A stretch of DNA of 64,000 bases from an uncultured Candidatus Saccharibacteria bacterium. GTDB taxonomy: Bacteria > Patescibacteriota > Minisyncoccia > Ryanbacterales > HO2-45-13. The stretch lies in contig CAYHBS010000003.1 in the NCBI GenBank assembly GCA_964354975.1, positions 4,086 through 68,085 on the forward strand. The letters are read 5' to 3'. The position numbers were made by a program, and so were the translations under genes. Shown here one piece after another: positions 1-64,000 of this stretch. Numbering within the stretch: the first letter of the stretch is position 1; each line of letters begins with the position of its first letter. Below the pieces are notes generated by a model. That model made no database searches. It was not told the origin of the DNA and saw only the letters and a list, made by a program, of their open reading frames with translations.

Positions 1-257
1 CCCTCCACCTGTCGTCGCGTCAGTTGACCCTTGATACATCGAAGGATAGGAACGGAGATCGGTGCATCCGTACGTAAGTGACGACGTTGTGGATGGTGCG
101 GTTGTTGATGTGCCAGCAGTCGAAAGTAACTGCAGTTGCGCCTGAAGATCTGCAATGAGTCTTGATAATTCTTCAACCGTTTGCGCGCTTGCGCTTGCGG
201 GAACGAGCGTCAGCACCAGAGAGAACGTTATGATTGTAGAGACAATCTTTGAATATA
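1..257 (-). CDS. secreted protein, N-terminal fragment (gene continues beyond left edge)
   Basis: Reverse-strand ATG at 257..255 gives MKYLYSKIVSTIITFSLVLTLVPASASA-QTVEELSRLIADLQAQ..., a classic signal peptide with an ASA cleavage motif. The frame stays open to position 1. It is absent from the ORF track because no stop lies inside the window. Confidence 0.35.
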
Positions 258-484
258 AATACTTCATATAGGTAGCCACCAATAATGTTACCTATATAGT
301 ACTCGAGTATACGTAAAGCCGCCGAATGGAAATGTGTATAAAAAGGATAGCAGCAAAAGTAAGAAATCTCCCTTACAAAAGAACAGTCCCCTTCAGCGCA
401 ACTACGCGAAGAGGACTGCCCCTCACTTTGAGACGGTTCTGCCGATGTGTTCGGGAGAACCTATCCATCAGTGTATCAAGAACG

Positions 485-508
485 GAAAAAAGACTCAATA
501 GTCTTGTG
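485..508 (-). terminator. Rho-independent terminator downstream of rsmI
   Basis: Minus strand reads CCACAAGACTATTGAGTCTTTTTT: a 6-bp stem (AAGACT/AGTCTT) plus T6, 20 nt past the rsmI stop. Confidence 0.4.
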
Positions 509-528
509 GATAAGCGTTAATACATATA

Positions 529-1203
529 CTACCCACGAGGAATACAGATCACGTATTCACCTCTTGGTCGTTCATTCGTCTGCACACAACATGACTCCCA
601 CGCACTGCCGAGTGGCTCATCAATGATCGTCTCGTACATTTTAGTAAGTTCCTTCCCAATGATGACACGTTGCTCTTTTCCAAGTGACGCTCCGAGCTCT
701 GAAAGTGTTTTACAGAGTCGGTGAGGTGATTCAAAAATTACCACCGGCACTTCAGAAATTTTGATGCGCTCAAAAAAACTCATACGCCCTTTCTTCTGCG
801 GGGGAAATCCAAGAAATAAAAATTCATTTGTTGCAACTCCCGCTACCGACATGAGCGATGTCACTGCCGATACTCCGGGTATTGGCACTACAAGATATCC
901 CGCATCTCGTACCGTGCGCACTAATCGTGCGCCAGGATCAGAAATGCCTGGGACTCCCGCATCAGTAACATATGCAATCGTCTTCCCTTTACCCAGCTGC
1001 GCGAGAATTTGTTTCGACACTCTGTCATGCACATACTCGCGATAAGAAATAATCGGCTTGTGTATTTGAAAATGTGAAAGTAATTTTTTTGTTACGCGCG
1101 TATCCTCCGCCGCGATAAGATCAACGGATTTGAGTGTTTCAATTCCACGAGCGGTCATATCTCCCAAATTGCCAATGGGGGTGCCAACAATGTAGAGCGT
1201 CAT
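529..1203 (-). CDS. rsmI: 16S rRNA (cytidine1402-2'-O)-methyltransferase RsmI (tetrapyrrole-methylase fold)
   Basis: N-terminus LYIVGTPIGNLGDMTARGIETLKSVDLIAAEDTR and the later motifs are the RsmI/TP-methylase signature. The ATG at 1203 overlaps the upstream stop (ATGA). Confidence 0.85.
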   Translation of the reverse strand: MTLYIVGTPIGNLGDMTARGIETLKSVDLIAAEDTRVTKKLLSHFQIHKPIISYREYVHDRVSKQILAQLGKGKTIAYVTDAGVPGISDPGARLVRTVRDAGYLVVPIPGVSAVTSLMSVAGVATNEFLFLGFPPQKKGRMSFFERIKISEVPVVIFESPHRLCKTLSELGASLGKEQRVIIGKELTKMYETIIDEPLGSAWESCCVQTNERPRGEYVICIPRG

Positions 1204-1715
1204 AGTTGTACTTCAATACGCGTACCCGGTGTAATCCCTTCAAGACCCGCGTCCGCAGGAATTTCCAGCACCGCGTTCACCCGCTCCGGAGAACTCACAA
1301 TCATACGATTATTTGTCGGCTCCGGGAGCAACTCATCAACACCAATAATAATATCGTCCCTCACCCATACAACATTCAGATGCACAAGCGTATTTTTATT
1401 CCAAAAATGTTGCACCGCTGGACTACTATCAAATAGAAAAATCATGCCCTCATTGGGAGATACCGATTCGACGTTCTGGAATCCCTGCGCACGCAAGTCG
1501 TCCGTGTCTGCAATGCGCATCGTAAATACACGATCACCAATCAACACCGTTGCGCGTCGATCTTCAGGGCGTACGCGATTGTCTGGAAGTGACAGTTGTT
1601 CAGAAACGGCGGGCATTGTTACTGCAGGATCAACAAACAGAAAATACGCGCCAACAATGGCGGCCGCAATCAACGCGCCACCTGCAAACATGCGCACCCA
1701 AGGTGTTGGAAACAT
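1200..1715 (-). CDS. DUF192 (COG1430) family protein with N-terminal TM/signal segment
   Basis: MFPTPWVRMFAGGALIAAAIVGAYF (TM helix) then ...GMIFLFDSSPAVQHFWNKNTLVHLNVVWV..., the DUF192 core. The ORF-track N-extension (MYPALFRHAGIVRD) lies inside a perfect palindrome and is rejected; the start is placed at the internal Met. Confidence 0.6.
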   Translation of the reverse strand: MFPTPWVRMFAGGALIAAAIVGAYFLFVDPAVTMPAVSEQLSLPDNRVRPEDRRATVLIGDRVFTMRIADTDDLRAQGFQNVESVSPNEGMIFLFDSSPAVQHFWNKNTLVHLNVVWVRDDIIIGVDELLPEPTNNRMIVSSPERVNAVLEIPADAGLEGITPGTRIEVQL

Positions 1716-1768
1716 GCATGCATTATACAAAGATATGCGCTCGAAACAAATTTTGTGCGCACGCACAT

Positions 1769-1802
1769 CCCGCACTATTCCGGCATGCCGGAATAGTGCG
1801 GG
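1769..1802. repeat. 34-bp perfect palindrome CCCGCACTATTCCGGCATGCCGGAATAGTGCGGG
   Basis: Read directly: perfect two-fold symmetry centred on CATG. It lies between the DUF192 start and the terminator of the upstream gene. Confidence 0.6.
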
Positions 1803-1806
1803 ATAC

Positions 1807-1842
1807 AAAAAACACTCCGCCTTTGCGGAGTGTTTTTGTGGG
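1807..1842 (-). terminator. Rho-independent terminator (bidirectional geometry) after the large surface-protein gene
   Basis: AAAAAACACTCCGCCTTTGCGGAGTGTTTTTGT: a 10-bp GC-containing stem with loop CTTT, flanked by an A-run and a T-run, so it is followed by T-runs on both strands. It lies 18 nt past the stop at 1860. Confidence 0.6.
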
Positions 1843-1859
1843 TACCGATGGTAAGCAGA

Positions 1860-4800
1860 CTATCTGCTCGCGGATACCGCCTGTACTGCGGTGAGCACAT
1901 TCGAAAGTATTCGAGAAAACAATCTTTCACTCGCGGTCACAGTCTCTGAAAGCTGCACTGATACCTCATCGAAGAATACGGATCCCACCGATGGGGTCGC
2001 ACTATCCTTAAGACGTACTTTCAACTTTGTTGCATTTGCGGGAACCGTGAGCGTCTTTTCAATTTTGGTCCATGCGGTCGCTCCTCCGGTGTACGCAACT
2101 TGATCCCGCTTGAGAATAGATCCAGAAGCATTCCTCCATTCTAGTTCGAGATATGTGTCTGCGGTACCTGCCCCTACTGCTTTCACATACGCGCTCGCGA
2201 GCACCTTTGATCCCGGAACGACGGCATACGTTGTTCCATTGTTAAGCGTGCGAGTACCAGATGTGGTGTGCACAAATTCCATGCCGTACGTGCCCGAGTG
2301 TTTTTCAGTTGTTACAAGCTTTGTTTTAGTCCCCCACCCTGACCAATTGTTCTTCGCAGATTCAAACCCCGGATTTGTAACAATATTTGCGCCGTATGAT
2401 ATAGGAACATTATATTCATCGTTATCGCTGCTTGATGAACACCCAGGATCTGCCGGATAATCAATTTTTGCATCTCCATCATTATCGATACCATCGGAGC
2501 AAACTGAAGGCACCACATCAAGAGCAAGCCGTAGTTGCGTCAAAAGTCCATGCAACAGTGCATATAGCTCATTAGCATTTGTGGCGGTGCCTGCATTGAG
2601 CTCATTCGCAAGCTGTATGCCCACCTGCACTATTTGGTTATTGAGTTCATATGCGGCAGTGGAGGTGCTTAATGCTATTCTCATACTGCCATTTGCTGTG
2701 CCTACAAACGCCGTCATTTCTGCTGCTGCCCAGTTAATATCTCCCAAAATTGCAAACTCATGTTGCGATCTCCGAAAAAACCGCTTCATGTTTCCATATG
2801 CAGTGAGCTCATCCTGAAGTTCTGTAGGATATGGCACCGGCAAAATTGTAAGTACGTCCCCTCTTGTCCCCAAGGCGCCACTACAATTTAACGCAAAGCG
2901 CTGTTCTACTGCCGTGTCGTTGAGCTCGATCGTAATTGGTGTACTACCAGGAGAACTCAGTGCAGATTTCAGCGGAGAGTTACCGTACTGATCAGAAAGT
3001 CCGCACACGTTAACATTCTGACTTGTCCATGATGCAATCGAAGTTGATGCGTAACCCACAATCGGACCGTCCGTTCCAGCAATTTTCAGATCTGCCGTGT
3101 AATAATCTGCCGGCAACACGGTTATAGGTCCATCACTGCGATCCCACGCACCTGATTTCGTATCAACAATCCGAATGAAATACTCACCTGGAGTCGCGGG
3201 GCTATCATACTGATTGACGTCACCTGCCCACACAATTGATCCCCTTCCAGCTTCAATAATTTTGCCAACCTGCGTATATTGGCCATTTATCTGTGTATCG
3301 AGATATGCTGCAACGCTGGTGCTTGTTTCATCTGGTGTCCATTTGATCGTAAGCGGTGTTGCGTAAATCATCATCCGCTCCCCACCCACCGGTGCGGTCA
3401 TATGTAATTGAGGAACGCAGGTACCACTACCTACTCCATATGTTTTATATGGGAAATGAGCGCCTACGTACGGATATCCAGACACACCAAGAGCATTAGC
3501 CCAGTCCATATTGAAATTCTTTGCTAACGTCGCCTCTGGTGTAGTGGTTGAATTTGGAGACCAAATAAAGTTGTTACTTGTGGTACCTGCTACGTATTCC
3601 CAATGGTTCACCGTGCCCATAGTAGTGAATGGGAATGCGTCATCATTGCGAAATCGAATAGAAACCAATCCTCCATCAGTTGCAGTTACCCCAGACACTG
3701 ACATTGCGCGCAACGTATATGTTTTTGCGGTGCCCGCAGGAATAAGTCGATCGGCATTCGTATTATCGAACGTAATGGTAAGTCGTCCATTTGATATTTG
3801 CTGATCAAGCGCATGGACGCGGCCCATCGGTCCATACAATACAAAATTAGAAACCACCGTACATGGTGCGGGCACCACATCAAATGTGATGCGTCGCAGC
3901 AATATGTCTCGCGAGGGACTCGCCGTAATCTTTATTTTAGTAAGATCAGAGCCCGCTACAAGGGTGCTCGTTGGAGACGATACATCCGTCACAGTTGGAA
4001 CCGTTCGATAAATTTTTGTTCCCGGTGGATTAAGCGCCTCCGTGGATCCAGTAAACAACGCTCCTGTGTTCGCTCCCGTGGCATAATTTCCTCCTACTCC
4101 CTGTTTACTTCCATCGTATCCAATACTCACTACCGCGCCCGGTGTTGTCGACTGTCCAATTCCCTGCGGCAACAAGTCTGCACGAAGGGATAGCGTCACC
4201 GCATCATATGCAGGAATTACTACGGGTGTTACAAGTGTTGCAACTGCACCGGTTGATGTGCCCATGTATACTGAACCAACTTGCGTAGAACCATTCCAAA
4301 TTGTCACGCTTCCGCCGACAAGTTGACTTGCTCCAAGTGTAAAGTTCGTGAATGCAATCTGTTTGAGCAAAATATTTTCACTCGCATTGTTACTGAATTT
4401 AAATTGACTTAACTGCACGCCAACAGATCCGGCGACAGCAGTCTGAAAAGAATTATACGGGGTGAATGACACGGTATAGGGAACTGTTTGCACCGGTTGC
4501 GCGCCGATTTCAAAATTCACAGAGTCACTTGCAACAAGGTACCCATCCACAAAACATTCCAGTAAATATGTTATTTTTTGTGTGATGCCACCGGTTTGCT
4601 TTCCGCCCATATTCCCAGTCCAATAATTTGATGGGGGCTTCGGAAAATTCGCAACAGTGCATGCGCCTGTTGTTGAAGCAACGTTTGTGCTCCACTGAAC
4701 ATACCCCATATCCCCGGAAGCATGCACGTATGCGGTTCCGTCTGTCCAGGTATAGCTATCTGGGCTACCTTTTATATCAGCAGTATATATGGCTGCATGC

Positions 4801-4883
4801 GCCGCAGGAACGATCAATATAGTTGCAGCGAATGCAACGAGAGGGGCGATAATGTTGAACCAACGAACTTTAGTGAAGTACAT
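1860..4883 (-). CDS. large secreted cell-surface protein with C-terminal CxDGxDNDGD motif and CBM4/9-like carbohydrate-binding module
   Basis: Start MYFTKVRWFNIIAPLVAFAATILIVPAAHA (signal peptide). Long Thr/Ser/Gly-rich beta-type sequence. CSDGIDNDGDAKIDYPADPGC motif near residue 800. The final ~150 aa (NIVTNPGFE..WSGWG...YLELEW) resemble the CBM_4_9 jelly-roll. Confidence 0.65.
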   Translation of the reverse strand: MYFTKVRWFNIIAPLVAFAATILIVPAAHAAIYTADIKGSPDSYTWTDGTAYVHASGDMGYVQWSTNVASTTGACTVANFPKPPSNYWTGNMGGKQTGGITQKITYLLECFVDGYLVASDSVNFEIGAQPVQTVPYTVSFTPYNSFQTAVAGSVGVQLSQFKFSNNASENILLKQIAFTNFTLGASQLVGGSVTIWNGSTQVGSVYMGTSTGAVATLVTPVVIPAYDAVTLSLRADLLPQGIGQSTTPGAVVSIGYDGSKQGVGGNYATGANTGALFTGSTEALNPPGTKIYRTVPTVTDVSSPTSTLVAGSDLTKIKITASPSRDILLRRITFDVVPAPCTVVSNFVLYGPMGRVHALDQQISNGRLTITFDNTNADRLIPAGTAKTYTLRAMSVSGVTATDGGLVSIRFRNDDAFPFTTMGTVNHWEYVAGTTSNNFIWSPNSTTTPEATLAKNFNMDWANALGVSGYPYVGAHFPYKTYGVGSGTCVPQLHMTAPVGGERMMIYATPLTIKWTPDETSTSVAAYLDTQINGQYTQVGKIIEAGRGSIVWAGDVNQYDSPATPGEYFIRIVDTKSGAWDRSDGPITVLPADYYTADLKIAGTDGPIVGYASTSIASWTSQNVNVCGLSDQYGNSPLKSALSSPGSTPITIELNDTAVEQRFALNCSGALGTRGDVLTILPVPYPTELQDELTAYGNMKRFFRRSQHEFAILGDINWAAAEMTAFVGTANGSMRIALSTSTAAYELNNQIVQVGIQLANELNAGTATNANELYALLHGLLTQLRLALDVVPSVCSDGIDNDGDAKIDYPADPGCSSSSDNDEYNVPISYGANIVTNPGFESAKNNWSGWGTKTKLVTTEKHSGTYGMEFVHTTSGTRTLNNGTTYAVVPGSKVLASAYVKAVGAGTADTYLELEWRNASGSILKRDQVAYTGGATAWTKIEKTLTVPANATKLKVRLKDSATPSVGSVFFDEVSVQLSETVTASERLFSRILSNVLTAVQAVSASR

Positions 4884-4912
4884 AGTGTAATGAAATAAAT
4901 AATTGCACAAGC

Positions 4913-4953
4913 AAATAAAAAACGACCAAAAGAATCACGTCTTTTTTGGTCGT
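4913..4953 (-). terminator. Rho-independent terminator downstream of mutY
   Basis: Minus strand reads ACGACCAAAAAAGACGTGATTCTTTTGGTCGTTTTTTATTT: a ~10-bp stem followed by a T-run. Confidence 0.5.
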
Positions 4954-5125
4954 ACACGCTCGCCCCTCAATTGGCGATTTGCTTATAGTATAGGTCGCGC
5001 GTTCGATAAACCATTACATGGTACCGAATATCATTGTGTATAACTACAAATGCAATGAATCACTAGATCATAAAAACATGAAATCAAAAAAGAATATAAA
5101 CTACCACCAATGCGTGCACACTCTG

Positions 5126-5992
5126 CTAAACATTCCTACGTTTATTCGGGAACGTCATGCGTCCATTTTTAAGCATTACTAAACCTTCATAGCACATTTT
5201 TTTTGCGATTACTTTAATTTTCTTTGGTTCCGCATCAAATGCTTTTGCCACTCGGATGATTGTTGTTTCCCCTTTTTCTGTGACCAACCGCAATATCGCA
5301 CCGCGGTAATATCTATCAGATCCCACAAACTTTTTCTGTGGTTTTTTTGAAATAATGACCGGATTTTTTCCATGAAGTTGCGCCAGTGGACACTCCGCAC
5401 TGTGACTATGCGCCTTACAATGTAGTGCCGCAATATCCATCACCGCATAGTTCCATTCTCTCCCCTTTTCTTTTGGAATTATTTCTAGTGCAAACTTATA
5501 CAGCTCCGTATCAGAAATTTCTTTTTTAGAAAAAAATACACGGCGAAGTATTCTCCGCACATTTGTGTCGATCATAGGATCATCTTCTCCAAATGCAAAC
5601 GATCGCACAGCACTTGCAGTGCTCATGCCAATTCCCGGAAGACGAAGTAATTCTTCGCGTAATAAAGGAAATGTTCCATTATGTAGGCTCTCAATGTTTT
5701 CTGCTGTGCGTTGTAGGTACAGCGCGCGCCGATTATATCCGAGACCCGACCAAAGCGTCAGCACTTCTCGCGTAGATGCGCGCGTAAGTGCGCGGGTCGT
5801 GGGAAATGCAGAAATAAATTGCTCATACTTAGTGCACACGCGATCCACTTGTGTTTGTTGGAGCATTATCTCGGACACAAGAATTTCGTAAGGGTCTGTG
5901 GTACGTCGCCACGGCAAATCGCGACCATGTTTGCGATACCACGCAAGTACCGCACGATTAAATTTTGAAACCTTTTCGGCGCGAGTCATGCG
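5126..5992 (-). CDS. mutY: A/G-specific adenine DNA glycosylase MutY-like (HhH-GPD)
   Basis: LPWRRTTDPYEILVSEIMLQQTQV, LWSGLGYNRRA, LPGIGMSTASAV (HhH), DTNVRRIL and MDIAALHC match MutY in order. The start is placed at MTRAEK. Confidence 0.75.
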   Translation of the reverse strand, partial: RMTRAEKVSKFNRAVLAWYRKHGRDLPWRRTTDPYEILVSEIMLQQTQVDRVCTKYEQFISAFPTTRALTRASTREVLTLWSGLGYNRRALYLQRTAENIESLHNGTFPLLREELLRLPGIGMSTASAVRSFAFGEDDPMIDTNVRRILRRVFFSKKEISDTELYKFALEIIPKEKGREWNYAVMDIAALHCKAHSHSAECPLAQLHGKNPVIISKKPQKKFVGSDRYYRGAILRLVTEKGETTIIRVAKAFDAEPKKIKVIAKKMCYEGLVMLKNGRMTFPNKRRNV

Positions 5993-6221
5993 CGCATTGT
6001 ACAGATATTTGTGTACAAAATAAAAAGGGCCCCACATCGCTGGATGCGGTGTGGGGCGTCGCCGACGGCGTCGCCGTGCAGCTAGGAATTACTTTGAGTC
6101 AGGTTGGTGCATCGCATGTCGCAACCACCTCCTTAATGAGCTGACCGCATTCTACCCTACTTGCAGTCACGTGTCAATACATATAGAGTGGCAGAAGAAT
6201 TGAAAACGCGGGAGGCACTCT

Positions 6222-7118
6222 GTGAAAAATCTGACTGTCGTTGCGCCTGGTGGCGCAGGAAGAAATGCGGGAACATCACGCATATTTGATATGCTGTGTG
6301 TCAATAGATACGCGCGGAGGTACATAGCAGTCTCGTCTGCGGTCACCGCAGTTCTGGCGCACGCGCTCGGACTTGATCGTGTCGCGGAATATATCTGGAT
6401 GCAAGTGGTCCCACAAAAGATGTATTGGAGTTTCTCCAATCTTTTACGGGGCGCTCCTGTTTCGGACACGGAACATCTTATTTGTGAGATCTTCAGCCAC
6501 ATTCCGGTTGAGCGCATTGATGAGATCGATGCCAGCATCCATGTAATCGTGTACAACGTGGATACCAACGCAAGTGAACTGCATATGATGACGAGCAAGA
6601 ATGCGCTCGAACTTACGCTTGCAAGTTGTTACTTGCCGTTTCTTTCGCACTTTCCCCAGCGGAGAAGAAATATTTCGCTTGAGGGAAAGCGATATATCGA
6701 TGGTTCGGCACGAGACATCATTCCCATCGACGCCATTGATAGTCTTGGGTGTCCAAATGTGTTGTTCGTTGCAAATTACCCGTACTATTGGCTTCCCGAT
6801 CCTGTTCCTTTGCCTTTGCGACTACTTGCAGGTATGACGCAACCAAATGGACGATACCTCTACCAAGATCTATGCGAGCGAGAGCGGCGCTTTGCCGCTG
6901 TGCGGCGGGACATAAGCAATCCGAAGTATCGACCGCATCCGATCAACTTGCATGTGGTGGGACCAAAGTTCATCAAGGATAAATACGCGATTGAACATCC
7001 TGCGGACCAAGCAGGTATCTGCAGAACTATGCAGAAAGCACGTGACCTCGCAGATAGCGATCGCGAATCATTCGAAGCGTGGATCTCACAGTTACCAGAT
7101 CAGCCGCCCGTCCCCTAG
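6222..7118 (+). CDS. patatin-like phospholipase family protein (variant motifs)
   Basis: VAPGGAGRNAGTSRIF fits the oxyanion motif GGxxRG. IAVSSAVTAVLAHALG sits at the GxSxG nucleophile position, here as A-V-S-S-A. YIDGSARDIIPID fits the DGA/DGG Asp motif. Confidence 0.45.
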   Translation: MKNLTVVAPGGAGRNAGTSRIFDMLCVNRYARRYIAVSSAVTAVLAHALGLDRVAEYIWMQVVPQKMYWSFSNLLRGAPVSDTEHLICEIFSHIPVERIDEIDASIHVIVYNVDTNASELHMMTSKNALELTLASCYLPFLSHFPQRRRNISLEGKRYIDGSARDIIPIDAIDSLGCPNVLFVANYPYYWLPDPVPLPLRLLAGMTQPNGRYLYQDLCERERRFAAVRRDISNPKYRPHPINLHVVGPKFIKDKYAIEHPADQAGICRTMQKARDLADSDRESFEAWISQLPDQPPVP

Positions 7119-7137
7119 TGGACGCGGCGGCTTTTTT
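7104..7137 (+). terminator. Rho-independent terminator overlapping the last codons (QPPVP*) of the patatin-like gene
   Basis: GCCGCCCGTCC-CCTAGT-GGACGCGGCGGC followed by TTTTTT. Confidence 0.55.
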
Positions 7138-7168
7138 ATAAAAAATATACTCACCCGATTGAAATCCC

Positions 7169-7513
7169 TTATTTTATTCGCTCTACTTCTATCGCAACAA
7201 CTCCAAACTCTTTTTCCTGATCCTCCGAATAAAAACGTCTATATACACGAATTCCCTGTTCAACAGTATCAACATCCGGGAGTAATTTCTTTAGTGGTTC
7301 GTGTATAAGCATTTCTCGAATAGTCCCGTACGTGCGCACACCTCTGACTATCACTGCAATCGAATCTGTCTCTTCTGCATTGTATATAATAATGTGATCT
7401 CCCACACTTACAAATCTATACCAGGCCTTTTTTACTCTTCCCTCTATCGTCTTCTGCCCATTTTTAACAAAAGTAAAATACGGTTCAGCACGATGGTTAT
7501 GATATGTCTTCAT
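7169..7513 (-). CDS. ASCH (ASC-1 homology, PUA-like) domain protein
   Basis: MKTYHNHRAEPYFTFVKNGQKTIEGR...GDHIIIYNAEETDSIAVIVRGVRTY is ASCH-like. The start is placed at the internal Met; the upstream extension is unsupported. Confidence 0.5.
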   Translation of the reverse strand: MKTYHNHRAEPYFTFVKNGQKTIEGRVKKAWYRFVSVGDHIIIYNAEETDSIAVIVRGVRTYGTIREMLIHEPLKKLLPDVDTVEQGIRVYRRFYSEDQEKEFGVVAIEVERIK

Positions 7514-7625
7514 ATGTAATACCAAGAAATATTGCGCCCCGTCTTCATGTACAGCCACGGCGCTTTCATTGACAGCAAAATTCAATATCTTTATTATGAT
7601 TGAAGAATACCCCATGAGGTGCTAA

Positions 7626-7826
7626 ATGGAAATGGAGCAGTTTAAACTTGCCGTTCTTTCCCTCGATGAGTGCTCTCACGTAGAGGTTCTGGAGTTGCTT
7701 CTCAACCTCGAGTTCCACAGTGAAGACGAAATTCTAGAGGTGGTGGATTTCCTCTCGGTACATCGGCCAGCGCTGTTAGCTGAATTTACAGCGCAATATC
7801 TCACTCTTCAGCCGCCCGTCCCTTAG
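7626..7826 (+). CDS. hypothetical small acidic protein (66 aa)
   Basis: The ORF has no recognisable domain. Its C-terminus QPPVP* is encoded by the duplicated terminator element, so reality is uncertain. Confidence 0.25.
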   Translation: MEMEQFKLAVLSLDECSHVEVLELLLNLEFHSEDEILEVVDFLSVHRPALLAEFTAQYLTLQPPVP

Positions 7827-7847
7827 AGGACGAGGCGGCTTTTTTAT
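7811..7847 (+). terminator. second copy of the terminator element (GCCGCCCGTCC-CTTAGA-GGACGAGGCGGC + T8)
   Basis: About 37/40 nt are identical to the element at 7101..7140. Confidence 0.55.
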
Positions 7848-8149
7848 TACGCTTCATCTAAAATAATCCGCTCGGAAAACCCCCCGCGTTCTTCGCGCTT
7901 TTTCTTTTGCACTGCAACCACAGATTCGAGTTCCCACTTTTTATACTCAAGAATTGCCGTAATAACTTCAAAAATATCCGCCATTTCTTCGATTGATTCC
8001 GCATCCACCCACTCCGCAACTTCTTCTAGTAATTTCTGATTCAATTTTTCCCAATACTCTTTTTCGTTCGCAATATGTGTGAGTGGAACTTCTCCCTTTG
8101 CGCGGATGATGTGCGGGATTTTGTCTCGTACTAATTTATTAAATTTCAT
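7847..8149 (-). CDS. MazG-like / PRA-PH-type all-alpha nucleoside-triphosphate pyrophosphohydrolase
   Basis: MKFNKLVRDKIPHII...EKLNQKLLEEVAEWVDAESIEEMADIFEVITAILEY...KKKREERGGFSERIIL matches the PF01503-type house-cleaning NTP-PPase pattern. Confidence 0.65.
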   Translation of the reverse strand: MKFNKLVRDKIPHIIRAKGEVPLTHIANEKEYWEKLNQKLLEEVAEWVDAESIEEMADIFEVITAILEYKKWELESVVAVQKKKREERGGFSERIILDEA

Positions 8150-8207
8150 ATTATTTTTCGCGACATTGAATTTTTATCCTTTATGTTCAGGTGCCCCAAT
8201 CAAACTA

Positions 8208-8240
8208 CACTTCTTGATATGCGATACTAATGGAAAGCTA
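8208..8240 (-). promoter_or_regulatory. conserved 33-nt motif copy A (CACTTCTTGATATGCGATACTAATGGAAAGCTA on +)
   Basis: Ends exactly at the alaX stop codon, 58 nt upstream of the MazG-like ATG. It is one of three near-identical copies. Confidence 0.3.
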
Positions 8241-8966
8241 CCTTTGGACATCATAACCCACGCGTATTTTATCCCCCTCTTGTTTTATTTTTCTAATATT
8301 CACGTGTCGAATTTCTACAAGATCAGAAACAGGAGTTCCGCCGCAAGGCATATAGTAACCATCGTGCACAACCACACGAGCAAGCTCACCTTTTTCTGCG
8401 GAAAAATCTGGAGTGTAATGACAAATTTCTTTCATTTTCTCTCTAGTCATAAAGATGACTTGTGTCTTGCCTCTCTTTTGCACAGATTCATTACAAAGCC
8501 GTTCAATATCTACTTTTATTTTTTCTTTATCCAACCCTTCCAGTTTCCCCGCATATTCATCATAAGGCCCATCTGGAAAATGGTACCCTTTCCCTGGAAT
8601 CCAGTTCAACTTCAACTCAAAAATAGCTTTATCTACTAAGTGCCCTGCCGAATGAATGCGTGCATTGAGATTTCTCCGATCTTCATCTACGACGCATTTA
8701 ACCATATCATATACTTGAAAAGCACCATGCTCAAATTGTCCAATATGTTTTACGCCAGCATCAGAAAATCGCACTTCTTCAACTAAAAATTTACCTGAAA
8801 CGGACTCGATCGTTCCTTGATCATACGGCTGTCCGCCACCTTGTGGATAAAAAATAGTTTGATCAAGAATAACAACAATTTTTTCATTATATTCCGCAAC
8901 ATTCAATACTTTTGCTTCTAAATTCAGTAAATGGAAATCTTCTAAATAAAGTAATTTTGTTGCCAT
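8238..8966 (-). CDS. alaX: AlaX-like alanyl-tRNA editing protein (tRNA_SAD domain)
   Basis: FYPQGGGQPYDQG, HSAGHLV (HxxxH zinc motif) and MPCGGTP (CxxxH-position motif, with the His replaced) are AlaRS-editing-domain-like. Confidence 0.65.
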   Translation of the reverse strand: MATKLLYLEDFHLLNLEAKVLNVAEYNEKIVVILDQTIFYPQGGGQPYDQGTIESVSGKFLVEEVRFSDAGVKHIGQFEHGAFQVYDMVKCVVDEDRRNLNARIHSAGHLVDKAIFELKLNWIPGKGYHFPDGPYDEYAGKLEGLDKEKIKVDIERLCNESVQKRGKTQVIFMTREKMKEICHYTPDFSAEKGELARVVVHDGYYMPCGGTPVSDLVEIRHVNIRKIKQEGDKIRVGYDVQR

Positions 8967-9015
8967 GATTTATTTTCTCATAAATCGGTTATATTCCTCC
9001 GTTTCCAAAGGCCCA

Positions 9016-9049
9016 CACTTGTTGATATGCTACACGAATGGAAAATCTA
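9016..9049 (-). promoter_or_regulatory. conserved 33-nt motif copy B (CACTTGTTGATATGCTACACGAATGGAAAATCTA)
   Basis: Ends at the pgeF stop codon, 50 nt upstream of the alaX ATG. Confidence 0.3.
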
Positions 9050-9745
9050 AATTAAACCAATATATCCGACCATCACTTGCAGTTCTTTTGGTTTATCGCG
9101 ACGAAAGGAAAAATACTCGACTTCTTTGCAATATGTACAACATTCGCTGTCTTGTATATTACCCTCTTTCACCCCTGATTCTCTAAGCTGGGCTTTCATG
9201 ATCTTTGGGATATCAACAAAAACTTTTTCTTCTCTTTCACTCACACTCCCTGGGTAATTCCTGTAAAGTATTGCGTTTTCCGGCTTCACCTCAAAATGAC
9301 ATTGGCGAATCCCGGGGCTGATACCCACAACAAGCATATGCGGCACCGCGCCAAACGCTTGTGCCATTTCTACCACCATATTAGTTACTACGCCCCCTAC
9401 AAGACCTTTCCATCCGACATGCGCGATGCCGACTGCTTTGTGTATGGGATCATATAGATATAAGGGGAAACAATCCGCGCCAGTCACTGAAATAAAAAGA
9501 TTTTTAATATTGGTAACCAGCGCATCGGTTGAGCTGATCATCATCCCCGCCACTTCGTCAGAAACCCTTACAACTTTTGTTCCATGCACCAAGTCAGCTG
9601 TTACTACGCGATAGGGATCAATGCCTATTTTTCTAAAGTATACCTCCCTGTTCTCTTTTTCCAAATGTCGATGCATCGAACCATCCGTTCGATTCGAAAA
9701 CCCATATTTTAAATTCGTATATTTGGTAAATTGAGAAAAAACCAT
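9047..9745 (-). CDS. pgeF: peptidoglycan editing factor PgeF / YfiH (laccase-domain, DUF152) protein
   Basis: GADCFPL, HVGWKG and CTYC motifs in a 232-aa protein. Confidence 0.8.
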   Translation of the reverse strand: MVFSQFTKYTNLKYGFSNRTDGSMHRHLEKENREVYFRKIGIDPYRVVTADLVHGTKVVRVSDEVAGMMISSTDALVTNIKNLFISVTGADCFPLYLYDPIHKAVGIAHVGWKGLVGGVVTNMVVEMAQAFGAVPHMLVVGISPGIRQCHFEVKPENAILYRNYPGSVSEREEKVFVDIPKIMKAQLRESGVKEGNIQDSECCTYCKEVEYFSFRRDKPKELQVMVGYIGLI

Positions 9746-9827
9746 TGTCTTTCTATTTGACTAGCATTTCGGCGTTACTTGCTACTCCAAAAAATCCAAT
9801 AAATACGGGCCTTATCCTTTCCCGTGA

Positions 9828-9861
9828 CACTTCTTGATATGCGATATTAATGGGAAAGATA
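9828..9861 (-). promoter_or_regulatory. conserved 33-nt motif copy C (CACTTCTTGATATGCGATATTAATGGGAAAGATA)
   Basis: Contains the CYTH stop codon and lies ~80 nt upstream of the pgeF ATG. Confidence 0.3.
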
Positions 9862-10389
9862 GTAAATCTGCGTATCATACCCCCTTGTCTCTTCATCACT
9901 CCGAGACAAACCAAGTGATTCTGCGACTCTAAAAAGTTCCTCTCTCACTACTTGTGGGTCTGCGTTGTCATCAGTCAGCTTCTCAAGTTCAACGTAACTT
10001 CCAAGTTGTTCAACTTCATCCAAACAAATTTCGTATTCGCCAAGCTTGCCCTTACGACGAATTTTTGTCACTTCGATTTCTGGTTGATAACCTAGAAGCA
10101 AAAGAATTTTGTGTATTGCCTTTGGATCACTTACTTTTGTTTCGTGCTCAGTATTGTCCATTTCACCTGATCGTTGTTGTTTTACATTAAACTCCGCGAA
10201 ATCTTTTTGATATCGTATTCGCGGCATAATATCGCCTTCTTTTGCGTTTTTCCACTCATCAATGCCTCCCTTTGAGTAGTTAACATCGTGCTGACTAATT
10301 GGATCAGAAAGAAAACAACCTTTTTCTTCAAGTTGTCTTTGAAGCTCGGCTTTATTTTTTACCTTAAGTTTTATTTCAATTTCGCGCAC
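9847..10389 (-). CDS. CYTH-domain protein (triphosphate tunnel metalloenzyme / class IV adenylate cyclase fold)
   Basis: MREIEIKLKV... matches the typical CYTH N-terminal EIE(R/K)K motif; the acidic C-terminal half is also consistent. Confidence 0.55.
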   Translation of the reverse strand: MREIEIKLKVKNKAELQRQLEEKGCFLSDPISQHDVNYSKGGIDEWKNAKEGDIMPRIRYQKDFAEFNVKQQRSGEMDNTEHETKVSDPKAIHKILLLLGYQPEIEVTKIRRKGKLGEYEICLDEVEQLGSYVELEKLTDDNADPQVVREELFRVAESLGLSRSDEETRGYDTQIYYLSH

Positions 10390-10586
10390 AATAAAGGGTT
10401 TTACTTTTTCCTAATTATATAACACTTTAGAAGTTTTTAGCTAAATGGCAGCGTTTATATTTCTTCCCCGATCCATCCCACACCAAAAAATCGTACGATC
10501 TCGCGCTTCGCCCATCGAGGGTGGGGCTATGCGCCCACGCACTCGATCTGGGGTTGGTGCGGGACTCCGCTTTTTTACGTATCATA

Positions 10587-13238
10587 CTAAGTATTTTTCC
10601 CGTGACAATGCTTATACTTCTTTGGGCGGCCATCTGACAGCGTCGCTCCGCACGGGCAAGGATCATTGCGTCCAATTTTTTCTCCCTTCTTGTCGCGCGG
10701 CGTGCTGGGGAGATTTCCTCCCGAACCAAGCATTACTTGCGAGGGTCGCAGTTGATGTTTTTCTTTTTCGTCGGCGGCTTTAATAATATTTTGAGTAAAA
10801 AGCTCTTCGAGCGTTTGGTGGAAAGTACGAAATAGTCGCGAAGCTTCATTCTTATATTCCACTAGCGGATCGCGCTGTCCATATGCACGAAGACGTACAG
10901 AGCTTCGTGTATATTCCATTAACTCCAAGTGATCCCGCCATAAATAATCAATCACCTGCAAATACACGGATCGTACAACATCATAAAATTTGTCCCCTTC
11001 TCGCTCTTTGCGTAATTGCACTGCCGATGATCCTACCTCAAGTACGACACTGCGCACCGCCGCAGCATCGGAAACGGCTTCCAGTCGCGAAAACATATCG
11101 CGTTCGTGAAAATTTGCTTCAAGTAATTTTGCAAGGTCATCCAGCCGCCAATGATCACGAATATCTCCGGTGTGCGCGTCGGCGATGCGTGTGAGTGATG
11201 CGGTGAGCGCCTGCTGTAGTTTTTCCTCAAGAAACACATTGTCCGCAAATAACATTTCTCTTCGCTCGCGGTATACCGCGCTACGCTGCTTGGTGAGCAC
11301 TGTATCATAGTCGAGTAAATGTTTTCGCGCATCGAAATGAAATCCTTCAATACGCGCTTGCGCAGATTCAATCTGTCTCGACACCATTTTGGATTCTATT
11401 GGCTGATCTTCCGGCACTCCAAGCGTGCCCATGAGTCCTTTTAATTTCTCGGAACCAAACACGCGCATCAGTTCATCCTCGAGAGAAATATAAAATTGTG
11501 TCGTCCCCGGGTCGCCCTGGCGTCCTGCGCGGCCTCGCAGCTGATTGTCGATTCGCCTGGCTTCGTGCCTCACCGTACCAATGACGAGCAGTCCCCCAAG
11601 TGCGCATACTTCCATAGCGGTGGTCGCGTGATAGGGCGCCCCTCCGAGAATGATATCGACTCCGCGTCCCGCCATGTTTGTTGCCACGGTCACCGCGCCC
11701 TTCCGTCCGGCTTGCGCAATAATTTCTCCTTCACGCTCGTGATTCTTCGCGTTCAGCATCTCATGCTTGATGCCCTCCACTTTCAGTAGGGCGGAGAGTT
11801 TTTCATTTTGCTCAATAGATACGGTACCCACAAGCACCGGGCGTCCGATGTTATGCGCCTCCGCGATGGAGCGTACGACGGCCTTCCACTTTCCTTCTTC
11901 GCTCTGAAATATTGCGTCGGGAAGATCCGCGCGCACCGCAATGCGGTGGGTGGGCACAATCATGACGTTCAGATTGTATACTTGCTGAAATTCTTCCTCG
12001 GAAGTCTTTCCCGTACCTGTCATTCCGGAAAGCTTTTCATACATTTTGAAATAATTTTGAAATGTCACCGACGCGAGTGTGCGCGATTCTTTCTGAACGG
12101 CGACCCCCTCTTTTGCCTCTACTGCTTGATGGAGTCCATCGGACCACCGACGCCCCGGCATCAAGCGTCCTGTAAATTCATCAACGATAACGACTTGCCC
12201 GTTCCGGACTACATAATCTTGATCACGGTGAAAAAGTCCGTGCGCACGGAGCGCTTGTTCGAGGTGCCGGACATATTTGATACCTTTCTCATTATAAATA
12301 TCCCCGATGCCAAGCTGTGCTTCAACGTACTCAATTCCTTCTTCGGTAAGGGTGACTGCTTTTTGCTTTTCATCAACTTCGAAATGTTTATCGCGCTTCA
12401 GCATGGGAACAAGTTTCGAAAACACCTGGTACAGTTCGCCAGACGCTTCGTCCGGAGCAGAAATAATGAGCGGCGTGCGCGCTTCGTCAATCAAGATGGA
12501 ATCTACTTCGTCAACAATCGCAAAAAAGTGTTCTCGCTGACGAATGCCGCTCCTGCCATGCTCCAAGTTGTCCCGCAACCAATCAAAGCCAAATTCATTG
12601 TTCGTGCCGTATGTAATATCGGTCGCGTAGGCTTCGTGTCGCGTACAGGGGCGCAGAAATTCTTGCACCACGTGGAAGCTTGCCGTTGCGTCGCGTTCGG
12701 CTTCCGGCACGTCACTCTTTGCTTTCCCCCACTCTGGGTCGTATATGTATGAGGTGTCGTGCGTAATGCAACCCACAGATAATCCGAGCGCGGAATAAAT
12801 CTGTCCCATCCACGCCGCATCACGACGTGCGAGATAGTCGTTCACCGTGATCACGTGTACGCCTTGGCCGGTGAGCGCATTGAGTGCGACCGCGGGAGTT
12901 GCCGCAAGCGTCTTTCCTTCTCCGGTGCGCATTTCTGCAATGTTCCCTTGGTGGAGCGTGATGGCGCCGAGGAGCTGTACATCGTAATGTCTTTGCCCAA
13001 GGGTGCGGCGCGCCGCCTCGCGAGTTGCCGCAAACATCGGAACAAGAAATTCATCCACATCAGACCCATTGGCAACTTGGCTTTTCAGCGTGGCTACTTT
13101 TTCTTTGAGTGCTCCGTCAGAAAGCGCTTTCCATTCTTCCTCTGCGGTGTTCACCCCCGCAACGAGCGGCCTCCATTGTTCAAGCTGCTTTGAAGACGCG
13201 TCTCCAAAGAGCGTTGAGAGTATCGACATAATTTGCAC
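10587..13238 (-). CDS. secA: preprotein translocase ATPase SecA
   Basis: 883 aa with DEAD-like motor motifs (MRTGEGKTL..., DEVDSILIDEARTPLIIS, TNMAGRGVDI) and the C-terminal zinc finger CPCGATLSDGRPKKYKHCHG. Confidence 0.95.
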   Translation of the reverse strand: MQIMSILSTLFGDASSKQLEQWRPLVAGVNTAEEEWKALSDGALKEKVATLKSQVANGSDVDEFLVPMFAATREAARRTLGQRHYDVQLLGAITLHQGNIAEMRTGEGKTLAATPAVALNALTGQGVHVITVNDYLARRDAAWMGQIYSALGLSVGCITHDTSYIYDPEWGKAKSDVPEAERDATASFHVVQEFLRPCTRHEAYATDITYGTNNEFGFDWLRDNLEHGRSGIRQREHFFAIVDEVDSILIDEARTPLIISAPDEASGELYQVFSKLVPMLKRDKHFEVDEKQKAVTLTEEGIEYVEAQLGIGDIYNEKGIKYVRHLEQALRAHGLFHRDQDYVVRNGQVVIVDEFTGRLMPGRRWSDGLHQAVEAKEGVAVQKESRTLASVTFQNYFKMYEKLSGMTGTGKTSEEEFQQVYNLNVMIVPTHRIAVRADLPDAIFQSEEGKWKAVVRSIAEAHNIGRPVLVGTVSIEQNEKLSALLKVEGIKHEMLNAKNHEREGEIIAQAGRKGAVTVATNMAGRGVDIILGGAPYHATTAMEVCALGGLLVIGTVRHEARRIDNQLRGRAGRQGDPGTTQFYISLEDELMRVFGSEKLKGLMGTLGVPEDQPIESKMVSRQIESAQARIEGFHFDARKHLLDYDTVLTKQRSAVYRERREMLFADNVFLEEKLQQALTASLTRIADAHTGDIRDHWRLDDLAKLLEANFHERDMFSRLEAVSDAAAVRSVVLEVGSSAVQLRKEREGDKFYDVVRSVYLQVIDYLWRDHLELMEYTRSSVRLRAYGQRDPLVEYKNEASRLFRTFHQTLEELFTQNIIKAADEKEKHQLRPSQVMLGSGGNLPSTPRDKKGEKIGRNDPCPCGATLSDGRPKKYKHCHGKNT

Positions 13239-13282
13239 ATTCTAGCGCTGAAATTGACGAAACGCAACGCGGCACGTACCCG

Positions 13283-14653
13283 CTAATTCAAATACCCCCA
13301 ACTCTGGAGCCGATCGGAGTCTTCGTTCCAGCGAAGCCCAATATCAGTTCTGTAAAACATATTTTGGAGCTGAATATTTTCGATGCGGTTGTATGCCTGA
13401 CGCCGCGCTTCTGCAACCGTACTTCCCGCCCCAGTCACCACAAGCGCATACCCGGTGACGCCCGCAAGGCGCCACGAACTTCCCACTTTACGCACCTCTC
13501 CGATCCACACTCCTTCTGGATTTGGCTTTGTAAAAAATATAGAGGAGTCGCGATATACCGCCATCTCCGCTTTACTGATATATGGGAATGGGGGCACGGC
13601 AATCACCACGCCGATTTGAAACCCTCGTTTTGTCGATATTTCCAGAGATTCACCTGCAGCCATTTTGTACAGTAGCTCTCCCATTGGAGTCGCAATCCCC
13701 TCCATTTGGATACTAATTGTGGGGTAGCCAAAGCGTGACGTAAACTCGAGCGGATACATGCCGCGTGCATTCGCAATACAATTAATATCAATATAGCCAA
13801 CATACGCACACGCCCGCAATTTTTCTGTCATTTTCTCGAGGGTTTGCCGAAAGATTGAATTCGGTTCAGACCAATACATCAGTGTGCCCATCTCCCCCAC
13901 CATGGGGCCTAAATCTCCCGGGTAGAGCCGCTTGTGTTCGAAGTTGATGTTCACCGGAAGCAAGAATTCTTTGCCGTTGAAAAATGCGCCGACCGCAATT
14001 TCGACACCCGTGACAAATTTCTGTATGTGAAAATTCGGCATCACATGGGACCACCCCTCTTTATTCTGTTCCAACATTTCGATGAGATCCTTCCCGTCTT
14101 CTTCTTTACCAATGAATACGTTCGTCCGGCTGTCGTATGAAACGTCTCCAGATGGCTTAAATACATATCTCCCTGGATGTGCTTTGAGAAATTTAATTGC
14201 GTCGTCGTAATCGTTGAAATTCCAGCTTGGTGGTGTGAGCATCCCCACGTCCGACATTTCTGTTTGCCCAAACTCACGATCGGCCTCGAGTCGATCGGTA
14301 TATTCGCTTCCACCCACTACTAATTTCCCCGCCGCACGAAGTTCGTCCGCCTTAGAACCAAACCCAATTGTGTCGAAGATCACCACATCTGCCCAATCGA
14401 GGTGTTGCTTCCAATGCTTTATTTTTTCAATAAATCCGTCATAGACATCCTGATCAAGTGCTTGTGAAATGTACATCTTTACGTGATGCCCCTCTTCTTT
14501 CAGCTGTAACGCCACCGAACCACTTAATGCTTCATCGGAAACAAATAAAAACTTCTTCCGTTTAAATTGCGGAAACTTGGATCCATTTGATTTCACTCCA
14601 TTGGTTCCGTTCTGCGAATGTTTCGCGTCCAGCTTTTCGCGCGGTTCAGACAT
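13283..14653 (-). CDS. PurD-like ATP-grasp enzyme (phosphoribosylamine--glycine ligase family)
   Basis: ATP-grasp core (RYVFKPSGD..., EFLLPVNINFEHKRLYPGDLGPMVGEMG). The C-terminus RLAGVTGYALVVTGAGSTVAEARRQAYNRIENIQLQNMFYRTDIG resembles the PurD C-domain. The start is placed at MSEPREK (ATG 14653). Confidence 0.5.
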   Translation of the reverse strand: MSEPREKLDAKHSQNGTNGVKSNGSKFPQFKRKKFLFVSDEALSGSVALQLKEEGHHVKMYISQALDQDVYDGFIEKIKHWKQHLDWADVVIFDTIGFGSKADELRAAGKLVVGGSEYTDRLEADREFGQTEMSDVGMLTPPSWNFNDYDDAIKFLKAHPGRYVFKPSGDVSYDSRTNVFIGKEEDGKDLIEMLEQNKEGWSHVMPNFHIQKFVTGVEIAVGAFFNGKEFLLPVNINFEHKRLYPGDLGPMVGEMGTLMYWSEPNSIFRQTLEKMTEKLRACAYVGYIDINCIANARGMYPLEFTSRFGYPTISIQMEGIATPMGELLYKMAAGESLEISTKRGFQIGVVIAVPPFPYISKAEMAVYRDSSIFFTKPNPEGVWIGEVRKVGSSWRLAGVTGYALVVTGAGSTVAEARRQAYNRIENIQLQNMFYRTDIGLRWNEDSDRLQSWGYLN

Positions 14654-14728
14654 GTTGCGTATGTAGTCTAGCAATATCAAAGAAAAAAAGAAGCACACGT
14701 GTGCACATACGCTTCTCTTGTATGTTAC

Positions 14729-15094
14729 TTACGAAGTCCAGCGTCGCAGAAAATCCTTAAACCTTCTTCCCCCTTCTCGCTGATGTGTGCGTCCCTTATC
14801 TTTATATTTTTTTGTTTCCCGTACGATGTCTTCTTCCACCACGTCGATTGCCGTATGAATATCCTCTGCGGTATGTTCGGAGCGAATCATTTGTCCCCCA
14901 ATTGAAAGATTTGCCTCTGCGCGCCACACATCTCCTTTCTTGTGATGTCTCGTCGTCAGTTCCAACTCTATATCGAGCATCGCACTATCATCGCCCTCCA
15001 CAAGTGGTGTGAGCGACGCAACGATCTTCCCCTCCACATATTCACGAAGCGCGGGGGTGAGTGTCGTTCCGTTCGCATGAATATTTGTTCTCAT
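14729..15094 (-). CDS. hpf: ribosome hibernation promoting factor (HPF/RaiA)
   Basis: MRTNIHANGTTLTPALREYVEGKI... matches the HPF N-terminus; length is 121 aa. Confidence 0.8.
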   Translation of the reverse strand: MRTNIHANGTTLTPALREYVEGKIVASLTPLVEGDDSAMLDIELELTTRHHKKGDVWRAEANLSIGGQMIRSEHTAEDIHTAIDVVEEDIVRETKKYKDKGRTHQREGGRRFKDFLRRWTS

Positions 15095-15117
15095 ATCTTC
15101 AGTGTATCACGGGCGTA

Positions 15118-15157
15118 TAAATAAAACAGTGCCACGAAACGCGCATGCGCCACTGCA
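15118..15157 (-). terminator. possible terminator after murB
   Basis: GC-rich imperfect hairpin containing the palindrome GCGCATGCGC, followed on the minus strand by TGTTTTATTT. Confidence 0.3.
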
Positions 15158-15166
15158 CACTGCGGG

Positions 15167-16042
15167 CTAAACTTTGTCAAAACCAATAAACTGAATTTCT
15201 GGTTCGAGCTCGATCGCAAACTTTTCTTTCACCACTGCTTTTGCGTGAGTTGCAAGCGCGGCAACGTCTCCGGCGGTCGCGTGATGCGCATTTAAGAAAT
15301 AATTCGCATGGCGTTGAGAAATTTGCGCACCACCAATGACATACCCTTTCAGACCCGCCTCGTCAATCAGCTTTCCTGCGGGCATATCTGGGGAAGGATT
15401 TTTAAACATACATCCTGCGCACTGGGCGCCGATATCTTGCTTTGCAATACGCTCAACCGTAAATGCCTTTACTGTTTTCTGACTTTCTTCTTTGTTGCCC
15501 GGATTGAGACGGAACGTCGCTTCCAAAATAATAAACTCGGGACGCCGCTTAAACATTGAATCCCTATACCCGAACTCACACACGCTTGCCGGTAATGTTT
15601 CCGTCTCCCCTGTTTCGGAGTTCAGCACAAACACGCTATCGAGTACGCGCGCAACGTCTCCCCCAAAGCACCCCGCATTTCCCCGCACTGATCCGCCCAC
15701 GAATCCGGGTATACCAATTGCCCACTCAATACCGGTGAGCCCTTCTGCAACTGCACCACTCACGACTTTCGCCATTGGCACACCAGATCCTGCAGTAATG
15801 GTGTGCAACTCGGTAAACATTCGTCTTAAATTCATCTTGATGACGAGCCCCGCATATCCATCATCAGCAATGAGTACATTAGAGCCCCCCGAAATCACGA
15901 TAAACGGCACTCGGTGTGACATTGCAAATGCAACCGCTTCTTTGACATCTCCCACCGAGGAGGCGACCGCAAAAAAACGCGCGGGCCCGCCAATTTTAAA
16001 ATACGTGTGAGGTGCGAGTGGCACCGCGCTTTGAATTTCCAT
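15167..16042 (-). CDS. murB: UDP-N-acetylenolpyruvoylglucosamine reductase MurB
   Basis: FAD-binding N-domain (TYFKIGGPARFF..., ISGGSNVL) and the MurB C-domain. Confidence 0.85.
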   Translation of the reverse strand: MEIQSAVPLAPHTYFKIGGPARFFAVASSVGDVKEAVAFAMSHRVPFIVISGGSNVLIADDGYAGLVIKMNLRRMFTELHTITAGSGVPMAKVVSGAVAEGLTGIEWAIGIPGFVGGSVRGNAGCFGGDVARVLDSVFVLNSETGETETLPASVCEFGYRDSMFKRRPEFIILEATFRLNPGNKEESQKTVKAFTVERIAKQDIGAQCAGCMFKNPSPDMPAGKLIDEAGLKGYVIGGAQISQRHANYFLNAHHATAGDVAALATHAKAVVKEKFAIELEPEIQFIGFDKV

Positions 16043-16383
16043 ATCAGTACTTAAGCGGCCAGAGAGAGGTCCGACTCCGAACTACGTCTATGAGTGCCGT
16101 CTCTCTGGCCACTGAAATACTGAATCTCTCCATCGTGGCGTGTCCGTATTATAGGTCAGCTCCATGCCTGGGCACAATAAACCAAGCTCCTTTGCGACCA
16201 AAGATCACGCTTACCATGTGGATGTTCCTGTTGGGGTATTTTTTTCAACTCACGCGTTTAACAAAGGAGCTCGGAAAATCAAAAAGACCCTCGCGGGGCC
16301 TTTTGAAGACGTAGTTCGTGCCGAGCCTTACCCAGAGCACTCAATGGACGCAGTATAGCAGATCCGAGAAAAAATGCAAGGTA

Positions 16384-18597
16384 TTACTGTGCGCCAATGG
16401 ATTTCAGCCATTCATCCACGGTTTGCGTGAATTCAGGATTCATTTGCTTTGCTTTCTTAGCGAACTCAATCGCCGCTTGTTTGTTTCCAAGATCCAGTGA
16501 CGTCTGCGCAAGCACGAGATTCATATAGGCGGTTCCATCAGGACTCACTGTATACTTGGTGATAAATTGCATAAATAGGAGTCGCTTATTCGGTTCAGGA
16601 ATGCGCATCACACGCTGCATAAAACTATCGATTTCCTCATTGTTCAGTTTTGTAATGCCATGTTCGGCAATATACGTTTCAAGAAATAACTGGGCCGACT
16701 GCGTGTCCTGCGCCTGCAAAAGCACATTCACAATCGGTGCCATCAGCGAACGCATGCGTCCCGAAATATCATAAGCTGTCGTAACAAGCGCAAGCGCCTC
16801 CACTTTCTTTTCCCTCGCAAGTTGGAGTTCCGCGTAACTCAAATAGTTTTGAATATACCCCGGAGCCTCGGTGATCGCCGCCTTGTAAAGCTCGTCCGCC
16901 CTGTCTCCTGCTGCACCACGTGAATCTTGGATCGCGAGAAGACGCCCAAGTAGTAATCGGTTTTTGAGTACCTGGGGCTCCGCAGCAACTTGCTCCTCCA
17001 TTTTTGCTACCGCCTCCGCAAGGAGTTTATTAGTCACGTCGTTACGCTCAGAAGATCTTAATGAAAGCTCCATCGCAATGATACCGAAGCGCTCGCGTAG
17101 CTCTCGAGAACCAAAGGTGTTTAATGCAAGCACCTCATTCATACGGGTCGCTATCTCTTCAAGAGTTTTTTGCTGCTGAAAAAACTGTAATACGTCAATA
17201 GTTCCTGTTGCCGCTTGAATTGGACGTACGTTGAGAAATAGCACTAGGAGCACCACAGAGACGAGCGCACCTGCTGGCACCATTGAGGCGATGGCTGGTT
17301 CTGCTGGCTTTATATTTTTGCTGCCATGTTCTACCGAGAACGTGTGCAAAAATGCGAGTGCAAACGCCAGGGTTAAATATGTGGTGATGCTATCAAACAC
17401 AAAGAAGTTCTGCATGAGATACGCGCCGTAGCCTCCCGCAAAAGCAAGGGCGACTGCAGATGAAATGACGCGCTTTTTCCACAATCGCCAGAGTGTATAG
17501 AGCGCCGCCACATGAATAGAGAGAAATGCGATAAATCCAAGAATGCCCGCATCCACTAACCACTCCAAAAACACATTGTGAGTGCGATCAAACCACGGTT
17601 CGTTTCCGTAGAGCGTCGGATTGTAATACTTGGCAAATGGCACAATAAACGTATCGGGCCCCCACCCGAGCACTGGGCGCTCACGCGCAGCCTCAATTGC
17701 CATTCCCCAAATTTTGATGCGGGGCTGATTTTGAATGTCAGTAAAAGACGTACCTGCAACTCGATTAAACAGAGGCACCGAGCGCACAACCGCGCTCTGC
17801 GGATACGCTTTAATTCCTGTAAGTAACGCTATACCAGCAATAACTGCCGCGAGTGCGCCGTACCTGAGTATTTTTTGTTTGGAAAAAATCAGCACCAGCA
17901 TTGTCATCGTCCCCACGCCCGCAAGAAGACCCACAAACGCTCCGCGACTTGCAGGAAGGAGAAAGGCTCCAAGCAACACCAACTCTAAGGTAATGAGCGT
18001 CCAACGCTTGAGTTGGTTCTTCCACTCACTCGCAAGGAGCCCTCCGACCACGAACATGTGTGTCATGAGATATACCGCGAGATAGATGAAGTTTCCAAAC
18101 GTTGCAAAGGGACGGTTCTCGGTCCCATACCCCTTCATCACATCAAATCCTTCCGCAAGAGTGAACAGCGCAATAAACGTCGCAACTCCAATGCTGACAT
18201 ATGCAAATCGCAACCAATCTGTTTTACTTTTGAGAATATGCGCTGCGGTAAGAAATAGCGCGAAGAGATGCAGATATGTAATCGTCCCCTCCATACGCTC
18301 GAAATTGGACCAGAAACTTTGATACGGATTGACCCCAAGAATTCCCGCAAGCGTGGCGATGCCCACGAACGCTCCGAACGCATATAGCACTATGCTTTTT
18401 CGAGGACGAAATGATGCGTCCAGCACCGCGAGCGATACCCACGCGACAAAGACAATTTCCGTGATGATCCGAAAAAAGAAGTTTTTTCCAGTAATAAACG
18501 GAAAATACATGGATTGAGTCACAATCAACGGAGTGAGGAGCAGTAACCCCAACCCAATGTACGCGACCCACTTGGCAAACGATTCGTAGGAGTTCAT
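16384..18597 (-). CDS. O-antigen ligase/polymerase-like (Wzy_C) polytopic membrane protein with C-terminal TPR repeats
   Basis: About 10 TM helices with Wzy_C-type motifs (SRGAFVGLLAGVG; THNVFLEWLVDAGILG). The C-terminal ~250 aa are TPR-like. Confidence 0.65.
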   Translation of the reverse strand: MNSYESFAKWVAYIGLGLLLLTPLIVTQSMYFPFITGKNFFFRIITEIVFVAWVSLAVLDASFRPRKSIVLYAFGAFVGIATLAGILGVNPYQSFWSNFERMEGTITYLHLFALFLTAAHILKSKTDWLRFAYVSIGVATFIALFTLAEGFDVMKGYGTENRPFATFGNFIYLAVYLMTHMFVVGGLLASEWKNQLKRWTLITLELVLLGAFLLPASRGAFVGLLAGVGTMTMLVLIFSKQKILRYGALAAVIAGIALLTGIKAYPQSAVVRSVPLFNRVAGTSFTDIQNQPRIKIWGMAIEAARERPVLGWGPDTFIVPFAKYYNPTLYGNEPWFDRTHNVFLEWLVDAGILGFIAFLSIHVAALYTLWRLWKKRVISSAVALAFAGGYGAYLMQNFFVFDSITTYLTLAFALAFLHTFSVEHGSKNIKPAEPAIASMVPAGALVSVVLLVLFLNVRPIQAATGTIDVLQFFQQQKTLEEIATRMNEVLALNTFGSRELRERFGIIAMELSLRSSERNDVTNKLLAEAVAKMEEQVAAEPQVLKNRLLLGRLLAIQDSRGAAGDRADELYKAAITEAPGYIQNYLSYAELQLAREKKVEALALVTTAYDISGRMRSLMAPIVNVLLQAQDTQSAQLFLETYIAEHGITKLNNEEIDSFMQRVMRIPEPNKRLLFMQFITKYTVSPDGTAYMNLVLAQTSLDLGNKQAAIEFAKKAKQMNPEFTQTVDEWLKSIGAQ

Positions 18598-18657
18598 AGA
18601 TTGCGATTAGTATGCCACGCGCTACCAAAAATGACAAAAAGCGTTATAGTACTCAAT

Positions 18658-19986
18658 ATGATTAGCAGGTCACAGGCCTATCGATTGCTCCCCGTTATTG
18701 ATGGGGGCATTTTAGTTGCCGCATTGGCGGCAGCGCTTGCATTTCGATTCGGCGGTAGCGCGTTCCAAGATCAATGGAATTTGCACCTTACTCCATTTCT
18801 ACTGGTCTTTTTGCTCTGGATCGTTATTTTCCGAATGCATGATCTCTACAATCCGTACCAGTCTCTGGACGTGCGGAAGCTATTTGAAAATACCCTCCGT
18901 GCGTTTACAATCGACATCGGTGTTGCGACCATTTTTTTCTACGCTATTCCCTATTTCGGTATTACTCCGAGAAAAAATCTACTGCTGATTGGCGGCGTGG
19001 GTATCATCGCATTTGCATGCTGGAGACTCGCGTTTACGCTGTTTATCCGCACCTATGTGCCACTAAAAATATTCCTTATTGGCGACGCGCCTGAAATGCG
19101 TGTGGTTGCGACACATATTGCAGCACACCCAGAACTCGGAATGAGCTCGGAAGTGTATCATGAACTCACTGATACGATGGTTGCCACAATGACTGCTACT
19201 GCACAGAACTATTATGTCGTGCTACCTGAATCAACAAAGTCATCCTCCACGCTGATGAAACAGATGTATGCGCTGCTCCCTTCTGGTGTCCAAGTGGTCG
19301 ATTTTGCTTCGTTCTATGAACGCCTATTTCAAAAAATTCCTGTTTCGCTGATTACGGAACTTTGGTTTCTTGAACATATTGTTGAAGTAAAGAAGCCCTT
19401 CTTTTCGATGCTCAAGCGTTTTGTAGATATCGTGCTCGGAATTTGCATTGGAGCAATTACCCTTCTCCTCACACCATTGATTGCGCTTGCAATTAAGCTT
19501 GATAGCAACGGCCCAATCATTTTGCCTAATCATTACCGAATTGGGAAAAATGGTAAAAGATTTCAGTTATATAAGTTTCGATCAATGGGAAATAATGCTG
19601 AGAAACATGGTCCACAATGGACGCAAAAAAATGACCCACGAATTACTCGGGTTGGGAAATATTTGCGCGAACTACGTCTTGATGAGCTACCCCAAGTGTT
19701 AAATATTTTAAAAGGAGACATGTCTTTTATTGGCCCCCGACCAGAACGCCCAGAGTTTGTTGAAGGTTTAAAAAAAGAAATTCCCTTCTATGACATGCGC
19801 CACCTCGTAAAGCCGGGGCTTTCCGGATGGGCACAAATCAATCCTCCCTACTACTACGCTGGCACGGACGAAACAATCATCAAATTGCAATATGATCTCT
19901 TTTATATTAAAAATAGAAGCACGATGCTGGATGCATCAGTGCTGCTCAAAACGGTCGCCGTGCTCCTCTCTCGTAGGGGACATTAA
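18658..19986 (+). CDS. polyprenyl-phosphate sugar-1-phosphate transferase (bacterial sugar transferase, WbaP/PglC-type initiating PGT)
   Basis: KFRSM and DELPQVLNILKGDMSFIGPRPERPEFV signature motifs plus N-terminal TM helices. The start is moved to ATG 18658 (MISRSQ). Confidence 0.8.
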   Translation: MISRSQAYRLLPVIDGGILVAALAAALAFRFGGSAFQDQWNLHLTPFLLVFLLWIVIFRMHDLYNPYQSLDVRKLFENTLRAFTIDIGVATIFFYAIPYFGITPRKNLLLIGGVGIIAFACWRLAFTLFIRTYVPLKIFLIGDAPEMRVVATHIAAHPELGMSSEVYHELTDTMVATMTATAQNYYVVLPESTKSSSTLMKQMYALLPSGVQVVDFASFYERLFQKIPVSLITELWFLEHIVEVKKPFFSMLKRFVDIVLGICIGAITLLLTPLIALAIKLDSNGPIILPNHYRIGKNGKRFQLYKFRSMGNNAEKHGPQWTQKNDPRITRVGKYLRELRLDELPQVLNILKGDMSFIGPRPERPEFVEGLKKEIPFYDMRHLVKPGLSGWAQINPPYYYAGTDETIIKLQYDLFYIKNRSTMLDASVLLKTVAVLLSRRGH

Positions 19987-19987
19987 C

Positions 19988-21043
19988 TTAATATGTATTT
20001 CTTAACGTAATCTGTTCGTCCGGAGCAATATGTTGTTTCGCCCTGCGCCCAATAATGTGATTAAGTTGCTCTGGTCCTAATCCACCAATCAGTGGCCGCT
20101 TGAACAGTATATGGCTTTCGGTAATGTTTTCACCCCGAGTTATTTTTCGTGCAGCGACAATACTCTGCCCTGCCCACAGACGACTTTTATTGAGCGATTT
20201 TTTTGTAGAAAGATCTCGAAAAACCATACTTGCTTCTACATCTCGCGCCGCAGAAACAAACGTGATAAATTCATCCGACAACAATGCGCCGGGATTGTCC
20301 AATGATCGTGGGTCAGATTTATCAAAAGTAATATGTTTTTCCATTACTTTTATGCCCATCGCAATAGCAGCTAAAGGCACGTGATATCCGACCGTGTGAT
20401 CCGAATACCCTACAGGCCCCGTCACCATGTGTTGGAGCTCATAAATTTGTCGGAGTGCCGCATGTTGTGGTTTTGTGGGATATTCCGTTGTGCAATGTAA
20501 TGGAATCACCGATGGCGTTCCGCGCGAAACAAGTAGACGCACGCTGGACTGAATCTCTTTAGGAGTATGCATGCCAAACGAAATAATAACCGGTATTTTT
20601 TTTGATGCGACATGTGACAAAAATCGATGGTTATGCGCCTCACCCGATCCAACTTTAATACAATCCACCCCAAGCGCTACGAGCTTGTCCACACTTTCCT
20701 CATCGTGCGGACTCGCAAAACACGTAATGTGCTTTTTTTGTGCGTACGCAAACAATTTTTTTAAATTAGTAAACGACAGTTCCCGAGATTTCAGGCGCGT
20801 ATACCAGTTATACCCTAATTTCTTTTGATATTTTTGCGCCGAAACCTTTGAAACTAGAGACGCAGTATTCCACAGTTGAAATTTTATGGCATCGGCTTTT
20901 GCAGCAACCGCCGCATCAATTTGTTTTTTCGCGAGCGCATACTGGCCATAATTTGTCACTCCTCCCTCACAAATGATAAAAACGGGGTGACCGTCCCCGA
21001 TAGTGTGTTTGCCAATACGAATGGTGCGACTTGTTCGAATCAT
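19988..21043 (-). CDS. NeuB-family nonulosonic acid (sialic-acid-type) synthase, copy 1
   Basis: VFIICEGGVTNYGQY...ADAIKFQ at the start of the TIM barrel, and a C-terminal SAF domain (IVAARKITRGENITESHILFKRP). A GAGGTAGCT Shine-Dalgarno precedes ATG 21043. Confidence 0.75.
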   Translation of the reverse strand: MIRTSRTIRIGKHTIGDGHPVFIICEGGVTNYGQYALAKKQIDAAVAAKADAIKFQLWNTASLVSKVSAQKYQKKLGYNWYTRLKSRELSFTNLKKLFAYAQKKHITCFASPHDEESVDKLVALGVDCIKVGSGEAHNHRFLSHVASKKIPVIISFGMHTPKEIQSSVRLLVSRGTPSVIPLHCTTEYPTKPQHAALRQIYELQHMVTGPVGYSDHTVGYHVPLAAIAMGIKVMEKHITFDKSDPRSLDNPGALLSDEFITFVSAARDVEASMVFRDLSTKKSLNKSRLWAGQSIVAARKITRGENITESHILFKRPLIGGLGPEQLNHIIGRRAKQHIAPDEQITLRNTY

Positions 21044-21094
21044 AGCTACCTCAATGTATACTACTATTATACCTATTGTACGCAGTTCCATCAG

Positions 21095-21128
21095 CATAGA
21101 AAAGAGGGTCGCACATGTGCGACCCTCT
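21095..21128 (-). terminator. perfect-palindrome terminator (AGAGGGTCGCACATGTGCGACCCTCT + TTTTCT on minus strand)
   Basis: An 11-bp perfect stem with a 4-nt loop between the sqdB stop and the NeuB copy-1 start. Confidence 0.5.
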
Positions 21129-21136
21129 GTTATGTG

Positions 21137-22306
21137 TCATGGCTTCCATTTTACCGTCGGCATGATAACTTCCGGTTCGATGTTCCGCTTCGCAGCGATC
21201 ACCGACCCCATCATCTCAGCTATCACCTCGTCAGTAAGCAAGTGCGGATGCAGACCGAGCGAAATCAGTGAGGAATTCTTCGCATTGTAGTAGTGCTCTT
21301 CGCTCTCTACTCTTGGGTTTCCGATCGATGCCATAGTGGCGTCGATTCCAAACTCACTATTTGCGACGTACTGCACGCGGCGCGCCAGCTCATTCACCGA
21401 ATACTGCTCAGTAAACTGATTGAACACTCGGAACTCTCCTTTCTCCGCTGGATGTGTCACTGCAAGCTCCACACACTGTAATGTATCGAGAATGTTGAGA
21501 TATCCGCGCGTTTGACCTCCGCGACCGTACACCGTGAGCGGAACACCCGATACAGCCTGCACGATGAAGCGGTTTAGAGCAGTGCCAAATACTCCGTCGT
21601 AGTGAAAGCTCGTAACAAATCCATCCGCAAGCAACGTCTCCGGCGTATGAATGCCGTAGACAACGCCCTGATTGAGGTCGGTAGCGCGCAACCCCCACGA
21701 TCGACAGGCGAACTCGATGTTCACACTGTCTGCAACCTTTGAAGCGTGGTAGAACGATCCCGGACGCTTTGGATACAGCATTCGATCTTTTCTCCCGCGA
21801 TGCTCAATCTCGATCCACCCCTCCTCAATATCGATGTTCGGAGTGCCGTACTCGCCCATCGTCCCAAGCTTCACCAGATGCGCATCAGGCACGATATCGC
21901 GCATCGCGAACAAAATGTTCAGCGTGCCAACAATGTTGTCCGCCTGCGTACGTGTTGCGCGCGAACGAGACATCATTGAATACGGTGCGGACGGCTGTTC
22001 GGCGTAATGGATGATCGCGTCGGGCAGAAACTCTCTCACAAACCCCAACGTTGCGCCGGGATTTGCAGCGATGTCTACCACATTCCCCTGCGGGAGCGCG
22101 ATCTCCGTTCCCTGCCCCGAGCGATTCCACAATCGCACGCGTTTTTGTAGCGTCGGCCGCGAGAAGAGTGGTTCACCGCCTACTTCTTCCTCCCATCTTC
22201 GTTTCGCTAAGCTATCAGCGATCGCTACAGAGTGTCCTCGCCTGGCAAAATACATTACGGTGGGCCAACCGAGATAGCCATCTCCACCAAGCACCATGAT
22301 GTTCAT
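21137..22306 (-). CDS. sqdB: UDP-sulfoquinovose synthase (SQD1/SqdB/Agl3 family)
   Basis: Near-colinear identity with the SQD1 sequence as I recall it: MVLGGDGYLGW, SAPYSM, GTMGEYGTPNIDIEEG, ATDLNQGVVYG, DGVFGTALNRF, TVYGRGGQTRGYL, EFRVFNQFTEQYSVNELA, NPRVESEEHYYNAKN, IMPTVKWK. AGGAGG precedes the ATG at 22306. Confidence 0.85.
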   Translation of the reverse strand: MNIMVLGGDGYLGWPTVMYFARRGHSVAIADSLAKRRWEEEVGGEPLFSRPTLQKRVRLWNRSGQGTEIALPQGNVVDIAANPGATLGFVREFLPDAIIHYAEQPSAPYSMMSRSRATRTQADNIVGTLNILFAMRDIVPDAHLVKLGTMGEYGTPNIDIEEGWIEIEHRGRKDRMLYPKRPGSFYHASKVADSVNIEFACRSWGLRATDLNQGVVYGIHTPETLLADGFVTSFHYDGVFGTALNRFIVQAVSGVPLTVYGRGGQTRGYLNILDTLQCVELAVTHPAEKGEFRVFNQFTEQYSVNELARRVQYVANSEFGIDATMASIGNPRVESEEHYYNAKNSSLISLGLHPHLLTDEVIAEMMGSVIAAKRNIEPEVIMPTVKWKP

Positions 22307-22378
22307 GTATCCAACCTCCTTTCTCGTAAGTACAAACTAACCGTACGCTACGTTGAATGAAGTGTTCTGTCAAGTGTT

Positions 22379-23089
22379 TTATGAGAAATTTCCATCCGAT
22401 TGAAGCATCTCAAGCATGTGCTCTCCGCGCTCAAAATCCTCGGGACAATCAATATCAAGTGAGCGATTGTCGGGCATTAGATACGGGAGAACGTGATCCC
22501 CGTATAAACGCCCTTTCAAGAGTACGTCGCGACGCACAGCGTATACAGCACCGTTACGCCAATACACGCGAGGTAGTTCTTGTCTGCGCGTACCCTCCGC
22601 CTCAACTGCACAAAACGATTTTAACATTCCATCTTCAATCACTTTTGCTTTTGCGGGATGATGGTCGATATATTCTACAACACTCACCGCGCTATCAGCA
22701 TCAGATTCCGCAAGCAAGTTTACCACCGAATCAATATCTTCAGAAAGACGTAGGGGCGATGTGGGCTGCAAGGTCACAACAATATCGTATGTGACGCCAT
22801 CCGCAGCTTCAGCAAACTTCAGAGCGTGCTGTAACACAGGGAGATGAGGAGTATCATCAGCCGCCAATGATGCTGGTCGAAAAAATGGCACATCTGCTCC
22901 TGCGGTACGCGCAATCTCAGCAATATGTTCATCGTCGGTAGAGACAATCGTGCGTGTGAGTGTGTGAGCTGATCGCGCTGCCGTAATCGTGTAGGTAATG
23001 AGAGGATTGCCTCCAAATAACTTCACATTTTTTCCAGGAATTCCTTTTGATCCTCCACGCGCAGTAATTACTCCAAGTACCCTCATCAT
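22379..23089 (-). CDS. acylneuraminate cytidylyltransferase family (CMP-NulO synthetase), copy 1
   Basis: VLGVITARGGSKGIPGKNVK plus the rest of the CTP_transf_3 fold. Confidence 0.8.
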   Translation of the reverse strand: MMRVLGVITARGGSKGIPGKNVKLFGGNPLITYTITAARSAHTLTRTIVSTDDEHIAEIARTAGADVPFFRPASLAADDTPHLPVLQHALKFAEAADGVTYDIVVTLQPTSPLRLSEDIDSVVNLLAESDADSAVSVVEYIDHHPAKAKVIEDGMLKSFCAVEAEGTRRQELPRVYWRNGAVYAVRRDVLLKGRLYGDHVLPYLMPDNRSLDIDCPEDFERGEHMLEMLQSDGNFS

Positions 23090-24252
23090 GATGTTGGGGG
23101 ATCGTTAAATTGTTTCTGCACGTAGAGTGGAGTGGATACCAGTGCCTCAGCCATACGACTACTGGTATCGGGTTGATAATAAAAAGAGTTCTGTTCATAC
23201 TTTCCGTGCTGTACTTGAACATTAATTGCACAGTATATGGCATCTGCATCATGTACAACGTCTCGTATATGAGGTCCGCGCGGTCGGCCATTCTGGCGTG
23301 ATCCAATATTCACTACTGGCGTTCCTAAAAACGAAGCTTCTTTAATTCCTGCAGATGAATTCCCCACCAAACACGCTGCCGCTTTCATGAGACCCATAAA
23401 TTCATTTGGCGGCAAATACTTAATGAATCGCATGTGCGTTGAATGATGGTGTTCGCGAAACGAACGAATACCACGAGATACTTCGTCGGTTCCTGCATCC
23501 ACGTTTGGCCAAAACCAAACGGTAGGCAGTCCTGTGCGCTGAACCGCATGGAGCGTTGCATCAATGTGTGCGCGATTTTTTCCTACTTCAGACGTTACGG
23601 GATGCTGCATCACAAGTAAAAATGGCTTCTGAATATCAACAACGTCCCCAACACCAATACTATTGACGTATGTATTGGTGAGATCAAATGTACTTTTTTC
23701 AACAAATTCAACGTCTAAACTTCCAAAATTATATACCGTATCAGGTCGCTCTCCCATTTGCAGAATCCGTTCATGTGCTTTCGAATTTGTAGGAAAATGA
23801 ATATGCGATAATTTTGTGATGGCGTGGCGCACTGATTCATCAATACTTCCGGTCACGTCTCCTCCCTCGATGTGTGCAACCGTAATATTCATGTATGCCG
23901 CGGCAATTGCGGCAGCGAGTACCTCAAATCGATCCGCGCGGAGTAATACAATGTCGGGCTTCAGATTTTGAAACGCGGTTGAAAATTCGATAATACCAAG
24001 TCCAGCTGTTTTTGCCATTGCCACTGGATTTCCACCTTCAATCGTCATGGTAATTTGTGCTGCTGGAACCAGTTGATGTTCCTGCATGAGCTTAATAACA
24101 TCACCATATTTATCGAGCATGGCGGACGCACCCACCACAATTTGGAGTTCAACATCCTCCCGGCGCGAGAGTTCGCTCAGCAACAAGATTCCCCGCGAAA
24201 AATGAATTGGGGACGTAATGATATAACAAATTTTCCTCTTCTTGGTTGTCAT
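23086..24252 (-). CDS. UDP-N-acetylglucosamine 2-epimerase, hydrolysing (NeuC/LegG type), copy 1
   Basis: VAHIEGGDVTGSIDESVRHAITKLSHIHFP is the hydrolysing-epimerase signature; its stop overlaps the next start by 4 nt. Confidence 0.8.
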   Translation of the reverse strand: MTTKKRKICYIITSPIHFSRGILLLSELSRREDVELQIVVGASAMLDKYGDVIKLMQEHQLVPAAQITMTIEGGNPVAMAKTAGLGIIEFSTAFQNLKPDIVLLRADRFEVLAAAIAAAYMNITVAHIEGGDVTGSIDESVRHAITKLSHIHFPTNSKAHERILQMGERPDTVYNFGSLDVEFVEKSTFDLTNTYVNSIGVGDVVDIQKPFLLVMQHPVTSEVGKNRAHIDATLHAVQRTGLPTVWFWPNVDAGTDEVSRGIRSFREHHHSTHMRFIKYLPPNEFMGLMKAAACLVGNSSAGIKEASFLGTPVVNIGSRQNGRPRGPHIRDVVHDADAIYCAINVQVQHGKYEQNSFYYQPDTSSRMAEALVSTPLYVQKQFNDPPTS

Positions 24253-25361
24253 AGCAATTTCACATCAGTAAGCGTGATCGGGGAAAACTGGGTCAGTGCG
24301 TGCATTACTTGCTTCCCAACGAGCTCTGCATAATCCTGAGCAAGTGCGCCCGGAATCAGTGCACGTGGGCGCATAGCCGCAAGATCTGTCTCCTCAATAG
24401 TCTCTCCCTCACGGATATCCCGCACTACCACGAGCGACTTATTAAAAAATGGGCGAAATGTATTATGCGCCCCTTCAAATTCTTTATCAATATCCCCATA
24501 AAAGGCCTCTGGAGATGCCGCTACATATGTCCCTGAGCGCACGGCGCGTACTAGTTCCTTCATTTCATGGGGTAACATGGACACCTTATGATCCGGCCCC
24601 CACGCATCACGCGACAAACTAAAATGTTTTTCTATCATTCTCGCCCCTATTTTGATCGCGGCAAGTGCAACGTCCATTCCAAGCGAATGATCGGAAAAAC
24701 CAACAATTGCATGTGGGTACGCGTCCTTCAGATACTGAATTGATGCTAAGTTAAATACTTCAGGTGGACATGGGTATTGGCTCACACAATACAGTATAAT
24801 CGGAGTTACCCGTGCGCGTGCCAAGTGCTGCATCACTGCCTGTAACTCTTGTCGGCTCACCATTCCCGTGGAAATGATGATGGGTTTTTTGAAACTCACA
24901 AGGGTATCAAGTAGAAGATAATCTAGTACGTCCGCAGATCCTACTTTCCATAGTGACATGCCGAGTTCAGACATTTGGATTGCAGCTCCTTTACTCATGG
25001 GAGTGGTGAACATGCGCATATGCTTTTCTGCACAATATATACTGAGCGGGCGCCAAAATGCATCCATCGGAGTCTGACGCGTGTTGCGCTCAACCCATCG
25101 ATATCGATCGTTCGCAGGAAAATGTGGGGAAACAATGGGAATATTAAGTTGTTCATCAGCAACATGATGTGTCTGAAACTTCACCGCATCAACACCAGCG
25201 TCCACGGCGGCGTCCACAAGCAACTGTGCGCGACGCAGTAATGTTTCAACAGATTCTTCCTCCTCGGTCACAATAAAATTCTTTCCAATTTCAGCAACAA
25301 TAAAGACGTCCCTCCCCGATCGTCGCTCTAAATCATTCAACGTCATTGCATGCATATCCAT
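24249..25361 (-). CDS. NeuB-family nonulosonic acid synthase, copy 2
   Basis: FIVAEIGKNF...GVDAVKFQTH and a C-terminal SAF domain. Confidence 0.8.
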   Translation of the reverse strand: MDMHAMTLNDLERRSGRDVFIVAEIGKNFIVTEEEESVETLLRRAQLLVDAAVDAGVDAVKFQTHHVADEQLNIPIVSPHFPANDRYRWVERNTRQTPMDAFWRPLSIYCAEKHMRMFTTPMSKGAAIQMSELGMSLWKVGSADVLDYLLLDTLVSFKKPIIISTGMVSRQELQAVMQHLARARVTPIILYCVSQYPCPPEVFNLASIQYLKDAYPHAIVGFSDHSLGMDVALAAIKIGARMIEKHFSLSRDAWGPDHKVSMLPHEMKELVRAVRSGTYVAASPEAFYGDIDKEFEGAHNTFRPFFNKSLVVVRDIREGETIEETDLAAMRPRALIPGALAQDYAELVGKQVMHALTQFSPITLTDVKLL

Positions 25362-26803
25362 TGGTATAACGCATCCGCTACCCTTTGACTAGAGTTACCA
25401 TCCGCATATGTACATTGCTCACGTACAAGTCGCATTCTGCCATTATGATGAGTGGATGGAACGCGAAGTGTTGCGGTGATAAGATCACGCAGTTCATGTG
25501 AAGATTGAGCGAGTTGTATTCCTCCCGTCAGTATGGCATTCCGATAATGTTCCGTTCCATAGAAAAACGTTGGCGAACGAAGCGGATTGATATTTTTGCG
25601 CAACTCAAAATTAATATTAATCACAGGAATATCAAGTATTGCAGCGTCGATCGAAAAACTCGAAGCGTAACATACTACGAGGGCTGCATTTGAAAGCGTT
25701 TCTCGCAGTTGTTGGAGTTGCTCAAAATTCATATCCCAATCTCCACCACGATGCTTCGCAAATCGCTTTGATGGTATTTCGTACCGCAACCAGGGTCGAC
25801 GAGCAATTTCATCATCTTGGATTACATCGTTCGGAGGAAACCGTACAAATAATTTCCATGCGTACACGTCGCGCGCGTCCACTTCAAATTGATGTAAGAG
25901 ATCAATCATATCCCAATCAGAATTGCTAAATGCACTTCCAATGGGACTGTACAGCACTATGCGATCATTCGGATCACAACCAATACGTTCTCCGTGTACG
26001 GCTCGGCTCGCATATGGTGGTAGTTGATGTCCATAAAACGTAGCTACTTCATGGAGAGCCTCCGGACGCACGTACATATCATATTGTGGAAGCCCCACGG
26101 TACGTATGCGGCTCGGAGGAACATCTTGAAATCGTTCCATTTGCGTCACTAATACATCGTTGTACACCGTGTATTGATCTGTTAGTACACGCATTGCGGA
26201 GCGCGCAGTAATTTTATCCCAACTATTCATATAGCCCACCGTGCGTATTCCCATGCGGCGCGCTTCTTTTATCAATTCAACTTCGTCAGGATCCATTTGA
26301 TTTGCGATCATCACGAGATTTGGTCGAATAGACGAAAGAATTTCTTGATAGAAATTTCCAGTGTTGATACTCGCGTCCAATCTTCGGATAGTAGCGCGTA
26401 TGAATGGACGCGCGAGAAGAAAGTGTAAAATAAGTTTATAGTAATAAAATACTATGCCTCCCTTTGTGGCGCTCAGCATACGCGCGCGGAGTGTCGTCGT
26501 GCGAGAGCGCAACATATAATACCGGAGTATTTCAAATGTGTGCTCTCTCCAGTCCGTTTTCCCTGCTCTCCCTGAGTGCACAATAAATTGTATGCGCTCG
26601 TGTTGTATTTCATGGCGGTAGTACTCTAATCGTTCCTGATTTTTTACTAACATCACAACGCGGACATCTTCGTGTTTCAGTAAGTGCATCATGACTCCTG
26701 TGCGTAACAAATTTTTCCCTTCGATACCTTCAAAGATGGGAAGTAGGAGCGTATACGTGGTGGGCACAGTGTGTGTATGCATGAACTCGTTAGCCTTCAT
26801 CAT
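25343..26803 (-). CDS. TagF-like (CDP-glycerol glycerophosphotransferase-like) GT-B family protein, paralog 1
   Basis: Shares family motifs with the three other paralogs: G(I/V)R(T/V)(V/I)G(Y/M)xxSWD(K/N)(I/L); GLPQYDMY; VVCYASSFSIDAAILDIPVININFE (DYSS-like region of Glyphos_transf); C-terminal REQC. Confidence 0.45.
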   Translation of the reverse strand: MMKANEFMHTHTVPTTYTLLLPIFEGIEGKNLLRTGVMMHLLKHEDVRVVMLVKNQERLEYYRHEIQHERIQFIVHSGRAGKTDWREHTFEILRYYMLRSRTTTLRARMLSATKGGIVFYYYKLILHFLLARPFIRATIRRLDASINTGNFYQEILSSIRPNLVMIANQMDPDEVELIKEARRMGIRTVGYMNSWDKITARSAMRVLTDQYTVYNDVLVTQMERFQDVPPSRIRTVGLPQYDMYVRPEALHEVATFYGHQLPPYASRAVHGERIGCDPNDRIVLYSPIGSAFSNSDWDMIDLLHQFEVDARDVYAWKLFVRFPPNDVIQDDEIARRPWLRYEIPSKRFAKHRGGDWDMNFEQLQQLRETLSNAALVVCYASSFSIDAAILDIPVININFELRKNINPLRSPTFFYGTEHYRNAILTGGIQLAQSSHELRDLITATLRVPSTHHNGRMRLVREQCTYADGNSSQRVADALYQWICMQ

Positions 26804-26848
26804 AATGAAAGAATGGGGAACACCGCAAACGCGACGCTCCCCATATTG

Positions 26849-27925
26849 TTAGATCTGCTCTCCCGCCCCGACAACATCGGCGGACGCGTCCCCCGTGTAC
26901 TGCGCCCACGATTGCTCGATAACACGTAGTACATCGAGTCCGCTTTGGAGCGATAACGTATTGTTTAACGCCCCTTCCAATACCCGATCGATATACAGCA
27001 TCTCACGAAAAAAATCATCTGGTCGCGTTTTCGGGAATACACGCTCGGACATTTCGCCCGAACTCATTGCAATACGGACCACATCTCCCGTTGGATGCCC
27101 ACCGCACTGCCACTCAATCACTCCGCGGTCTCCCGTAACACGAGCGATCTTCTTGGTCGGCAGGGTCACCACATCTTGCACCACGCGACCCGTGGCCCCG
27201 GACCCCAGCCGAAACTGGAGCAAAGCGACGCGGTCGAATTCTGCCTCACCTTCGCGTTGCACATCAAGCATAGACTGGACACTCGTCCACTTTCCAAGAC
27301 CAGCCGCGAGGCAAAGATGACGGAAGAGATGCAAGGCGTGAGAATGTTCCGAGAGCGCTCCTCCGCCTTTGCGCCAGTATCCGAGATAGGAATCTTCCGG
27401 CCCGGATAGCCATGGATGCGCTGCAAATATCCCTTTCCAGTGCTCCCTGAACTCAACATCAATGGTAATAATCTCGCCAATCAACTGCTTGAAGAGTTGT
27501 TCAGTCACGAACTGAATCGACTCCGACACAGCGTGATCATACCCAACGACAACCTGCGTTTTCGGATATGACTTTAGTGCGCTGAGAAACGCAGGGAGCA
27601 CCGCGTTATTCGGGCTGGTGAAAGGCTTTTCGAGCTGGAGCACCTTTGGCCGCTCTGCAAGCGCCTCAACTGCGAGTGTCATGCGGATTTCTGGCGGCGT
27701 ACAGATGCAAATGACGTCGAATCCTCCTTTCGGTTCCGTACCGCTCTCATAGAGCGAAATACGATCGTCCCACTTTCCATACCGCTGGGGATAGATTTCA
27801 TGCTGCATACGACGCAACGCATCACGTGACACGTCAACAACGACCACATCCCACGACATGCGCCGTGCTGCCTGCGCAAGATGGTTGCCGATTGATCCCG
27901 CGCCGATGATTTTTACTCTTGTCAT
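26849..27925 (-). CDS. Gfo/Idh/MocA-family NAD(P)-dependent sugar oxidoreductase
   Basis: MTRVKIIGAGSIGNH Rossmann start (GGAGG precedes ATG 27925) and the C-terminal alpha/beta domain. Confidence 0.7.
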   Translation of the reverse strand: MTRVKIIGAGSIGNHLAQAARRMSWDVVVVDVSRDALRRMQHEIYPQRYGKWDDRISLYESGTEPKGGFDVICICTPPEIRMTLAVEALAERPKVLQLEKPFTSPNNAVLPAFLSALKSYPKTQVVVGYDHAVSESIQFVTEQLFKQLIGEIITIDVEFREHWKGIFAAHPWLSGPEDSYLGYWRKGGGALSEHSHALHLFRHLCLAAGLGKWTSVQSMLDVQREGEAEFDRVALLQFRLGSGATGRVVQDVVTLPTKKIARVTGDRGVIEWQCGGHPTGDVVRIAMSSGEMSERVFPKTRPDDFFREMLYIDRVLEGALNNTLSLQSGLDVLRVIEQSWAQYTGDASADVVGAGEQI

Positions 27926-27956
27926 TTTACTGACCTCCAAAGAATTCGTTTGGATT

Positions 27957-28700
27957 TTATACTGAAAATATCTTTTCGTCAAGATTTTTAGGAGTAAGTC
28001 CCTGTTCGGTCACCAGACGCTCTGCACGCTGAAAATCATTTTCTGTATCAATATTGATAGATTCTTCGGCGGTCATCGCGTATCCAAGTATACGTTTCCC
28101 CGTCATAGAACGCTGCTGCAGAATCGTTTCTGTCCAAAAGGCGTTCATGCAGCCATTATTTTGATAGATAGACGGAAGCGCTTGCCGAGGCATATTAAAT
28201 GGATCGGCAATATGTTCGGGATTTTCGGAAAACAGTGGTATAAGCATATCACTTTCCATTCTCCACATTTTATATGGATGTTTTTCAACGACAGTAACGG
28301 CACGCACTGAATCTGCTCTTTCCTTCCCTGCGCGATCAAGTAGCTCAATACCCTCACTGATGCGACGCGCACCGCGAAATGGAGAGGTTGCTCGGAGATC
28401 AACAATCATATCCGGCATGTCCGATACATAAGCACACAAATAGTCAGTGAACACCTCAAGATCAGTTGTGAGATCTGCCCCAAGGTGCGGTGCACGACGA
28501 TAGACTTTTGCGCCAAAAGAACTTGCAACATTCGCAATTTCTTCATCATCCGTATTCACTACAATATCACAAATTGCAGGCACACGGCGTGCGGCAAGAA
28601 TCGTCCATGCAATGAGGGGCACGGATCCGAGCGTGCGAATATTCTTTCGAGGCACTCCCTTTGAACCGCCCCGGGCAGGAATCACCGCGATAGCCTTCAT
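27957..28700 (-). CDS. acylneuraminate cytidylyltransferase family (CMP-NulO synthetase), copy 2
   Basis: MKAIAVIPARGGSKGVPRKNI. Confidence 0.8.
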   Translation of the reverse strand: MKAIAVIPARGGSKGVPRKNIRTLGSVPLIAWTILAARRVPAICDIVVNTDDEEIANVASSFGAKVYRRAPHLGADLTTDLEVFTDYLCAYVSDMPDMIVDLRATSPFRGARRISEGIELLDRAGKERADSVRAVTVVEKHPYKMWRMESDMLIPLFSENPEHIADPFNMPRQALPSIYQNNGCMNAFWTETILQQRSMTGKRILGYAMTAEESINIDTENDFQRAERLVTEQGLTPKNLDEKIFSV

Positions 28701-30256
28701 GCAATCACCTCGTCGGCGTCATCAAACTGGTGACGCCCCCAATTCATCAATTTTGTTTTACGATCTTCCCGAGGAATATTTGCAATGCGACGATCAATAT
28801 AAAATGAGTCCCCTTGTGTTTCCATGGCGGTGGTGGAAACCTCTTCCACGATGACTCCCGTTTCCGTCCAGAAAGAATGCCACACACCACGAGGCACCCA
28901 TAATGTATCCCCTGGAGTCAGTAAGCGTGTCTTTCCCTCAATCTCCGCAATGAGCTCCCCAGAAAGAACGTGGAATGTTTCGTCTTTTGCCTTATGATAG
29001 TGCGTTGGGTTCATCTGACCTGGAAACTGAATGATGAGTTTCTTTGCGTACTCACGGTTAATACAATCAATAATCATACATCCAGTAGTATGAAATTGTC
29101 CGAGCCCATAGTGGTGTGAAAGTTCAACTTTAAAATCATGGCTAAGTGGAATTTTTGCTTCGTTGAGCATGCCCTTTGCAATATGAATTGCGGAATAGAC
29201 CACATCCTTCTTTGTTCGGTGTTTCGGTGCAACCACGGCACTGATTGCGGTATCTTTTTTATAGTCTCTGTCAGCAATAAGTCCTTTCTTAAATGATCCG
29301 CTGGTGAGCTGCCCCGGTTGTAGCGGCATCGCAAAATATACTTGGGAGCGATCAATCACTGAACCAGCCAAAATATCCTCGGAAACAAATACTCCGCGCA
29401 TCAATGAATCAAGATCTGCACGCTCCACATCGGCAATCATTCGCTCCTTATTCTCTCCGATTGCCGCAACTGCTTCCTGATATGCCTGTAACCATTTTTT
29501 CACCTGTTTTGGCGTCGCGGAATATGCATTTAATTTAATAGTATCAGTGGCAACACCTACGTGCTTTTCAAAAATTCTGGCTCCACGCGCATAGGCAAGT
29601 CCGATTGCAGTAGTATTATTCGGATCTTCATGCGTTGAAAATCCAATAATAATATGCGGGTATCTCGCTTTTAATTTCGCGATATGATCTAAATGCAACG
29701 CATCAATAGGCGTTGGATACTGCGCAACACAATGCATTAGTGCAAAATTGATTCCGCGATGTTCGAAGAAGCTAACAATCTTATCAACGTCGTGAAGTAA
29801 CAATCCACCAGTGGAAACAATAACTGGCTTTCCAGTAGAAGCGATTTCCTCCAGCAGTGGCCAATCGTGCGCGGAGCAACTTGCCACCTTTATAATATCT
29901 ACCCCAAGATCAACTGCGACTTTGACAGAGCGCTCATCAAAGGGGGTCGCCATAGCCAGTAGACCAAGCTTTTTTGCTGTATTCAGTAATTCTTTAAACT
30001 GCTCGGTGGTGAGACGTGTATCCAAAAAACGAGGAATGTGCTTAATATCCTTCCGATTCGTGTAGCTGGGGTGAATAAACGTATCAAGGTCTCGAAGCTG
30101 AATCTTGATTGCCCCACGCACATGCATTTCTTTGGCAACCGTCGCAATCTCCTGGATTATGCGTGCTCCATGCTCCATGCTCCCTTGGTGATTATTCGCC
30201 ATTTCAAACGTAAAAAGCTCTTTGAAATCAAATTTGTTGGGTACTTGTGCGAGCAT
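28697..30256 (-). CDS. NeuB-family nonulosonic acid synthase fused to a C-terminal cupin domain, copy 3
   Basis: N-terminal ~300 aa form the NeuB TIM barrel plus SAF domain. The C-terminal ~150 aa carry canonical cupin motifs: NPTHYHKAKDETFHVLSGEL (G-x5-HxH-x3-E) and PGDTLWVPRGVWHSF (PxG-x2-H). Confidence 0.7.
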   Translation of the reverse strand: MLAQVPNKFDFKELFTFEMANNHQGSMEHGARIIQEIATVAKEMHVRGAIKIQLRDLDTFIHPSYTNRKDIKHIPRFLDTRLTTEQFKELLNTAKKLGLLAMATPFDERSVKVAVDLGVDIIKVASCSAHDWPLLEEIASTGKPVIVSTGGLLLHDVDKIVSFFEHRGINFALMHCVAQYPTPIDALHLDHIAKLKARYPHIIIGFSTHEDPNNTTAIGLAYARGARIFEKHVGVATDTIKLNAYSATPKQVKKWLQAYQEAVAAIGENKERMIADVERADLDSLMRGVFVSEDILAGSVIDRSQVYFAMPLQPGQLTSGSFKKGLIADRDYKKDTAISAVVAPKHRTKKDVVYSAIHIAKGMLNEAKIPLSHDFKVELSHHYGLGQFHTTGCMIIDCINREYAKKLIIQFPGQMNPTHYHKAKDETFHVLSGELIAEIEGKTRLLTPGDTLWVPRGVWHSFWTETGVIVEEVSTTAMETQGDSFYIDRRIANIPREDRKTKLMNWGRHQFDDADEVIA

Positions 30257-30299
30257 ATAGTAGGCGCAAATTAGCAGTTTTTTTGATAAAAGTCAATTA

Positions 30300-31730
30300 T
30301 CATTTCATGAGATATTTCCCCAATAAAGGAAGGGAGCGAACTGCGGCACGGGCGTACGTGCGATCCGTTTCATTAAAGCGAAATAACGATGAAAATGGAA
30401 ACCGCTGAATAAATCCTGTGCGCACCAAATAGTAATACTTAGATATAACGACAAATCCATAGGCAAAAGTTTCTGCAATTGCAAGTCCCGAAAGCCCCAT
30501 GATTGGAACTAACCCTAGCATCGCTCCTGCACGGACCGTCTGCTCTACCAGTGATTGGGCTGCGATAAATCGCTGGCGTCGCTCTGCTACAAGAAATATA
30601 TTTGTTAATTTGGTAAATGCAAAAAGAAACACCGTAGGAAGAAGCAAATAAAATAGCGTGATGGAGTCCGTCAGATGCGGAAACAAGATGTGCACTGCGA
30701 TCGGATACCCCACCGCCCCACCACATATCAATACGATACTCAACACTACGTAGTATTTTGTTCCGAAAACAAAAATGCGATTCATACGATCTCGATCCCC
30801 TACCACGCGGGGAATCAACGCATTCAATGTCCTAGTGGGAATAACATCCTTCAAAAGTGATGTTGCCATACTTGCGACGCTGTAGATACCCACTGATGCT
30901 GTATTCAAAAATGCACGAATAATCCACGGGCGGATATTCCCGAGCATATTCCGAATTGAAGTTTCGATGATCTGCCAACCACCATATTGTTTAATGAGTC
31001 TATATAATTGTCCTCGAGGGGCAGCCGTGAAGTTCGCCCACGCTCGCGTCGTACGCAGCGCTGGCCCGAGAATTGTGAGTACCGCAATCGTCATGCCAAC
31101 AAGTTGTCCGAGCAAGAGTTGTGTAATGGTGAGTTGATCTTTGAAAAAGAAATAACCCACAAAACACACTTCACCAAATTTTTGGAGTGATGGTCGCATG
31201 GCGAGCACTTTAAACTGCAATGATGCGGAGAGTAATTGATTCAACATGCCAAGCACCCCTTGTAACACAAATATAAGTGACAATATGCGTGCCCAAAGAA
31301 AAAACTCACTCCCATATGAAGGAAGTACCTGTGGCAGCAGCATCCACACTGCCACTGCCGGAATAAGCACAAACATCATTCTAAACAATGCGTGCTCCCA
31401 GAATAATCTTTTTGCACGCGCGTGGTTACCCTCTCCAATGGCACGAGTGATTTCATTTGCAGTAATAGACGCGAAGAGATCGTGACAAATATCAGACGCG
31501 ATGGTGAACCCAGAAAGTAAGAGCTGATACAATCCCAGTTGATACAAATCGAGTGTGCGCAGGACAAAAAATGAGCCGACGAGCCCAACTCCCTTTTTGA
31601 TAAAACTCCAAAGGCCAAGATGAAATTCGCCGCCAATAAAAGTATTGAGTGAAGGCGTATTCACTTCTTCTACTGCAATGCGTTGATACACCAACACGTG
31701 TGGCGACACATCAGAATCGGGATGCATCAT
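30300..31730 (-). CDS. Wzx-type polysaccharide flippase (MOP/PST superfamily)
   Basis: 476 aa with ~12-14 TM helices and PST-like organisation. Confidence 0.65.
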   Translation of the reverse strand: MMHPDSDVSPHVLVYQRIAVEEVNTPSLNTFIGGEFHLGLWSFIKKGVGLVGSFFVLRTLDLYQLGLYQLLLSGFTIASDICHDLFASITANEITRAIGEGNHARAKRLFWEHALFRMMFVLIPAVAVWMLLPQVLPSYGSEFFLWARILSLIFVLQGVLGMLNQLLSASLQFKVLAMRPSLQKFGEVCFVGYFFFKDQLTITQLLLGQLVGMTIAVLTILGPALRTTRAWANFTAAPRGQLYRLIKQYGGWQIIETSIRNMLGNIRPWIIRAFLNTASVGIYSVASMATSLLKDVIPTRTLNALIPRVVGDRDRMNRIFVFGTKYYVVLSIVLICGGAVGYPIAVHILFPHLTDSITLFYLLLPTVFLFAFTKLTNIFLVAERRQRFIAAQSLVEQTVRAGAMLGLVPIMGLSGLAIAETFAYGFVVISKYYYLVRTGFIQRFPFSSLFRFNETDRTYARAAVRSLPLLGKYLMK

Positions 31731-31744
31731 ACAAGTGTTGCGGA

Positions 31745-32539
31745 TTATGCACTATGCGTAAAGCGATAGAGTGCAATTGCGCCAGAATGGGCGTGATCGA
31801 CCTCCAGCGGAAGTGCGCGGTCACGTAACCAATGCAGCAAGCGATCGATGTGCGTAGCATCGATCTGGAGTCCAGAATCTTTTGCAACGCCAGGAAGCCT
31901 TCGCGCAAGATCATCAAGTAATTTCCCTCCATGCGCCCACTCATGATCAAAGGTGCTCCAGTCTAATTTCATCTGAAGTTCCTGGGCGAAAAATTCAAAA
32001 TCCTTTGGAGTAAAATAATAAATATCCGCAAGCGTGATTCTCGCGTCCATCAGTAAATACAGCGTCATCAGTATATACCCCCTGGGATTGGACCAATTGG
32101 GACACGTGATAATCATCACACCGTTGGGAGCAAGGAGTGACTTGAGATGTCGTAGTACCGCGAGTGGAGTATCCATATGTTCTATCGTGCCCATGGAGAC
32201 AATCACGTCGTACGTACCCGTAACGCGCGTCACTTCACCGCATTCGTACTGCAGTCCTGGGACGTGATATTTTGATTGTGCAATTGCGACGGCTTCAGGG
32301 GCGTAATCAAGACCCATGGCAGTTGATGCTCCGTGCTGCATCGCAAGAAATGCAAATTCTCCGGTTCCACATCCAACGTCGAGAACCCGCTTACCCTTCC
32401 AATCAAGCTCCGCGAGCACCGCCATTTTATCGACGGCATGTTTTCCTTTTGAGAGGAGTAATTTTGTGTAGTGATCATCTTCTCCTTTGCGGTACACCGC
32501 ATCGTAGAATGCCTTCAAATCGTCGTTTTTCATTGACAT
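31745..32539 (-). CDS. class I SAM-dependent methyltransferase
   Basis: VLDVGCGTGEF motif I and a downstream acidic motif II. The start is placed at MSMKN. Confidence 0.7.
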   Translation of the reverse strand: MSMKNDDLKAFYDAVYRKGEDDHYTKLLLSKGKHAVDKMAVLAELDWKGKRVLDVGCGTGEFAFLAMQHGASTAMGLDYAPEAVAIAQSKYHVPGLQYECGEVTRVTGTYDVIVSMGTIEHMDTPLAVLRHLKSLLAPNGVMIITCPNWSNPRGYILMTLYLLMDARITLADIYYFTPKDFEFFAQELQMKLDWSTFDHEWAHGGKLLDDLARRLPGVAKDSGLQIDATHIDRLLHWLRDRALPLEVDHAHSGAIALYRFTHSA

Positions 32540-32605
32540 ATTACCAATAATAATCGAATGCGCAGGCATTCTCAAGCACTAACGCTTTTGACGTGCCCGA
32601 AGTTA

Positions 32606-32642
32606 TTTGTGAATATCAGTCACGAAGACCGTCATTCACAAA
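32606..32642. promoter_or_regulatory. 9-bp perfect inverted repeat TTTGTGAAT-N19-ATTCACAAA in promoter region of MTase-wzx operon
   Basis: Read directly; it lies 31-67 nt upstream of the methyltransferase ATG. Confidence 0.3.
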
Positions 32643-32717
32643 CAATATATTTTGCGCTAGTTCCCATTGGTCACCACAATCAATGCTGATTTATATACAC
32701 ATCTACACGCCGCGCGA

Positions 32718-32766
32718 AGAACAACAAAATAATACAACAACGCTCGTCGTATTTTCGACGTTGTTA
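32718..32766 (-). terminator. probable terminator after the 2-hydroxyacid dehydrogenase gene
   Basis: Imperfect hairpin (AACAACG..CGTCG/CGACG..CGTTGTT) overlapping the stop, then a T-rich tract on the minus strand. Confidence 0.4.
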
Positions 32767-33750
32767 CAAACCAGATGTTCGTGAATTGTGTTTACGTTTA
32801 AAAAACTGCAGCACTATCGATGAAATGTAGCGTTGCGTACGCGCGGTTGCCTCAACGGTGGCTCCACCGAGATGAGGAAGTATGATGAGATTCTCGTGGG
32901 TCCGCGCGTATTCTACAAGATCGTTGTGTTGTAAGTGCGTCCCCAGTGGATCCTCCCCTGTCAGAGTATCAATGCCCGCACCCGCGATGCGTCGTGAGCG
33001 CAATGCGGCAAGCAATGCGCGTTCGTCAGTGAGCTCACCCCTCGCAGTATTAATGAAGAATGCACTCTGCTTCATTAACGCAAAATGTTTTTGTTGCAAC
33101 ATACCAATGTTCGCGTCATTAAACGTCGCGTGTAGAGATACAATATCAGATTTACGAAGCACCGTTTCTAGCGACACTTTGGTTGCGTGGTCGGCCCGGA
33201 TACGAGAACTTGCAATCTTTGGATCATATGCGATCACACGCATACCAAACGCACGTCCGTACTGCGCAACCATACGCCCAAGTCGGCCATACCCAATGAT
33301 ACCGAGTGTTTTTCCCTTTAGTTCAATCCCGGCGTACTTGCGTCGATCCCATACTCCCTGCTTTATTTGATCGAATGCCCAAGGAATGTTTCTTGTGAGC
33401 GAAAGAATGAGTGCAAAGGCCTCTTCTGCGGTAGATGTTGTTTGTTGTAATACTGCAGAATCGGGCTTAATGTGTAACACTGTAATTCCGTTTGTCGAAC
33501 AGTACGTCAAATCAATGTAGCGTAATTGGGTGGTACGCGACCCTATCACGCGAAGACGTGTGGCCTTTTTGAGTAGCGTTGCATCACATCGCACATCGAT
33601 GCCAGTAATCAGCGCATCAGCACTTCGTAAGGCGCGAAGAAATGTTGCGCCTGAAGTCGCCACCGTGACATTCGCCTTCTTTCGCAACAGCGCTCGCGCT
33701 GTTGCATCAAACTGATTTTCCGCAACAAGAATGTTTATCTGTTTTTGCAT
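32764..33750 (-). CDS. D-isomer-specific 2-hydroxyacid dehydrogenase family (PGDH/glycerate-DH-like)
   Basis: GKTLGIIGYGRLG NAD-binding motif and the catalytic-domain organisation. Confidence 0.7.
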   Translation of the reverse strand: MQKQINILVAENQFDATARALLRKKANVTVATSGATFLRALRSADALITGIDVRCDATLLKKATRLRVIGSRTTQLRYIDLTYCSTNGITVLHIKPDSAVLQQTTSTAEEAFALILSLTRNIPWAFDQIKQGVWDRRKYAGIELKGKTLGIIGYGRLGRMVAQYGRAFGMRVIAYDPKIASSRIRADHATKVSLETVLRKSDIVSLHATFNDANIGMLQQKHFALMKQSAFFINTARGELTDERALLAALRSRRIAGAGIDTLTGEDPLGTHLQHNDLVEYARTHENLIILPHLGGATVEATARTQRYISSIVLQFFKRKHNSRTSGL

Positions 33751-34436
33751 AGCTGCGAAGCAATGGAGAGATCATCCGGATCATTAATATCGTATGCGCT
33801 GATCACATCAATAGGAACACCCACTCGCTTCCCGACCTCTAGTTTCCGCTCGCTCAACAGCGGGCCGCTGCGCACCCAATAGAGATTCCCAAATGCCCAG
33901 TATGGTGTATCGGACTGCCTTGTGGGGTGCGCATAGTGGTCACGCTCAGACACAAATGTAAGGATACCAGACTCATCCATTGCGCGAATATGAAACGGGT
34001 GAAAAATACGCGGCACGGGTACGATGGTTATGCCAGAATCCGCCTGCTCACGAAGCATGCGTTCGTACACTGCATCGATTTGTGCCGATGTGACAAATGG
34101 AGACGTTGGTTGCACAACCACAACATACTCCGGCATGTCATTTTCGTGATCTCTCATCCATTCCACAGCATGCACAATTGGATCAACACCGGGTGTAGCA
34201 TCCGTTGAAAGTTCTGTTGGGCGCATAAACGGCACTTCTACTCCAAGCGACGCAGCAACCTGCGCAATTTCCGCATCATCGGTAGAAACGATAATGCGCT
34301 CTACAGATGATGCGCCCTTGAGTGCGCGAATGACATGTCCAACGAGAGGCACCCCGCAGAGCGGAACAATATTTTTTTTAGGTATCGATTTTGAGCCCCC
34401 TCGTGCGGGAATAATTGCGACGGTACGCGTGGCCAT
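33735..34436 (-). CDS. acylneuraminate cytidylyltransferase family (CMP-NulO synthetase), copy 3
   Basis: MATRTVAIIPARGGSKSIPKKNI. ATG 34436 lies 1 nt from the upstream stop. Confidence 0.8.
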   Translation of the reverse strand: MATRTVAIIPARGGSKSIPKKNIVPLCGVPLVGHVIRALKGASSVERIIVSTDDAEIAQVAASLGVEVPFMRPTELSTDATPGVDPIVHAVEWMRDHENDMPEYVVVVQPTSPFVTSAQIDAVYERMLREQADSGITIVPVPRIFHPFHIRAMDESGILTFVSERDHYAHPTRQSDTPYWAFGNLYWVRSGPLLSERKLEVGKRVGVPIDVISAYDINDPDDLSIASQLCKNR

Positions 34437-34437
34437 T

Positions 34438-35598
34438 TTAGTACGTAATACGTTTCTCAAGTAATGCGTGATTGAGTGCAACATGCTTCAGTACTTTGAC
34501 AATTTTTTCCGCCGCCCTTCCGTTGCCGTACACTTTTCCACACCGCTTGAGTGATATGCGAAATTCCTGATCGCGTAATGCAACAAGTAGTGCGTTAAAA
34601 ATTTCCTTTACCGTTGTCCCGGGGGTATCGATCACATTGAAATCTCTTAGTCTCCCTTGCTGTCGTTTTCCAATATTTACAGCGGGCAAACGAAACAACG
34701 GCGCCTCAATAATTCCAGAACTCGAATTGCCAATCAGCGCGCGCGCTTCGCTCATGAGACCCAGAAAATCTGGAGCATCAATATTTTTGTGCACCTGGAA
34801 TTGCGGTTCATGGCTATACATTTGTATCGCACGCACAACTCCTTCATACCCCTGATCGGAGCATGGATACACAATAATCGCACGAGTCCCCATTTCTTTT
34901 ACTGCTTTGAGTGTGCGCCTCATTTGCTCGAACGAAAGTTTTGGTTCCGTATTGACAGAGTGTTGTAATACAATGATGAATTCTTCTTTCGTGCCGAGTT
35001 GATATTTCTTTCGTGCTTCTGCCTCTTTTGTAAACATACGTGCCTTAATCAAATCGAGATGTGTATCACCAACAATATGAATACGCTTCTCCTCTTCACC
35101 CATGCGCAGGATTCTTCGCCCACTGTCATCGGTGGAAGGAAAATGAATGTGGGACATCTTCGTAATGGCGTGACGAAACACTTCGTCGAGGTTACCAGAT
35201 ACATCACCGCCCTGAATGTGAGCAACGGGGATTCCTAAATTATTTGCCGCAATAACCCCAGCAAGCACCTCTCCGCGATCGCCCAAACAAAGAAAAATAT
35301 CTGGACGCAAGCGCTTGAGCACCCGAGAGATTTCAGACAGCCCCTTCCCCAGCGCCACACTTCGCTCAACAGAGCTTCCATCTTTTTGGCCAAGATCGAT
35401 TTTTCCCTTCACGGGAAATAATTTTTCAACTTCAAGCAGCGTTTTTCCAAACTTGTCACTTAAATGCATATCCGTCACGACAAGTTGCAACTCTAACAAT
35501 GGATCTTTCTGAATAAGCTGCATGGTACGCATGAGGGCGCCAAAACCTCCGCGCTTTCCGGAAAGTACACAAATTTTTCTTTTCCGATGAGCAATCAT
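34438..35598 (-). CDS. UDP-N-acetylglucosamine 2-epimerase, hydrolysing (NeuC/LegG type), copy 2
   Basis: VAHIQGGDVSGNLDEVFRHAITKMSHIHFP. Confidence 0.8.
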   Translation of the reverse strand: MIAHRKRKICVLSGKRGGFGALMRTMQLIQKDPLLELQLVVTDMHLSDKFGKTLLEVEKLFPVKGKIDLGQKDGSSVERSVALGKGLSEISRVLKRLRPDIFLCLGDRGEVLAGVIAANNLGIPVAHIQGGDVSGNLDEVFRHAITKMSHIHFPSTDDSGRRILRMGEEEKRIHIVGDTHLDLIKARMFTKEAEARKKYQLGTKEEFIIVLQHSVNTEPKLSFEQMRRTLKAVKEMGTRAIIVYPCSDQGYEGVVRAIQMYSHEPQFQVHKNIDAPDFLGLMSEARALIGNSSSGIIEAPLFRLPAVNIGKRQQGRLRDFNVIDTPGTTVKEIFNALLVALRDQEFRISLKRCGKVYGNGRAAEKIVKVLKHVALNHALLEKRITY

Positions 35599-36347
35599 AA
35601 CGCCGGGCGAGCAACAAACTCGTAAATTACATTAACTCCAAATATTGCACGCATGCGCTCTCGGTATTTCCATGGAGTCTCGCAAAGCAGTCTTTTAATT
35701 CGTCCAAACCGGCTGCGATAAATTTTCTCATCAATAAAATATCTCTTGCTCTTAAGTTCGAATTTTGCCTGCAGTGCCTTTTTGAGCAACGTTTCCGTAA
35801 CAATCGTAATGTGATTATTCGTCGCTGAATAGCGATCTAACTCAGCGGTAAACAACATTTTTTTTCTGGCGCGCATAGAGCCGAGGTACGGAGCAGATAC
35901 AATAAAGGTTCCACTAGGCTTAATAATGCGAACTATTTCTCTTAAAAAATGAAATGGATTTTCTAAATGAGGAATAATACACCAAGCGGTAATAACATCG
36001 AAGGTGTGGTCATTCCATGTACTCTGCTCATGAGAAAAATCGAACGCACAGAATTTCTCTGTATGTTGATGCGCCTTTACTGTATCGCTGCGGTAATCAT
36101 CAATATCGCATGCGCAGATATGTCGAAATCCCAAATCCCACAGCGCATCAATAAAACTACCGTCAGCCGTGCCACAATCTAAAATTACGGCACCAGACCG
36201 CTGAGAAACGGGAATAAGCGCATCAACTGCAGGTGCGGCAAATTCATGCGAATGCCCATCATAAGAACGTAACGCCTCCACTACTACATCTTTTGCGTGA
36301 CCACGCAATTCCGATGCATTATAATATTCAATCTGTTTTTTATTCAT
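35595..36347 (-). CDS. class I SAM-dependent methyltransferase
   Basis: ILDCGTADGSF motif I; Methyltransf_11-like. Confidence 0.65.
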   Translation of the reverse strand: MNKKQIEYYNASELRGHAKDVVVEALRSYDGHSHEFAAPAVDALIPVSQRSGAVILDCGTADGSFIDALWDLGFRHICACDIDDYRSDTVKAHQHTEKFCAFDFSHEQSTWNDHTFDVITAWCIIPHLENPFHFLREIVRIIKPSGTFIVSAPYLGSMRARKKMLFTAELDRYSATNNHITIVTETLLKKALQAKFELKSKRYFIDEKIYRSRFGRIKRLLCETPWKYRERMRAIFGVNVIYEFVARPAL

Positions 36348-37692
36348 GAGTATATTTTATTAGCACCTCTGCTACGCGGCGCGAGGATGCGCCATCAAGC
36401 CGCCAACACTGCTCGCGCACAATGCGCTGTACACCATCTACGAGTTGGTCATACATTGTGTGTGAGTTCGCAATAAATGCATCTACATCCTGGGGTGTCT
36501 GCGCAATCGCTACGCCACAAGCATCGAGTATTTGTCGAACGTGTGGTGAATCACAATACCTTCGAATACTCCTTTTATAAGGCAAATTGGGTGACGTATC
36601 AAATGCAATGAGCATCATTGGTTTTGCATAGATCGCAGCGTCAATCAACATAGATGAGGGGCCAGGAAATACTACATCTGCAAATGCAAGTTCATGTATA
36701 AGCCGATCTTCATCTGCCTTGGACATCTCCCTGTCTGCCCACTCATGAGCTCTAAATACTACTCCAGGTTGGTCGATATATACCGATGGAGTTGCATCAA
36801 GTCCTTCGATGGTCACCTTTCTCGTTGGTGGTAACCGAACAATAATGTTCAATCCCGTCGCGCGCAATAAGTTAAATGCCATCTGATCAACAGGATTGTC
36901 ATGTAAAAAAATATCCCCCATAGGAGCAAACAAGACTGTTTTCCGTTTTGGATCCAATCCGAGCGAGATTAAAAAATTTTCTCTCGTGAGAGATGGTCGC
37001 CCAACATACCGATCATAATGTGGAATACCCACGACAGTGATACGCGCCGCTGGTACATCATCAAGACGCCCTGCCTGTACTGCGAGCGTGGGATTCCACA
37101 CAAGTAGCCGATTGGGGATACTGCGCATACGACCCTGACGAGTGAGATTGTCCCACGAACGCACCATACCAATAACCTGAACACCACGCTCCCTCGCTGC
37201 ATATGAGAGCGCAACATCAAATTCATTAAACACATCAGTAGCAAATACCGCACGTGGCTGATGTGCCTGAAAATACTTAGAAAATATTTCTGGAACCGAA
37301 TAGATACGATAATCAATATATCTCATGAGTCGCCGAAATAGTGACGACTTCCCCAGCACCGCAGCAGGCCCATAAAAACAGACGACGAGTAATGCATACC
37401 GCAGTGAATATGTCTGCTTTCCGTGCAGTAAGCGTGCCGCATCGATGCTCAACATCGCGCGGAATAATCGTTTGAGTAAAAAGGAAGATCTCTGCCGCGC
37501 GAGCGCATCGATCTGAATGCCCTCATATATCACTCCCTCATATGGATACGCCTGCTGAAAATACGAACGCTTCCGGTGTGGCACGAACACCACAATGCGA
37601 TACCCCGATTTAACAATTGTTGGAAGTATGTCGGTCTGGATGATATTCCTTCCAATCAACGGATGGAAGCAGCTCACAAATATAGTCGGCAT
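36340..37692 (-). CDS. TagF-like GT-B family protein, paralog 2
   Basis: GVQVIGMVRSWDNL; GIPHYDRY; VVFPGPSSMLIDAAIYAKPMMLIAFD; REQC. Confidence 0.45.
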   Translation of the reverse strand: MPTIFVSCFHPLIGRNIIQTDILPTIVKSGYRIVVFVPHRKRSYFQQAYPYEGVIYEGIQIDALARQRSSFLLKRLFRAMLSIDAARLLHGKQTYSLRYALLVVCFYGPAAVLGKSSLFRRLMRYIDYRIYSVPEIFSKYFQAHQPRAVFATDVFNEFDVALSYAARERGVQVIGMVRSWDNLTRQGRMRSIPNRLLVWNPTLAVQAGRLDDVPAARITVVGIPHYDRYVGRPSLTRENFLISLGLDPKRKTVLFAPMGDIFLHDNPVDQMAFNLLRATGLNIIVRLPPTRKVTIEGLDATPSVYIDQPGVVFRAHEWADREMSKADEDRLIHELAFADVVFPGPSSMLIDAAIYAKPMMLIAFDTSPNLPYKRSIRRYCDSPHVRQILDACGVAIAQTPQDVDAFIANSHTMYDQLVDGVQRIVREQCWRLDGASSRRVAEVLIKYTHE

Positions 37693-37703
37693 GGCAGGGA
37701 ATG

Positions 37704-38672
37704 TTATATCCGTTTTTTTGATAAAAATAAATGGAGTACAATCGAAAGAAATAATGCAATCAACAAGAACGAAAGTTCATATACGTGCGCTGTGAGCGCA
37801 AGCACAATAGCGCGATCTCTCGTAATACCGAACATCATCAGTGGAAAAATAATTGATGCCTCGTAAGCACCTACTCCTCCAAACATGAACGCGGGTGTCA
37901 TGCTTATGATGGTAGGAAATCCATACACTGCAATCGCCTCAAGCATACTCACGTCTGCGTGGAGAGCGCTCAACAGCACGGATGCGGAAATAAACGTTAC
38001 AGCCCAAATCCCTACCGAATAGAGCGCGGTGGTCCATATAAACTGTCTTTCACGGAGAGTGGAAAATCCATCCATCAACTGTTCGAGCGCTCGCAAGATG
38101 GATTTTACAGGTACATACTGCACCCGAACACGCATCTCTTCTAGCCTGCGCTTTAGTATTCCTGTATATCGCAATAAAATGAGCAACGCCGCTATGCATA
38201 CCATCAGCACAATCCCTGCATATTGCACAATTTCCTTTGGCGCAGCAAACGCCAACGCTCCAGAAAGTGCGAGTACACAAATACTGAGTACGACTATTGC
38301 ATCAATCAATCGTACTGCAACGAGCGCGGAAAGACTTTCTGACACACTCACTTGTGGTCCAGTCTTGAGTGCCGCAACATAGTACCACTCACCCGCACGC
38401 AACGGAAAAAAAACATTCAATGCGTTTTGTAGCGAAGAGAGGCGGAACCAATCGATCCAACCCCAGTCGGTACGCATCAAGCGTTGGAACCGCAATGCTT
38501 TCAGTATTCCACTTACAAGATACAGGCCAAAAGAAAGTGCTAATGCTGAAAGATTTGCCCCACTGAGCGCGTCCCAAACAGACACAAGCGATATTTGTGA
38601 AAGAAACCAAAAAAACAAACCAATGAGTGCTACGGCAAGCAACGCGGAAATACCAAATGACTTCGAAGACAT
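37704..38672 (-). CDS. flippase-like / LPG-synthase-TM-type polytopic membrane protein
   Basis: 8 predicted TM helices resembling the PF03706-type domain found with GT2 enzymes. The start is placed at MSSKSFGIS. Confidence 0.45.
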   Translation of the reverse strand: MSSKSFGISALLAVALIGLFFWFLSQISLVSVWDALSGANLSALALSFGLYLVSGILKALRFQRLMRTDWGWIDWFRLSSLQNALNVFFPLRAGEWYYVAALKTGPQVSVSESLSALVAVRLIDAIVVLSICVLALSGALAFAAPKEIVQYAGIVLMVCIAALLILLRYTGILKRRLEEMRVRVQYVPVKSILRALEQLMDGFSTLRERQFIWTTALYSVGIWAVTFISASVLLSALHADVSMLEAIAVYGFPTIISMTPAFMFGGVGAYEASIIFPLMMFGITRDRAIVLALTAHVYELSFLLIALFLSIVLHLFLSKKRI

Positions 38673-38716
38673 ATCGTGTATGCTAGAATAGCGTATTAAT
38701 GCTCCCCTGAACATCT

Positions 38717-39415
38717 ATGGAACTACACGATATTAAGAATATGGTACGCAAGCAGCCGTGGATATACCACGCGCTGATATTTTTTTCGCGCACAGTATAT
38801 CTCCATGGAATGAGTCAGTGCCAAGCGGTGCGCGCTGCTTTTCCTGCAGGAACAAAGGGAGCGGTGATATTAAATGTCGGATCCGGCTCAAGCCCAAGAA
38901 TGCCCGACATACAAAACATTGATATTGAAAAAAATGAGCACGTTGATATTGTCGCTGATGCCGCGCACCTCCCTTTTGAAAATAACTCGGTCGACATGAT
39001 TCTCTCTGAGTGCCTGTTGGAGCATGTGGCAGATCCGCAGATTGTCGCGAGAGAATTCCAGCGCGTACTTAAACCAGGCGGACACCTCTATCTCATGTTG
39101 CCGTTTGTTTATCCATATCACGCAGCGCCGAACGACTACACTCGATTTACGGTGCAAGGATTACAGGAGCTGTTTTCCAATACAACAAAGATACGATCCG
39201 GCGTGCGATCCGGCCCCATAGCAACGCTCATCATTCAATTCGCGTATGTGGTTGCAATGCTGCTCTCTTTTCGATCGCGCACGCTCTACTCGCTTCTGCT
39301 CAGTATACTGCTGATTGTGCTCTCTCCCCTCAAACTACTTGATTATCTTTCGCTCTTGTTTCCATTTCGAGATGAAGCTGCATCGCAAATATATTTTTTC
39401 GCGAAAAAGCGTTAG
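38717..39415 (+). CDS. class I SAM-dependent methyltransferase (Methyltransf_11)
   Basis: ILNVGSGSS...LKPGGHLYL; it is the only plus-strand gene inside the locus. Confidence 0.65.
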   Translation: MELHDIKNMVRKQPWIYHALIFFSRTVYLHGMSQCQAVRAAFPAGTKGAVILNVGSGSSPRMPDIQNIDIEKNEHVDIVADAAHLPFENNSVDMILSECLLEHVADPQIVAREFQRVLKPGGHLYLMLPFVYPYHAAPNDYTRFTVQGLQELFSNTTKIRSGVRSGPIATLIIQFAYVVAMLLSFRSRTLYSLLLSILLIVLSPLKLLDYLSLLFPFRDEAASQIYFFAKKR

Positions 39416-40317
39416 CGTTTTTGCAGTATCACAAGAATGCGGGAACTTTTCCCAAACATTTTTCCAAGCAGTGTCAGCGGAAGAAAACATGCAAGCGCAG
39501 CGATTCCCAGTTTGTCGAGTAGGCGCTCGGTACGATGCCATTCGTGCACCCGAAGTATTCGCCGAATACTCCCTACCCAATCATTGGGCACTGCGCTATG
39601 AATCACGCGAACCACAGAAAAACCAGCAGCTTCAGCATACTGTTTAATTGTCGCGGGAGTAAAAATATAGTTGTGCCTCGGCGCATCAAAGGAATGCCAG
39701 TATTTTCCAAATAGTTTCCGCTCGAATGAATCTGCATTAGGCACACGAAGGAACACATACCCGCGTGGGCACAGCATCTTCGCTATGCTCTCCAGCGCTA
39801 CACGCGGCGACTGCAAATGCTCGAAAACGTAATTTAATACCACGAGGGACTGTGTCTGCCCTACCGTCGGATTCCATTGATCGAAATCCCCCCTGACAAC
39901 AGCGAGTCCCCGGCGTTGCGCCTCTGCAGCCATATGCGCATCATACTCGAGACCTGAGGCACGGTATGGTCCACGCACTGCTGCTAAATATTCTCCGTTG
40001 GCAGTTCCTATTTCAAAAATGGCTCCTTGCAGACCGAGGTATGAGCGAATCAGCTGTGCGTCCCTACTCCAAAACAATTGTTTAATACGACGACGCAACC
40101 CCTGACTCGCTTGATAGGGAATGTACGATCCATGATAATACCGCCCCATATCAACGGGTCGTTCTGCGAGAAATAATAGTCCGCAGTGCATACACATGCG
40201 GAACGAAAACGCATTAGCGTCAGGTAATTCGAAACACCGAAGATCCTCGTACACAATCCGAGATTCGGTAGACCCACATAAATTGCACATGGCAATGTTA
40301 TTTCTGTTTTCCAACAT
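39412..40317 (-). CDS. SAM-dependent methyltransferase with N-terminal C4 zinc ribbon
   Basis: CNLCGS...CMHCG ribbon, then IFEIGTANGEY motif I. Confidence 0.6.
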   Translation of the reverse strand: MLENRNNIAMCNLCGSTESRIVYEDLRCFELPDANAFSFRMCMHCGLLFLAERPVDMGRYYHGSYIPYQASQGLRRRIKQLFWSRDAQLIRSYLGLQGAIFEIGTANGEYLAAVRGPYRASGLEYDAHMAAEAQRRGLAVVRGDFDQWNPTVGQTQSLVVLNYVFEHLQSPRVALESIAKMLCPRGYVFLRVPNADSFERKLFGKYWHSFDAPRHNYIFTPATIKQYAEAAGFSVVRVIHSAVPNDWVGSIRRILRVHEWHRTERLLDKLGIAALACFLPLTLLGKMFGKSSRILVILQKR

Positions 40318-41395
40318 ATTGCACTGTGCGGATAAAATTTTCCGCTTGCCGTGTAATAGCATATCGCTCTTCAGCAATATTCCACCCGGCCTTTCCCATG
40401 CGCTCGCGTAGTCCCCTGTCCAAGATCAACATACCGATTTTCTCTATCCATTCTGCTTCGGAACTCACCAAAAATCCGTTTTCTCCATCACGTACCACTG
40501 TACTATTCAAGCCAATGTGATCGGCAACTATCGGAATTCCGACACTCATATATTGAATCATTTTATAGCCCAGGCGCCCCTTATTAAACGGAGCGTCATC
40601 AAGTGGCATCAGTCCAATGTCCATCCGCTGCAGGAGTGCGACTTCAGATTCCTCGCTCCATGGAAGATGCTCATGCGGTATTCCTTTGGCGCGAAATTGT
40701 AAAGCCGCTCCAACCGTCAGCAATTGTGCTTGGGGAAAGCGTGTTCCAATAGCGCGAAACACCGGCTGGAGTTGCTCGAGTAATGCGGTAGTGGGCGTAC
40801 CTCCAATCCAGCCGAGCGTGACTGTTGAGGAATCATGTGACGGCCCTGGGTGCACGCGCCCCGTATCAATGGGCGCAGTGATGAACGATACATCATGCCC
40901 ATACGTTCTCGCTTCCGCGGCATGATATTCATTTTCTACGATGATGTGCGCGGCATGTCGCATCATATTGCGACAGAGGCGCGCTTGATACCTCAACCCA
41001 AAACTACGCACGATACCATCCTCCCAAAATGCATTTAGTTCATAAATTGTATCTTCAATTTCATAGATAATGCGCGGATTGCGTTGGCGCAGTATCCAAT
41101 ACAATATGCGCGGAAATACTTCTCGCTGAATGACGACCGTATCATATGATGGCGCCTGCCACGCGATCATACATTTTTTTATATATGCAGCTATTATCCC
41201 AAGAAGAAAATTTCCATCACGGCGGATGCGCGAAACTGACCGCATGCGATTTTGAATGTGATAGAAATTGTCTGAGTATATAGCAATATGCGTATAAACA
41301 ATTCCTGCGCGATCAAAATATGGGAGAAATTGCAGAATCTGCACACGACTACTTCCTCCCACTGATGAAAACTGGGTAACAAATAATACGTTCAT
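40298..41395 (-). CDS. glycosyltransferase family 4 (GT-B, retaining)
   Basis: The C-terminal domain carries the EX7E-type region MIQYMSVGIPIVADHIGLNSTVVRDGENGFLV. Confidence 0.75.
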   Translation of the reverse strand: MNVLFVTQFSSVGGSSRVQILQFLPYFDRAGIVYTHIAIYSDNFYHIQNRMRSVSRIRRDGNFLLGIIAAYIKKCMIAWQAPSYDTVVIQREVFPRILYWILRQRNPRIIYEIEDTIYELNAFWEDGIVRSFGLRYQARLCRNMMRHAAHIIVENEYHAAEARTYGHDVSFITAPIDTGRVHPGPSHDSSTVTLGWIGGTPTTALLEQLQPVFRAIGTRFPQAQLLTVGAALQFRAKGIPHEHLPWSEESEVALLQRMDIGLMPLDDAPFNKGRLGYKMIQYMSVGIPIVADHIGLNSTVVRDGENGFLVSSEAEWIEKIGMLILDRGLRERMGKAGWNIAEERYAITRQAENFIRTVQYVGKQK

Positions 41396-42492
41396 TTGGT
41401 TATGATGGTATTGCGCAATTGTGCAACAACGTACTCTTGCTGCTCGGCAGTGATATGAGGAAACATAGGGAGAGAGAGTAATCGTTCAGCTGATGCGTCT
41501 GTCACGGGACACGCGTCCGCACACTCTCCGAAGAAAGGTTGTCGATAGACAGGAATAGGATAGTGAATTTCTGTCTGCACACCTTTTGCGAGCAGTGCGG
41601 CCTTCACTGCGTCTCTCCGATTAACGTGTATAACGTATAAATGATACACATGCGTCCCATTCGGCAACCCTTGAAGGATTTCACCAACTCCCGCATCCGC
41701 CAGCAATGTACTATATCGTTGCGCTGCCACCTTCCGCATATTGGTCCATTCCTTAAGAAACGGGATTTTCAGAGACAGTACAATCGCCTGCATTGGATCA
41801 AGTCGCATATTAAAGCCAAGTATTTCGTGGTTATTTTTTTTCACACTCCCTAGGTTACGGAGTCGTATCACTCGTTCAGCGAGATCTGCACGATGTGTCA
41901 CCACCGCTCCTGCATCGCCAAAAGCTCCGAGATTTTTTGTAGGATAGAAACTAAATGCGGCAATATCTCCCCACGCGCCCGTATGTTTTCCTGCGTACAT
42001 CGCACCATGAGACTGCGCACAATCTTCGACAAGAAATAATTTGTGTGCGTCTGCAATGCTGCGCACTGATTGAATATCACAGGGTTGTCCAAATAAATGC
42101 ACTACAAGAATTGCCTTGGTTTTATGCGTGATGCAACCCGCAATGAGTTCTGGGTTCATGGTGAGCGTATTTGGTACAATATCCACAAAGCGTGGTGTAG
42201 CTCCCGTTCGGAGAATGGCAACAACAGATGCATTGTATGCATTCCCCTGCGTAATGACTTCGTCTCCCGGACCTATACCGAGCGCAAGGAGCGAAAGATA
42301 CAGAGCGTCTGATCCGTTACTCACGCCGATAGCGTGCGCAATCTCAAGATACTCCGCCCATTCCTGCTCAAACTGCGCGACCTCCTCGGTTAAAATAAAA
42401 CGATTTTTTTCGAGCAACGACGTGACGCGTTCGAGATACACATCTTTTACCGCAGCCGTTGTCTGAGAAAGGTCAATAAATGGAACGTTCAT
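41392..42492 (-). CDS. DegT/DnrJ/EryC1/StrS-family PLP-dependent sugar aminotransferase
   Basis: VVHLFGQPCD...LVEDCAQSHGA...FSFYPTKNLGAFGDAGAV, with the Lys in TKNLG. Confidence 0.8.
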   Translation of the reverse strand: MNVPFIDLSQTTAAVKDVYLERVTSLLEKNRFILTEEVAQFEQEWAEYLEIAHAIGVSNGSDALYLSLLALGIGPGDEVITQGNAYNASVVAILRTGATPRFVDIVPNTLTMNPELIAGCITHKTKAILVVHLFGQPCDIQSVRSIADAHKLFLVEDCAQSHGAMYAGKHTGAWGDIAAFSFYPTKNLGAFGDAGAVVTHRADLAERVIRLRNLGSVKKNNHEILGFNMRLDPMQAIVLSLKIPFLKEWTNMRKVAAQRYSTLLADAGVGEILQGLPNGTHVYHLYVIHVNRRDAVKAALLAKGVQTEIHYPIPVYRQPFFGECADACPVTDASAERLLSLPMFPHITAEQQEYVVAQLRNTIITK

Positions 42493-43199
42493 GGTAACTG
42501 GGAAAAGAGATCGGTATTGAGACTCGTATCACGGGGCACCCAGTTGGGCCTTGGTATTGTTTCAATATCTGCCTTTGTGCGCTTTGCGTATTCTACCAAT
42601 GTTCCGCGCATTCCACCTACATTCATCACTCCAGTCGCTGATGAACGCGTGGCACGGAGAATGAGTGGAGCGACTTCATCAACATATAATTTAGAATTGT
42701 ATTGATCTGCATACACTTTGTCCCACGGAAATGGGCGTGGACCGAAACTTAGTCGCAGTATCAACGCATTGTTGAGTAGTCTCGCTGCACATTCGCCTCC
42801 AAGTTTTGACCACGCATATTTAGAGGGCGGGAGCACGGGTTCATTCTCTTTATGCGGTCCGCCTCCCGTATATACATAGTCCGTGGAAATATACACCATG
42901 CGACACCCAAGACGGTAACACGCGAGCGCGACGTTTGCAGTGCCAATAATGTTCACGGAAAGTCCGGGCGTGGGATTTTCCTCGTGTTGCGGTGGATGAG
43001 TAGCAGCGGCAACATGTAACACCACATCCGGACGCACCTCACTCATATACGCAAAAAGTTGCTCAAATTGAGTGATGTCACATTCCGTGCTTGGTGGCGC
43101 AATCAACGAAGCATCCAATGATTGCAGTGCGGCGCCAAGCATGCCGGATCCACCGGTCAGAAGAATTTTCTGTTGTGCTAAATTAGTGTGTGGGTTCAT
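42489..43199 (-). CDS. dTDP-4-dehydrorhamnose reductase (RmlD)-like NDP-sugar 4-ketoreductase
   Basis: KILLTGGSGMLG...VVLHVAAAT...RMVYISTDYVYTGG...YAWSKLGGE. Confidence 0.65.
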   Translation of the reverse strand: MNPHTNLAQQKILLTGGSGMLGAALQSLDASLIAPPSTECDITQFEQLFAYMSEVRPDVVLHVAAATHPPQHEENPTPGLSVNIIGTANVALACYRLGCRMVYISTDYVYTGGGPHKENEPVLPPSKYAWSKLGGECAARLLNNALILRLSFGPRPFPWDKVYADQYNSKLYVDEVAPLILRATRSSATGVMNVGGMRGTLVEYAKRTKADIETIPRPNWVPRDTSLNTDLFSQLP

Positions 43200-43863
43200 G
43201 AGCGCGTAAGTGCGCAAGTCCTTCTTCGATCGAAGCAATCACAAATGCAGGGTCTCCTGCTTCATAACGCTCTCGATAATACATGATTCGGGCGCATTCT
43301 GCCATTAATCTTCCGAGTCGCGTTGTCTGTTCTGCGTGCTCGGTATGAATGAGCCCATAGACCGTAATGGGGGTGTACCAATCGATGTGTCGAACGGTTG
43401 TAGGCATCAGATGTAGGTTACTTCCACGCGCCAACAACACACCAAGATCCGTGAGAAATGCCCGACCGATGTGTTGTGGCACCGACACGACAACTGCTCT
43501 CCGCACCTGTAGTTTTTCGGCGAGCACAATAAATCCCTGCGCCTCTTCAAGGGTATGGCGAGCGGGTGTCACACGATGAATACAATCTTCAGAAATACGT
43601 ACCTGCTGCATCAGCGCCTGTTTCCATGTCGCGTACCCCGGACTCCCATTGCCGTCATACAATGGCTCTCCGTTGAGTATGATGTGCTTCGCATTCGTTC
43701 TGCGATATACTTCCGCTACTGTACCGAGTAGTTCCTCAAAAAGATCCCCCCAGCCATGTACAAACACTGCGTCTGCTTCTAATAGTGAAACGATGGACAA
43801 TGCATGTGAAAATTCGCTCCATTTTCTTATGTGATCTGCGAGAGATGCTTTCGATGCGTTCAT
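43183..43863 (-). CDS. hypothetical protein (possible DUF218/YdcF-like)
   Basis: 226-aa ORF embedded in the deoxysugar module with no confident motif. Confidence 0.3.
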   Translation of the reverse strand: MNASKASLADHIRKWSEFSHALSIVSLLEADAVFVHGWGDLFEELLGTVAEVYRRTNAKHIILNGEPLYDGNGSPGYATWKQALMQQVRISEDCIHRVTPARHTLEEAQGFIVLAEKLQVRRAVVVSVPQHIGRAFLTDLGVLLARGSNLHLMPTTVRHIDWYTPITVYGLIHTEHAEQTTRLGRLMAECARIMYYRERYEAGDPAFVIASIEEGLAHLRAHEPTH

Positions 43864-43872
43864 ATTAACGCG

Positions 43873-45051
43873 TTACAACATTCGTGGTTGCGGCACATGT
43901 GTCAGCCATTTTCCCCCGCGATCACGAAATGCCTGTTGCGTCGCATTAATTTCCTCCAGATGATTCCATGCAAATAATACTGCAACATCAACATCTCCAA
44001 AGCGCTCCTGTGGAACGATAGGGATATGCACTCCGGGATAATATTTTCCCTGCTTAATAGGAGTATTGTCCGTAATAAATGGAATAAGATCTGGTCCAAT
44101 ACCACAATAATTAGCGACAATCACTCCCTTTGAACTTGCACCAAATCCACACATTTTTTTATTCTCTGATTTCAGAGCGGTTAACATGCGAACGAGCTCA
44201 CTCTTTGAGCGCTCCACATTTTCAACAAATTCACGCAATTTTTGATCAAGGTGTTGTTCTTTCTGCACCCATGGATCAACAGTCTGCTGTACTGGATGCG
44301 TAGACTGGTGCCCAACATACATGCGGAGCTCCCCTCCATGCACTGAAATATGCTCTGCATGGAACACATGATATCCCAGGGGACGAAAAAGATTATTAAT
44401 GAACGCAACGGTAAAGTACCAAATATGTTCATCATAAATCTGGTCATAGGATGTCTTTTCATAGATATCAATAAAATAGGGATCTTCAAACACAAATACC
44501 CCATTGGTGCCGATCATGCTCGCAATAAGTTCTGCATACTCTTCAATATTTTCAACGTGACAACTGACATTTGCAGCAAATACCACGTCTACGTTTCCAA
44601 TATCAGTGATTTCTGTGACCACGGCGGGACTTAAAAACTCACTGATCACACGATGCCCTTTTGATCGCGAAACGTTTGCAACGTTACCAGACGGCTCCAC
44701 TCCTACTGCGGTTACTCCAAGCGCTTCCCATGCTTCAAGCATCACGCCATCGTTTGATCCAATCTCCACGACAATACCGCCGCGCACAAAGGAGCGTAGG
44801 TGGCTTGCCGTTTCAGAAAAATGCTTAATCATGTACCGTGACGTGGAGGAAAAAAATGCGTATTGATCATGGAACATTTTTTCACGTGGGACGGTGTGTA
44901 TGAGACCAATCGCGGCGTTGCTTGGATCATACCCAAGCACCATGCGATAAAAAAACTCCTGCGGAAACTCCGCTGGACTCAAAAATGCGTTCGCAATGGG
45001 CATGTTTCCAAAGTCCAATACTTCACTCAATGAAATCTTCATACACGGCAT
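43873..45051 (-). CDS. NDP-hexose C-methyltransferase family (TylCIII/EvaC/NovU-like; Methyltransf_13+14)
   Basis: LDFGNMPIANAFL and YAFFSSTS (the YxYxSSxS family motif), SAM motif VVEIGSNDG and a C-terminal C-MTase domain. The N-terminal zinc-ribbon Cys residues are absent. Confidence 0.6.
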   Translation of the reverse strand: MPCMKISLSEVLDFGNMPIANAFLSPAEFPQEFFYRMVLGYDPSNAAIGLIHTVPREKMFHDQYAFFSSTSRYMIKHFSETASHLRSFVRGGIVVEIGSNDGVMLEAWEALGVTAVGVEPSGNVANVSRSKGHRVISEFLSPAVVTEITDIGNVDVVFAANVSCHVENIEEYAELIASMIGTNGVFVFEDPYFIDIYEKTSYDQIYDEHIWYFTVAFINNLFRPLGYHVFHAEHISVHGGELRMYVGHQSTHPVQQTVDPWVQKEQHLDQKLREFVENVERSKSELVRMLTALKSENKKMCGFGASSKGVIVANYCGIGPDLIPFITDNTPIKQGKYYPGVHIPIVPQERFGDVDVAVLFAWNHLEEINATQQAFRDRGGKWLTHVPQPRML

Positions 45052-45086
45052 TCTATCAGATTGTGCGCCCCGTGCACAGTGGAATA

Positions 45087-46040
45087 TTACAATGCGCGCT
45101 TCCCTGACAGATGCGCCAGCGTATCGCGTACCGCACGATCGAGATCTCCGTGTGGTTTAAAGCCGTGACGCTCAAATTTGCTCCCGTCAATTTCATATGA
45201 AAGCTGATTCATTATTTTTGATGCGACAAATTTTACTTCCGCAGTTGGCATGTGTCGCTGAATCGTCTCTACCACCTGGCGCACCGTTAAATTACTCGTG
45301 ATGACATTGTACGTCTCACCATCGTAAAGTGCGTTATCTATAATCATCATAATTGCATGAATGGCGTCTTCTAAATCTACATACGGGCGGCGTTGCTCCC
45401 ATGCTGTTTCCCACACCGTCAGCGGATGTCCGAATGCAGACTGCCAGATAAATTTATTGACCGCAGTATGAAATCGCATGCCAATAGACCATCCAAATAT
45501 GGTGCCAAGTCGCAGAATGATCACGCGTAATCCTTTGACGTGGAGTGCGCGCACATATTCCTCGCCGGACAATTTTGTCGCTGCGTATGGACTCTGTGGT
45601 TGTAGTTCCTTACACGTTTCATCAACACGGGCATTCTGCGAACCATAAATGCTCGTGGTAGAAGGAAAAATAAGCGCTGCATCATGTTCGAGGCATGCGT
45701 CAGCAATGCGACGAAATCCAAATGTATTGACGCGTTCAGTTTCTTCATTATGTTCAGCGCTCGATTCTGCATCCGTTCGCGCCGCAAGATGAATGAGCAC
45801 ACGAGCACGCGAAAGAATATGTTGAAGCTCCATCTCACAAATATCTCCGTAGACAAACTCGTAGTTTCCCTCAGAGGGTAGATCAAACAGCGAAGCGAAT
45901 CGCTGGGTAGCCAAATTGTCGATGAGAATAATAGGATCGGAGGTATGTGTGCCCAGCGTACGAATGAGTGCGGACCCGATGTGTCCCAACGCGCCTGTCA
46001 CTACAATGGCGTTTTTTTTTCTATTATTATTGCGATGCAT
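45087..46040 (-). CDS. NAD-dependent epimerase/dehydratase (extended SDR)
   Basis: AIVVTGALGHIGS and YAATKLSGE (YxxxK). Confidence 0.65.
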   Translation of the reverse strand: MHRNNNRKKNAIVVTGALGHIGSALIRTLGTHTSDPIILIDNLATQRFASLFDLPSEGNYEFVYGDICEMELQHILSRARVLIHLAARTDAESSAEHNEETERVNTFGFRRIADACLEHDAALIFPSTTSIYGSQNARVDETCKELQPQSPYAATKLSGEEYVRALHVKGLRVIILRLGTIFGWSIGMRFHTAVNKFIWQSAFGHPLTVWETAWEQRRPYVDLEDAIHAIMMIIDNALYDGETYNVITSNLTVRQVVETIQRHMPTAEVKFVASKIMNQLSYEIDGSKFERHGFKPHGDLDRAVRDTLAHLSGKRAL

Positions 46041-46995
46041 ACTTGTGCTTTGTGTGTAAAAGTCCCTCGCGCATTCCAAATGCAGGAGCCCACTCTGTCA
46101 GCTGTGGTAAAAGTGTTGAGGATATCCGTACACTATGTACATCAATTTTTTTACGAAGTTCCGGCCACGCTACAAATTCTACAGTCGTATCAAATATTTC
46201 CGCGATAGCAGCGGCAATGTTGGCCACAGCATAATGTTCTTGGTGCACGGCAAAGAATGTTTTTCCATAAAATAGCGGGTTGCCAATGGTACGGATGAGT
46301 ATATCGCACGCGTCTACAATATAGAGCACGTTACGCAACTGAGCTCCGTCACCGAATACGCGAAGTCGTTTTCCCGCGCGTGCTTCTTCAATGAAATAGT
46401 TCATAAATCCAAACGCCGGATCTTTCTTTCCATATGGTCCAAACAAATTCGCGAATCGAATAGTGGTGGTTGGAATATCAAACGCATTCGAATAAATATA
46501 GCTGTATTTTTCGGCGATACCCTTATGCGCCGAATAAATATCAAGCGGATGTTCCGGATGTGCCTCGTCGATTGGCTCATACTGTGCGCGGCCAATCAAC
46601 GTGCTGGAGGAAGGATAGATCACCTGCGCGGTGGGATGCACTTCGCGCACCAACTGCAGTAATTGCAAGTGCCCAAGTGCATTAATGCGCGCGTCGAGTA
46701 GTGGCTCTTGCATAGAAAAAGGATGCGATGTCTGAGCTGCAAGATTGATGATGCTATCGTGGTCGCGCACCAATGGACGTATGACTTCTGCGTCACAATA
46801 ATCCCCTTGCACAAACTCCACACGAGTAGAGAGTCCTCGAACGCGGGTAGCGTCACTTTGGAATTTTGGATCAAGCGAATCCAACACCGTCAACTTTTCC
46901 GGCGTATGCATCAGAAGATGTTCAACTAAATTTGTCCCAAAAAAACCGGCACCCCCGATGACTAAAATTCGACGAGACTTTAGCATATCCGTCAT
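46027..46995 (-). CDS. NAD-dependent epimerase/dehydratase (extended SDR, 4,6-dehydratase/4-epimerase-like)
   Basis: ILVIGGAGFFGTNL and YSAHKGIAE (YxxxK). Confidence 0.65.
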   Translation of the reverse strand: MTDMLKSRRILVIGGAGFFGTNLVEHLLMHTPEKLTVLDSLDPKFQSDATRVRGLSTRVEFVQGDYCDAEVIRPLVRDHDSIINLAAQTSHPFSMQEPLLDARINALGHLQLLQLVREVHPTAQVIYPSSSTLIGRAQYEPIDEAHPEHPLDIYSAHKGIAEKYSYIYSNAFDIPTTTIRFANLFGPYGKKDPAFGFMNYFIEEARAGKRLRVFGDGAQLRNVLYIVDACDILIRTIGNPLFYGKTFFAVHQEHYAVANIAAAIAEIFDTTVEFVAWPELRKKIDVHSVRISSTLLPQLTEWAPAFGMREGLLHTKHKYASQ

Positions 46996-46998
46996 ATG

Positions 46999-47439
46999 CT
47001 ACCAAGGAAAATTAATCATAGGATCATCGTATGGAATATGTTCAATAGGGGGACGCGCAGGATCATATGCTTTTCCTGCGTGATATAAAATACCCATTGG
47101 AGTATCTCCTAATGACTGATACCCGTGCGCGACACCGGGAGGAATAGCATACGCTTCGAGTACACTTCCACTCACCTGACACTCATACTGCTCTCCAAAT
47201 GTTGAAGAGTTCTTGCGCGCATCATAAAAAACCAATCGCGCGGTACCTTTGATGACTACCCACATTTCCCAGTACGTGTCGTGTATGTGAAATCCCTTAA
47301 CCACCCCGGGATGAGTTTCGCTGTAGCTCGTTTGTTTGATCTCGTGGAACGTGGGCTCCCCCTCCTTGATCAGCTCGGCAAAAAAACCACGCGCATCTTC
47401 GTGCTTCTGCACTGATTTATGGGTGAGGTCGTTGATCAT
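46999..47439 (-). CDS. dTDP-4-dehydrorhamnose 3,5-epimerase (RmlC)-like cupin
   Basis: DARGFFAEL...VKGFHIH...WVVIKGTARLVFYD...IPPGVAHGYQSL. Confidence 0.6.
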   Translation of the reverse strand: MINDLTHKSVQKHEDARGFFAELIKEGEPTFHEIKQTSYSETHPGVVKGFHIHDTYWEMWVVIKGTARLVFYDARKNSSTFGEQYECQVSGSVLEAYAIPPGVAHGYQSLGDTPMGILYHAGKAYDPARPPIEHIPYDDPMINFPW

Positions 47440-48373
47440 GAATGATGTGAGCGATTTGGTACGGTGCTTTCCGTTGCGACTCATAATAGGTGCGCATCAT
47501 AATTTCAGCAAGCACGCCCATAACCACGAGTTGCACACCGACGATCACAAGTAGTGCAGATAAAATCGGCAACGGAGTTGAAACAAACGTGTGCAGTCCC
47601 GAAAGTCTAAAATAAATAGCTACACTCCCTGCGATTCCCCCAAGTAGTAACGACACAAATCCAATACCACCAAAAAAGTGCATAGGACGATTCAGATACC
47701 GCGTGAGAAATTTAATCAACAATAAATCCAAAATCACCCGATAGGTGCGCCCAACACCATAATTACTCGATCCGCTCATGCGCTCTCTATAATGTACAGG
47801 CACTTCGGTCACTTTTGCTCCCTGCCAAAATGCGTACGCGGGAATAAATCGATGCATCTCTCCGTAGAGACCAATACCTCCAACGATGGATCTCCGATAT
47901 GCTTTGAGTGTGCACCCATAATCGTGCAACTTGAGCCCCGCAATGCGAGAGATAATTTCATTTGCAATAAGCGACGGGAGTTTGCGTGTTATCCATTTAT
48001 TTCTCCAGCGGTACCGGCGCCAGCCGGAAACGACATCATACCCCTCTGTAATAAGCGCAAGTAATTTTGGAATATCTGAAGGATCATTTTCCAAGTCACT
48101 GTCGATCGTAACCACAATGTCCCCTGACGAATGAGTGATCCCAGCTGACAATGCGGCAGTTTGTCCAAAATTGCGCGTAAATACAATCACCTTCACACGA
48201 CTGTCTGCGGTAGCAATATGTCGCAACGTTGTAAGACTTCCGTCACGTGATCCGTCATCAACCGCAACAAATTCAACCGCATCTCCGAAATGTCCGGATA
48301 CCGAAACCAACTCTCGATAGAGTTGTTCGAGATTTTTCTCTTCGTTATATACGGGGAAGATAATGGAAATCAT
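47417..48373 (-). CDS. GT2 polyprenyl-phosphate glycosyltransferase (DPM1/GtrB/ArnC-like) with C-terminal TM helices
   Basis: ISIIFPVYNEE..VAVDDGSRDGS...DSDLEND (DxD), then 2 C-terminal TM helices. Confidence 0.75.
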   Translation of the reverse strand: MISIIFPVYNEEKNLEQLYRELVSVSGHFGDAVEFVAVDDGSRDGSLTTLRHIATADSRVKVIVFTRNFGQTAALSAGITHSSGDIVVTIDSDLENDPSDIPKLLALITEGYDVVSGWRRYRWRNKWITRKLPSLIANEIISRIAGLKLHDYGCTLKAYRRSIVGGIGLYGEMHRFIPAYAFWQGAKVTEVPVHYRERMSGSSNYGVGRTYRVILDLLLIKFLTRYLNRPMHFFGGIGFVSLLLGGIAGSVAIYFRLSGLHTFVSTPLPILSALLVIVGVQLVVMGVLAEIMMRTYYESQRKAPYQIAHIIHDQRPHP

Positions 48374-49971
48374 GGCTTACGCTTGTATATAAGGAGGGTA
48401 CCTCCATCATTGCCCTCAGTGTATTTTCTTGGGTATACATTTTTAACTGTCTCAACAAGCTGGAATTGATTATTGAGCATAGCACGAAACGTAGCAATGC
48501 GCGCATCGGTATCTTCCCCCTCCCCCCAAAATGGGTTCCTGCGCAGTCCCTCGAACCCGGTTTCTTTATGTATTAACACCACATCGGCGTCATGTGCGAG
48601 CCAGTTATTCAGTATGTCCCAGTTATAAAACCCAATGCTGCGGATATAAGCGGTGTCTTCAGAATTTACGAAAAGGAAGTTCCGCTGCAGCAGCGGCGCA
48701 AACACTCTCCGATCAGCGAGAAAAGCGTGGTAAAGCGAGTCATCAAATGTTAAAATATTATCTTCTTTTTCCGTTAGCGCAGCAACATGCTCCGCACCAA
48801 TACGTACACGCTCAAGATCTGAAATATCATGTGGGTTCGCGATAATATCCTTTCGGTACTGCAATGTTCCATTTAACAGAATCACCGCGCACAACAATAT
48901 CATCGCGACGCTACGTTCAATCCGTATTGCTCGGTAGCTCACTACAATGAACAAGATCACAAACGGCATGAAGTAATTCGCATAATACACATTCCCTTCG
49001 AGCTTCCAATAAAAATAATGTGCGCCCATCATGCTCATTGCGTACATCCAAATGAGCAACGGGATCTTGTGATCCCGCGTATATGCGCTCCGGCGCATGC
49101 CATGTTCACGAATTATCAACACCGTTGCGACGAAGAACAGCAGCAAAAATCCATAATACTCACGCACAAAATCACTTAGGTTAGTGATAAACGAATCAAA
49201 GGTCTGCGCGAGTGTGGAAGCTTGCAACTGACTCATGATGCCTACGCTGACAATCGGACTCACTACGTCGCTCAGCGCAACGGTGGGGTTATAACGAATT
49301 ATGGGAATATATCCGAGCACAACAACAACGATAACTATGGCTGCCCACAAAGCAACGCTGCGGGCGTGGTACCTAGCCACTATCTGAAACAACAAATATG
49401 CTAGGAGTGCGGGTAAAAAATTGATACGCGAAAGCAATAGGAGTCCGAAGAGTAATCCGTTGAGCAGTGCTTTGTAGTTACGACGAATATCAATCAGTTC
49501 CACTACGACAGTGAGCATGAGTAGCAATGTTGCGAGCGCATACATCGTGACAGTGATGTAATTGGATACAAGTAGTACATTCGAAACAAGTAGCGCAGCA
49601 GCAGCCGCGGCCGCGCGTTTACCAGAAAGCCGGGCAGCTACCCACAACATCACTGCATACAGCATCACAAAAAAACAAGCAGCCAGTATGCGCCCCGCGT
49701 AGATGCTTGGACCAAACAAATACTGCACATACCCAAACGTCGGAATCACAAACGGAGGGTATGACATAATACTGTCCACATATGGCACAAACTCCCCTGT
49801 CAGTATGAGATAGCTCTTGAACGACGCGAGTATTTCATCTATCCATGTTTCGCGATAGACGAGGAGCACTGCAGACTCAATCATCAGCACTGCGCTTGCT
49901 ACGATGATAATGATTTCATCGATGTACTTGTGAAGTAAAACGAACCTCTGAGTGTGTCGTGCCACATTCAT
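48370..49971 (-). CDS. GT-C fold polytopic membrane glycosyltransferase (ArnT/PMT-like)
   Basis: 533 aa with ≥11 TM helices. It is immediately downstream of, and translationally coupled to, the GT2 polyprenyl-P sugar synthase. Confidence 0.5.
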   Translation of the reverse strand: MNVARHTQRFVLLHKYIDEIIIIVASAVLMIESAVLLVYRETWIDEILASFKSYLILTGEFVPYVDSIMSYPPFVIPTFGYVQYLFGPSIYAGRILAACFFVMLYAVMLWVAARLSGKRAAAAAAALLVSNVLLVSNYITVTMYALATLLLMLTVVVELIDIRRNYKALLNGLLFGLLLLSRINFLPALLAYLLFQIVARYHARSVALWAAIVIVVVVLGYIPIIRYNPTVALSDVVSPIVSVGIMSQLQASTLAQTFDSFITNLSDFVREYYGFLLLFFVATVLIIREHGMRRSAYTRDHKIPLLIWMYAMSMMGAHYFYWKLEGNVYYANYFMPFVILFIVVSYRAIRIERSVAMILLCAVILLNGTLQYRKDIIANPHDISDLERVRIGAEHVAALTEKEDNILTFDDSLYHAFLADRRVFAPLLQRNFLFVNSEDTAYIRSIGFYNWDILNNWLAHDADVVLIHKETGFEGLRRNPFWGEGEDTDARIATFRAMLNNQFQLVETVKNVYPRKYTEGNDGGTLLIYKRKP

Positions 49972-51365
49972 ACCGCAGAAAATAAGATATCAACGATACG
50001 CTTTCCGCTGTGGCGATCTAATGGACCGCAGACCGTATCTCTTAATTCCTTCCGTTTATCGCCGTCACTACTACCATCGCGTACATAGGTTTGAAGCGCG
50101 ACGAGCAAATCATCAAAGTTTAGAGCACGGTGCATTGCCCCAGAAAGTAATACTTCTTTAAAGTGATCCATTTGTTCAAAGCGCCGAATTGATTTGCGAT
50201 ACGGAAGCGCATGATACCCATCAAATGGAGTTGCAATGATTGGACGATCGTAGAGCGCCGCTTCAAGCACCATGGTCGTATATACCGCGAGCACAACATC
50301 CGCGTGGCGCAGGATATTCGTAAAATAGATGCTCCTGTCAAGATCTCCCCAAAATTCTTTCTCATAAATACGTACTCGAGGGTGATCTTTAAAGGTAGAA
50401 AATTTAATCTCATCAATTGTGCGATCTTTTGTCCTCCCGCTGATATACGGTCGAATGACAATGTGCATCTTCTCCCCTAATTTCCCTTCATCAATCCATC
50501 TCAGCATCGTCTCAATAATGTCTGGTTCGTGTGGACAATATGCGCTCCCCGATATGTAGAGAATATATTTCGACCCGTCGGGCAAACCTAATTGTTGAAT
50601 CAGTGAAGCACGCGGTACCGCATACGATTCGTTAAGCATAAAATCGAAGTGTGGGTATCCCACAACCCGTATTGCTGACTGATCGTATGATTGGTGTTTT
50701 ATCGCAGCTCTGCCCACTTGCGCACTCGGCACTAATAATTCGTCGACATGAAATGGTAAATAATATTTATCGAGATGATCCCAACCTGCGGGCATACCGA
50801 TGGTACGCACGCCTCGTCTATACGCTTCTGCAAGTATGTGTATATCGAATAGCCCATAAATATGAGTGGAAAAAACGAGATCTGGTCGATACGTATCAAA
50901 CAATTCTTGAAAGGGTCGCGCCGCATTAACGCGAATAAACATCTGTGGCACAAAAATATTCCGAATCCATTGAGATTTTCCAAACGTCAACGCAATACAC
51001 TGCTTGATGGGAGCAAGATATCGCTTGCCTCCTGCGGCCGGTTCATCTGGTCGAGTCCCCATTGTGGCCATGAGCGCCGTCGTATGGGTGTAAAGCAGGT
51101 AAGAATAAAAAAAATGAAATAGTTTTTCGCGCAACCGCTTGGGATATTTTACTTCAGCGTACGTGACGATACATCCCGCCGCTGTAGCTGTGGTAAAAAA
51201 TTGTTCATACTTTCCTTTTCTGCCCTCCTCAAGGAGAAACACTACGCGCACCTGCTGGGAATGCTCCTTCACATGCACTACAAGTAAATCAAGAAAGCTC
51301 CCCGGGAAAAAACAAAGGTTACGAAACGCTGCAGAAGACGCAATAGGGATAAAAATTGTTTTCAT
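49968..51365 (-). CDS. TagF-like GT-B family protein, paralog 3
   Basis: GVRTIGMPAGWDHL; GYPHFDFM; VVLAVYTTMVLEAALYDRPIIATPFDG. The start is placed at MKTIFIP (ATG 51365, 4-nt overlap with the upstream stop). Confidence 0.45.
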   Translation of the reverse strand: MKTIFIPIASSAAFRNLCFFPGSFLDLLVVHVKEHSQQVRVVFLLEEGRKGKYEQFFTTATAAGCIVTYAEVKYPKRLREKLFHFFYSYLLYTHTTALMATMGTRPDEPAAGGKRYLAPIKQCIALTFGKSQWIRNIFVPQMFIRVNAARPFQELFDTYRPDLVFSTHIYGLFDIHILAEAYRRGVRTIGMPAGWDHLDKYYLPFHVDELLVPSAQVGRAAIKHQSYDQSAIRVVGYPHFDFMLNESYAVPRASLIQQLGLPDGSKYILYISGSAYCPHEPDIIETMLRWIDEGKLGEKMHIVIRPYISGRTKDRTIDEIKFSTFKDHPRVRIYEKEFWGDLDRSIYFTNILRHADVVLAVYTTMVLEAALYDRPIIATPFDGYHALPYRKSIRRFEQMDHFKEVLLSGAMHRALNFDDLLVALQTYVRDGSSDGDKRKELRDTVCGPLDRHSGKRIVDILFSAV

Positions 51366-52741
51366 AGAGTATGTATGATTGCACGTGCAACACGTTCGGC
51401 GGACTTGCCGTCTGTCATATAACATTGCTCTTGAACAATACGCGCCCTCCCCTCACGCAGCATTGCAGGAACCTGCAATGCATCGTTGAGCGCAGTAACC
51501 ATTTCGTCGGCAGAATGCACAATAGCAATACCATTCAGTGTACGGATCTTTGCAAGATGATTCCAGTCAAAAAAACGTCGCGCAGAATTCCAGTATGGCC
51601 GCCGCAAAGCGCCATCAAACGCAACGCCGACAATCGGCTTATCCAATATTGCTGCTTCAATAAAAAATGTGGAATACATGGTGACAACGACATCGGCGTA
51701 GATAAGACTATGATGCAAAAAATTTACTGCCTCGTCTGTAAATTCCCAATTATGCACAGTGTCAGCAACGTGCCCAACAGCTGATACAACAAAAAATCGA
51801 TATGCGGACCGCATGCGTTCCATGCGTTTTTCAGAGAAATCGTAGCGAGGATATGGACGAATAAGTACGTTGACGGACTCGCTGAGTGCGTGCGCCTCAA
51901 GAGATTCATGTAAGATGCGCAAAATATCAAACTCGATATCAAGCGCTGCTTTCCCTGAAAATGCGTACAAAATGGTTTTTTTACTTGGATCTGCGCCGAT
52001 ACTGTTGAGAAATTCTTCTCGCGACATTGTCACTCGGCCCGAAAAATACCGATCATATTGGGGAATGCCCGTGATACACACGCGATTCCTTGGAAAATCG
52101 CCGTATGTTGCAGCAAGTTCAAGAATTTCCGGTGTATGTACGAGCAGCGTATCCGGATGCACACGAATGATCGTCTTACTATATAGATTATCCCAGCTTA
52201 ATATCATACCCACTACTCTCACGCCTCTCCTCCGCGCAACTTTGGCAAGAATATGATCTTCGCTATGAATGACATTGGAACAATACACGACATCAGGATT
52301 GTAGCGATCCAGCAGCGAATCAAATGTATGATCGGAGAAGCGAGCATAACTCCAACGAATCATTCTTCTCCACCATGAAAATTGGCCTAAACAACCACAC
52401 ATCACTTCCACGGGATACAAGAGCAACGTACGAATCCCATTCCACGAAAAAGAAAAATTACTTTGAAATAGATAAGTGCGTTGCATGCGCGCTGTTCTAC
52501 TATGAATACTTGCGCGTTCAATGAATTGAAAGAATGTCTCCACCACGGGTCGTTGCAATTCTGGCAATACATCGAAGGTGATCGATGACTCGGGAAATTC
52601 CAAAGCGTAATACTCTACTTTTTCCTTTGGCACTAACACCACTAATCGATCCCCCGGTTGCTCAATGATAATCCTAGCTGCGTCAGTGCGCAGAAAATTT
52701 CTTACAAAAAATCCGTCGTGTATTGCCGTCAAAATTGTCAT
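51362..52741 (-). CDS. TagF-like GT-B family protein, paralog 4
   Basis: GVRVVGMILSWDNL; GIPQYDRY; VVVTMYSTFFIEAAILDKPIVGVAFDG; QEQC. Confidence 0.45.
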   Translation of the reverse strand: MTILTAIHDGFFVRNFLRTDAARIIIEQPGDRLVVLVPKEKVEYYALEFPESSITFDVLPELQRPVVETFFQFIERASIHSRTARMQRTYLFQSNFSFSWNGIRTLLLYPVEVMCGCLGQFSWWRRMIRWSYARFSDHTFDSLLDRYNPDVVYCSNVIHSEDHILAKVARRRGVRVVGMILSWDNLYSKTIIRVHPDTLLVHTPEILELAATYGDFPRNRVCITGIPQYDRYFSGRVTMSREEFLNSIGADPSKKTILYAFSGKAALDIEFDILRILHESLEAHALSESVNVLIRPYPRYDFSEKRMERMRSAYRFFVVSAVGHVADTVHNWEFTDEAVNFLHHSLIYADVVVTMYSTFFIEAAILDKPIVGVAFDGALRRPYWNSARRFFDWNHLAKIRTLNGIAIVHSADEMVTALNDALQVPAMLREGRARIVQEQCYMTDGKSAERVARAIIHTL

Positions 52742-53937
52742 GTAATGTATGTTGTAAATACGTCGTTCAATGCTTTCGCTTGTGCGGTGGACGTCAAACT
52801 ACGCTCAATAAGGGCTCTTCCTTCTTTGCCAAGTGCGCGCGCAACATCTGGATGCGTCGTAAGAAATGTCACATGCGCTGCAATAGCCTCGGTATCAAAT
52901 GGATCATGTAGCAATGCGTGCACTCCATGTGTTAAGACTTCGCTTGCCCCTGCAGTTCGAGAAACTATGACGGGCATCCCTGTCGAGAGCGCCTCACACA
53001 CTGCGATTCCCCACGACTGAATATGACTCGGAAACAAAAACACATCATGAGAAAGATACATGTCAGCAAGTTGCTCGTCCGATACCGCACCGTAAAACGT
53101 CACGCACTCGTCGAGTCCCAGCTCATGCACTAATTGTCTCAGTGACTGTTCATACGCACGTTGCTGCGCATACTCGCCTGCAATAGTCAGCGTTGCCTGA
53201 ATGCCACGATGTCGCAACAATTGGAGCGCACGAATTCCATCTTCGAATCGCCGATGTGGAAAGAAAATACCAAACAGTAATAACTTCGGTGCCGTGCGAC
53301 TAATGTTGCGTTCTCGAAATGGGAACGACTCGATTGTCACCCCTGGACGCAATATATGCACGGGAATACGGTACTCACTACGTGCCCACATTGCGTCCCG
53401 CTCGTCTAATACAACAACTGCATCCTGCGGAACGATATGTGTACGGATATCGTATGCGTCAATCATCCAATCAATCATTTTTTTGAGTCGCGACCTTTCA
53501 TCAATGATTCCTTGCATGCGACATCGTTCCACCGATAGGGCACGTGTTGCGGGATCATTCATGATCCATACCGAAGGAATATGCAGCCGTTTTTTTGCCA
53601 CTGCAGCAACGCGGTAGCTCACCTGATCGTGTGGATTGAGCAGATTAAAGCCCGCGGGTATTTTTCGGGCAAGTCGCGCCGGATTAAGAAATTCATTTCT
53701 TAAAAACGCAACAACCTTCCATGCTCTCCACGAGCCCTGGGTAGCGTGCACTACATTCTCTTCGAGTGTGGTCACCTTCACCGCAGCGGATATCTGAAAG
53801 GTATCATGTGGCTCGAAGTAAAAAGTGAAGATCTCCACCGAATGTCCAAGTTGCGTCAGGTGTTCGGCAAGTGTCAGTGCTTGTCGTTGCGTGCCACCGC
53901 GAATATTGAGTCGGCGCACAATCATCGCAATATTCAT
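52738..53937 (-). CDS. glycosyltransferase family 4
   Basis: GIAVCEALSTGMPVIVSRTAGASEVL (EX7E region). Confidence 0.75.
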   Translation of the reverse strand: MNIAMIVRRLNIRGGTQRQALTLAEHLTQLGHSVEIFTFYFEPHDTFQISAAVKVTTLEENVVHATQGSWRAWKVVAFLRNEFLNPARLARKIPAGFNLLNPHDQVSYRVAAVAKKRLHIPSVWIMNDPATRALSVERCRMQGIIDERSRLKKMIDWMIDAYDIRTHIVPQDAVVVLDERDAMWARSEYRIPVHILRPGVTIESFPFRERNISRTAPKLLLFGIFFPHRRFEDGIRALQLLRHRGIQATLTIAGEYAQQRAYEQSLRQLVHELGLDECVTFYGAVSDEQLADMYLSHDVFLFPSHIQSWGIAVCEALSTGMPVIVSRTAGASEVLTHGVHALLHDPFDTEAIAAHVTFLTTHPDVARALGKEGRALIERSLTSTAQAKALNDVFTTYIT

Positions 53938-54494
53938 TTGCGGAGTGTTATTTCAATGTTTTCTGCGGGAAATATCCGTGACCATCCTGTTGATTCATAT
54001 ATATACTGGTTCCGCGCGCTGTAGTTTACTATCCTTGAAACAATCGCATTATATAAAAACCATCTTGAACTGCGCTCGAACGTAATAATCTTTTTCACCA
54101 TCTTTGTAAACGAAAAATTGTGATAATATCCTCTCCCCTTTGGAGGATGCGTAGTAAAGAAATCGAACGTTCGAATAGCAAATATTTTTTTATGTGTGGG
54201 GTCTGTATAACTATTCTTAGAGGTAAAATGCGGAACGCGAATAGTAATAGTGCCTCCCGGCTGCAATATGCGAAAGATATCTTTGAGTACAGGAATGTAC
54301 TCAATGTGCTCGAATATATCTTGGCACACCACTTCGGAAATACTCCCACTTGCAAATGGTAGTGGTACCTGTTGCACATCGTGCACTATATCCACTCCGG
54401 GAAGTTGCGACGAGTCCACATTCACCCAACCAGGCTTGATGTCATACCCACACCCAAAATTTATTTTTATCGGATTATTCATATGTTGGCGCAC
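53934..54494 (-). CDS. class I SAM-dependent methyltransferase (small, Methyltransf_11/23-like)
   Basis: INFGCGYD...LQPGGTITI. Confidence 0.6.
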   Translation of the reverse strand: MRQHMNNPIKINFGCGYDIKPGWVNVDSSQLPGVDIVHDVQQVPLPFASGSISEVVCQDIFEHIEYIPVLKDIFRILQPGGTITIRVPHFTSKNSYTDPTHKKIFAIRTFDFFTTHPPKGRGYYHNFSFTKMVKKIITFERSSRWFLYNAIVSRIVNYSARNQYIYESTGWSRIFPAENIEITLRK

Positions 54495-55567
54495 ACTGAG
54501 CGATATATATTCATATACGCTGCAATTTTACCATTCCAACCATTCCGCTCAGCCCACTCTCGTGATGCACCGGAAAGTTGTGTGTGAAGTGTATGATTTA
54601 CACAAATGTTGCGAATAATTTTGGCACATGCTTCCACGTCGCGCTCTGGTATAAGAAACCCATTATAGCCGTCTACCACCGCGTCTTCAACACCGCACTC
54701 TGTGCTGCCAATCACCGGGATACCGAACGCTGCTGCTTCAAGAAATACGAGACCAAATCCTTCGACATCGTGCCCTACATTTTGAGAAAGGAGGACAAAG
54801 AGTTCTGCATGACGATACCACGACATCAACGCCGATTCGGTATTCACATCGGTCAGTAGATGTACGCGATCTTTCACATGAAGCTGCTCTATTTTTTGTT
54901 CAAGGCGACTGAGCATTTCCTTGGAGTACGGACGACCTACAATTACGTAGTGCAAATCTGGAACGTACTCGGCAATTTTTGCAAATGCCTCGATGCTATA
55001 TTGATACCCTTTACGCCACCGAATGGCTCCCACACTCAACATATACCGGTACGGAAGAGGGGATATATCAGACGCAACTGCACGGATTGCCTCAGCGTCC
55101 ACCCCAGGAGTAATGACCTCAATATTGCCTCTCCCGCTTGCTGTTTGTGCCTTTCGTTTTGTATATGTACTGATTGCTGTAACCGCGCGGACGGACCGAA
55201 ATACATGACGCGCTATATATCTGGTTATCCCTGAGTATAGAGAAATGAGTGTGCCACTACCGACCGCGGTGATAATAATAGGTCTGCCAAGTCCAAAGGA
55301 AAGTATGTAGGCAATGAGACCGAATGGATATAAGTCAAGCGCATGGATAATATCTGCTTCACGAAAACATGCCCGTATACGTAACGCGTTTTTTACAAGA
55401 TCGCGCTTATGAGGTCCAAGATATGCAAAATGAGACATATCTCCACCGGGAACACTGGTGAGTACTACAGTATCTATCTGTTCTTTTATTCCGTGCACTA
55501 AATGACGCGTGAATACCCCAGCGCCATTATCATCTTGTACATTCAGTGCGAGTATGCAGACCTTCAT
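54479..55567 (-). CDS. glycosyltransferase family 4
   Basis: GFGLVFLEAAAFGIPVIGSTECGVEDAV. Confidence 0.75.
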   Translation of the reverse strand: MKVCILALNVQDDNGAGVFTRHLVHGIKEQIDTVVLTSVPGGDMSHFAYLGPHKRDLVKNALRIRACFREADIIHALDLYPFGLIAYILSFGLGRPIIITAVGSGTLISLYSGITRYIARHVFRSVRAVTAISTYTKRKAQTASGRGNIEVITPGVDAEAIRAVASDISPLPYRYMLSVGAIRWRKGYQYSIEAFAKIAEYVPDLHYVIVGRPYSKEMLSRLEQKIEQLHVKDRVHLLTDVNTESALMSWYRHAELFVLLSQNVGHDVEGFGLVFLEAAAFGIPVIGSTECGVEDAVVDGYNGFLIPERDVEACAKIIRNICVNHTLHTQLSGASREWAERNGWNGKIAAYMNIYRSVCANI

Positions 55568-55571
55568 ATAC

Positions 55572-56648
55572 TTACAGCGTCGATATTACATCCCGTAGTG
55601 CCCTCGCAAAATGTTCCCATGAGAAATTCTGCACGCGCGCCTTCCCAGATTTCACCAGACTCATTCTCAACTGAGTATCAGTAAGTAACGAGCGCATACC
55701 TGATGCGATCGACGCAACATCAAGCGGATCCACAAGTACCGCGCTACCTTCGGCTACTTCTTTGAGCGCTCCAACTGAGGATGTAAGTACCGGCACACCA
55801 AGTGACATCGCCTCCAAAATAGGAAAACCAAACCCTTCCACAAAACTTGGATACGCAAGCATCGTTGCATTGCGGTAAAGCAGTCCGAGCTCCTCATCTC
55901 CCACCTGTCCAAGAAACTGTATTTTATCAGCGATGCCGAGGGATTGCGCTATGTTCTTACATTTCTCAGCGTATGTTCCGCCGCCGTGCCCAACTAAAAG
56001 GAGCGAGAGCTCAGGAAATTCTTTAGCGATGCGGGCATACCCCTGAATAATTCCGTGTACATTTTTTCTCTCCTTCAACGCGCCAACGAAAAGAATGTAA
56101 GGACTGCGCGTAAGCGCGTGCGTCCCCACGCTAATAGAGGGCTCGGTGTATCCTGGATAAATCACTGATATTTCGCTGGTTGGTCGAATCCCCAGACGAA
56201 TAATTTCATCTTTTGTCGCGCGCGAAATTGCAATCACGCGGTCGGCTTTCCGTATGGAACGCTGATGCACAAAATGGAGCATCGTGCGCACAAAAGTATT
56301 TTTGAATCCATGTGCTGGCATTGTCTGATAACTGAAGTCCAACACAAATACAATGTTTTTTTTGCGAGCATATACTATCGGCATCACCGGAGTCCAATAA
56401 ATATAGCAATCTGCTTGAGGTGATCTGCGTAACGTACGATCTACCCAGAGCCAATCATAATTAAATGAAATAAATTGACATTGATGAGAAGGATACCGTG
56501 CGACATCAGCAATAGGACGTTTCGAATAGATTACAAATGAGTGTTCGGGCGACGCGTTAATTAGCGCATGCGTCGCCGCGCGCACAAACCGCTCAAGCCC
56601 AGCGGGATGTGCTTCTCCGTATGGATGTACGATAATTCCAATGGTCAT
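55572..56648 (-). CDS. glycosyltransferase family 4
   Basis: GFGFPILEAMSLGVPVLTSSVGALKEV. Confidence 0.75.
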   Translation of the reverse strand: MTIGIIVHPYGEAHPAGLERFVRAATHALINASPEHSFVIYSKRPIADVARYPSHQCQFISFNYDWLWVDRTLRRSPQADCYIYWTPVMPIVYARKKNIVFVLDFSYQTMPAHGFKNTFVRTMLHFVHQRSIRKADRVIAISRATKDEIIRLGIRPTSEISVIYPGYTEPSISVGTHALTRSPYILFVGALKERKNVHGIIQGYARIAKEFPELSLLLVGHGGGTYAEKCKNIAQSLGIADKIQFLGQVGDEELGLLYRNATMLAYPSFVEGFGFPILEAMSLGVPVLTSSVGALKEVAEGSAVLVDPLDVASIASGMRSLLTDTQLRMSLVKSGKARVQNFSWEHFARALRDVISTL

Positions 56649-57790
56649 GCGTGCTCAATAAAATTTCTAACGTGTAGTGCGCGATCACTCCAGGTAAATG
56701 TCGTGGCACGTCGGTATGCAGACATAATGAGTTGATTACGTTCATCGGTAGACAAAGATTGTGCATGAAGAAGTTTTTTTACAAGATCCGCAGTGTCGTC
56801 GGGGGCATAGAGAAGCACGTCCGATTCTCCTACAATTTCTTTTACCGCAGGAGTGCCACTCGCGACGATAATGCGTTTCGCTGCCATATATTCGAATAAT
56901 TTCATGGGCGATGTGTAGTGATAAGAATATGTATTTTTTTTCGTTCCCAAAAGCAACAACGTGTCAGCGGCGGCAAGCCACATTGGCACGTCGGCATATG
57001 CCACCTGTCCCATGCAATGGATATTCTTTGGCAACGTTTCTTCTGTGATGCGTTGTAGTTCATCGAAGGTACCCCCAATGATATAGATATCGGCTCTACT
57101 CCCAAGTGAGCGCGCTGCCGACAGTAAAATATCAAGCCCCTTCCAAAGATAAAACTTCCCGCTGTAGAGCACGAGATAAGCATCCACAGGAATGCCGAGT
57201 GACTCCCGCGCAACTTCAGCGGAAATATCGTTCCGAATCCAAGATAAATCAATGCCGTTTGGGTGCACAATAATACGATCTGAGGATAACCCAAACTCCT
57301 CCATTAACACCTGCTTAATGGGCTGATTGATGGTAACGACACCGCGTACAAATCGAAACAACCATCGATACATCAAGGACCGTTTCTTTGCATCGTGAAT
57401 TTCAACAAAAAATGTGGTCCGCAACAATGGTACGCCCGCAAAGGAAAATTGATCCATGTCTATCGTATACACCACGAAACGCTCACCGCGAAGTTTTTTT
57501 CGCAATAAATACCATACGTATGCAACCATAAACGAGGATGATCCTACTAAAAATCCAATGCGCCCACGTGTATACAAATCCCACACACGAAGAGACACAA
57601 CCGACACATCTATGGATAGCCCATAGTAGGCGCGCCAAGATTCTTGGATAGCATTTTTCCTCCGTGGAATGATCACGGTGACGTCCATGCCAGATGCTCG
57701 CATTGCTTCATACATTTTTGCAACTTGAATACCATGCGCACGCTCGGTGGGCATACGTGCATTGAGAATGTAATACACTTTTACGCTCAT
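56645..57790 (-). CDS. glycosyltransferase family 4
   Basis: MKLFEYMAAKRIIVASGTPAVKEIV. Confidence 0.7.
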   Translation of the reverse strand: MSVKVYYILNARMPTERAHGIQVAKMYEAMRASGMDVTVIIPRRKNAIQESWRAYYGLSIDVSVVSLRVWDLYTRGRIGFLVGSSSFMVAYVWYLLRKKLRGERFVVYTIDMDQFSFAGVPLLRTTFFVEIHDAKKRSLMYRWLFRFVRGVVTINQPIKQVLMEEFGLSSDRIIVHPNGIDLSWIRNDISAEVARESLGIPVDAYLVLYSGKFYLWKGLDILLSAARSLGSRADIYIIGGTFDELQRITEETLPKNIHCMGQVAYADVPMWLAAADTLLLLGTKKNTYSYHYTSPMKLFEYMAAKRIIVASGTPAVKEIVGESDVLLYAPDDTADLVKKLLHAQSLSTDERNQLIMSAYRRATTFTWSDRALHVRNFIEHA

Positions 57791-58863
57791 GCGTTTTCTA
57801 GTTGCTCCAACTGTAATCGTATCTTGCGCACAAACTGATCAATACTGTGATCTCTCACTGCAATTGCGCGCAGCGCTTCACCTACCTTGTTACGCTCGTT
57901 GCTGTCCATATCCATAACACGTATCATTGCGGCCGTACACTCTGTGAGATTCCCAGGGCTAAACATATATGAGCCGAAGGAACCACCAACTATTTCCGAG
58001 AAGCTTTGATTGGAGGTAATCACTGGAAGACCCGATGCCATCGCCTCTACCATGGTTTTATCAAGACTTCCCGTAGCGCCAGCATTGATAAAACACTGTG
58101 CTGCGTTGAGATATGGAGGTAATAATCTATTTGGCACAGAGCCATACATACGCACTGCATCAGTGAGCTTCAGCGCGTCAATCTGCTGACGAACGCGATG
58201 AAGGTATTTAACATCCGAGGAAGTGGCTGCACTACCAATAATATCGAGCGCACAATGTCTCCCCTTTTTATTAAGCAGATGTGTTGCTTCAATCAGTAAT
58301 GAAACATTTTTTATTGGAGAGATTCTTCCAACATATATGAAGCGAAATATTCCTTGCGTGGCGTGCGTCGTGGCAGTATATGAGGGAGTAAACAGCGACG
58401 TGTCAATTCCCTGTCCTATAACTCGAATGCGCGGGTGCGCGATACGAAATCCGCTGGGCGTTGAGGTGAGTACAAGATCTGCAAACCAAGCAGCTACTCG
58501 TAATTTTGTATTCACTGTTCCATGCGCATACCAAAGTACAATGTATTTCTTATATAATTTCCATAACCACCCAGCGACTACAATATATTCTGGATTCATA
58601 TGTACAAGCACAGCGTCATACACATGTCGTTGCGTGTGCACGTAGTACAGTAAACGAAATATATAGACGATGCGTGATCCTCCACGTTCTTTTCCCAGCG
58701 AATGAACGTGAATATTTTGTTCTTTCCAGCCACTTTGACCTTGCGCTAAACAGATAACGCGCACCTCACTGAACTCGTGACTAAGCCCACGAATCCACTC
58801 ATGCGCGAAACCAAGCACATCGTCGTTCTGATCAACTTTTTGTGTAATCACTAATAGTTTCAT
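57787..58863 (-). CDS. glycosyltransferase family 4
   Basis: KTMVEAMASGLPVITSNQSFSEIV. Confidence 0.75.
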   Translation of the reverse strand: MKLLVITQKVDQNDDVLGFAHEWIRGLSHEFSEVRVICLAQGQSGWKEQNIHVHSLGKERGGSRIVYIFRLLYYVHTQRHVYDAVLVHMNPEYIVVAGWLWKLYKKYIVLWYAHGTVNTKLRVAAWFADLVLTSTPSGFRIAHPRIRVIGQGIDTSLFTPSYTATTHATQGIFRFIYVGRISPIKNVSLLIEATHLLNKKGRHCALDIIGSAATSSDVKYLHRVRQQIDALKLTDAVRMYGSVPNRLLPPYLNAAQCFINAGATGSLDKTMVEAMASGLPVITSNQSFSEIVGGSFGSYMFSPGNLTECTAAMIRVMDMDSNERNKVGEALRAIAVRDHSIDQFVRKIRLQLEQLENA

Positions 58864-59840
58864 GCCGCGTATTTTAAAATTGCTTTCGCAACTGCGTGTG
58901 GATACAGATCAACCACATCGGCGCCTACTTCATACGCAACTCCAACGTCTGTTGAAATTACCGGTATGCCCGCGGTTCGCGCCTCCACAAGCGTTCTTCC
59001 ATATCCCTCATAGAGTGACGTATTGAGAAATACATCTGCGGTCTTGTAGTATGACGCAAGATCATCCGTCCATGGTTCAAATATCACTGCCTTAGAAATA
59101 CCAAGCGACCGTACCACGTTAAGTAATCGTTTTTTTTCATCACCATCCCCCACAACGACCAATCCAGCTTCCAGCACACTCTTGCGCGCAAGCGCAAAAG
59201 CGCGCAGAGCAAGTTCAATATTTTTTTCGCGCGTGAGGCGCGAAGCCATAAGTACAATATGGGAAAACATGGGGTATTTTTTGTGCAAATCCGTGAGGAT
59301 AGGAGCGTTCTTGATGGCCTCAGTGTCAACAAACACGGGACGCACTTCAATGCGGCCTTGGGAAATATTCCAACACTCCACAAGAAATGTGCGAATACGA
59401 TCCGAAACAACGCGAATGTGCTCCGCTCGCGGAAGAAGATATTTTGCAATAATAAAACGAACGCGATTGAGTAATGATTCTGCGCGAAAATATCGACTCC
59501 CAATGTCTGTGTGGATCTGTAGTTCAAGGTTAGCGCCAACGCGTTTCGCCAATCGGTACCCTGCAAGACCACATTCAAAGGGATCTTGTGCAGTCACGGA
59601 GTCAGGAATCGGCAACTTTTTCCCAATGCGTATGGCATCAAACACATAGAACCACCGTGAGATGGAGTTTGTTGGATATACCGAAATATTTTCATTAATT
59701 TTCTTTACTGAAAATCCTTTTTTTGTAAATACAATAATGTTGAGCGAATCAAACCGAGACGCATACTCAATTTGGCGCCGCGCTACGTCGCTCCCTTGTA
59801 TAAATATGTTTCTATCCGTGCTGATACTGGTGACGTTCAT
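58860..59840 (-). CDS. glycosyltransferase family 4
   Basis: GYGRTLVEARTAGIPVISTDVGVAYEV. The start is placed at MNVTSIS (ATG 59840, 4-nt overlap with the upstream stop). Confidence 0.7.
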   Translation of the reverse strand: MNVTSISTDRNIFIQGSDVARRQIEYASRFDSLNIIVFTKKGFSVKKINENISVYPTNSISRWFYVFDAIRIGKKLPIPDSVTAQDPFECGLAGYRLAKRVGANLELQIHTDIGSRYFRAESLLNRVRFIIAKYLLPRAEHIRVVSDRIRTFLVECWNISQGRIEVRPVFVDTEAIKNAPILTDLHKKYPMFSHIVLMASRLTREKNIELALRAFALARKSVLEAGLVVVGDGDEKKRLLNVVRSLGISKAVIFEPWTDDLASYYKTADVFLNTSLYEGYGRTLVEARTAGIPVISTDVGVAYEVGADVVDLYPHAVAKAILKYAA

Positions 59841-59842
59841 AG

Positions 59843-60838
59843 CTACGTTAGTGCGAGAAATTCTTGTGCAATCTTTTTCCAACTATGCACCTTGTAGAAA
59901 TTATGTATTTTTATTTGTGCTTCTCGGTAATGGGCTCCGTCCGAAAGCCATATAATTTTTTCCGCAATATCTTTTTCTGATGTAGGATCTACAAACACAC
60001 CAACGTCTTTTAAGATTTCATACAGTCCTGTTTCGCGCGTAAGAATAAATGGCTTTCCAAGACGCACGGCGTCTAAAATTATGTTGGGACTAATATCACC
60101 AAGCGACACTAAAACAACCGCGTAGCACGTCCGCATTTTTTCTATAAACTGTTCATACGAGGCATGGGTGATGTCGAGCGTTATCTCTGGGCACGTCTGT
60201 TTTGCAAGCGCAAAGCTTTTCTTTAGCTGCGCTACATTCTTCCATTTAAGATCCCGCACTCCGCCGATATATGTTTTACTGGTAAAGTCTCCTGCGTGTT
60301 CTTTTTCTCCATAAAAATTTTCTATGATAGCGGTTTTTACTTGAGCGAGAGCGTACGGGCCCAACCAAATACTTCGCTGCCACTCCGTGCTAAATACCAC
60401 AATATTGACAGCATGGAGTAGCCACCGTGTTAGTCGAAACACTACCCGCTCTTTGAGATTCCAACGCGAAGTATTTCCTGCATAAAAATTTAGAAGTAGC
60501 GCCATATCCCCCGTGCGCTCCACATAACTTTCCCACAAAAAATCCCCTCCGGTGCGAATAATCATTTTTTTTCTCAGCAGCTTCCCTGCAAGAACCGTCG
60601 GTAGTGCTACGCTGAATGTGTCGAGAATGATACACACGTCTGACCGGAACAATGCAACGCTTGCGCGAAGTAAGTACATAATATGCCGCACACCGGTAGG
60701 TAAATACAGCACACTGCTAAAACTTAAGACGCGTACCTCATGTCCTAATTGAGAAAATTCCTTCTCCAGATTCACTGCGTATTGTGCGGGGCCTCCAATA
60801 TCCGGAGGAAATAGCGGTGTTGCAATAAATATCCTCAT
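59843..60838 (-). CDS. glycosyltransferase family 4-like
   Basis: MRIFIATPLFPPDIGGPAQYAVNL N-domain; ILDAVRLGKPFILTRETGLYEIL C-domain. Confidence 0.65.
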   Translation of the reverse strand: MRIFIATPLFPPDIGGPAQYAVNLEKEFSQLGHEVRVLSFSSVLYLPTGVRHIMYLLRASVALFRSDVCIILDTFSVALPTVLAGKLLRKKMIIRTGGDFLWESYVERTGDMALLLNFYAGNTSRWNLKERVVFRLTRWLLHAVNIVVFSTEWQRSIWLGPYALAQVKTAIIENFYGEKEHAGDFTSKTYIGGVRDLKWKNVAQLKKSFALAKQTCPEITLDITHASYEQFIEKMRTCYAVVLVSLGDISPNIILDAVRLGKPFILTRETGLYEILKDVGVFVDPTSEKDIAEKIIWLSDGAHYREAQIKIHNFYKVHSWKKIAQEFLALT

Positions 60839-61959
60839 ATGTGAGATGCCTGCAATACTGCACTAATTTTCTGTGCTATGGAATCCCACGCGTACCGATC
60901 TCGGACCAACAACATCGAATTCGCAATAAATTGTTTTCCCTGCTCTTTTTGTCTGATCGTAGATACTGCGCGTATCACAGCCGCGGTATCGTCAGGCATA
61001 ACCGAAATGCCGGTATCTCCATCTTTTAGAAAGTCCGGAATACCGCCAACGCGCGTAGCGATTATAGGAAGTCCAGCAGCCATGGCTTCAAGAAATGCAG
61101 TGCCCAGACCCTCGGATTTTGATAAACGGATAAACGCATCAGAAGCATGAAGATAGGGCGGCACTTCTTCAAGCGGAACGGATCCCACAAAAATAACGCG
61201 GTCGGATACACCAAGTGATTTTGAAAGTGTAATAAGCGACGCGCGGAGTGGTCCCTCCCCCACCATCATAAATCCGACATCAGGCATTCCTGGGAGCGCG
61301 CGAATCACATCGGCAAGTCCGTTTTTTTCAACGAGGCGTGAAACGGATACTAGTACGAATGAAAAGCGTGACAGCGCGTATTGGCGTTGAATTTCTGCAA
61401 TGCGCGCAACATTGCGACGTGAAAATAATGCAACATCTACGCCATTTGGAATAATGTGGATTTCTTTTTGGTATCCAAAATGACGCGCAAGATCCGCAAG
61501 ATAATTACTAATTGCGTGTACCTCATTTGCAACCGACAGAAGTCTCTTCCACCACAATGGCACGAGACCAAATTTTCTCCCCTCAATCACGTCCCCTTCC
61601 TGCAACGTAAGAATGAGTCGAAGGTCGGGGTTCTTGCGTTTCAAATAGTACCCTGCAATAGATGCGTAGGAAACCATGACACACCACAGGGAAGTCTCGG
61701 GACGCAGGAGGCGCTTCCCTGCTCGGTACGCAAGCACCGGGAGTAGATATTTATCAACGGCACTTCCAATGCCAAGTCTGTGAATCACAATATTGCCCTG
61801 CACTTCGTACGCGGGAAGGTTCCTATAAAACCGCGCGGTCAGCACCGTAAACTGTACGTCGGGAATACGACGCATCACTTCGCGCGCGGCAAGTTCAGCC
61901 CCTCCAATAAAGGGGTCATATGCGGTCGTCAGTACAATTACATCTCGTTGAGGAGTCAT
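60835..61959 (-). CDS. glycosyltransferase family 4
   Basis: GLGTAFLEAMAAGLPIIATRVGGIPDFL. The start is placed at MTPQRDV. Confidence 0.75.
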   Translation of the reverse strand: MTPQRDVIVLTTAYDPFIGGAELAAREVMRRIPDVQFTVLTARFYRNLPAYEVQGNIVIHRLGIGSAVDKYLLPVLAYRAGKRLLRPETSLWCVMVSYASIAGYYLKRKNPDLRLILTLQEGDVIEGRKFGLVPLWWKRLLSVANEVHAISNYLADLARHFGYQKEIHIIPNGVDVALFSRRNVARIAEIQRQYALSRFSFVLVSVSRLVEKNGLADVIRALPGMPDVGFMMVGEGPLRASLITLSKSLGVSDRVIFVGSVPLEEVPPYLHASDAFIRLSKSEGLGTAFLEAMAAGLPIIATRVGGIPDFLKDGDTGISVMPDDTAAVIRAVSTIRQKEQGKQFIANSMLLVRDRYAWDSIAQKISAVLQASHI

Positions 61960-61985
61960 TAGAAATACTATATTATAGTGGCACA

Positions 61986-63179
61986 ATGTCGGAAAAAATC
62001 CGAATACTCTACGTCAGCACTAAATCCGTCTGGGGCGGCGCACAAAAATATGTCTACGACCTCGCAACCGGCCTTGATCGATCCAAATTTGATGTGGCGG
62101 TTGCCGCGGGCGGAGACGGAGCGCTGAAAACACGCCTCGATGCGGCAGGGGTTCGCTTTATTTCAATCCCCCACATTGCCAGGGACGTGAATATCACCGA
62201 TGAATGGAACGCTTTTTGGGCGCTCCGACGCGTGATCCGTACCGAACGGCCGGATATTATTCATTTTAATGGTTCCAAGGCTGGAACTATGGGTGCTTTT
62301 GCCGCTAAATTGGGCGCAAGACATGCAAAACTCGTATACAGCACACATGGCATTCCGGTGCTAGAAGAACGCCCAAAATGGCAAAAAAGGCTCATTTTAT
62401 ATAGTCTCCGCTCCGCTGGGCTCCTTCTTGACTCGGTGGTTGCCATATCACGCAAAGACTACCAGACCACACTGAACGCGGGTATTGCAACACCGAAACA
62501 ACTCATCTTTATCCCTATTAGTATTCAGCCCCGTGACTACACATTCCTTCCAAAAAAGACTGCGCGAGAAGAGCTCGCTCGCCGCGCGGGACTTGCCCAC
62601 AGTGCGTTTGTCGGAAAATTCTTGTTTGGATGTATCGGCGAGTTTGTTGCCAATAAAAATCAGATTGATCTCATCCGCGCGGTGGCGGGGATTGTTGAAA
62701 AAAATCCCGCAGAGCGCCAACGTGTGCGACTGGTACTGATTGGTTGGGGCGATACCGAAGATGTACTCCTTAATGAAATCCGTCTGCTCCAGCTCACTGA
62801 CATCGCGCATGTACTCGCAAGCACCAATACCGACGCGCGATACATGAAAGCATTTGATACGTTCGTGCTTTCGTCAATGAAAGAAGGACTGCCGTATGTG
62901 CTCCTGGAGGCGGCACTCGCGAAAGTACCCATGATCGCCACCGCAGTGGGAGGGTCCCCGGAAGTGGTGATTCATCGAGATACTGGATCTCTCGTTCCCG
63001 CGCATAACGTGCCACGCCTAGTTGAAACCATGCAAACGTTTCTGCGCGACGAAAAATTACGGGACGCCTACGGGGAGCGCGCGTTTCAACATGTCCATCG
63101 CGCGTTTTCATTCCATATCATGCGCCAAACCACAGAGCGCCTATACACTACGCTTGCGCGCCCACCCGCAACTTCCTAG
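61986..63179 (+). CDS. glycosyltransferase family 4 (divergent from the array)
   Basis: [27 protein letters not shown]-domain; [30 protein letters not shown]-domain. Confidence 0.75.
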
Positions 63180-64000
63180 TACGAACACGGTACAATAGTG
63201 TCCCCAGTAACAATCCCCCGAGCACGCTTGCAACGAGCCACACATATTCTTTCTTGATTCCAAACAGCGCATTCGCTGTTTGTACCTCACTGCGTGCCTC
63301 CGAATTTATACTACTGGGAACTGATGTCGTGCCCAGGCGCTCAATCGTTGTCTCTACCGTTCGCGCCGCGGCGGACGCCACGTTCGTCACTTTCGTTACT
63401 ACACTTGCTGACTTTGTCGCGGCGGATGCCGACGCAGTCATTGATGTGCCGACCGGAGAGTGCGTACCTGGGGTTGGCACACCAAATACTATTGCGTCTC
63501 CTGAACGTGCGGCACTCGAACCGGTGGGAATCAGTGCGATTGAAGAAAATTGATCCGCAGAAGCACCATTTGCAAGCTGAAGTTGCACCGTTGGCGACGC
63601 CGCGGGAATGACAAGTTTTGTGGAAGACGCGGGAAATACAACCGCAGATGACGGCGCAATGATGGTGCCTGCGGGAAACATAAATGACATGTTCCCCACA
63701 GAAAGTATCCAGCGAGAAATATTGAGTGTGGTATTTGAAAAATTTGAAACTTCAACCCATCCCTGTACTCCCGGTAGTACCTCGGTAATGCGCGCATTCG
63801 CTGCACTCACCGTGATACGAAGATAATCAGAGAGTGCCTGCTTGTCGTACGGAACCGTAAGCGAAATAGTGTATGTTCCGGGATACTGATAGATATGTTC
63901 CACTCTACTCCCATTGCCCGTTGTACCATCACCAAAGTTCCATACATATTGCGAGGAGTTTAGTGTCACTCCCTCACCCTTGGGCGAAAGTAATGATCCA
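63148..64000 (-). CDS. PKD-domain cell-surface protein with C-terminal TM anchor (N-terminus beyond right edge)
   Basis: [30 protein letters not shown] is a PKD signature. Ser/Thr/Ala-rich linker and C-terminal TM helix [17 protein letters not shown] followed by RVRTRK. The frame is open upstream to the window end. Confidence 0.6.

Follow-up and report, generated by a model that had tools for sequence, protein, structure and literature searches.

A lipid-carrier, Wzx-dependent glycan-assembly locus with exchangeable sugar cassettes in a CPR bacterium

The window analysed, a 64,000-nucleotide stretch of DNA from a Paceibacteria (CPR) bacterium of Hainich groundwater (0.1-um) whose SecA shares 61% identity with Candidatus Ryanbacteria, carries a compact ~47-kb locus (16384-63179) that is supported as a lipid-carrier, Wzx-dependent glycan-assembly locus. 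Gene sets of this kind are known, and this one occupies a fixed chromosomal site where close relatives have quite different sugar genes. Taken as a whole, it is best explained, with moderate confidence, as a surface-glycan locus for one long, non-repeating, heavily decorated oligosaccharide that would be built on polyprenyl-phosphate and then attached to an acceptor.

Architecture and variability of the locus

The locus contains 43 ORFs (≥80 aa), 40 of them on the minus strand; the plus-strand ORFs encode the initiating transferase PGT (18601-19986), a methyltransferase (38717-39415) and the last GT4 (61920-63179). An earlier reading of the sequence alone had counted 44 genes, all but two on the minus strand; its picture of a compact, minus-biased locus holds, but its counts do not. 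As that reading described, most same-strand junctions are tight: 35 of the 37 are overlaps or gaps <50 nt, comprising 22 overlaps of any kind (14-15 of them exact 4-nt ATGA) and 13 short gaps. The only two gaps >50 nt measure 72-81 nt (22307-22378) and 188-194 nt (32576-32763). Overlaps are more frequent than in the left flank (22/37 versus 1/13, Fisher p = 0.0013), as are overlaps or gaps <50 nt taken together (35/37 versus 4/13, p = 1e-5). Co-directionality is not locus-specific: in the left flank (1-16 kb; SecA, MurB and others) every confidently called gene lies on the minus strand as well, and the entire window has a negative GC skew.

Three terminator-like sites were found:
16282..16304, minus: terminator-like hairpin downstream of the ligase gene (9-bp stem, dG -13, z -1.9, U-tract)
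21103..21128, minus: strong intrinsic-terminator-like hairpin (11-bp perfect stem, dG -23.9, z -6.1, UUUUCU tail)
26813..26844, minus: strong hairpin separating the GFO gene from TagF-like paralog 4 (14-bp stem, dG -21.9, z -5.7)

The first lies within the 341-nt gap preceding murB and closes the locus on the left. Clear internal terminators had been placed only at 21095..21128 and 32718..32766; the former is borne out, whereas the latter is weak (dG -17.1, z -0.28, with shuffles scoring equally well) and the hairpin at 26813-26844, as strong as that at 21103-21128, had been missed. These three strong or moderate sites and the three opposite-strand genes speak against a single operon, and there may be more than one product; in favour of one pathway, the whole 47 kb holds a single PGT, a single Wzx and a single Wzy_C protein, and a single product is assumed below. 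On the right, a PKD/LTD protein is immediately adjacent, and past this end lie two proteins without Pfam hits and no more glycan genes for ~7 kb. Of the secreted CBM and PKD proteins proposed to flank the locus, the CBM_4_9 protein sits 11.5 kb to the left, within the conserved flank and beyond at least 11 housekeeping genes.

Comparison with relatives revealed 15 collinear genes in L093 (34-62% identity) and eight in L098 (70-94%). At the same site, the two closest relatives, L099 and L100, carry different genes (GT47, AsnB, other GT4s); NeuB, NeuC and CMP-synthetase are all absent within 10 kb. The conserved anchor is secA-murB-ligase-PGT, and the cargo consists of exchangeable cassettes, which makes the locus a serotype-like variable region. 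Scattered fragments in relatives, or failed HMM calls for the PGT/Wzx/Wzy_C core, would have spoken against a functional unit; neither was found, since HMM search upheld the core calls and in related genomes the cassettes lie collinear at one and the same position on the chromosome. A fixed unit is nevertheless contradicted by the two closest relatives. The suggested GC/codon island check, carried out on GC content and tetranucleotide usage, showed that both match the flank and give no sign of recent foreign origin.

Priming, flipping and apparent ligation

The core genes are as follows:
16384..18597, minus: WaaL-like protein, apparent ligase/oligosaccharyltransferase, with C-terminal TPR (737 aa; Pfam Wzy_C 75 bits)
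18601..19986, plus: initiating polyprenyl-phosphate glycosylphosphotransferase, large WbaP/WcaJ-type PGT (Bac_transf 203 bits)
30300..31730, minus: Wzx-type flippase (Polysacc_synt 38 bits, threshold 28)
37704..38714, minus: flippase-like polytopic membrane protein (LPG_synthase_TM / TIGR00374; PF03706 97 bits)

The PGT, with a likely start at 18631 and four TM helices, passes TIGR03025 (340 bits, cutoff 296) and is 82% and 65% identical to its counterparts in the two closest relatives. Wzx has at least six TM helices by a simple hydropathy scan and an ortholog in L093 (47% identity), and the flippase-like protein scores 52 bits against the TIGR00374 cutoff of 43.

The Wzy_C-TPR protein has 11 TM helices within residues 1-454. 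Its residues 340-354 (HNVFLEWLVDAGILG) fit the WaaL ligase motif H[NSQ]X9GXX[GTY], as quoted in bioRxiv 10.1101/2022.10.31.514599. The motif occurs in 41 of 42 orthologs, compared with 69 of 5000 shuffles, and R218, R293 and H340 are invariant among the 42. No membrane-protein fold other than WaaL (7TPG, TMt 0.65) matched the AF2 model of the protein (pLDDT 88), and TPR superhelices matched its C-terminal part; the TPR is only faint by Pfam in this protein, and clear in orthologs and the structure model. At least 758 homologs occur in Patescibacteria, and identity reaches 83% in L099 and 74% in L100 despite different adjacent glycan genes. HMM scanning of 59 ORFs found no Wzz/PCP, ABC exporter or LCP protein. 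The Wzy_C-TPR protein may polymerise repeat units, as Wzy polymerases also have a Wzy_C domain and the motif comparison covered orthologs and shuffles. Nevertheless, it looks like a ligase or oligosaccharyltransferase, because it combines the WaaL motif, the WaaL model match and conservation while its neighbours change. The label "Wzy-type" given earlier is therefore dropped: the sole Wzy_C protein has the WaaL motif and matches only WaaL among membrane proteins, and no Wzz accompanies it.

Acidic sugars and TagF-like proteins

The genes assigned to acidic sugars, all on the minus strand, are:
19988..21097, minus: NeuB-family ulosonic acid synthase 1 (NeuB + SAF; NeuB 211 bits)
21137..22306, minus: SQD1-type UDP-sulfoquinovose synthase homologue (NF041015 419 bits, full length; cutoff 575)
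22379-23089, minus: module I, CMP-sugar synthetase (CTP_transf_3 82 bits)
23086-24252, minus: module I, hydrolysing NeuC-type 2-epimerase (Epimerase_2 223 bits; NeuC_NnaA 346, cutoff 236)
24249-25361, minus: module I, NeuB synthase 2 (NeuB 201 bits)
25343..26803, minus: TagF-like paralog 4, putative CMP-ulosonic acid transferase (no Pfam hit; paralogy E 1e-17 to 1e-40)
26849-27982, minus: module II, GFO/IDH/MocA oxidoreductase
27957-28700, minus: module II, CMP-sugar synthetase
28697-30256, minus: module II, NeuB-cupin fusion (NeuB3)
32764-33750, minus: module III, 2-hydroxyacid dehydrogenase
33735-34484, minus: module III, CMP-sugar synthetase
34438-35598, minus: module III, NeuC-type epimerase (NeuC_NnaA 364 bits, cutoff 236)
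35595-36347, minus: module III, methyltransferase MT2
36340..37692, minus: TagF-like paralog 3, putative CMP-ulosonic acid transferase (best NCBIfam BFO_1060, 30 bits)
49968..52741, minus: TagF-like paralogs 1 and 2 (Glyphos_transf 36 and 46 bits)

Altogether there are three NeuB, two NeuC and three CTP_transf_3 cytidylyltransferases, the last matching PseF best rather than KdsB. NeuB synthase 1 falls under the NeuB and PseI equivalog cutoffs, as all NeuB paralogs fall under every equivalog cutoff, and the locus has no N-acetyltransferase for the Leg or Pse route. Module I (22379..25361) keeps its gene order in L093 and L098. The module II trio (26849..30256) recurs in L093 (53-62% identity); the N-terminal domain of NeuB3 scores 315 bits against the SpsE-like PDB 3G8R, and its cupin domain weakly resembles lyxose/mannose isomerases. 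The module III cassette (32764..36347) recurs in L094-L097 as TagF-like, MT, Epimerase_2, CTP_transf_3 and 2-Hacid_dh genes. The SQD1 homologue, preceded by an AAGGAGG Shine-Dalgarno sequence, aligns over its full length with Arabidopsis SQD1 (1QRR; 451 bits, E 2e-134), keeps the SFYHxSK motif (catalytic YHxxK), and shares 60-71% identity with proteins that bear the name UDP-sulfoquinovose synthase. Judged from these homologies, three CMP-activated nonulosonic/ulosonic acids, along with sulfoquinovose, probably make up the acidic sugars. Where three precursor modules had been proposed, the count is three ulosonic, one SQD1-type and one deoxy/amino/C-methyl sugar module; that the glycan is acidic and methylated is very probable.

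The four TagF-like proteins reported earlier share full-length homology, two with Pfam Glyphos_transf and two without Pfam hits. The AF2 model of paralog 3 (pLDDT 87) adopts a GT-B fold, and the family profile matches TarL 8VA1 (E 5e-6), an alignment that pairs up the GxPxxD and YSS...D..KP motifs. BFO_1060, a family modelled on a T. forsythia (Tannerella) legionaminic-acid derivative transferase (PMC5420450), is the only NCBIfam match of paralog 4 (27 bits), and for paralogs 1 and 2 gives 32 and 60.5 bits versus 23 for TarF, 17 for TarL and 18 for TarB. In all six sampled relatives a TagF-like gene adjoins Epimerase_2 or NeuB plus CTP_transf_3, and all six contexts include genes for NeuC, CMP-synthetase and 2-hydroxyacid dehydrogenase, five of them also NeuB; these contexts were picked via TagF-like hits and show association rather than frequency. 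We regard the paralogs as putative transferases for CMP-activated ulosonic acids, although the fold is generic GT-B and the BFO_1060 scores (27-60 bits) lie far below the cutoff of 200. Teichoic-type phosphodiesters, and with them TagF-like proteins as the source of anionic character, are unlikely, because the window has no CDP-glycerol/CDP-ribitol synthesis genes (TagD, TarI/J) or TagGH exporter and BFO_1060 outscores TarF/TarL/TarB.

Further decoration and proposed assembly

The remaining genes are:
31745..32575, minus: SAM methyltransferase MT1 (Methyltransf_23 75 bits)
38717..39415, plus: methyltransferase MT3 (Methyltransf_11 55 bits)
39412-40377, minus: methyltransferase MT4
40298-41395, minus: GT-B glycosyltransferase GT1a (with MT4, 39412..41395)
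41392..47484, minus: NDP-deoxy/amino/C-methyl sugar module (DegT 354 bits; Methyltransf_14 150 bits)
47417-48373, minus: GT2, polyprenyl-phosphate sugar synthase-like (116 bits; two C-terminal TM helices)
48370-49971, minus: GT-C-like polytopic protein (PMT_2 22 bits, threshold 26; nine TM helices)
52738..61986, minus: eight GT4-type glycosyltransferases plus MT6, nearly all ATGA-overlap joined
53934-54494, minus: methyltransferase MT6, inside the GT4 array
61920..63179, plus: tenth GT4-type glycosyltransferase, right locus end (Glycos_transf_1 102 bits)

Ten Glycos_transf_1-type GT-B (GT4-type) enzymes were identified, eight solid and two marginal. Arrays identical to that at 52738..61986 are present in other samples as well, on independent contigs, and the tenth gene (likely start 61986) is divergent from the array. 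The earlier count of ten GT4 and the GT2 call stand, as do the six methyltransferases; the GT-C call is weak, PMT_2 being below threshold. Among NCBIfam families, GT2 best matches ArnC (190 bits) and PgfS (153 bits), and with the GT-C-like protein (47417..49971) forms a putative extracytoplasmic decoration branch. MT3 runs opposite to the genes around it and abuts both of its neighbours without a spacer (junction spacings 2 nt and -4 nt). The module at 41392..47484 encodes a DegT aminotransferase, a short RmlD-like SDR, a 226-aa unknown, an NDP-hexose C-methyltransferase, two SDR dehydratase/epimerases and an RmlC-like cupin, all under equivalog cutoffs.

We propose that synthesis starts with the divergently transcribed PGT, which would load a hexose-1-phosphate onto the lipid carrier, and that the chain would be extended at the cytoplasmic face by the ten GT4-type and four TagF-like GT-B enzymes, the latter transferring CMP-activated nonulosonic/ulosonic acids from the three NeuB-centred modules. 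The other building blocks would be UDP-sulfoquinovose, supplied by the SQD1 homologue, and a deoxy-hexose that is aminated and C-methylated, and five SAM methyltransferases would add methyl groups. Wzx would then move the finished glycan across the membrane, and the WaaL-like enzyme would transfer it en bloc to an acceptor. The TPR domain on this enzyme suggests a surface protein as acceptor. A sugar may be added outside the membrane by the GT2/GT-C pair, perhaps together with the flippase-like protein. Of the S-layer/protein O-glycan and the capsule first envisaged, the capsule has become less likely than an oligosaccharide linked to protein or wall.

Source organism, gene layout and borders

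SecA encoded in the window is 84-91% identical to that of two uncultured relatives, 61% to that of Candidatus Ryanbacteria and 51-58% to those of Patescibacteria/Paceibacterota, and on these identities we assign the source organism to the Paceibacteria, as a CPR bacterium. A residue-for-residue match of the NeuC-type epimerase NeuC1 is encoded on contigs of 0.1-µm-filtered Hainich groundwater (ERZ1292623 from well H51 and ERZ1292617 from well H52) and in several Logan runs. Independent contigs from H51, H52 and SRR32696696 also reproduce the right half of the locus.

All 59 long ORFs of the window were scanned against Pfam, and selected ORFs also against NCBIfam. The glycan-assembly locus (16384-63179) comprises 43 ORFs, 40 of which are on the minus strand, the exceptions being the PGT, one methyltransferase and the last GT4. 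The genes on which the argument mainly rests are as follows.

Main genes of the locus
16384-18597, minus: Wzy_C-TPR protein, WaaL-like ligase candidate
18601-19986, plus: PGT
21137-22306, minus: SQD1 homologue
23086-24252, minus: NeuC1
25343-26803, minus: TagF-like paralog 4, putative GT-B transferase
36340-37692, minus: TagF-like paralog 3, putative GT-B transferase
49968-52741, minus: TagF-like paralogs 1 and 2, putative GT-B transferases

The sequence-only reading had described the locus as co-directional and tightly coupled. Tightness is well founded: 22 of the 37 same-strand junctions are overlaps (14-15 of the ATGA type) and 13 are gaps below 50 nt, leaving only two larger gaps, and the junctions of the left flank are much looser (Fisher p = 0.0013 for overlaps; 1e-5 for overlap or gap <50 nt). 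Co-directionality, however, does not mark the locus, since all confidently called left-flank genes also lie on the minus strand and the GC skew is negative over the whole window. Internal terminators had been expected at 21095..21128 and 32718..32766 only. The first coincides with a strong hairpin at 21103-21128 (z -6.1), whereas the second is no better than shuffled sequence (z -0.28). A further GC-rich hairpin of 14 bp at 26813-26844 (dG -21.9, z -5.7) had been missed; 10 nt separate its end from the downstream start codon of TagF-like paralog 4, and it could act as a terminator, as an attenuator or in translational control.

The strand switches have nearly no spacer (2, -4, 1 and 26 nt), so the promoters, including those that drive the long arrays on the minus strand, must be located within the coding sequence of neighbouring genes. 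The starts of the minus-strand LPG_synthase_TM gene and the plus-strand methyltransferase gene MT3 are 2 nt apart (38714-39415), the ends of MT3 and the minus-strand MT4 overlap by 4 nt, and the starts of GT4i (minus) and GT4j (plus) are 26 nt apart or overlapping (61920-61986). A scan for sigma-70 promoters gave fewer matches than in shuffles and is uninformative, and neither an Rfam RNA family nor a tRNA was found in the window.

The right border holds; the last GT4 is followed by a 536-aa PKD-LTD protein and two proteins without Pfam matches. Secreted CBM and PKD proteins had been proposed to flank the locus; the PKD-LTD protein indeed adjoins the right border, but the CBM_4_9 protein is 11.5 kb away, inside the conserved flank. 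Past the right end of the window (L101 932-6957), the full 536-aa PKD-LTD protein, which has a TM helix at its C-terminus, is encoded together with two proteins of 227 and 1168 aa that have no Pfam matches. All three are co-directional with the glycan genes and are candidates for surface proteins or acceptors. In an ambiguous region of the left part of the window (6037-7169), two opposite-strand ORFs overlap each other, 6167-6598 (minus) and 6222-7118 (plus), neither with a significant Pfam match.

A conserved chromosomal site with differing glycan genes

The order secA-(PurD-like)-HPF-murB, followed by the Wzy_C-TPR gene and usually the PGT gene, recurs in many relatives. In L099, one of the two closest relatives, the identities are 91% for SecA, 87% for MurB, 83% for the ligase candidate and 82% for the PGT; the ligase candidate of the other, L100, is 74% identical. 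Beside this anchor both carry different glycan genes (GT47, AsnB and other GT4s), and no NeuB, NeuC or CMP-synthetase was found within 10 kb of it in either. More distant relatives keep the cassettes of the window at the same site and in the same order, with 15 genes collinear in L093 (34-62% identity) and eight in L098 (70-94%). In relatives the genes thus form collinear cassettes and not the scattered fragments that, according to the sequence-only reading, would have spoken against it; the 15 collinear genes of L093 lie at the same secA-murB site.

The gene content wholly different from that of the two closest relatives at the same site, together with an SQD1 homologue 60-66% identical to alphaproteobacterial and Chloroflexi proteins, would suit a recent genomic island acquired horizontally from outside the lineage. 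Yet an island test of composition revealed GC contents of 0.462-0.474 in all locus segments, matching the 0.467 of the flank, and no outlier in tetranucleotide usage. Moreover, the window has no tRNA, none of its 59 ORFs contains an integrase or transposase domain, Patescibacteria provide the best homologs of the TagF-like genes, the ligase gene and the cassette genes, and L093 carries the same cassettes at the same site. We regard such an island as very improbable, and by sequence comparison exchange within the lineage appears more likely than recent foreign acquisition. The anchor identity, the differing cargo, the collinear cassettes and the matching composition argue for a variable, serotype-like region of lineage-internal cassettes at a conserved anchor.

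The anchor itself shows small variations. In both closest relatives a Methyltransf_21 gene lies between murB and HPF (L099 13382-14140, L100 13429-14187); it is missing from the window, where the equivalent spot is a 72-nt gap (15095-15166). The PurD-like ATP-grasp protein between SecA and HPF (13283-14698; GARS_A 50 bits, GARS_C 38 bits) is the best-conserved gene of the neighbourhood, with 91-95% identity in the closest relatives. As the window contains no further gene for purine synthesis, this protein may have a role other than that of a classical PurD.

Acidic-sugar genes and the TagF-like paralogs

Three NeuB-family synthases (Pfam NeuB 149-211 bits) are encoded in the locus, all below the NeuB (400) and PseI (340) equivalog cutoffs, in addition to three CTP_transf_3 cytidylyltransferases (82-90 bits), whose best NCBIfam match is PseF (114-159 bits; cutoff 206) and not KdsB. 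Two hydrolysing NeuC-type epimerases score 346 and 364 bits against TIGR03568, both above the cutoff of 236. NeuB3 is fused to a cupin weakly resembling lyxose/mannose isomerases and adjoins a GFO/IDH/MocA oxidoreductase; its N-terminal domain is closest to PDB 3G8R, a structure without assigned function.

Relatives encode the second NeuB type either fused to another sugar-isomerase-like domain, an AP_endonuc_2 TIM barrel in L092 (1-1531), or followed by a HAD phosphatase in L093 (5894-8142), which hints at a phospho-sugar route such as the Kdn-9-P route. We rejected the idea that an ancestral NeuC-CMPs-2HADH-NeuB cassette received 21.1-32.7 kb as an insertion separating 2HADH from NeuB1, as the NeuB beside 2HADH in the relatives L094 and L095 is closest to NeuB2 (45-46%), not to NeuB1.

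The ORF at 21137-22306 matches Arabidopsis SQD1 (1QRR) over residues 2-388 (451 bits, E 2e-134) and keeps the catalytic Thr/Tyr-His/Lys motif, with GTMGEYG and SFYHxSK conserved. Its score against NF041015 (419 bits) is below the equivalog cutoff of 575, and it is 60-71% identical to proteins named UDP-sulfoquinovose synthase, some of them from other Patescibacteria. Sulfoquinovose is accordingly a likely further anionic component of the glycan. The gene (21137-22378) has a canonical AAGGAGG Shine-Dalgarno, which is missing from almost all other locus genes, and is followed by a strong terminator. In L098 its identity reaches 94%, compared with only 70-84% for its neighbours.

Two of the four TagF-like paralogs pass the Pfam Glyphos_transf threshold with weak matches, and two ORFs without Pfam matches proved to be full-length paralogs of these. 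A single-sequence search of the PDB with TagF2 found nothing; TarL and Cps3D were reached only with family profiles, in which the GxPxxD and YSS...D..KP motifs are aligned. An AF2 model (pLDDT 87) has a generic GT-B fold. The four paralogs share with TarL and Cps3D the GT-B fold and these C-terminal CMP/CDP-binding motifs. For the SWD motif conserved in their N-terminal half, no counterpart has been established in TagF/TarL systems.

The best NCBIfam match of all four is NF046086, the BFO_1060 family (60.5, 32.3, 30.2 and 27.0 bits; cutoff 200), named after a TagB-like GT-B enzyme that transfers a legionaminic-acid derivative in T. forsythia (PMC5420450). By these scores the paralogs are distant relatives of the BFO_1060 family and not members. 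Against the wall teichoic profiles, the best-scoring paralog TagF2 reaches only 23 (TarF), 17 (TarL) and 18 (TarB) bits, with cutoffs of 500-1000, and the other three have no match. At least 242 proteins belong to the TagF-like family, nearly all of them from Patescibacteria. In six of six sampled relatives, and likewise in the window, the gene lies beside Epimerase_2 or NeuB plus CTP_transf_3, usually also with a methyltransferase and a 2-hydroxyacid dehydrogenase in the relatives. From these scores and neighbourhoods, we infer that the TagF-like paralogs are putative CMP-ulosonic acid transferases.

A reading of these proteins as teichoic enzymes becomes unlikely here. It belongs to a wider alternative, a classical Wzx/Wzy polymer (capsule or S-layer glycan) in which the Wzy_C protein would polymerise repeats and the TagF-like enzymes would add glycerol- or ribitol-phosphate in a teichoic-like manner. 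The two Glyphos_transf matches and the profile alignment to TarL and Cps3D are consistent with this alternative, and CDP-alditol genes may lie elsewhere in the genome. However, in contrast to wall teichoic systems, none of the 59 window ORFs encodes CDP-glycerol/ribitol synthesis (TagD, TarI/J), a TagGH exporter, TagO/TagA or an LCP ligase. The stronger matches to the nonulosonic acid (NulO) transferase family than to TarF, TarL and TarB, and the linkage to NeuC, CMP-synthetase and 2-hydroxyacid dehydrogenase genes in all six relatives, likewise argue against it.

Core machinery, ligase candidate and proposed product

The core assignments of the sequence-only reading hold on HMM search. The PGT matches Bac_transf (203 bits) in Pfam and exceeds the NCBIfam TIGR03025 cutoff (340 versus 296 bits), Wzx passes PF01943 (38 bits; threshold 28.2) without an NCBIfam match, and a single protein carries Wzy_C (75 bits). 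A metagenome scan with the PGT returned only five loci. In addition, the locus encodes ten Glycos_transf_1-type GT-B enzymes, a flippase-like protein that passes TIGR00374, and six methyltransferases, including one NDP-hexose C-methyltransferase. The GT2 resembles polyprenyl-phosphate sugar synthases (ArnC 190 bits) and has two C-terminal TM helices. The GT-C-like protein has nine TM helices and a PMT_2 score of 22 bits, below threshold; a comparison with the membrane proteins that L094 and L095 encode at the corresponding position (549 and 561 aa) revealed no significant similarity. The Pfam scan of the 59 window ORFs found no ABC exporter or acetyltransferase domain, and no Wzz or GNVR domain of a Wzz/PCP chain-length regulator, although such a regulator could be encoded in another part of the genome. 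The RmlD-like SDR (42489-43863) matches only the N-terminal RmlD half (profile positions 2-149 of 287); a 226-aa ORF without family match overlaps and follows it, and the two may represent a split or remodelled reductase.

The Wzy_C-TPR protein consists of 11 TM helices and a helical C-terminal domain of ~280 aa. Patescibacteria very commonly encode homologs that share its length and architecture (at least 758 matches), most with a clear TPR. Across 42 aligned orthologs, R218, R293 and the WFDRxHN motif are invariant; the two arginines may correspond to R215 and R288 of E. coli WaaL. The WaaL ligase motif H[NSQ]X9GXX[GTY], as defined previously (bioRxiv 10.1101/2022.10.31.514599), is present at residues 340-354 and in 41 of the 42 orthologs, compared to 69 of 5000 shuffles (1.4%). 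Structural comparison of the AF2 model (pLDDT 88) showed that its transmembrane part matches WaaL (7TPG; TMt 0.65, rmsd 5.9), the sole membrane protein among the top fold matches, whereas the C-terminus matches TPR superhelices. Classical WaaL and PglL lack such a C-terminal TPR, and WaaL ligates to an LPS core, which this CPR organism does not have. Alongside WaaL and PglL/PilO, the S-layer O-OTases WsaB and WsfB may be a further parallel among the Wzy_C proteins.

The protein had been described as polymerase/ligase-like within a Wzx/Wzy-type locus, and the Wzy_C domain is indeed common to some polymerases; no other candidate polytopic polymerase is encoded in the window. Nevertheless, this sole Wzy_C protein combines the WaaL motif and fold, the window lacks a Wzz, and, unlike repeat-unit-specific polymerases, the protein is conserved across relatives whose glycan genes differ. 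Its conservation while the handled glycan varies points to a relaxed glycan specificity. We thus prefer to read it as a relaxed-specificity ligase or oligosaccharyltransferase, which fits these sequence features better than a repeat-unit polymerase. The 14 GT-B enzymes also suit one long oligosaccharide better than a short repeat unit, and overall we consider the classical Wzx/Wzy polymer distinctly unlikely.

We propose that the PGT primes a polyprenyl-phosphate carrier, on which the 14 cytoplasmic GT-B enzymes would assemble one long oligosaccharide containing ulosonic acids, sulfoquinovose, and methylated and aminated deoxy-sugars. Wzx would then flip the oligosaccharide across the membrane, the WaaL-like ligase-TPR would attach it to an acceptor, probably a protein, and GT2/GT-C would add an external decoration. 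We infer this mechanism as a whole, with its sugars, donor specificities and acceptor, from the gene content, and hold it to be reasonably probable.

Several independent glycoconjugate pathways might instead lie side by side, for example a protein glycan tipped with NulO (16-37 kb), a separate glycan or glycolipid made by GT4 enzymes that includes a sulfoquinovosyl lipid (SQD1 and an SqdX-like GT4), and a polyprenyl-P-sugar/GT-C decoration of another polymer. The array is indeed broken by two strong hairpins (21.1 and 26.8 kb), a gap of 188 nt at 32.6 kb and three genes on the opposite strand, the SQD1 gene has its own strong Shine-Dalgarno and terminator, cassettes are combined differently among relatives, and GT2/GT-C systems classically act on other polymers. 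However, the 47 kb contain only one PGT, one Wzx and one ligase, with no second initiating enzyme or exporter, and conserved flanks enclose the whole set, within which no unrelated genes occur. Such co-located pathways, which would not exclude the one-oligosaccharide mechanism, seem rather unlikely.

Among described systems, the nearest analogue is a polycistronic cluster of 27 kb for protein O-glycosylation in T. forsythia, with wzx, a Pse/Leg module, Gtfs, Mtfs, asnB and the TagB-like NulO transferase (PMC6120980, PMC5420450). In both, one co-directional cluster combines Wzx and a CMP-nonulosonic acid module with several glycosyltransferases and several methyltransferases; both use a TagB/TagF-like GT-B as NulO transferase (putative here) and show strain-specific swapping of the NulO type; AsnB-like genes as in Tannerella occur in L099 and L100. 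The T. forsythia product is one long protein-linked oligosaccharide. By contrast, the present locus is almost twice as large, has three ulosonic modules, four TagF-like paralogs (below the BFO_1060 cutoff), an SQD1 homologue and a C-methyl sugar module, and encodes the PGT and the WaaL-like ligase-TPR inside the locus, and its host is a CPR bacterium, whose envelope differs.

O-antigen and capsule (K) loci also occupy fixed sites, such as E. coli galF-gnd or the Acinetobacter K loci with Pse/Leg modules. They share with our locus conserved flanks, an initiating PGT, Wzx, and swappable glycosyltransferase/precursor cassettes that differ between close relatives. Here, however, the anchor is secA-HPF-murB, a Wzy distinct from the ligase is absent, as are LPS and a Wzz/Wza/Wzc export set, and the size and number of transferases are far above those of a typical repeat-unit locus.

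In its logic the gene cluster is conventional. A life attached to host cells is assumed for CPR bacteria, yet to our knowledge almost nothing is known of their surface chemistry; in the literature searched, no link of NulO, sialic acid or sulfoquinovose biosynthesis to Patescibacteria/CPR was found. The locus predicts sialic-acid-like sugars and a sulfosugar at the surface of CPR cells, attachment by a conserved ligase-TPR enzyme, and a fixed chromosomal site with differing glycan genes in close relatives. Tentatively, and as a possible rather than a favoured generalization, Paceibacteria might share a surface-glycosylation system in which a conserved WaaL-like ligase-TPR beside murB and PGT serves exchangeable cassettes. 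In the present organism up to three sialic-acid-like sugars and sulfoquinovose would be installed by a large uncharacterised Patescibacteria family of TagF-like CMP-ulosonic acid transferases, and the resulting serotype-like diversity would govern episymbiont host attachment and phage susceptibility. If confirmed, the locus would offer markers by which CPR populations could be serotyped, candidate enzymes of a little-known NulO transferase class, and an entry point to host and phage recognition.

In some relatives two Wzy_C paralogs in tandem, and not a single one, lie beside murB/PGT (L008 3-3067, L088 4461-8355, L089 12871-16765 and L090 2511-5916).

Follow-up and report, generated by a model that had tools for sequence, protein, structure and literature searches.

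To our knowledge, every NeuB-family enzyme characterized so far makes nonulosonic acids (NulOs). The capsule NeuB of Serratia marcescens carries a fused sugar-phosphate isomerase domain, operates without neuC and is associated with a Kdn : Neu5Ac ratio of about 20 : 1 (PMC9000132). Phosphosugar-using eukaryotic synthases carry E134D/R314V, with E134 located where the 6-phosphate would lie (PMC8208679), and the Pse/Leg transferases of Tannerella are TagB-like (PMC5420450). The locus described here, from a groundwater Patescibacteria MAG, holds three NeuB-family synthases, three CTP_transf_3 cytidylyltransferases (CS1–CS3) and two NeuC-type hydrolysing 2-epimerases between positions 19988 and 35598 of the window (the whole 64-kb stretch of DNA analysed). 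As each synthase appears to have its own CTP-dependent activating enzyme beside its PEP-condensing function, we think it probable, if by a modest measure, that these genes form three independent, anciently diverged modules, each for another CMP-ulosonic acid: Neu5Ac (module A), a Kdn-type sugar (module B) and a sulfonated sugar (module C).

Three diverged gene sets in one surface-glycan locus

The 16-kb acidic-sugar section lies inside a ∼43-kb Wzx/Wzy-type surface-glycan locus (16384–61986), bordered by a pair of genes that also borders related loci. The features are as follows.

16384–18597, minus: Wzy_C/O-antigen-ligase-like protein, locus boundary
18601–19986, plus: Bac_transf initiating sugar-phosphate transferase, locus boundary
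19988–21043 (ORF to 21097), minus: NeuB-1, NeuB+SAF synthase of the SQD1-linked class, module C (PF03102, E 2e-62)
21103–21128, minus: perfect palindrome with 11-bp stem and T-rich tail in the SQD1/NeuB-1 gap (terminator-like scan)
21137–22306, minus: predicted UDP-sulfoquinovose synthase, SQD1/SqdB orthologue, module C (Arabidopsis SQD1, 1qrr)
22379–23089, minus: CS1, cytidylyltransferase, module A (PF02348, E 6e-23)
23086–24252, minus: NeuC-1, hydrolysing UDP-GlcNAc 2-epimerase, module A (PF02350, E 9e-66)
24249–25361, minus: NeuB-2, canonical-type NeuB+SAF synthase, module A (PF03102, E 2e-59)
25343–26803, minus: U486, TagB/TagF-like GT-B protein, candidate CMP-ulosonate transferase, paralogue of three others in the locus
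26813–26844, minus: 14-bp-stem hairpin in the MocA gene/U486 gap
26849–27925, minus: GFO/IDH/MocA-family oxidoreductase, module B (PF22725, PF01408)
27957–28700, minus: CS2, cytidylyltransferase, module B (PF02348, E 3e-25)
28697–29212, minus: sugar-isomerase-like cupin domain of the NeuB-3 fusion, aa 349–519 (Cupin_2, E 5e-14)
29237–30256, minus: NeuB-3 synthase domain, aa 1–340 of the fusion (PF03102 over 28697–30256, E 2e-43)
30300–31730, minus: Wzx-type flippase (PF01943)
31745–32575, minus: SAM methyltransferase MT276, often preceding the NeuB–cupin gene in relatives
32764–33750, minus: 2-hydroxyacid dehydrogenase, D-specific and PGDH-like, module C (PF02826, E 3e-52; PDB PGDH matches)
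33735–34436, minus: CS3, cytidylyltransferase, module C (PF02348 over 33735–34484, E 4e-24)
34438–35598, minus: NeuC-2, hydrolysing 2-epimerase, module C (PF02350, E 6e-76)
35595–36347, minus: SAM methyltransferase
36340–37692, minus: U450, TagB/TagF-like GT-B protein, candidate CMP-ulosonate transferase (weak NF046086 match)
37704–38714, minus: LPG_synthase_TM, flippase-like membrane protein (PF03706, TIGR00374)
49968–52741, minus: two more TagF-like (Glyphos_transf) paralogues (PF04464), homologous to U486 and U450

An earlier note, made from the letters alone, had proposed that NulO biosynthesis genes are triplicated here. This was confirmed: all eight genes were found where it had placed them, all on the minus strand, with Pfam and NCBIfam matches, and the gene order recurs unchanged on five contigs of Hainich groundwater samples that were assembled independently, and is thus not an assembly artefact. 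The shorter gene starts given in that note are also the better ones, as 21043 fits the orthologue alignment of NeuB-1 and 34436 fits the 233-aa gene calls for CS3. All three NeuB copies matched PF03102 and not the KDO8P/DAHP synthase families, and they keep equivalents of E25, K53, Q55, K129, S132, S154, Y186, S213, H215 and H236. Both epimerases exceeded the cut-off of the NeuC equivalog model TIGR03568 (NeuC-1 346 and NeuC-2 364 bits; cut-off 236), and scored far lower on the wecB model. No NeuB copy reached the NCBIfam cut-off for NeuB (266, 226 and 135 bits; cut-off 400) or for PseI, and no cytidylyltransferase reached that for PseF (159, 114 and 141 bits; cut-off 206).

Pairwise identity is 27–30 % among the NeuB paralogues, 30–36 % among the cytidylyltransferases and 35 % between the NeuC copies, whilst orthologues of each in other genomes are 40–64 % identical; thus the modules are old and non-redundant, and the view that the copies are not recent duplicates is borne out. 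It is accordingly highly improbable that all three modules supply the same sialic acid for dosage or differential regulation; the same Pfam families occur throughout and both NeuC genes pass one equivalog model, but domain architecture, accessory genes and substrate-loop residues differ among the modules, each of which is separately conserved in other genomes. As was predicted, the most economical reading is that the surface bears at least two different acidic sugars. The further remark that such a locus is unusual for a tiny genome was correct in part: three NeuB genes within ± 10 kb are rare, though not unique (3 of 160 loci), but two-module loci are frequent (12/80) and, within the best 80 genome matches, the NeuB–cupin cassette of module B is found most often in Patescibacteria.

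Module A resembles a canonical Neu5Ac set

The genes of module A (22379–25361) overlap by 4 bp at both junctions (NeuB-2/NeuC-1, 24249–24252; NeuC-1/CS1, 23086–23089). The best PDB match of NeuB-2 is the Neisseria meningitidis NeuB (NmNeuB), and it has the canonical substrate loop WGPDH, equivalents of R314 and F288, and E134D. The order U486–NeuB-2–NeuC-1–CS1 is also found in locus L017, as a block with the TagB-like gene. The overlaps, the NeuC score and the canonical loop bear out the suggestion that one set is a canonical neuB–neuC–neuA unit, and we read module A as a Neu5Ac-type set that would follow the textbook route from UDP-GlcNAc via ManNAc and Neu5Ac to CMP-Neu5Ac. MurB is encoded in the window, which implies a UDP-GlcNAc pool.

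Module B contains a NeuB–cupin fusion

For the remaining genes, synteny with other genomes does not support the pairing implied earlier. It joins instead NeuB-3, CS2 and the MocA oxidoreductase, with no epimerase (module B, 26849–30256), and assigns SQD1 and the remote NeuB-1 to NeuC-2 and CS3 (module C). CS2 and NeuB-3 overlap by 4 bp. NeuB-3 matches PDB 3g8r ('probable SpsE') with 315 bits, and members of its clade consistently carry S in place of E134 and M in place of R314 and have lost D247; both R314 and F288, which contact the N-acetyl group in NmNeuB, are replaced in NeuB-3. NeuB-3 has no match to Pfam SAF; its C-terminal end, overlooked in the earlier note, is a cupin domain scoring 38 bits on Lyx_isomer (GA 20.8). 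The metal ligands H419/H421/E426/H460 are invariant across 22 homologues, and a profile of the domain matched D-lyxose isomerases (2y0o and 7nzo, E ∼ 1e-8) and mannose-6-phosphate isomerase (2e-5) in the PDB, with generic cupins as the best-scoring structural matches. A sequence search found no PDB relative of the MocA oxidoreductase.

The fusion is present in at least 316 species-level genomes from several phyla. In the loci drawn from the best 80 genome matches to it, MocA adjoins the NeuB–cupin gene in 56, an HAD phosphatase lies directly downstream in 52, and orthologues of MT276 (46–52 % identity) adjoin the fusion in 16. Nearly all of the 80 have a cytidylyltransferase, and most have neighbours of the CS2 or CS1 type. 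The HAD phosphatase of most relatives is absent from the 64-kb window, a point against the reading that follows. As no epimerase is ever needed in this conserved cassette, its product is probably a Kdn-type (deaminated) sugar, and the Serratia fusion, likewise with an isomerase domain and no neuC, offers a precedent. The fused isomerase, with the HAD phosphatase in most relatives, would both provide and process a hexose, or a hexose phosphate, that carries no amino group and from which the Kdn-type NulO would be formed, and MocA may oxidize or epimerize the product further.

The resemblance of the cupin to D-lyxose isomerases raises the question of whether the cassette makes another 3-deoxy-2-ulosonic acid, for example an eight-carbon sugar from a pentose such as D-lyxose. 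The loss of D247 and the change at E134 may mean a substrate of different size, and no clade lies further from the characterized NeuBs than that of NeuB-3 (82 bits to NmNeuB). Nevertheless, fructose–mannose interconversion is a further activity of D-lyxose isomerases (as the name of 7nzo indicates), Kdn is associated with the Serratia fusion, and an eight-carbon product would depart from what NeuB-family enzymes are known to us to make; as such, we regard it as rather unlikely.

Module C is linked to a UDP-sulfoquinovose synthase

Between CS1 and NeuB-1 lies a gene (21137–22306) that the earlier note had overlooked, as it had the 2-hydroxyacid dehydrogenase gene (32764–33750) translationally coupled to CS3. 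Judged by its sequence, the product of the former is a true UDP-sulfoquinovose synthase: it matches Arabidopsis SQD1 (1qrr) over its full length with 452 bits and about 57 % identity, conserves T145, Y182, H183 and K186, and matches NF041015 at E 2e-125, with 419 bits against a cut-off of 575. NeuB-1 retains the catalytic and PEP/metal residues and the R314 equivalent, whilst its substrate loop is HITFDKSDPRSLDNPGAL as opposed to the canonical xGPDH. Module C is split here by about 10 kb (32764–35598 and 19988–22306), and the terminator-like palindrome stands between SQD1 and NeuB-1; both points weigh against the grouping.

SQD1 was found within 10 kb of 10 of 11 NeuB-1 orthologues (41–51 % identity), compared with five of 42 more distant NeuBs (Fisher P = 1.5e-6, a statistic that ignores shared ancestry and is based on loci from NeuB-based queries). 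In reverse sampling, using six SQD1 homologues picked for the length of surrounding sequence only, NeuB lay immediately downstream of five, overlapping or < 10 bp apart; these five operons, one of them from a Hyphomicrobiales MAG, also hold NeuC and CTP_transf_3 genes together with a 2-Hacid_dh or an SDR gene. The SQD1–NeuB adjacency thus recurs across phyla, in loci spanning 32 to 69 % GC, with the two genes translationally coupled. Either of two non-canonical substrate loops is present in 25 of 27 SQD1-linked NeuBs versus four of 55 unlinked ones (P ∼ 1e-14, again ignoring shared ancestry). Orthologues of the NeuC-2 (42–50 % identity) and CS3 types are located in SQD1 loci, and the 2-Hacid_dh gene in operons L088, L091–L093, L170, L171 and L173. 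In CPR relatives, CysH adjoins SQD1 and exceeds its equivalog cut-off (184 versus 154 bits), and can therefore supply sulfite. The PAPS reductase and GalE-like SDR of many module C relatives are absent from the window, a further point against the reading given next.

Together, the adjacency across phyla and the remodelled loop suggest that module C makes a sulfonated NulO. SQD1 would make UDP-sulfoquinovose, the NeuC-type enzyme would release and 2-epimerize the sulfosugar, NeuB-1 would condense it with PEP to a 9-deoxy-9-sulfo NulO, and CS3 would activate the latter. If so, the product is a sulfur-containing relative of sialic acid that has not previously been described.

It is also possible, though less likely, that the product of module C is an ordinary NulO lacking a sulfonate group and that SQD1 serves a separate sulfoquinovose residue, the two sugars being neighbours in one repeat unit. 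Genes for different sugars are routinely interleaved in glycan loci, sulfoquinovose is a known residue of Sulfolobus N-glycans, more than 10 GT4/GT2 genes in the window could use UDP-sulfoquinovose, and operon L170 has GT4 and GT2 genes close by. Additionally, NeuC-2 scores above the equivalog cut-off for a UDP-GlcNAc enzyme, and the R314 equivalent in NeuB-1 would fit an N-acetylated substrate better than sulforhamnose. We know of NeuC-type enzymes acting on 2-acetamido UDP/GDP sugars only, and the product of plant-like SQD1 is a 2-hydroxy sugar. In disagreement with an ordinary NulO, however, are the loss of the canonical GPDH loop in two SQD1-linked NeuB sequence classes and the translational coupling of SQD1 and NeuB across phyla, both of which it leaves unexplained, as it does operons L171 and L173, in which we found no recognizable UDP-sugar glycosyltransferase but only a KpsC/S-like CMP-sugar transferase. 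Moreover, the product of module C would then be duplicated by module A.

Of the earlier interpretation, the triplication, the ancient paralogues and the canonical set stand; the pairing of the remaining sets and the option that these make legionaminic-type or pseudaminic-type di-N-acyl sugars are not supported. That option we consider quite improbable, even though the best PDB match of NeuB-1 is PseI (8h2c, 141 bits), PseF is the best model for all three cytidylyltransferases, NeuC homologues serve legionaminic acid pathways, and one DegT aminotransferase and several SDRs are encoded 6–12 kb away. The DegT protein, the only one in the locus, fell far short of the cut-offs for PseC (213 against 423) and LegC (172 against 420), as did the SDRs for LegB (≤ 112 against 475), and the locus has no PseB/C/H/G or LegB/C/H orthologues; nor did the 64 kb contain a hexapeptide/GNAT N-acetyltransferase, PseG or a PseB/PglF-type dehydratase. 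Furthermore, DegT and the SDRs belong to a separate deoxysugar sub-cluster, of the C-methyl/RmlC type, and DegT accompanies canonical-loop NeuBs and not the NeuB-1 class in a metagenome sample, and lies near the NeuB–cupin cassette in only six of the 80 loci.

Candidate transferases

The four TagB/TagF-like GT-B paralogues are likely CMP-sugar transferases, given their resemblance to the Tannerella enzymes. U450 is 25 % identical to U486 (E 2e-41) and 30 % to Gph459 (E 9e-53). U486 matches NF046086 (the BFO_1060 family) weakly and its L006 orthologue carries PF04464, whilst the two paralogues at 49968–52741 score 32 and 60 bits on NF046086.

Eight NulO genes with diverged paralogs

The earlier note had proposed eight nonulosonic acid (NulO) biosynthesis genes, and searches against Pfam and NCBIfam bore out the family of each. 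The genes are listed below; NCBI protein records for the locus are MEK7659976–MEK7660008.

NulO genes of the locus and the names used for them
19988–21043 (ORF to 21097), minus strand, NeuB-family synthase (PF03102), NeuB-1
24249–25361, minus strand, NeuB-family synthase (PF03102), NeuB-2
28697–30256, minus strand, NeuB-family synthase (PF03102), NeuB-3
22379–23089, minus strand, CTP_transf_3 cytidylyltransferase (PF02348), CS1
27957–28700, minus strand, CTP_transf_3 cytidylyltransferase (PF02348), CS2
33735–34436 (ORF to 34484), minus strand, CTP_transf_3 cytidylyltransferase (PF02348), CS3
23086–24252, minus strand, NeuC-type Epimerase_2 protein (TIGR03568), NeuC-1
34438–35598, minus strand, NeuC-type Epimerase_2 protein (TIGR03568), NeuC-2

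The PF03102 TIM-barrel domain was found in NeuB-1, NeuB-2 and NeuB-3 with Pfam E-values of 2e-62, 2e-59 and 2e-43, respectively. The metal-binding and PEP-binding/catalytic residues of Neisseria meningitidis NeuB (NmNeuB; E25, K53, Q55, K129, S132, S154, Y186, S213, H215 and H236) are conserved in all three and in their clades, where residue roles follow in part PMC8208679 and the numbering is reconstructed from a printed alignment. The three cytidylyltransferases match PF02348 (E 6e-23 to 3e-25) and all carry the N-terminal motif PARGGSKG(I/V)P.KN in translation. Both epimerases exceed the 235.9-bit cut-off of the NeuC equivalog TIGR03568 (346 bits for NeuC-1, 364 for NeuC-2), with far lower scores on the wecB model (56 and 106 bits). 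When compared with characterised NeuB, LegI and PseI through HMM and PDB score profiles, the three NeuBs reached 266, 226 and 135 bits on TIGR03569 (the N-acetylneuraminate synthase equivalog; cut-off 399.65) and 206, 185 and 136 bits on the PseI equivalog (cut-off 340), whilst the cytidylyltransferases reached 159, 114 and 141 bits on the PseF equivalog (cut-off 206). As all of these scores lie below the equivalog cut-offs, the NeuBs and cytidylyltransferases are, by sequence, family members and not orthologs of characterised enzymes.

The earlier note had set two readings against its own, namely that the copies are recent duplicates or that the NeuBs belong to KDO8P/DAHP synthase families, and both were checked and can be set aside. 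Paralogs share only 27–30 % identity (NeuB), 30–36 % (cytidylyltransferases) and 35 % (NeuC), compared with 40–64 % between orthologs, and the PF03102 matches rule out a KDO8P/DAHP misassignment. An assembly artefact is likewise ruled out, as this gene order recurs on five independently assembled Hainich groundwater contigs, including some from 0.1-µm filter fractions.

Module A resembles the canonical neuBCA route

NeuB-2, NeuC-1 and CS1 (module A) overlap by 4 bp at each junction. The closest solved relative of NeuB-2 is NmNeuB (structure 1xuu/1xuz), at only 134 bits. NeuB-2 retains a canonical xGPDH loop at the substrate site as well as the F288 and R314 equivalents, and carries E134D, a substitution present in 29 % of environmental NeuBs (PMC8208679). 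By these features module A is the textbook route from UDP-GlcNAc to CMP-Neu5Ac, the latter being its predicted product; the presence of MurB in the window indicates that UDP-GlcNAc is available. It is like the canonical neuBCA systems of E. coli K1 and N. meningitidis in its three enzyme families, translational coupling, loop and R314 equivalent, but differs in that NeuB-2 falls below the TIGR03569 cut-off and bears E134D, neuD and neuS are absent, and the adjoining transferase candidate is TagB-like, outside the known sialyltransferase families.

Module B is a widespread NeuB–cupin cassette

NeuB-3 is a 519-aa fusion in which an N-terminal synthase domain of 340 residues is followed by a C-terminal cupin of 170 residues. 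The synthase domain scores 315 bits against 3g8r (an unannotated structure labelled ‘probable SpsE’) and only 82 bits against NmNeuB. It has neither the canonical xGPD(H) loop nor an R314 equivalent, its clade showing R314 to M, F288 to S/T and E134 to S together with loss of D247. In NmNeuB R314 is essential and E134 occupies the position of a would-be 6-phosphate, and eukaryotic phosphosugar-using synthases carry E134D and R314V (PMC8208679). The cupin passes the Pfam Lyx_isomer threshold (PF07385, 38 bits compared with 20.8) and its metal site, H419/H421/E426/H460, is invariant in 22 homologs. In a profile search with this domain the top scorers were generic cupins, whilst D-lyxose isomerases 2y0o and 7nzo matched at E∼1e-8 and mannose-6-phosphate isomerase at 2e-5; only the lyxose-isomerase matches covered the N-terminal extension. 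By metal site and family similarity, the domain thus has the predicted character of a D-lyxose/D-mannose isomerase-type cupin.

The fusion is widespread, with >100 database clusters at 57–65 % identity. It is carried by at least 316 genomes at species level, most of them from Patescibacteria; the other carriers include Salinisphaera, Anaerosacchariphilus, Elusimicrobia, Binatia and Bacteroidetes. In the window it is accompanied by CS2 and a MocA oxidoreductase (26849–27925), together forming module B.

Neighbours of the NeuB–cupin fusion in 80 loci (the best 80 genome matches to the fusion)
MocA oxidoreductase, adjoining: 56 of 80
HAD_2-type phosphatase, directly downstream: 52 of 80
Cytidylyltransferase, nearby: nearly all
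DegT, nearby: 6 of 80
NeuC: not required in the cassette

No HAD phosphatase was found in the window by tblastn with the relatives’ orthologs, and a sequence search of the MocA protein against the PDB gave no informative match. In the Serratia marcescens KL1/KL2 capsule system, a NeuB with a fused sugar-phosphate isomerase domain works without neuC and yields Kdn over Neu5Ac at ∼20:1 (PMC9000132). Module B shares the NeuB–isomerase fusion, the cytidylyltransferase and the absence of neuC with this neuA–neuB pair, although the Serratia isomerase is of the COG1082 TIM-barrel type and no MocA or HAD partners are reported for the Serratia system. As this precedent points the same way as the residues and neighbours, we infer that module B probably makes a Kdn-type, non-aminated NulO from a hexose or hexose phosphate supplied by the putative fused isomerase.

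In the Kdn-9-P and Neu5Ac-9-P routes, exemplified by the Kdn-9-P synthase and phosphatase of Bacteroides thetaiotaomicron and by animal NANS and NANP, a NeuB-type synthase is followed by an HAD phosphatase and a CMP-synthetase. The phosphatase placed right after the synthase in 52 relatives is a likeness to these routes; the lack of one in the window is a difference, as are the fused cupin and MocA, which have no counterpart there.

Module C couples NeuB to a UDP-sulfoquinovose synthase-like protein

Between CS1 and NeuB-1 lies a gene unmentioned in the earlier note, which encodes a UDP-sulfoquinovose synthase-like protein (SQD1, 21137–22306). Its residues 2–388 align with residues 3–383 of Arabidopsis SQD1 (1qrr; 452 bits, ∼57 % identity), catalytic T145, Y182, H183 and K186 being aligned and identical, and it matches the NF041015 equivalog over its full length (419 bits, E 2e-125) at a score below the 575-bit cut-off. 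Known SQD1 genes accompany SQDG synthases (sqdX/SQD2, sqdD) or N-glycosylation genes. Although the window protein resembles the SQD1/SqdB/Agl3 enzymes (sulfolipid SQDG; Sulfolobus N-glycan) in identity and in all catalytic residues, its setting is unlike theirs: both in the window and in numerous other genomes, SQD1 shares an operon with NeuB, NeuC and a CMP-transferase. Comparison with relatives groups NeuB-1, NeuC-2 and CS3 with SQD1 and a dehydrogenase into a single module (module C); the dehydrogenase is either of the PGDH-like 2-hydroxyacid type, as in the window (32764–33750), or an SDR resembling GalE.

Comparison loci with the module C gene set
CPR loci: L011, L012, L016, L033, L034, L048, L055
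Gammaproteobacterial MAG locus: L047

Comparison loci were collected by NeuB-based or SQD1-based queries, and their genes assigned from stop-to-stop ORFs by best BLASTP match to the window proteins. In a metagenome scan seeded with NeuB-1 orthologs, SQD1 lay within 10 kb in ten of 11 loci with ≥ 41 % identity to NeuB-1 compared with five of 42 more distant NeuBs (Fisher p 1.5e-6, a statistic that ignores shared ancestry), and SQD1-positive loci spanned 32–69 % GC. In the reverse direction, six SQD1 homologs were chosen solely for their long contigs, and five had a NeuB+SAF gene directly downstream (overlapping or < 10 bp away); these five operons, one of them from a Hyphomicrobiales MAG, also hold NeuC, CTP_transf_3 and either 2-Hacid_dh or SDR. 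Two of the five (L171 and L173) also encode an ABC exporter, a B12 radical-SAM methylase and a transferase of the KpsC/S-like type, and in neither was a UDP-sugar glycosyltransferase recognised. In CPR relatives a CysH scoring above its equivalog cut-off adjoins SQD1 and would supply sulfite, which lends contextual support to a sulfite-dependent conversion of UDP-glucose by SQD1.

Loop class of NeuB genes (loci having ≥ 4 kb of flanking sequence)
SQD1-linked NeuBs: non-canonical loop 25, canonical xGPD(H) loop 2
NeuBs without an SQD1 link: non-canonical loop 4, canonical xGPD(H) loop 51

As read from sequence, the substrate loop signature is the sharpest result on module C. Loop class and SQD1 linkage are associated at Fisher p∼1e-14, again a statistic that ignores shared ancestry, and the two canonical SQD1-linked NeuBs are extra copies in loci where the SQD1-adjacent copy is non-canonical. 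SQD1-linked loops are of the type FDKxD(P/K)RS(L/F)D(N/C)PG, to which NeuB-1 of the window belongs (DPRSLDNPG), or VP(N/D)AQDW(K/R)VS, and each variant adds a basic residue near the D247 position.

On the simplest explanation, SQD1 would provide a sulfosugar from which the NeuB-1 substrate derives. NeuC-2 would release and 2-epimerise this sugar, NeuB-1 would then form a 9-deoxy-9-sulfo nonulosonic acid, for which 9-deoxy-9-sulfo-Kdn and 9-deoxy-9-sulfo-Neu5Ac would be the candidates, and CS3 would activate it. The main rival is that SQD1 feeds only a separate sulfoquinovose residue of the same glycan. Several caveats apply to the sulfonated-NulO reading: NeuC enzymes are, to our knowledge, known only on 2-acetamido sugars; NeuB-1 keeps the R314 equivalent; no PAPS reductase/CysH was found in the window by tblastn with the relatives’ orthologs; module C is split there, with a hairpin between SQD1 and NeuB-1; and the scheme assigns no step to the dehydrogenase. 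We put the chance that the product of module C is a sugar of a categorically new kind at slightly less than even, which is still substantial. The broader, joint reading, that module C makes a C-sulfonated NulO from UDP-sulfoquinovose in many phyla and that the NeuB–cupin/MocA/HAD cassette makes a Kdn-type sugar in hundreds of species, we likewise judge to fall just short of an even chance.

From the SQD1–NeuB coupling follows a concrete prediction, cheap to test, that a new sulfonated sugar exists. If true, this would be a so far undescribed class of sialic-acid-like sugar with a carbon–sulfur bond, and sulfoquinovose-type chemistry would gain a further sink within the sulfur cycle. The loop motif can be used directly for finer annotation of thousands of ‘N-acetylneuraminate synthase family’ genes. 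No paper joining sulfoquinovose with nonulosonic acids, or linking it with sialic acid, was found in the literature open to search.

Further features were seen in SQD1 loci. The proteobacterial-type SQD1–NeuB operon of L171 (1–17158) and L173 (1–15670) begins with an HTH/NusG-like (UpxY/RfaH-type) pair and includes a B12-binding radical-SAM C-methyltransferase-like gene (KedN5 family match), several SAM methyltransferases, a KpsC/KpsS-like Capsule_synth protein and the ABC exporter, suggesting a capsule-like system with the putative sulfonated acid at its centre. Sulfotransferase-family genes occur in two SQD1–NeuB loci (L169:5801–6745 and L170:12822–13505), and the sole SQD1 locus lacking NeuB has a TauE sulfite-exporter-family gene (L172:11578–12369); SQD1 glycan loci thus seem to involve sulfur chemistry repeatedly.

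Leg/Pse routes and comparison with other genomes

The suggestion in the earlier note that some sets may make Leg- or Pse-type acids found no support, as a Pfam and NCBIfam search of the whole window returned no precursor enzyme above cut-off. The 64-kb window yielded no N-acetyltransferase (GNAT/hexapeptide), PseG-type hydrolase or PseB/PglF-type or Polysacc_synt_2 dehydratase in either collection, and the proteins nearest to the remaining steps score far too low: the DegT aminotransferase 213 bits on PseC (cut-off 423) and 172 on LegC (420), and the SDRs ≤ 112 bits on LegB (475). Leg and Pse products are thus left without a precursor pathway; of Leg-pathway-type enzymes, the locus has the NeuC-type epimerases.

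Genomes with several NulO pathways are already known. In Campylobacter coli 76339, neuB1, neuB2/legI and neuB3/pseI occur together, and C. jejuni/coli likewise carry three NeuB paralogs, each with its own activating enzyme, so that three distinct NulOs (Neu5Ac, Leg and Pse) reach surface structures (10.1101/254235). The Campylobacter sets, however, lie in separate loci (LOS and flagellar glycosylation regions) and include two Leg/Pse routes that employ aminotransferases and acetyltransferases, whereas the window has its sets in one operon-like locus, lacks Leg/Pse precursor enzymes, and has two modules of uncharacterised types. What differs here is the single locus, the ultra-small bacterium and the absence of Leg/Pse routes, and two of the three modules are widespread cassettes without a characterised member. 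Literature searches found no paper joining nonulosonic acids with the candidate phyla radiation, nothing on biosynthesis for Patescibacteria and sialic acid, and nothing relevant for NeuB and cupin.

Loci with two modules are common (12 of 80), whilst three NeuB genes within ±10 kb were found in three of 160 comparison loci (L041, L097 and L140). In L041, from a Gammaproteobacteria MAG (CAZCAB010000002.1), three NeuB-family genes lie in 21 kb with two NeuC-type genes, three cytidylyltransferases and a NeuB–cupin; in L097 (Ga0209515_10000900) three lie in 21 kb as a NeuB–cupin cassette and two SQD1-class NeuBs.

The surrounding glycan locus

Minus-strand genes run unbroken from 19988 to ∼61986 (ORF listing), and the 16-kb NulO stretch sits inside a glycan locus of ∼43 kb. 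One flank holds an initiating transferase (Bac_transf) together with a protein of Wzy_C/ligase-like type. Inside the locus, several SAM methyltransferases accompany a Wzx flippase and LPG_synthase_TM, a flippase-like protein; further on come a deoxy-amino-sugar sub-cluster, one GT2 gene, one PMT_2-like and two TagF-like proteins and nine GT4 genes. SecA, MurB and a GARS-like gene are also in the window and mark its source as bacterial, and tRNA and Rfam scans of all 64 kb gave no matches. NulOs are the outermost, charge-bearing sugars of many cell surfaces and govern recognition by hosts, phages and partners; Patescibacteria, for their part, have a minimal metabolism and a life spent attached to other cells. 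As ∼16 kb is nevertheless spent on three NulOs and ∼43 kb on the glycan, surface chemistry is a prime candidate for a part in host attachment or phage evasion.

Two proteins of the locus, U486 (25343–26803) and U450 (36340–37692), are mutual paralogs of two Glyphos_transf proteins (22–30 % identity, E 1e-19 to 1e-52). Two of the four pass the PF04464 threshold, and all score 27–60 bits on NF046086 (BFO_1060 family), far below its 200-bit cut-off. That family (Tanf_01245/BFO_1060) comprises TagB-like transferases of Pse/Leg derivatives in Tannerella forsythia (PMC5420450), and the window paralogs are likewise TagB/TagF-type GT-B proteins encoded beside NulO genes. We infer that the four are natural candidates for transfer of the CMP-activated acids.

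Deoxy-amino-sugar sub-cluster
41392–47484, minus strand, DegT aminotransferase, three SDRs (one only 249 aa), Methyltransf_14 C-methyltransferase and RmlC/WbcJ-like cupin

This sub-cluster, which also encodes a 226-aa protein without a family match and holds no nucleotidyltransferase or acetyltransferase, suggests a C-methylated amino-deoxyhexose in the same glycan. Of the nine GT4 genes (52738–63179), eight follow one another on the minus strand whilst the ninth (61920–63179) diverges from them on the plus strand; so long a series is unusual in a reduced genome. On the coding strand, two long GC-rich hairpins fall exactly in the SQD1/NeuB-1 and MocA/U486 gaps (21103–21128 and 26813–26844) and could be internal terminators, attenuators or RNA-processing sites subdividing a long operon.

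In an otherwise identical strain (L003:7227–9824, ENA ERZ1292618 contig, 3.5x coverage) MocA and U486 appear in the gene calls as fragments of 295, 50, 84 and 390 aa, reflecting either low-coverage sequencing error or a variant in which the module B oxidoreductase and adjacent transferase are pseudogenised. Two proteins, one of 1016 aa that ends in a CBM_4_9 carbohydrate-binding module (1860–4910) and one with PKD/Lamin-tail domains that is cut by the edge of the window (63148–63969), may be surface or adhesion proteins adjoining the glycan locus. The lowest GC of the window (0.40) is at 8001–10000. In this region a 242-aa ORF (8238–8966), whose match to the alanyl-tRNA synthetase profile is confined to its far C-terminal end (positions 474–552 of tRNA-synt_2c), may be AlaX-like or a truncated fragment.

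Follow-up and report, generated by a model that had tools for sequence, protein, structure and literature searches.

What does an enzyme of the sulfoquinovose synthase family make when its gene lies among those for sialic-acid-like sugars? Sulfoquinovose is among the most abundant organosulfur compounds, and to our knowledge its SQD1 synthase family has so far been treated as functionally uniform, producing UDP-sulfoquinovose (UDP-SQ) for sulfolipid or archaeal N-glycans. Nonulosonic acids (NulOs) are made by NeuC or LegG, NeuB/LegI/PseI and NeuA/LegF/PseF, and PseB/LegB or Pen/Pal SDRs act first on UDP-GlcNAc. The two kinds of gene meet in a 64-kb stretch of DNA from a Patescibacteria (CPR) MAG, hereafter called the “window”, around the following gene.

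21137–22306, minus strand: SqdB*, a Pro101-type SQD1-family extended SDR of 389 aa with an ATG start; predicted to be a sulfite-dependent C6-sulfonating UDP-sugar enzyme

Membership in the SQD1 family

The identical protein is annotated at NCBI only as an “NAD-dependent epimerase/dehydratase family protein”. In a phmmer search of the PDB sequences, Arabidopsis SQD1 (1qrr/1i24/1i2b) is the top match of SqdB* (E 2e-134, 452 bits), and the next-best SDR follows at E about 1e-7. The initial annotation had read the protein as collinear with plant SQD1 over nearly its full length, and this holds: residues 2–388 align with SQD1 residues 3–383, and all of the motifs quoted there (GTMGEYGTPNIDIEEG, ATDLNQGVVYG, FGTALNRF, TVYGRGGQTRGYL, EFRVFNQFTEQYSVNELA, and NPRVESEEHYYNAKN) are found in the 389-aa translation. 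The identity to At-SQD1 is 52% by BLASTP. The AlphaFold2 model of SqdB* (pLDDT 85, pTM 0.88) matches the SQD1 structures (1QRR) with a TM of 0.90, 51% identity, and E 5e-46, as compared to a TM of about 0.6 and E about 1e-18 for the GalE-type SDRs. These phmmer and structure matches, far above those of other SDRs, confirm that SqdB* is a genuine relative of the plant sulfoquinovose-making enzyme and place it with SQD1/SqdB/Agl3 among the SDR families.

The catalytic residues of the family are retained. The protein has the extended-SDR fold with the SQD1-specific insertions and C-terminal extension, matches Pfam Epimerase, and forms its GxxGxxG NAD site with GGDGYLG (residues 7–13). The [ST]MG...Yx3K signature of the UDP-SQ synthases (PMC8987622), for which mutational data exist in Agl3 (PMC4388408), is present, with the aligned letters T M G E Y ... 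S Y H S K Q; we took the residue roles from the Agl3 mutagenesis and from the COACH prediction in a diatom study. T145/M146/G147, Y182, H183, and K186, which include the catalytic Thr/Tyr/Lys singled out for checking in the initial annotation, are all conserved, as are E148, Y149, and Q209 in the alignment to SQD1. With SQD1/SqdB (EC 3.13.1.1; 1QRR, 1I24, 1I2B), SqdB* shares the fold, the GxxGxxG site, 51–52% identity over the full length, and the family motifs FGTALNRF, GGQTRGY, and NPRVExEEHYYN. The oxidation, dehydration, sulfite-addition, and reduction chemistry is probably common to both.

A Pro101 branch probably distinct from the Arg-type SqdB

The rest of the active site is altered: the catalytic signature is present, but Arg101 of SQD1 is replaced by Pro105 in SqdB* (AEQPSAP vs the HxxEQRSAP loop). 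SqdB* differs from SQD1 by R101P, R229S, D231H, R36K, D40E, S47P, and D267N, and its full signature consists of K35, E39, P46, Y101, P105, S233, H235, and N271 (window numbering; columns 36, 40, 47, 97, 101, 229, 231, and 267 in SQD1 numbering). Proline occupies position 101 in all 119 top database matches of SqdB* in which the motif was found, and arginine does so in 43/43 sequences comprising At-SQD1 and 42 Arg-type bacterial homologs.

The “hexagonal box” position (GalE K84, WbpP G102) might be expected to act as a size gate for N-acetyl acceptance. Arg101 is essential in Agl3, where R101A is inactive (PMC4388408), its equivalent is predicted to contact both the NAD and UDP-SQ pockets (PMC7281551), and in WbpP/PelX the residue at this position contacts the sugar (bioRxiv 10.1101/2020.05.26.111013). 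We considered Pro101 as direct evidence of UDP-GlcNAc use and dropped the idea: WbpP with bulky residues at the corresponding site could still use N-acetylated substrates (same preprint), and therefore the direction in which residue 101 affects N-acetyl acceptance cannot be predicted.

SqdB* scores 419 bits against the NCBIfam UDP-SQ synthase equivalog NF041015, below the curated cutoff of 575. In an NJ tree of At-SQD1 and the Pro101 and Arg-type homologs, At-SQD1 is placed with the Arg-type set and SqdB* with the Pro101/NulO-linked set. The split that unites At-SQD1 with at least 40 Arg-type and zero signature-type sequences receives 69% NJ bootstrap with the signature columns removed, and the tree support is thus only moderate; a clean monophyletic “signature clade” was rejected, as its exact bipartition has about 0% bootstrap. 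SqdB* appears to be in a separate, previously undescribed branch that extends across many bacterial phyla and, judged by residue 101 and its NF041015 score, is not a textbook SqdB. The initial annotation expected UDP-6-sulfoquinovose from UDP-Glc as the product. Because of the proline at position 101, the sub-cutoff score, and the placement outside the plant SQD1 grouping, that expectation is not secure. Current pipelines mislabel this large sister branch, with its altered active site and NulO enzyme partners, either over-annotating it as “UDP-sulfoquinovose synthase” or under-annotating it as a generic epimerase/dehydratase.

Organization of the window

The genes that bear on the function of SqdB* are as follows.

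16384–18597, minus strand: 737-aa protein with a Wzy_C domain (polymerase or ligase), in synteny with Kaiserbacteria locus L007
18601–19986, plus strand: initiating phosphoglycosyl transferase (PGT, Bac_transf), convergent with NeuB_a
19988–21097, minus strand: NeuB_a, NulO synthase of the SqdB-associated “S” clade (NCBI annotated start, 21043)
21103–21128, minus strand: perfect 11-bp-stem hairpin, 8 nt past the SqdB* stop and upstream of NeuB_a
22379–23089, minus strand: CMP_a, CTP_transf_3 protein (CMP-NulO synthetase type), best match PseF, below its cutoff
23086–24252, minus strand: NeuC_a, hydrolysing UDP-GlcNAc 2-epimerase (TIGR03568, 346 bits vs cutoff 235.9)
24249–25361, minus strand: NeuB_b, second NulO synthase, of a clade distinct from that of NeuB_a
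25343–26803, minus strand: unk486, candidate NulO transferase
26813–26844, minus strand: hairpin with a 14-bp stem, separating unk486 from the GFO/IDH gene
26849–30256, minus strand: third NulO set (GFO/IDH oxidoreductase, 26849–27982; CMP_b, 27957–28700; NeuB-cupin fusion, 28697–30256)
30300–31730, minus strand: Wzx-type flippase (Polysacc_synt)
32764–33750, minus strand: D-2-hydroxyacid dehydrogenase
33735–34484, minus strand: CMP_c
34438–35598, minus strand: NeuC_b (TIGR03568, 364 bits vs 235.9)
35595–36347, minus strand: methyltransferase
36340–37692, minus strand: unk450, of the unk486 family
52738–63179, no strand assigned: array of nine GT4 (Glycos_transf_1) genes, with a tenth at 40298–41395; none is an SqdX ortholog

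As the initial annotation stated, SqdB* lies between a CMP-NulO synthetase-type gene (CTP_transf_3, upstream) and a NeuB gene (downstream), in a glycan setting with Wzx, Wzy_C, and PGT genes. Its count of exactly ten GT4 genes is also right; “nearby” is generous, because they lie 18–41 kb from SqdB*. Two hydrolysing UDP-GlcNAc 2-epimerases are encoded, NeuC_a and NeuC_b, and all three CTP_transf_3 proteins have PseF as the best NCBIfam match, below its cutoff. NeuC_a and CMP_a, whose genes overlap by 4 bp, look orthologous to a NulO set other than that of SqdB*. CMP_a finds its orthologs in the second, SqdB-distal set of L022 and L012, and by this orthology it probably belongs to a different gene set than SqdB*. 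By orthology, the 32764–37692 block is the NeuC/CMP-synthetase set that adjoins SqdB* in other CPR loci. The NeuB-cupin fusion lacks the residues equivalent to D247 and R314 of NmNeuB. Encoded 20 kb away are a DegT aminotransferase (41392–42492) and SDRs, possibly for one of the two other NulO sets.

Is the product a sulfolipid headgroup? By that reading, UDP-SQ would pass to an SqdX/SQD2-type GT4 to form sulfoquinovosyl diacylglycerol in the membrane, as the SQD1-family membership of SqdB* and the ten GT4 genes of the window might suggest. The neighbors of the Arg-type SqdB are indeed SqdX-like GT4 or GT2 genes, and these GT4s are 46–49% identical to each other across phyla (334–357 bits). 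The best window GT4, however, reaches only 24–27% identity to them (about 70 bits), and an SqdX-like GT4 ortholog at E <= 1e-20 occurs in 0 NulO-type loci. Moreover, SqdB* falls outside the grouping with sqdX neighbors, and its context is of the Wzx/Wzy/PGT type. The initial annotation had argued against a sulfolipid role, and the absence of an SqdX-like GT4 ortholog from both the window and the NulO-type loci makes such a role very unlikely, although an SqdX gene elsewhere in the genome is conceivable. The partners of SqdB* are NeuB, NeuC, and CMP-synthetase, unlike the SQD2/SqdX glycosyltransferase of SQD1.

Linkage of the Pro101 branch to NulO genes

Across phyla, NeuB, NeuC, or CMP-synthetase (CTP_transf_3) genes lie within 10 kb at 28 of the 40 non-redundant Pro101 loci, as compared to 0 of the 42 Arg-type loci (Fisher p = 8e-13, uncorrected for phylogeny). 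The linked loci occur in CPR, Alpha/Betaproteobacteria, SAR11, Actinomycetota, and Nitrospiraceae. At least 12 loci have SqdB* and NeuB adjacent on the same strand, and the two genes overlap by 4–13 bp in L026, L039, and L092, from three phyla. The conserved core around the Pro101 SqdB* contains no PseB/LegB dehydratase, aminotransferase, acetyltransferase, or second recognizable GT, and the minimal proteobacterial loci encode one recognizable transferase-like family only.

The nearest NeuB genes in 22 loci, including NeuB_a of the window, form one single clade in the tree. NeuB_a keeps E25, K53, Q55, K129, S132, S154, Y186, S213, H215, H236, D247, and R314 (NmNeuB numbering), the metal-, PEP-, and sugar-binding residues of a NeuB-family synthase; R314 contacts the N-acetyl group in NmNeuB (PMC11339185). 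It scores below the equivalog cutoffs of both NeuB (266 vs 399.65) and PseI (206 vs 340.25), and these models thus assign it to neither NulO type. In addition, NeuB_a has the basic motif NWYTRLKSR, with Trp at the F288 position. In the alignment, this S-clade motif, W-x-x-R-[LM]-[RK]-x-[KR], sits where NmNeuB contacts C6 of the substrate, and the basic residues may thus face the substrate pocket. The motif is carried by 110 of the 120 database homologs. In a protein-database search followed by five genomic context look-ups, SqdB* lies within 7 kb in 5/5 independently retrieved S-clade members, and a reciprocal scan of the metagenome contigs with NeuB_a returned two distant matches only. The S-clade NeuB is found essentially only with SqdB*.

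The alternative to a joint pathway is that the sulfonated sugar is a donor in its own right, with UDP-sulfoquinovose or UDP-6-sulfo-QuiNAc being transferred by a glycosyltransferase into a glycan that also bears ordinary NulOs. The linkage would then mark a glycan cassette that is conserved and horizontally mobile, without its genes forming one pathway, which is essentially the view of the initial annotation. The Agl3 system already shows SQ entering a protein glycan (PMC4388408). Transferases are plentiful, because the glycan cluster of about 47 kb holds ten GT4, GT2, TagB-like, and GT-C-like genes besides Wzx, Wzy_C, and PGT; yet the single transferase-like family of the minimal proteobacterial loci is left unexplained. 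SqdB-specific clades of NeuC or CMP-synthetase were sought and rejected, as SqdB-adjacent members are spread over both of the two clades in each family. These phylogenies are not module-specific, which favors the independent donor, but the one NeuB clade essentially confined to the company of SqdB* finds no explanation in it. The hairpin that parts SqdB* from NeuB_a in the window also speaks for separate use (z-score -3.5 for its 101-nt context; possibly a terminator, attenuator, or mRNA-stability element), but the SqdB*/NeuB overlaps in three phyla do not fit. Furthermore, NulO genes are absent within 10 kb at about seven well-flanked loci that carry the full signature, and the Pro101 product can therefore evidently serve other uses. 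In such other settings, the neighbors are GT2 plus polysaccharide deacetylase genes, which suggests a HexNAc-type sugar there too, or a UDP-sugar dehydrogenase-family gene, and direct use is the simplest reading of them. We consider an independent donor the main alternative, though less likely than a joint pathway. Even so, a conserved glycan with both a sulfonated sugar and NulO would be an unusual surface chemistry for the episymbiotic CPR.

Sulfite supply

CPR bacteria generally lack assimilatory pathways, and their genomes tend to be minimal. CysH nevertheless directly adjoins SqdB* in eight CPR loci (L003, L012, L014, L018, L095, L097, L098, and L099). NCBIfam NF002537 recognizes the L003 protein (175 bits vs 154), and all of the SqdB*-adjacent CysH proteins have the ECG[LI]H and CC...CxxC motifs of the APS-reductase type. 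L097 also has CysD-like and CysN-like genes, and L095 a TauE/SafE gene. In L095 and L098, the sulfur genes lie between NeuC and CMP-synthetase, and in one CPR lineage, CTP_transf_3 and CysH are fused in three diverged clusters (a Rosetta stone arrangement). An independent donor leaves unexplained both this placement of CysH and SqdB* between NeuC and CMP-synthetase and the fusion. The initial annotation treated the NulO genes as mere neighbors contributing to a “glycan carrying both” sugars; against this, the cross-phylum SqdB-NeuB linkage, the dedicated NeuB, and the interleaved sulfite genes together make the sulfo-sugar more likely a NulO precursor than a second, independent sugar.

Could the branch act without sulfite? 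In such a scheme, modelled on Pen/Pal of Bacillus thuringiensis pseudaminic acid synthesis, the Pro101 enzymes would only be UDP-hexose(NAc) 5,6- or 4,6-dehydratases feeding a 9-deoxy NulO pathway. [quoted passage not shown] The lost Arg101, essential in Agl3 and a predicted UDP-SQ contact, points the same way, as does the window itself: tblastn finds no match to CysH, CysD, CysN, or TauE in its 64 kb, and its remaining ORFs include no sulfur-related or lipid-related gene. However, CysH, CysD/CysN, and TauE beside SqdB* in the eight CPR loci are hard to explain without sulfite use, SqdB* is 51–52% identical to SQD1 and keeps every other catalytic residue, and aminotransferase and acetyltransferase genes are not conserved in the module. 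We judge a non-sulfonating role improbable; SqdB* itself probably uses sulfite, as the genes beside its orthologs indirectly suggest.

A proposed route to a sulfonated nonulosonic acid

The evidence suggests that the Pro101 branch may provide the entry step toward a sulfonated sialic-acid-like sugar instead of sulfolipid. We give an even chance to the specific proposal that UDP-HexNAc is C6-sulfonated by sulfite and converted by NeuC and NeuB, on the way to CMP-9-deoxy-9-sulfo-nonulosonic acid.

Sulfonation: By SQD1-family chemistry, SqdB* would oxidize C4 in an NAD-dependent manner, dehydrate across C5 and C6, add sulfite at C6, and re-reduce C4, thereby converting UDP-GlcNAc and sulfite to UDP-6-deoxy-6-sulfo-GlcNAc. 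UDP-GlcNAc is suggested as the substrate, instead of the UDP-Glc used by SQD1, because NeuC scores above the TIGR03568 cutoff, NeuB retains R314, and a deacetylase occurs in other Pro101 contexts.

NulO formation: A NeuC-type hydrolysing 2-epimerase would release 6-deoxy-6-sulfo-ManNAc, which the S-clade NeuB_a would condense with PEP to a 9-deoxy-9-sulfo-Neu5Ac-like acid. Both enzymes would have to accept sulfonated intermediates. Mammalian NANS, which uses ManNAc-6-phosphate, shows that a NeuB-type enzyme can take a substrate with an anion at C6 (PMC11339185).

Activation and transfer: A CTP_transf_3 enzyme would form the CMP-sugar of the sulfo-NulO, and the unk486/unk450 family is the candidate for its transfer onto the surface glycan built by Wzx/Wzy/PGT. 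The unk486 family co-occurs with the SqdB* module in 15 of 28 loci, and weak matches to Glyphos_transf and to the Epimerase_2 C-terminal region (GT-B) occur among its relatives; unk486 itself has no PDB sequence match and no Pfam match, and its role as an NulO transferase is put forward as a candidate assignment from those weak matches.

The wider proposal, which we hold tentatively at slightly short of an even chance, is a widespread, unrecognized pathway to CMP-9-deoxy-9-sulfo-Neu5Ac or a close analogue, in which an SQD1-family entry enzyme replaces the 4,6-dehydratase, the NeuB is dedicated, and genome-reduced CPR add a private sulfate-to-sulfite branch (CysD/CysN, CysH, TauE). The carriers would be CPR/Patescibacteria, SAR11, other Alpha- and Betaproteobacteria, Actinomycetota, and Nitrospiraceae. 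Our literature search, of incomplete coverage, found no known C-sulfonated NulO and no link of sulfoquinovose or sqdB to Patescibacteria, nonulosonic acids, or neuB; because of that coverage, it does not prove novelty.

If the proposal is true, a new class of natural organosulfonates and of nonulosonic acids exists, and a permanently anionic, C-sulfonated member joins the sialic-acid-like sugars found on the surfaces, S-layers, and flagella of bacteria. Given the great abundance of SAR11 and CPR, organosulfonate cycling in the sea and in groundwater would gain an extra sink and source. The retention of CysD/CysN/CysH inside a glycan operon by some CPR would have a reason, and the four-enzyme route would be directly testable in vitro.

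Comparison with known systems

Agl3 of Sulfolobus acidocaldarius resembles SqdB* as an SQD1-family enzyme with a dehydratase-like mechanism, with sulfite as co-substrate (presumed for SqdB*), and with a product destined for a glycan (the S-layer N-glycan for Agl3) and not a lipid. In contrast to SqdB*, Agl3, about 40% identical to SQD1, retains the essential Arg101, and its UDP-SQ is a direct glycosyl donor with no NulO genes involved.

The predicted route parallels the Neu5Ac, legionaminic, and pseudaminic acid pathways in its first committed step, by an extended SDR that oxidizes C4 and eliminates across C5–C6 of a UDP-HexNAc, in the ensuing hydrolysing 2-epimerization, PEP condensation, and CMP activation, and in the NeuC - CMP-synthetase - SDR - NeuB style of operon. 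However, unlike the legionaminic and pseudaminic pathways, the SqdB* module has no conserved PseB/LegB-type 4,6-dehydratase, aminotransferase, or N-acetyltransferase before the NeuC/PseG step. With an SDR from the SQD1 family, sulfite would trap the 5,6-ene in place of its reduction to a 6-deoxy sugar, and the product would carry an undescribed C9 sulfonate. Mammalian NANS, the Neu5Ac-9-phosphate synthase, is likewise a NeuB homolog and joins PEP to a C6-anionic ManNAc, but its phosphate ester is removed later, whereas the proposed C-sulfonate would stay in the final sugar.

Non-coding elements

The window contains no tRNA or Rfam elements, and its promoter-like sites are not enriched as compared to shuffles. 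The hairpin at 26813–26844 is likely a transcription-unit boundary.

SqdB is an SQD1-family enzyme with an altered active site

The reading frame at 21137..22306 on the minus strand is real: it opens with ATG and encodes the 389 amino acids that the initial annotation had proposed, and all of the motifs quoted there are found in its product (hereafter SqdB). In a phmmer search of PDB sequences, SqdB residues 2-388 match residues 3-383 of Arabidopsis SQD1 with an E value of 2e-134 (452 bits), while the next-best SDR reaches only about 1e-7. The AlphaFold2 model (pLDDT 85, pTM 0.88) matches the SQD1 structures 1QRR, 1I24, and 1I2B with a TM of 0.90, 51% identity, and an E value of 5e-46, as compared to a TM of about 0.6 and an E value of about 1e-18 for the best non-SQD1 structures (GalE, RmlB, and similar). 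These comparisons firmly place SqdB in the SQD1 family, rather than among the other SDRs. Pfam reports the generic Epimerase family alone, and the identical protein in NCBI assembly GCA_038065875.1 (“MAG: Patescibacteria group bacterium”) is annotated merely as an NAD-dependent epimerase/dehydratase.

SqdB is nevertheless not a textbook UDP-sulfoquinovose synthase. It scores 419 bits against the NCBIfam equivalog, below the curated cutoff of 575. The [ST]MG...Yx3K signature of UDP-sulfoquinovose synthases, described in a JBC review of nucleotide-sugar dehydratases (PMC8987622), is present as GTMGEYG and YHASK, and H183, E148, Y149, S180, and Q209 are also kept. One active-site residue does not fit: Arg101 of SQD1 (HFGEQRSAPYS) pairs with Pro105 of SqdB (HYAEQPSAPYS). 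The R101A mutant of Agl3 is inactive (PMC4388408), and the equivalent residue of diatom SQD1, R168—matched to Arg101 via T212 = T145—is predicted in both the NAD and UDP-sulfoquinovose pockets (COACH, with SQD1 crystal templates; PMC7281551). Among the top 120 database homologs, proline occupies position 101 in 119 of the 119 with a detectable motif, and the substitution is therefore no oddity of this one genome.

Two kinds of SqdB differ in their gene partners

We gathered 80 loci from named genomes, with more obtained via exact-protein look-ups (cited by L numbers), and surveyed their flanks by ORF calling, tblastn, and HMMs built from the NeuB, NeuC, and CMP-synthetase genes of the window. 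After removal of duplicates, NeuB, NeuC-like, or CTP_transf_3 genes lie within 10 kb of SqdB in 28 of 40 Pro101 loci versus 0 of 42 Arg101 loci (Fisher p = 8e-13, shared ancestry ignored). The nonulosonic acid (NulO)-linked Pro101 loci belong to Patescibacteria (CPR), Actinomycetota (Gaiellaceae and others), Nitrospiraceae, several orders of Alphaproteobacteria including Pelagibacteraceae, and the betaproteobacterial Gallionellaceae, Rhodocyclaceae, and Hydrogenophilales. The gene order of the window—NeuC, CMP-synthetase, SqdB, NeuB—is seen again in L016, L026, and L035.

The Arg-type set, into which plant SQD1 falls in the NJ tree, keeps the classical partner genes. In Aerococcus, Brachybacterium, and Rubrobacter, the gene immediately downstream is an SqdX-like GT4, and in Amycolatopsis, Kribbella, and Nonomuraea, GT2, SDR, and methyltransferase genes lie close by. 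Sulfolipid synthesis as the role of SqdB in the window is very improbable, because the SqdX-like GT4s are 46-49% identical between Firmicutes and Actinomycetota, whereas the best GT4 of the window reaches just 24-27% (about 70 bits), and 0 NulO-type loci carry an ortholog.

At seven positions (R36K, D40E, S47P, R101P, R229S, D231H, and D267N), the 28 NulO-linked sequences are almost perfectly distinct from the 43 of Arg type. Once these columns are left out, 69% of NJ bootstraps contain a split that unites At-SQD1 with at least 40 Arg-type sequences and excludes every signature-type sequence; the exact bipartition is not recovered. Tree support for the two sets is thus moderate only and “clade” is used as a working term; the two are better resolved by signature and gene context than by the tree.

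The conserved module pairs SqdB with a dedicated NeuB

For 28 loci, we clustered every ORF lying no more than 7 kb from Pro101 SqdB, and Pfam was run on the representatives.

Same-strand companions of Pro101 SqdB (loci of 28)
NeuB: 24
NeuC: 23
CTP_transf_3: 23
unk486 family (window 25343-26803 and 36340-37692): 15
ABC exporter: 14
B12-radical-SAM: 7
D-2-hydroxyacid dehydrogenase: 7

Relatives of unk486 weakly match Glyphos_transf and the C-terminal half of Epimerase_2, i.e., a GT-B fold. Within 7 kb in these 28 loci, conservation does not extend to any PseB/LegB-type dehydratase, aminotransferase, or acetyltransferase, nor to a second glycosyltransferase that can be recognised.

In the NeuB tree, the SqdB-nearest NeuB of 22 loci from all of these phyla forms one clade, “S”, which includes NeuB_a of the window (19988-21097, minus strand; the NCBI record starts it at the position corresponding to 21043, versus 21097 here). 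NeuB_b and a NeuB-cupin fusion are placed elsewhere. The robust cross-genome unit is Pro101 SqdB with S-clade NeuB. Reciprocally, all 5 of the S-clade members on long contigs that were independently looked up have an SQD1 homolog with Pro101 no more than 7 kb away, and at least 11 of the top NeuB_a homologs sit on contigs of the same size as those of SqdB matches.

Aligned with NmNeuB (sequence taken from the PDB alignment), the S clade retains all of the metal, PEP, and sugar ligands as well as R314, which touches the N-acetyl carbonyl of ManNAc (PMC11339185), and thus an N-acetylated substrate is expected. The C6-OH of ManNAc is held in NmNeuB by an Asn of the β2-α2 loop (PMC11339185). In this region, the S clade has a shorter loop and then a basic motif conserved across the clade, W-x-x-R-[LM]-[RK]-x-[KR] (in the window, NWYTRLKSR), found in 110 of the 120 top database homologs of NeuB_a, and Trp is invariable at position F288. 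From the alignment, the basic residues would face the substrate. A precedent for a C6-anionic substrate is NANS, the mammalian NeuB homolog, which takes ManNAc-6-phosphate (PMC11339185).

In several phyla, radical-SAM/SPASM and B12-binding radical-SAM genes repeatedly adjoin the SqdB-NeuB pair (L091 8856-9881; L039 12168-13520; L026 643-1665 and 3450-5492; L035 1624-3825; L098 9904-11442; L099 4546-6576; L009 12946-14931). Do they tailor the sugar further? Proteobacterial NulO/SqdB clusters also contain sulfotransferase-family genes (L091 7801-8745 and L092 14822-15505; Sulfotransfer_1 and a faint Sulfotransfer_2), and their glycans may bear sulfate esters besides sulfonate.

Relatives encode sulfite supply beside SqdB

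A PAPS_reduct gene directly adjoins SqdB in eight CPR loci (L003, L012, L014, L018, L095, L097, L098, and L099). The L003 protein exceeds the NCBIfam phosphoadenylyl-sulfate reductase cutoff (175 versus 154 bits), and all of the CysH copies examined end in ECG[LI]H and share the CC...CxxC cysteines with Fe-S APS reductases. L097 (1158-4043) encodes CysH with a 301-aa PAPS_reduct-family, CysD-like protein and a CysN-like GTP_EFTU protein, while L095 (5999-6745) has a TauE/SafE-family (sulfite/sulfonate transporter family) gene between SqdB and the CMP-synthetase. In L099 (6590-8071), a CTP_transf_3 domain and an APS-reductase-type CysH domain are fused in one uninterrupted ORF. This lineage-restricted fusion occurs in three diverged Paceibacterales-type clusters (proteins P0241-P0243; identities of 71-100%, with one cluster from an NCBI Paceibacterales MAG) and is thus no assembly artefact. 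The CTP-binding motif of the fused L099 domain looks degenerate (PAKGNSEKIPKRN versus PARGGSKRIPKKN in the adjacent paralog).

These genes connect sulfite formation with the NulO genes rather than with a separate glycosyltransferase, and look like a private sulfate-reduction branch within a glycan operon of genome-reduced bacteria. They make it very likely that the Pro101 enzymes still use sulfite; the alternative that these no longer sulfonate and serve as dehydratases is contradicted by the CysH, CysD/CysN, and TauE neighbours, and is improbable. Within the window itself, no CysH, CysD, CysN, or TauE gene is encoded.

Proposed pathway

We propose that the Pro101 branch fills the place of PseB, LegB, or Pen in other NulO pathways. 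SqdB would oxidise C4 of UDP-GlcNAc—the substrate that we infer—and eliminate water across C5-C6. While the PseB, LegB, and Pen pathways deliver hydride to C6, here the enone would be trapped by sulfite, and C4 then re-reduced to give UDP-6-deoxy-6-sulfo-GlcNAc. A NeuC-type hydrolysing 2-epimerase (both NeuC_a and NeuC_b pass TIGR03568) would produce 6-deoxy-6-sulfo-ManNAc, from which S-clade NeuB with PEP would form a 9-deoxy-9-sulfo-Neu5Ac-like acid, to be activated by a CTP_transf_3 enzyme; NeuC and NeuB would thus presumably accept sulfonated intermediates. We give this complete route an even chance.

The initial annotation envisaged instead that a glycosyltransferase uses the sulfo-sugar nucleotide directly, with ordinary NulOs in the same glycan. 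Direct use clearly occurs somewhere, since another Pro101 lineage, in which R229 and D231 are retained (L058, L069, and L077; Actinomycetes), is found in a compact operon of chitin-synthase-like GT2, SqdB, and polysaccharide deacetylase, with gaps of 12-31 bp, an arrangement that hints at a sulfonated polymer similar to PNAG or chitin. NulO genes are also missing from about seven well-flanked loci with the full signature. Three of them have TackOD1 and GT2 (L027, L032, and L036), and L015, L019, and L024 have a UDP-glucose/GDP-mannose dehydrogenase-family gene 3-9 bp downstream of SqdB, another setting for this type of enzyme (L015 10060-11343 and L019 11182-12456, with no NulO genes within 10 kb). 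Moreover, the NeuC and CMP-synthetase trees contain no module-specific clade. For the NulO-linked loci, direct use is a serious but somewhat doubtful alternative to the sulfo-NulO route, given the dedicated NeuB and the sulfite genes tied to NulO genes.

Our literature search, of incomplete coverage, found no link of sulfoquinovose or sqdB to Patescibacteria, nonulosonic acids, or neuB, and no C-sulfonated NulO; sialic acids described as sulfated are O-sulfated only. The SQD1-family branch, with its altered active site and pathway context, appears to be new. A sulfo-NulO product, if confirmed, would be a new class of compound, and the proposed pathway is directly testable in vitro.

Anatomy of the window

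The neighbours named in the initial annotation—CTP_transf_3 upstream, NeuB downstream, Wzx, Wzy_C, a Bac_transf PGT, and ten GT4 genes—are all present; the window holds no tRNA or Rfam elements. Two strong, perfect hairpins lie in short gaps of the minus-strand array.

Hairpins
21103-21128: 11-bp stem, 8 nt past the SqdB stop codon
26813-26844: 14-bp stem, after the GFO/IDH gene and before unk486

They may act as terminators or processing sites that divide the array into units, and their positions give an apparent transcription unit of unk486, NeuB_b, NeuC_a, CMP_a, and SqdB, with NeuB_a beyond the hairpin. By orthology with L022 and L012, NeuB_b, NeuC_a, and CMP_a (24249..22379) appear to be a second NulO set. 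NeuC_b and CMP_c (33.7-35.6 kb), accompanied by unk450, a methyltransferase, and a 2-hydroxyacid dehydrogenase, group in their trees with copies adjoining SqdB in other CPR loci. Given this second-set orthology and the hairpin-bounded unit, which NeuC and CMP-synthetase serve SqdB is ambiguous.

Together with CMP_b and a GFO/IDH oxidoreductase, the NeuB-cupin fusion makes up the third NulO set (26849-30256). This fusion protein (519 aa), always accompanied by its own CTP_transf_3 and GFO/IDH oxidoreductase (window, L003, L009, L014, and L095), lacks D247 and the N-acetyl-binding R314 of NmNeuB, and its cupin weakly matches D-lyxose/mannose isomerases, which suggests a KDN-like, non-N-acetylated NulO from an isomerised hexose.

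The whole region from 16384 to 63179 (about 47 kb) is one almost unbroken minus-strand glycan-biosynthesis array, an outlay that is very large for a CPR genome. Besides the three NulO sets and the GT4 genes, it contains SDRs of the rhamnose type, a sugar C-methyltransferase, no fewer than seven methyltransferases, a pair of TagF-like genes, one LPG_synthase_TM protein, and a weak GT-C/PMT_2-like protein (48370-49971). Large putative surface proteins, one of 1016 aa with a CBM_4_9 domain and another with PKD and Lamin-tail domains, lie on either side of the cluster (1860-4910 and 63148-63969) and may carry the glycan or partner with it.
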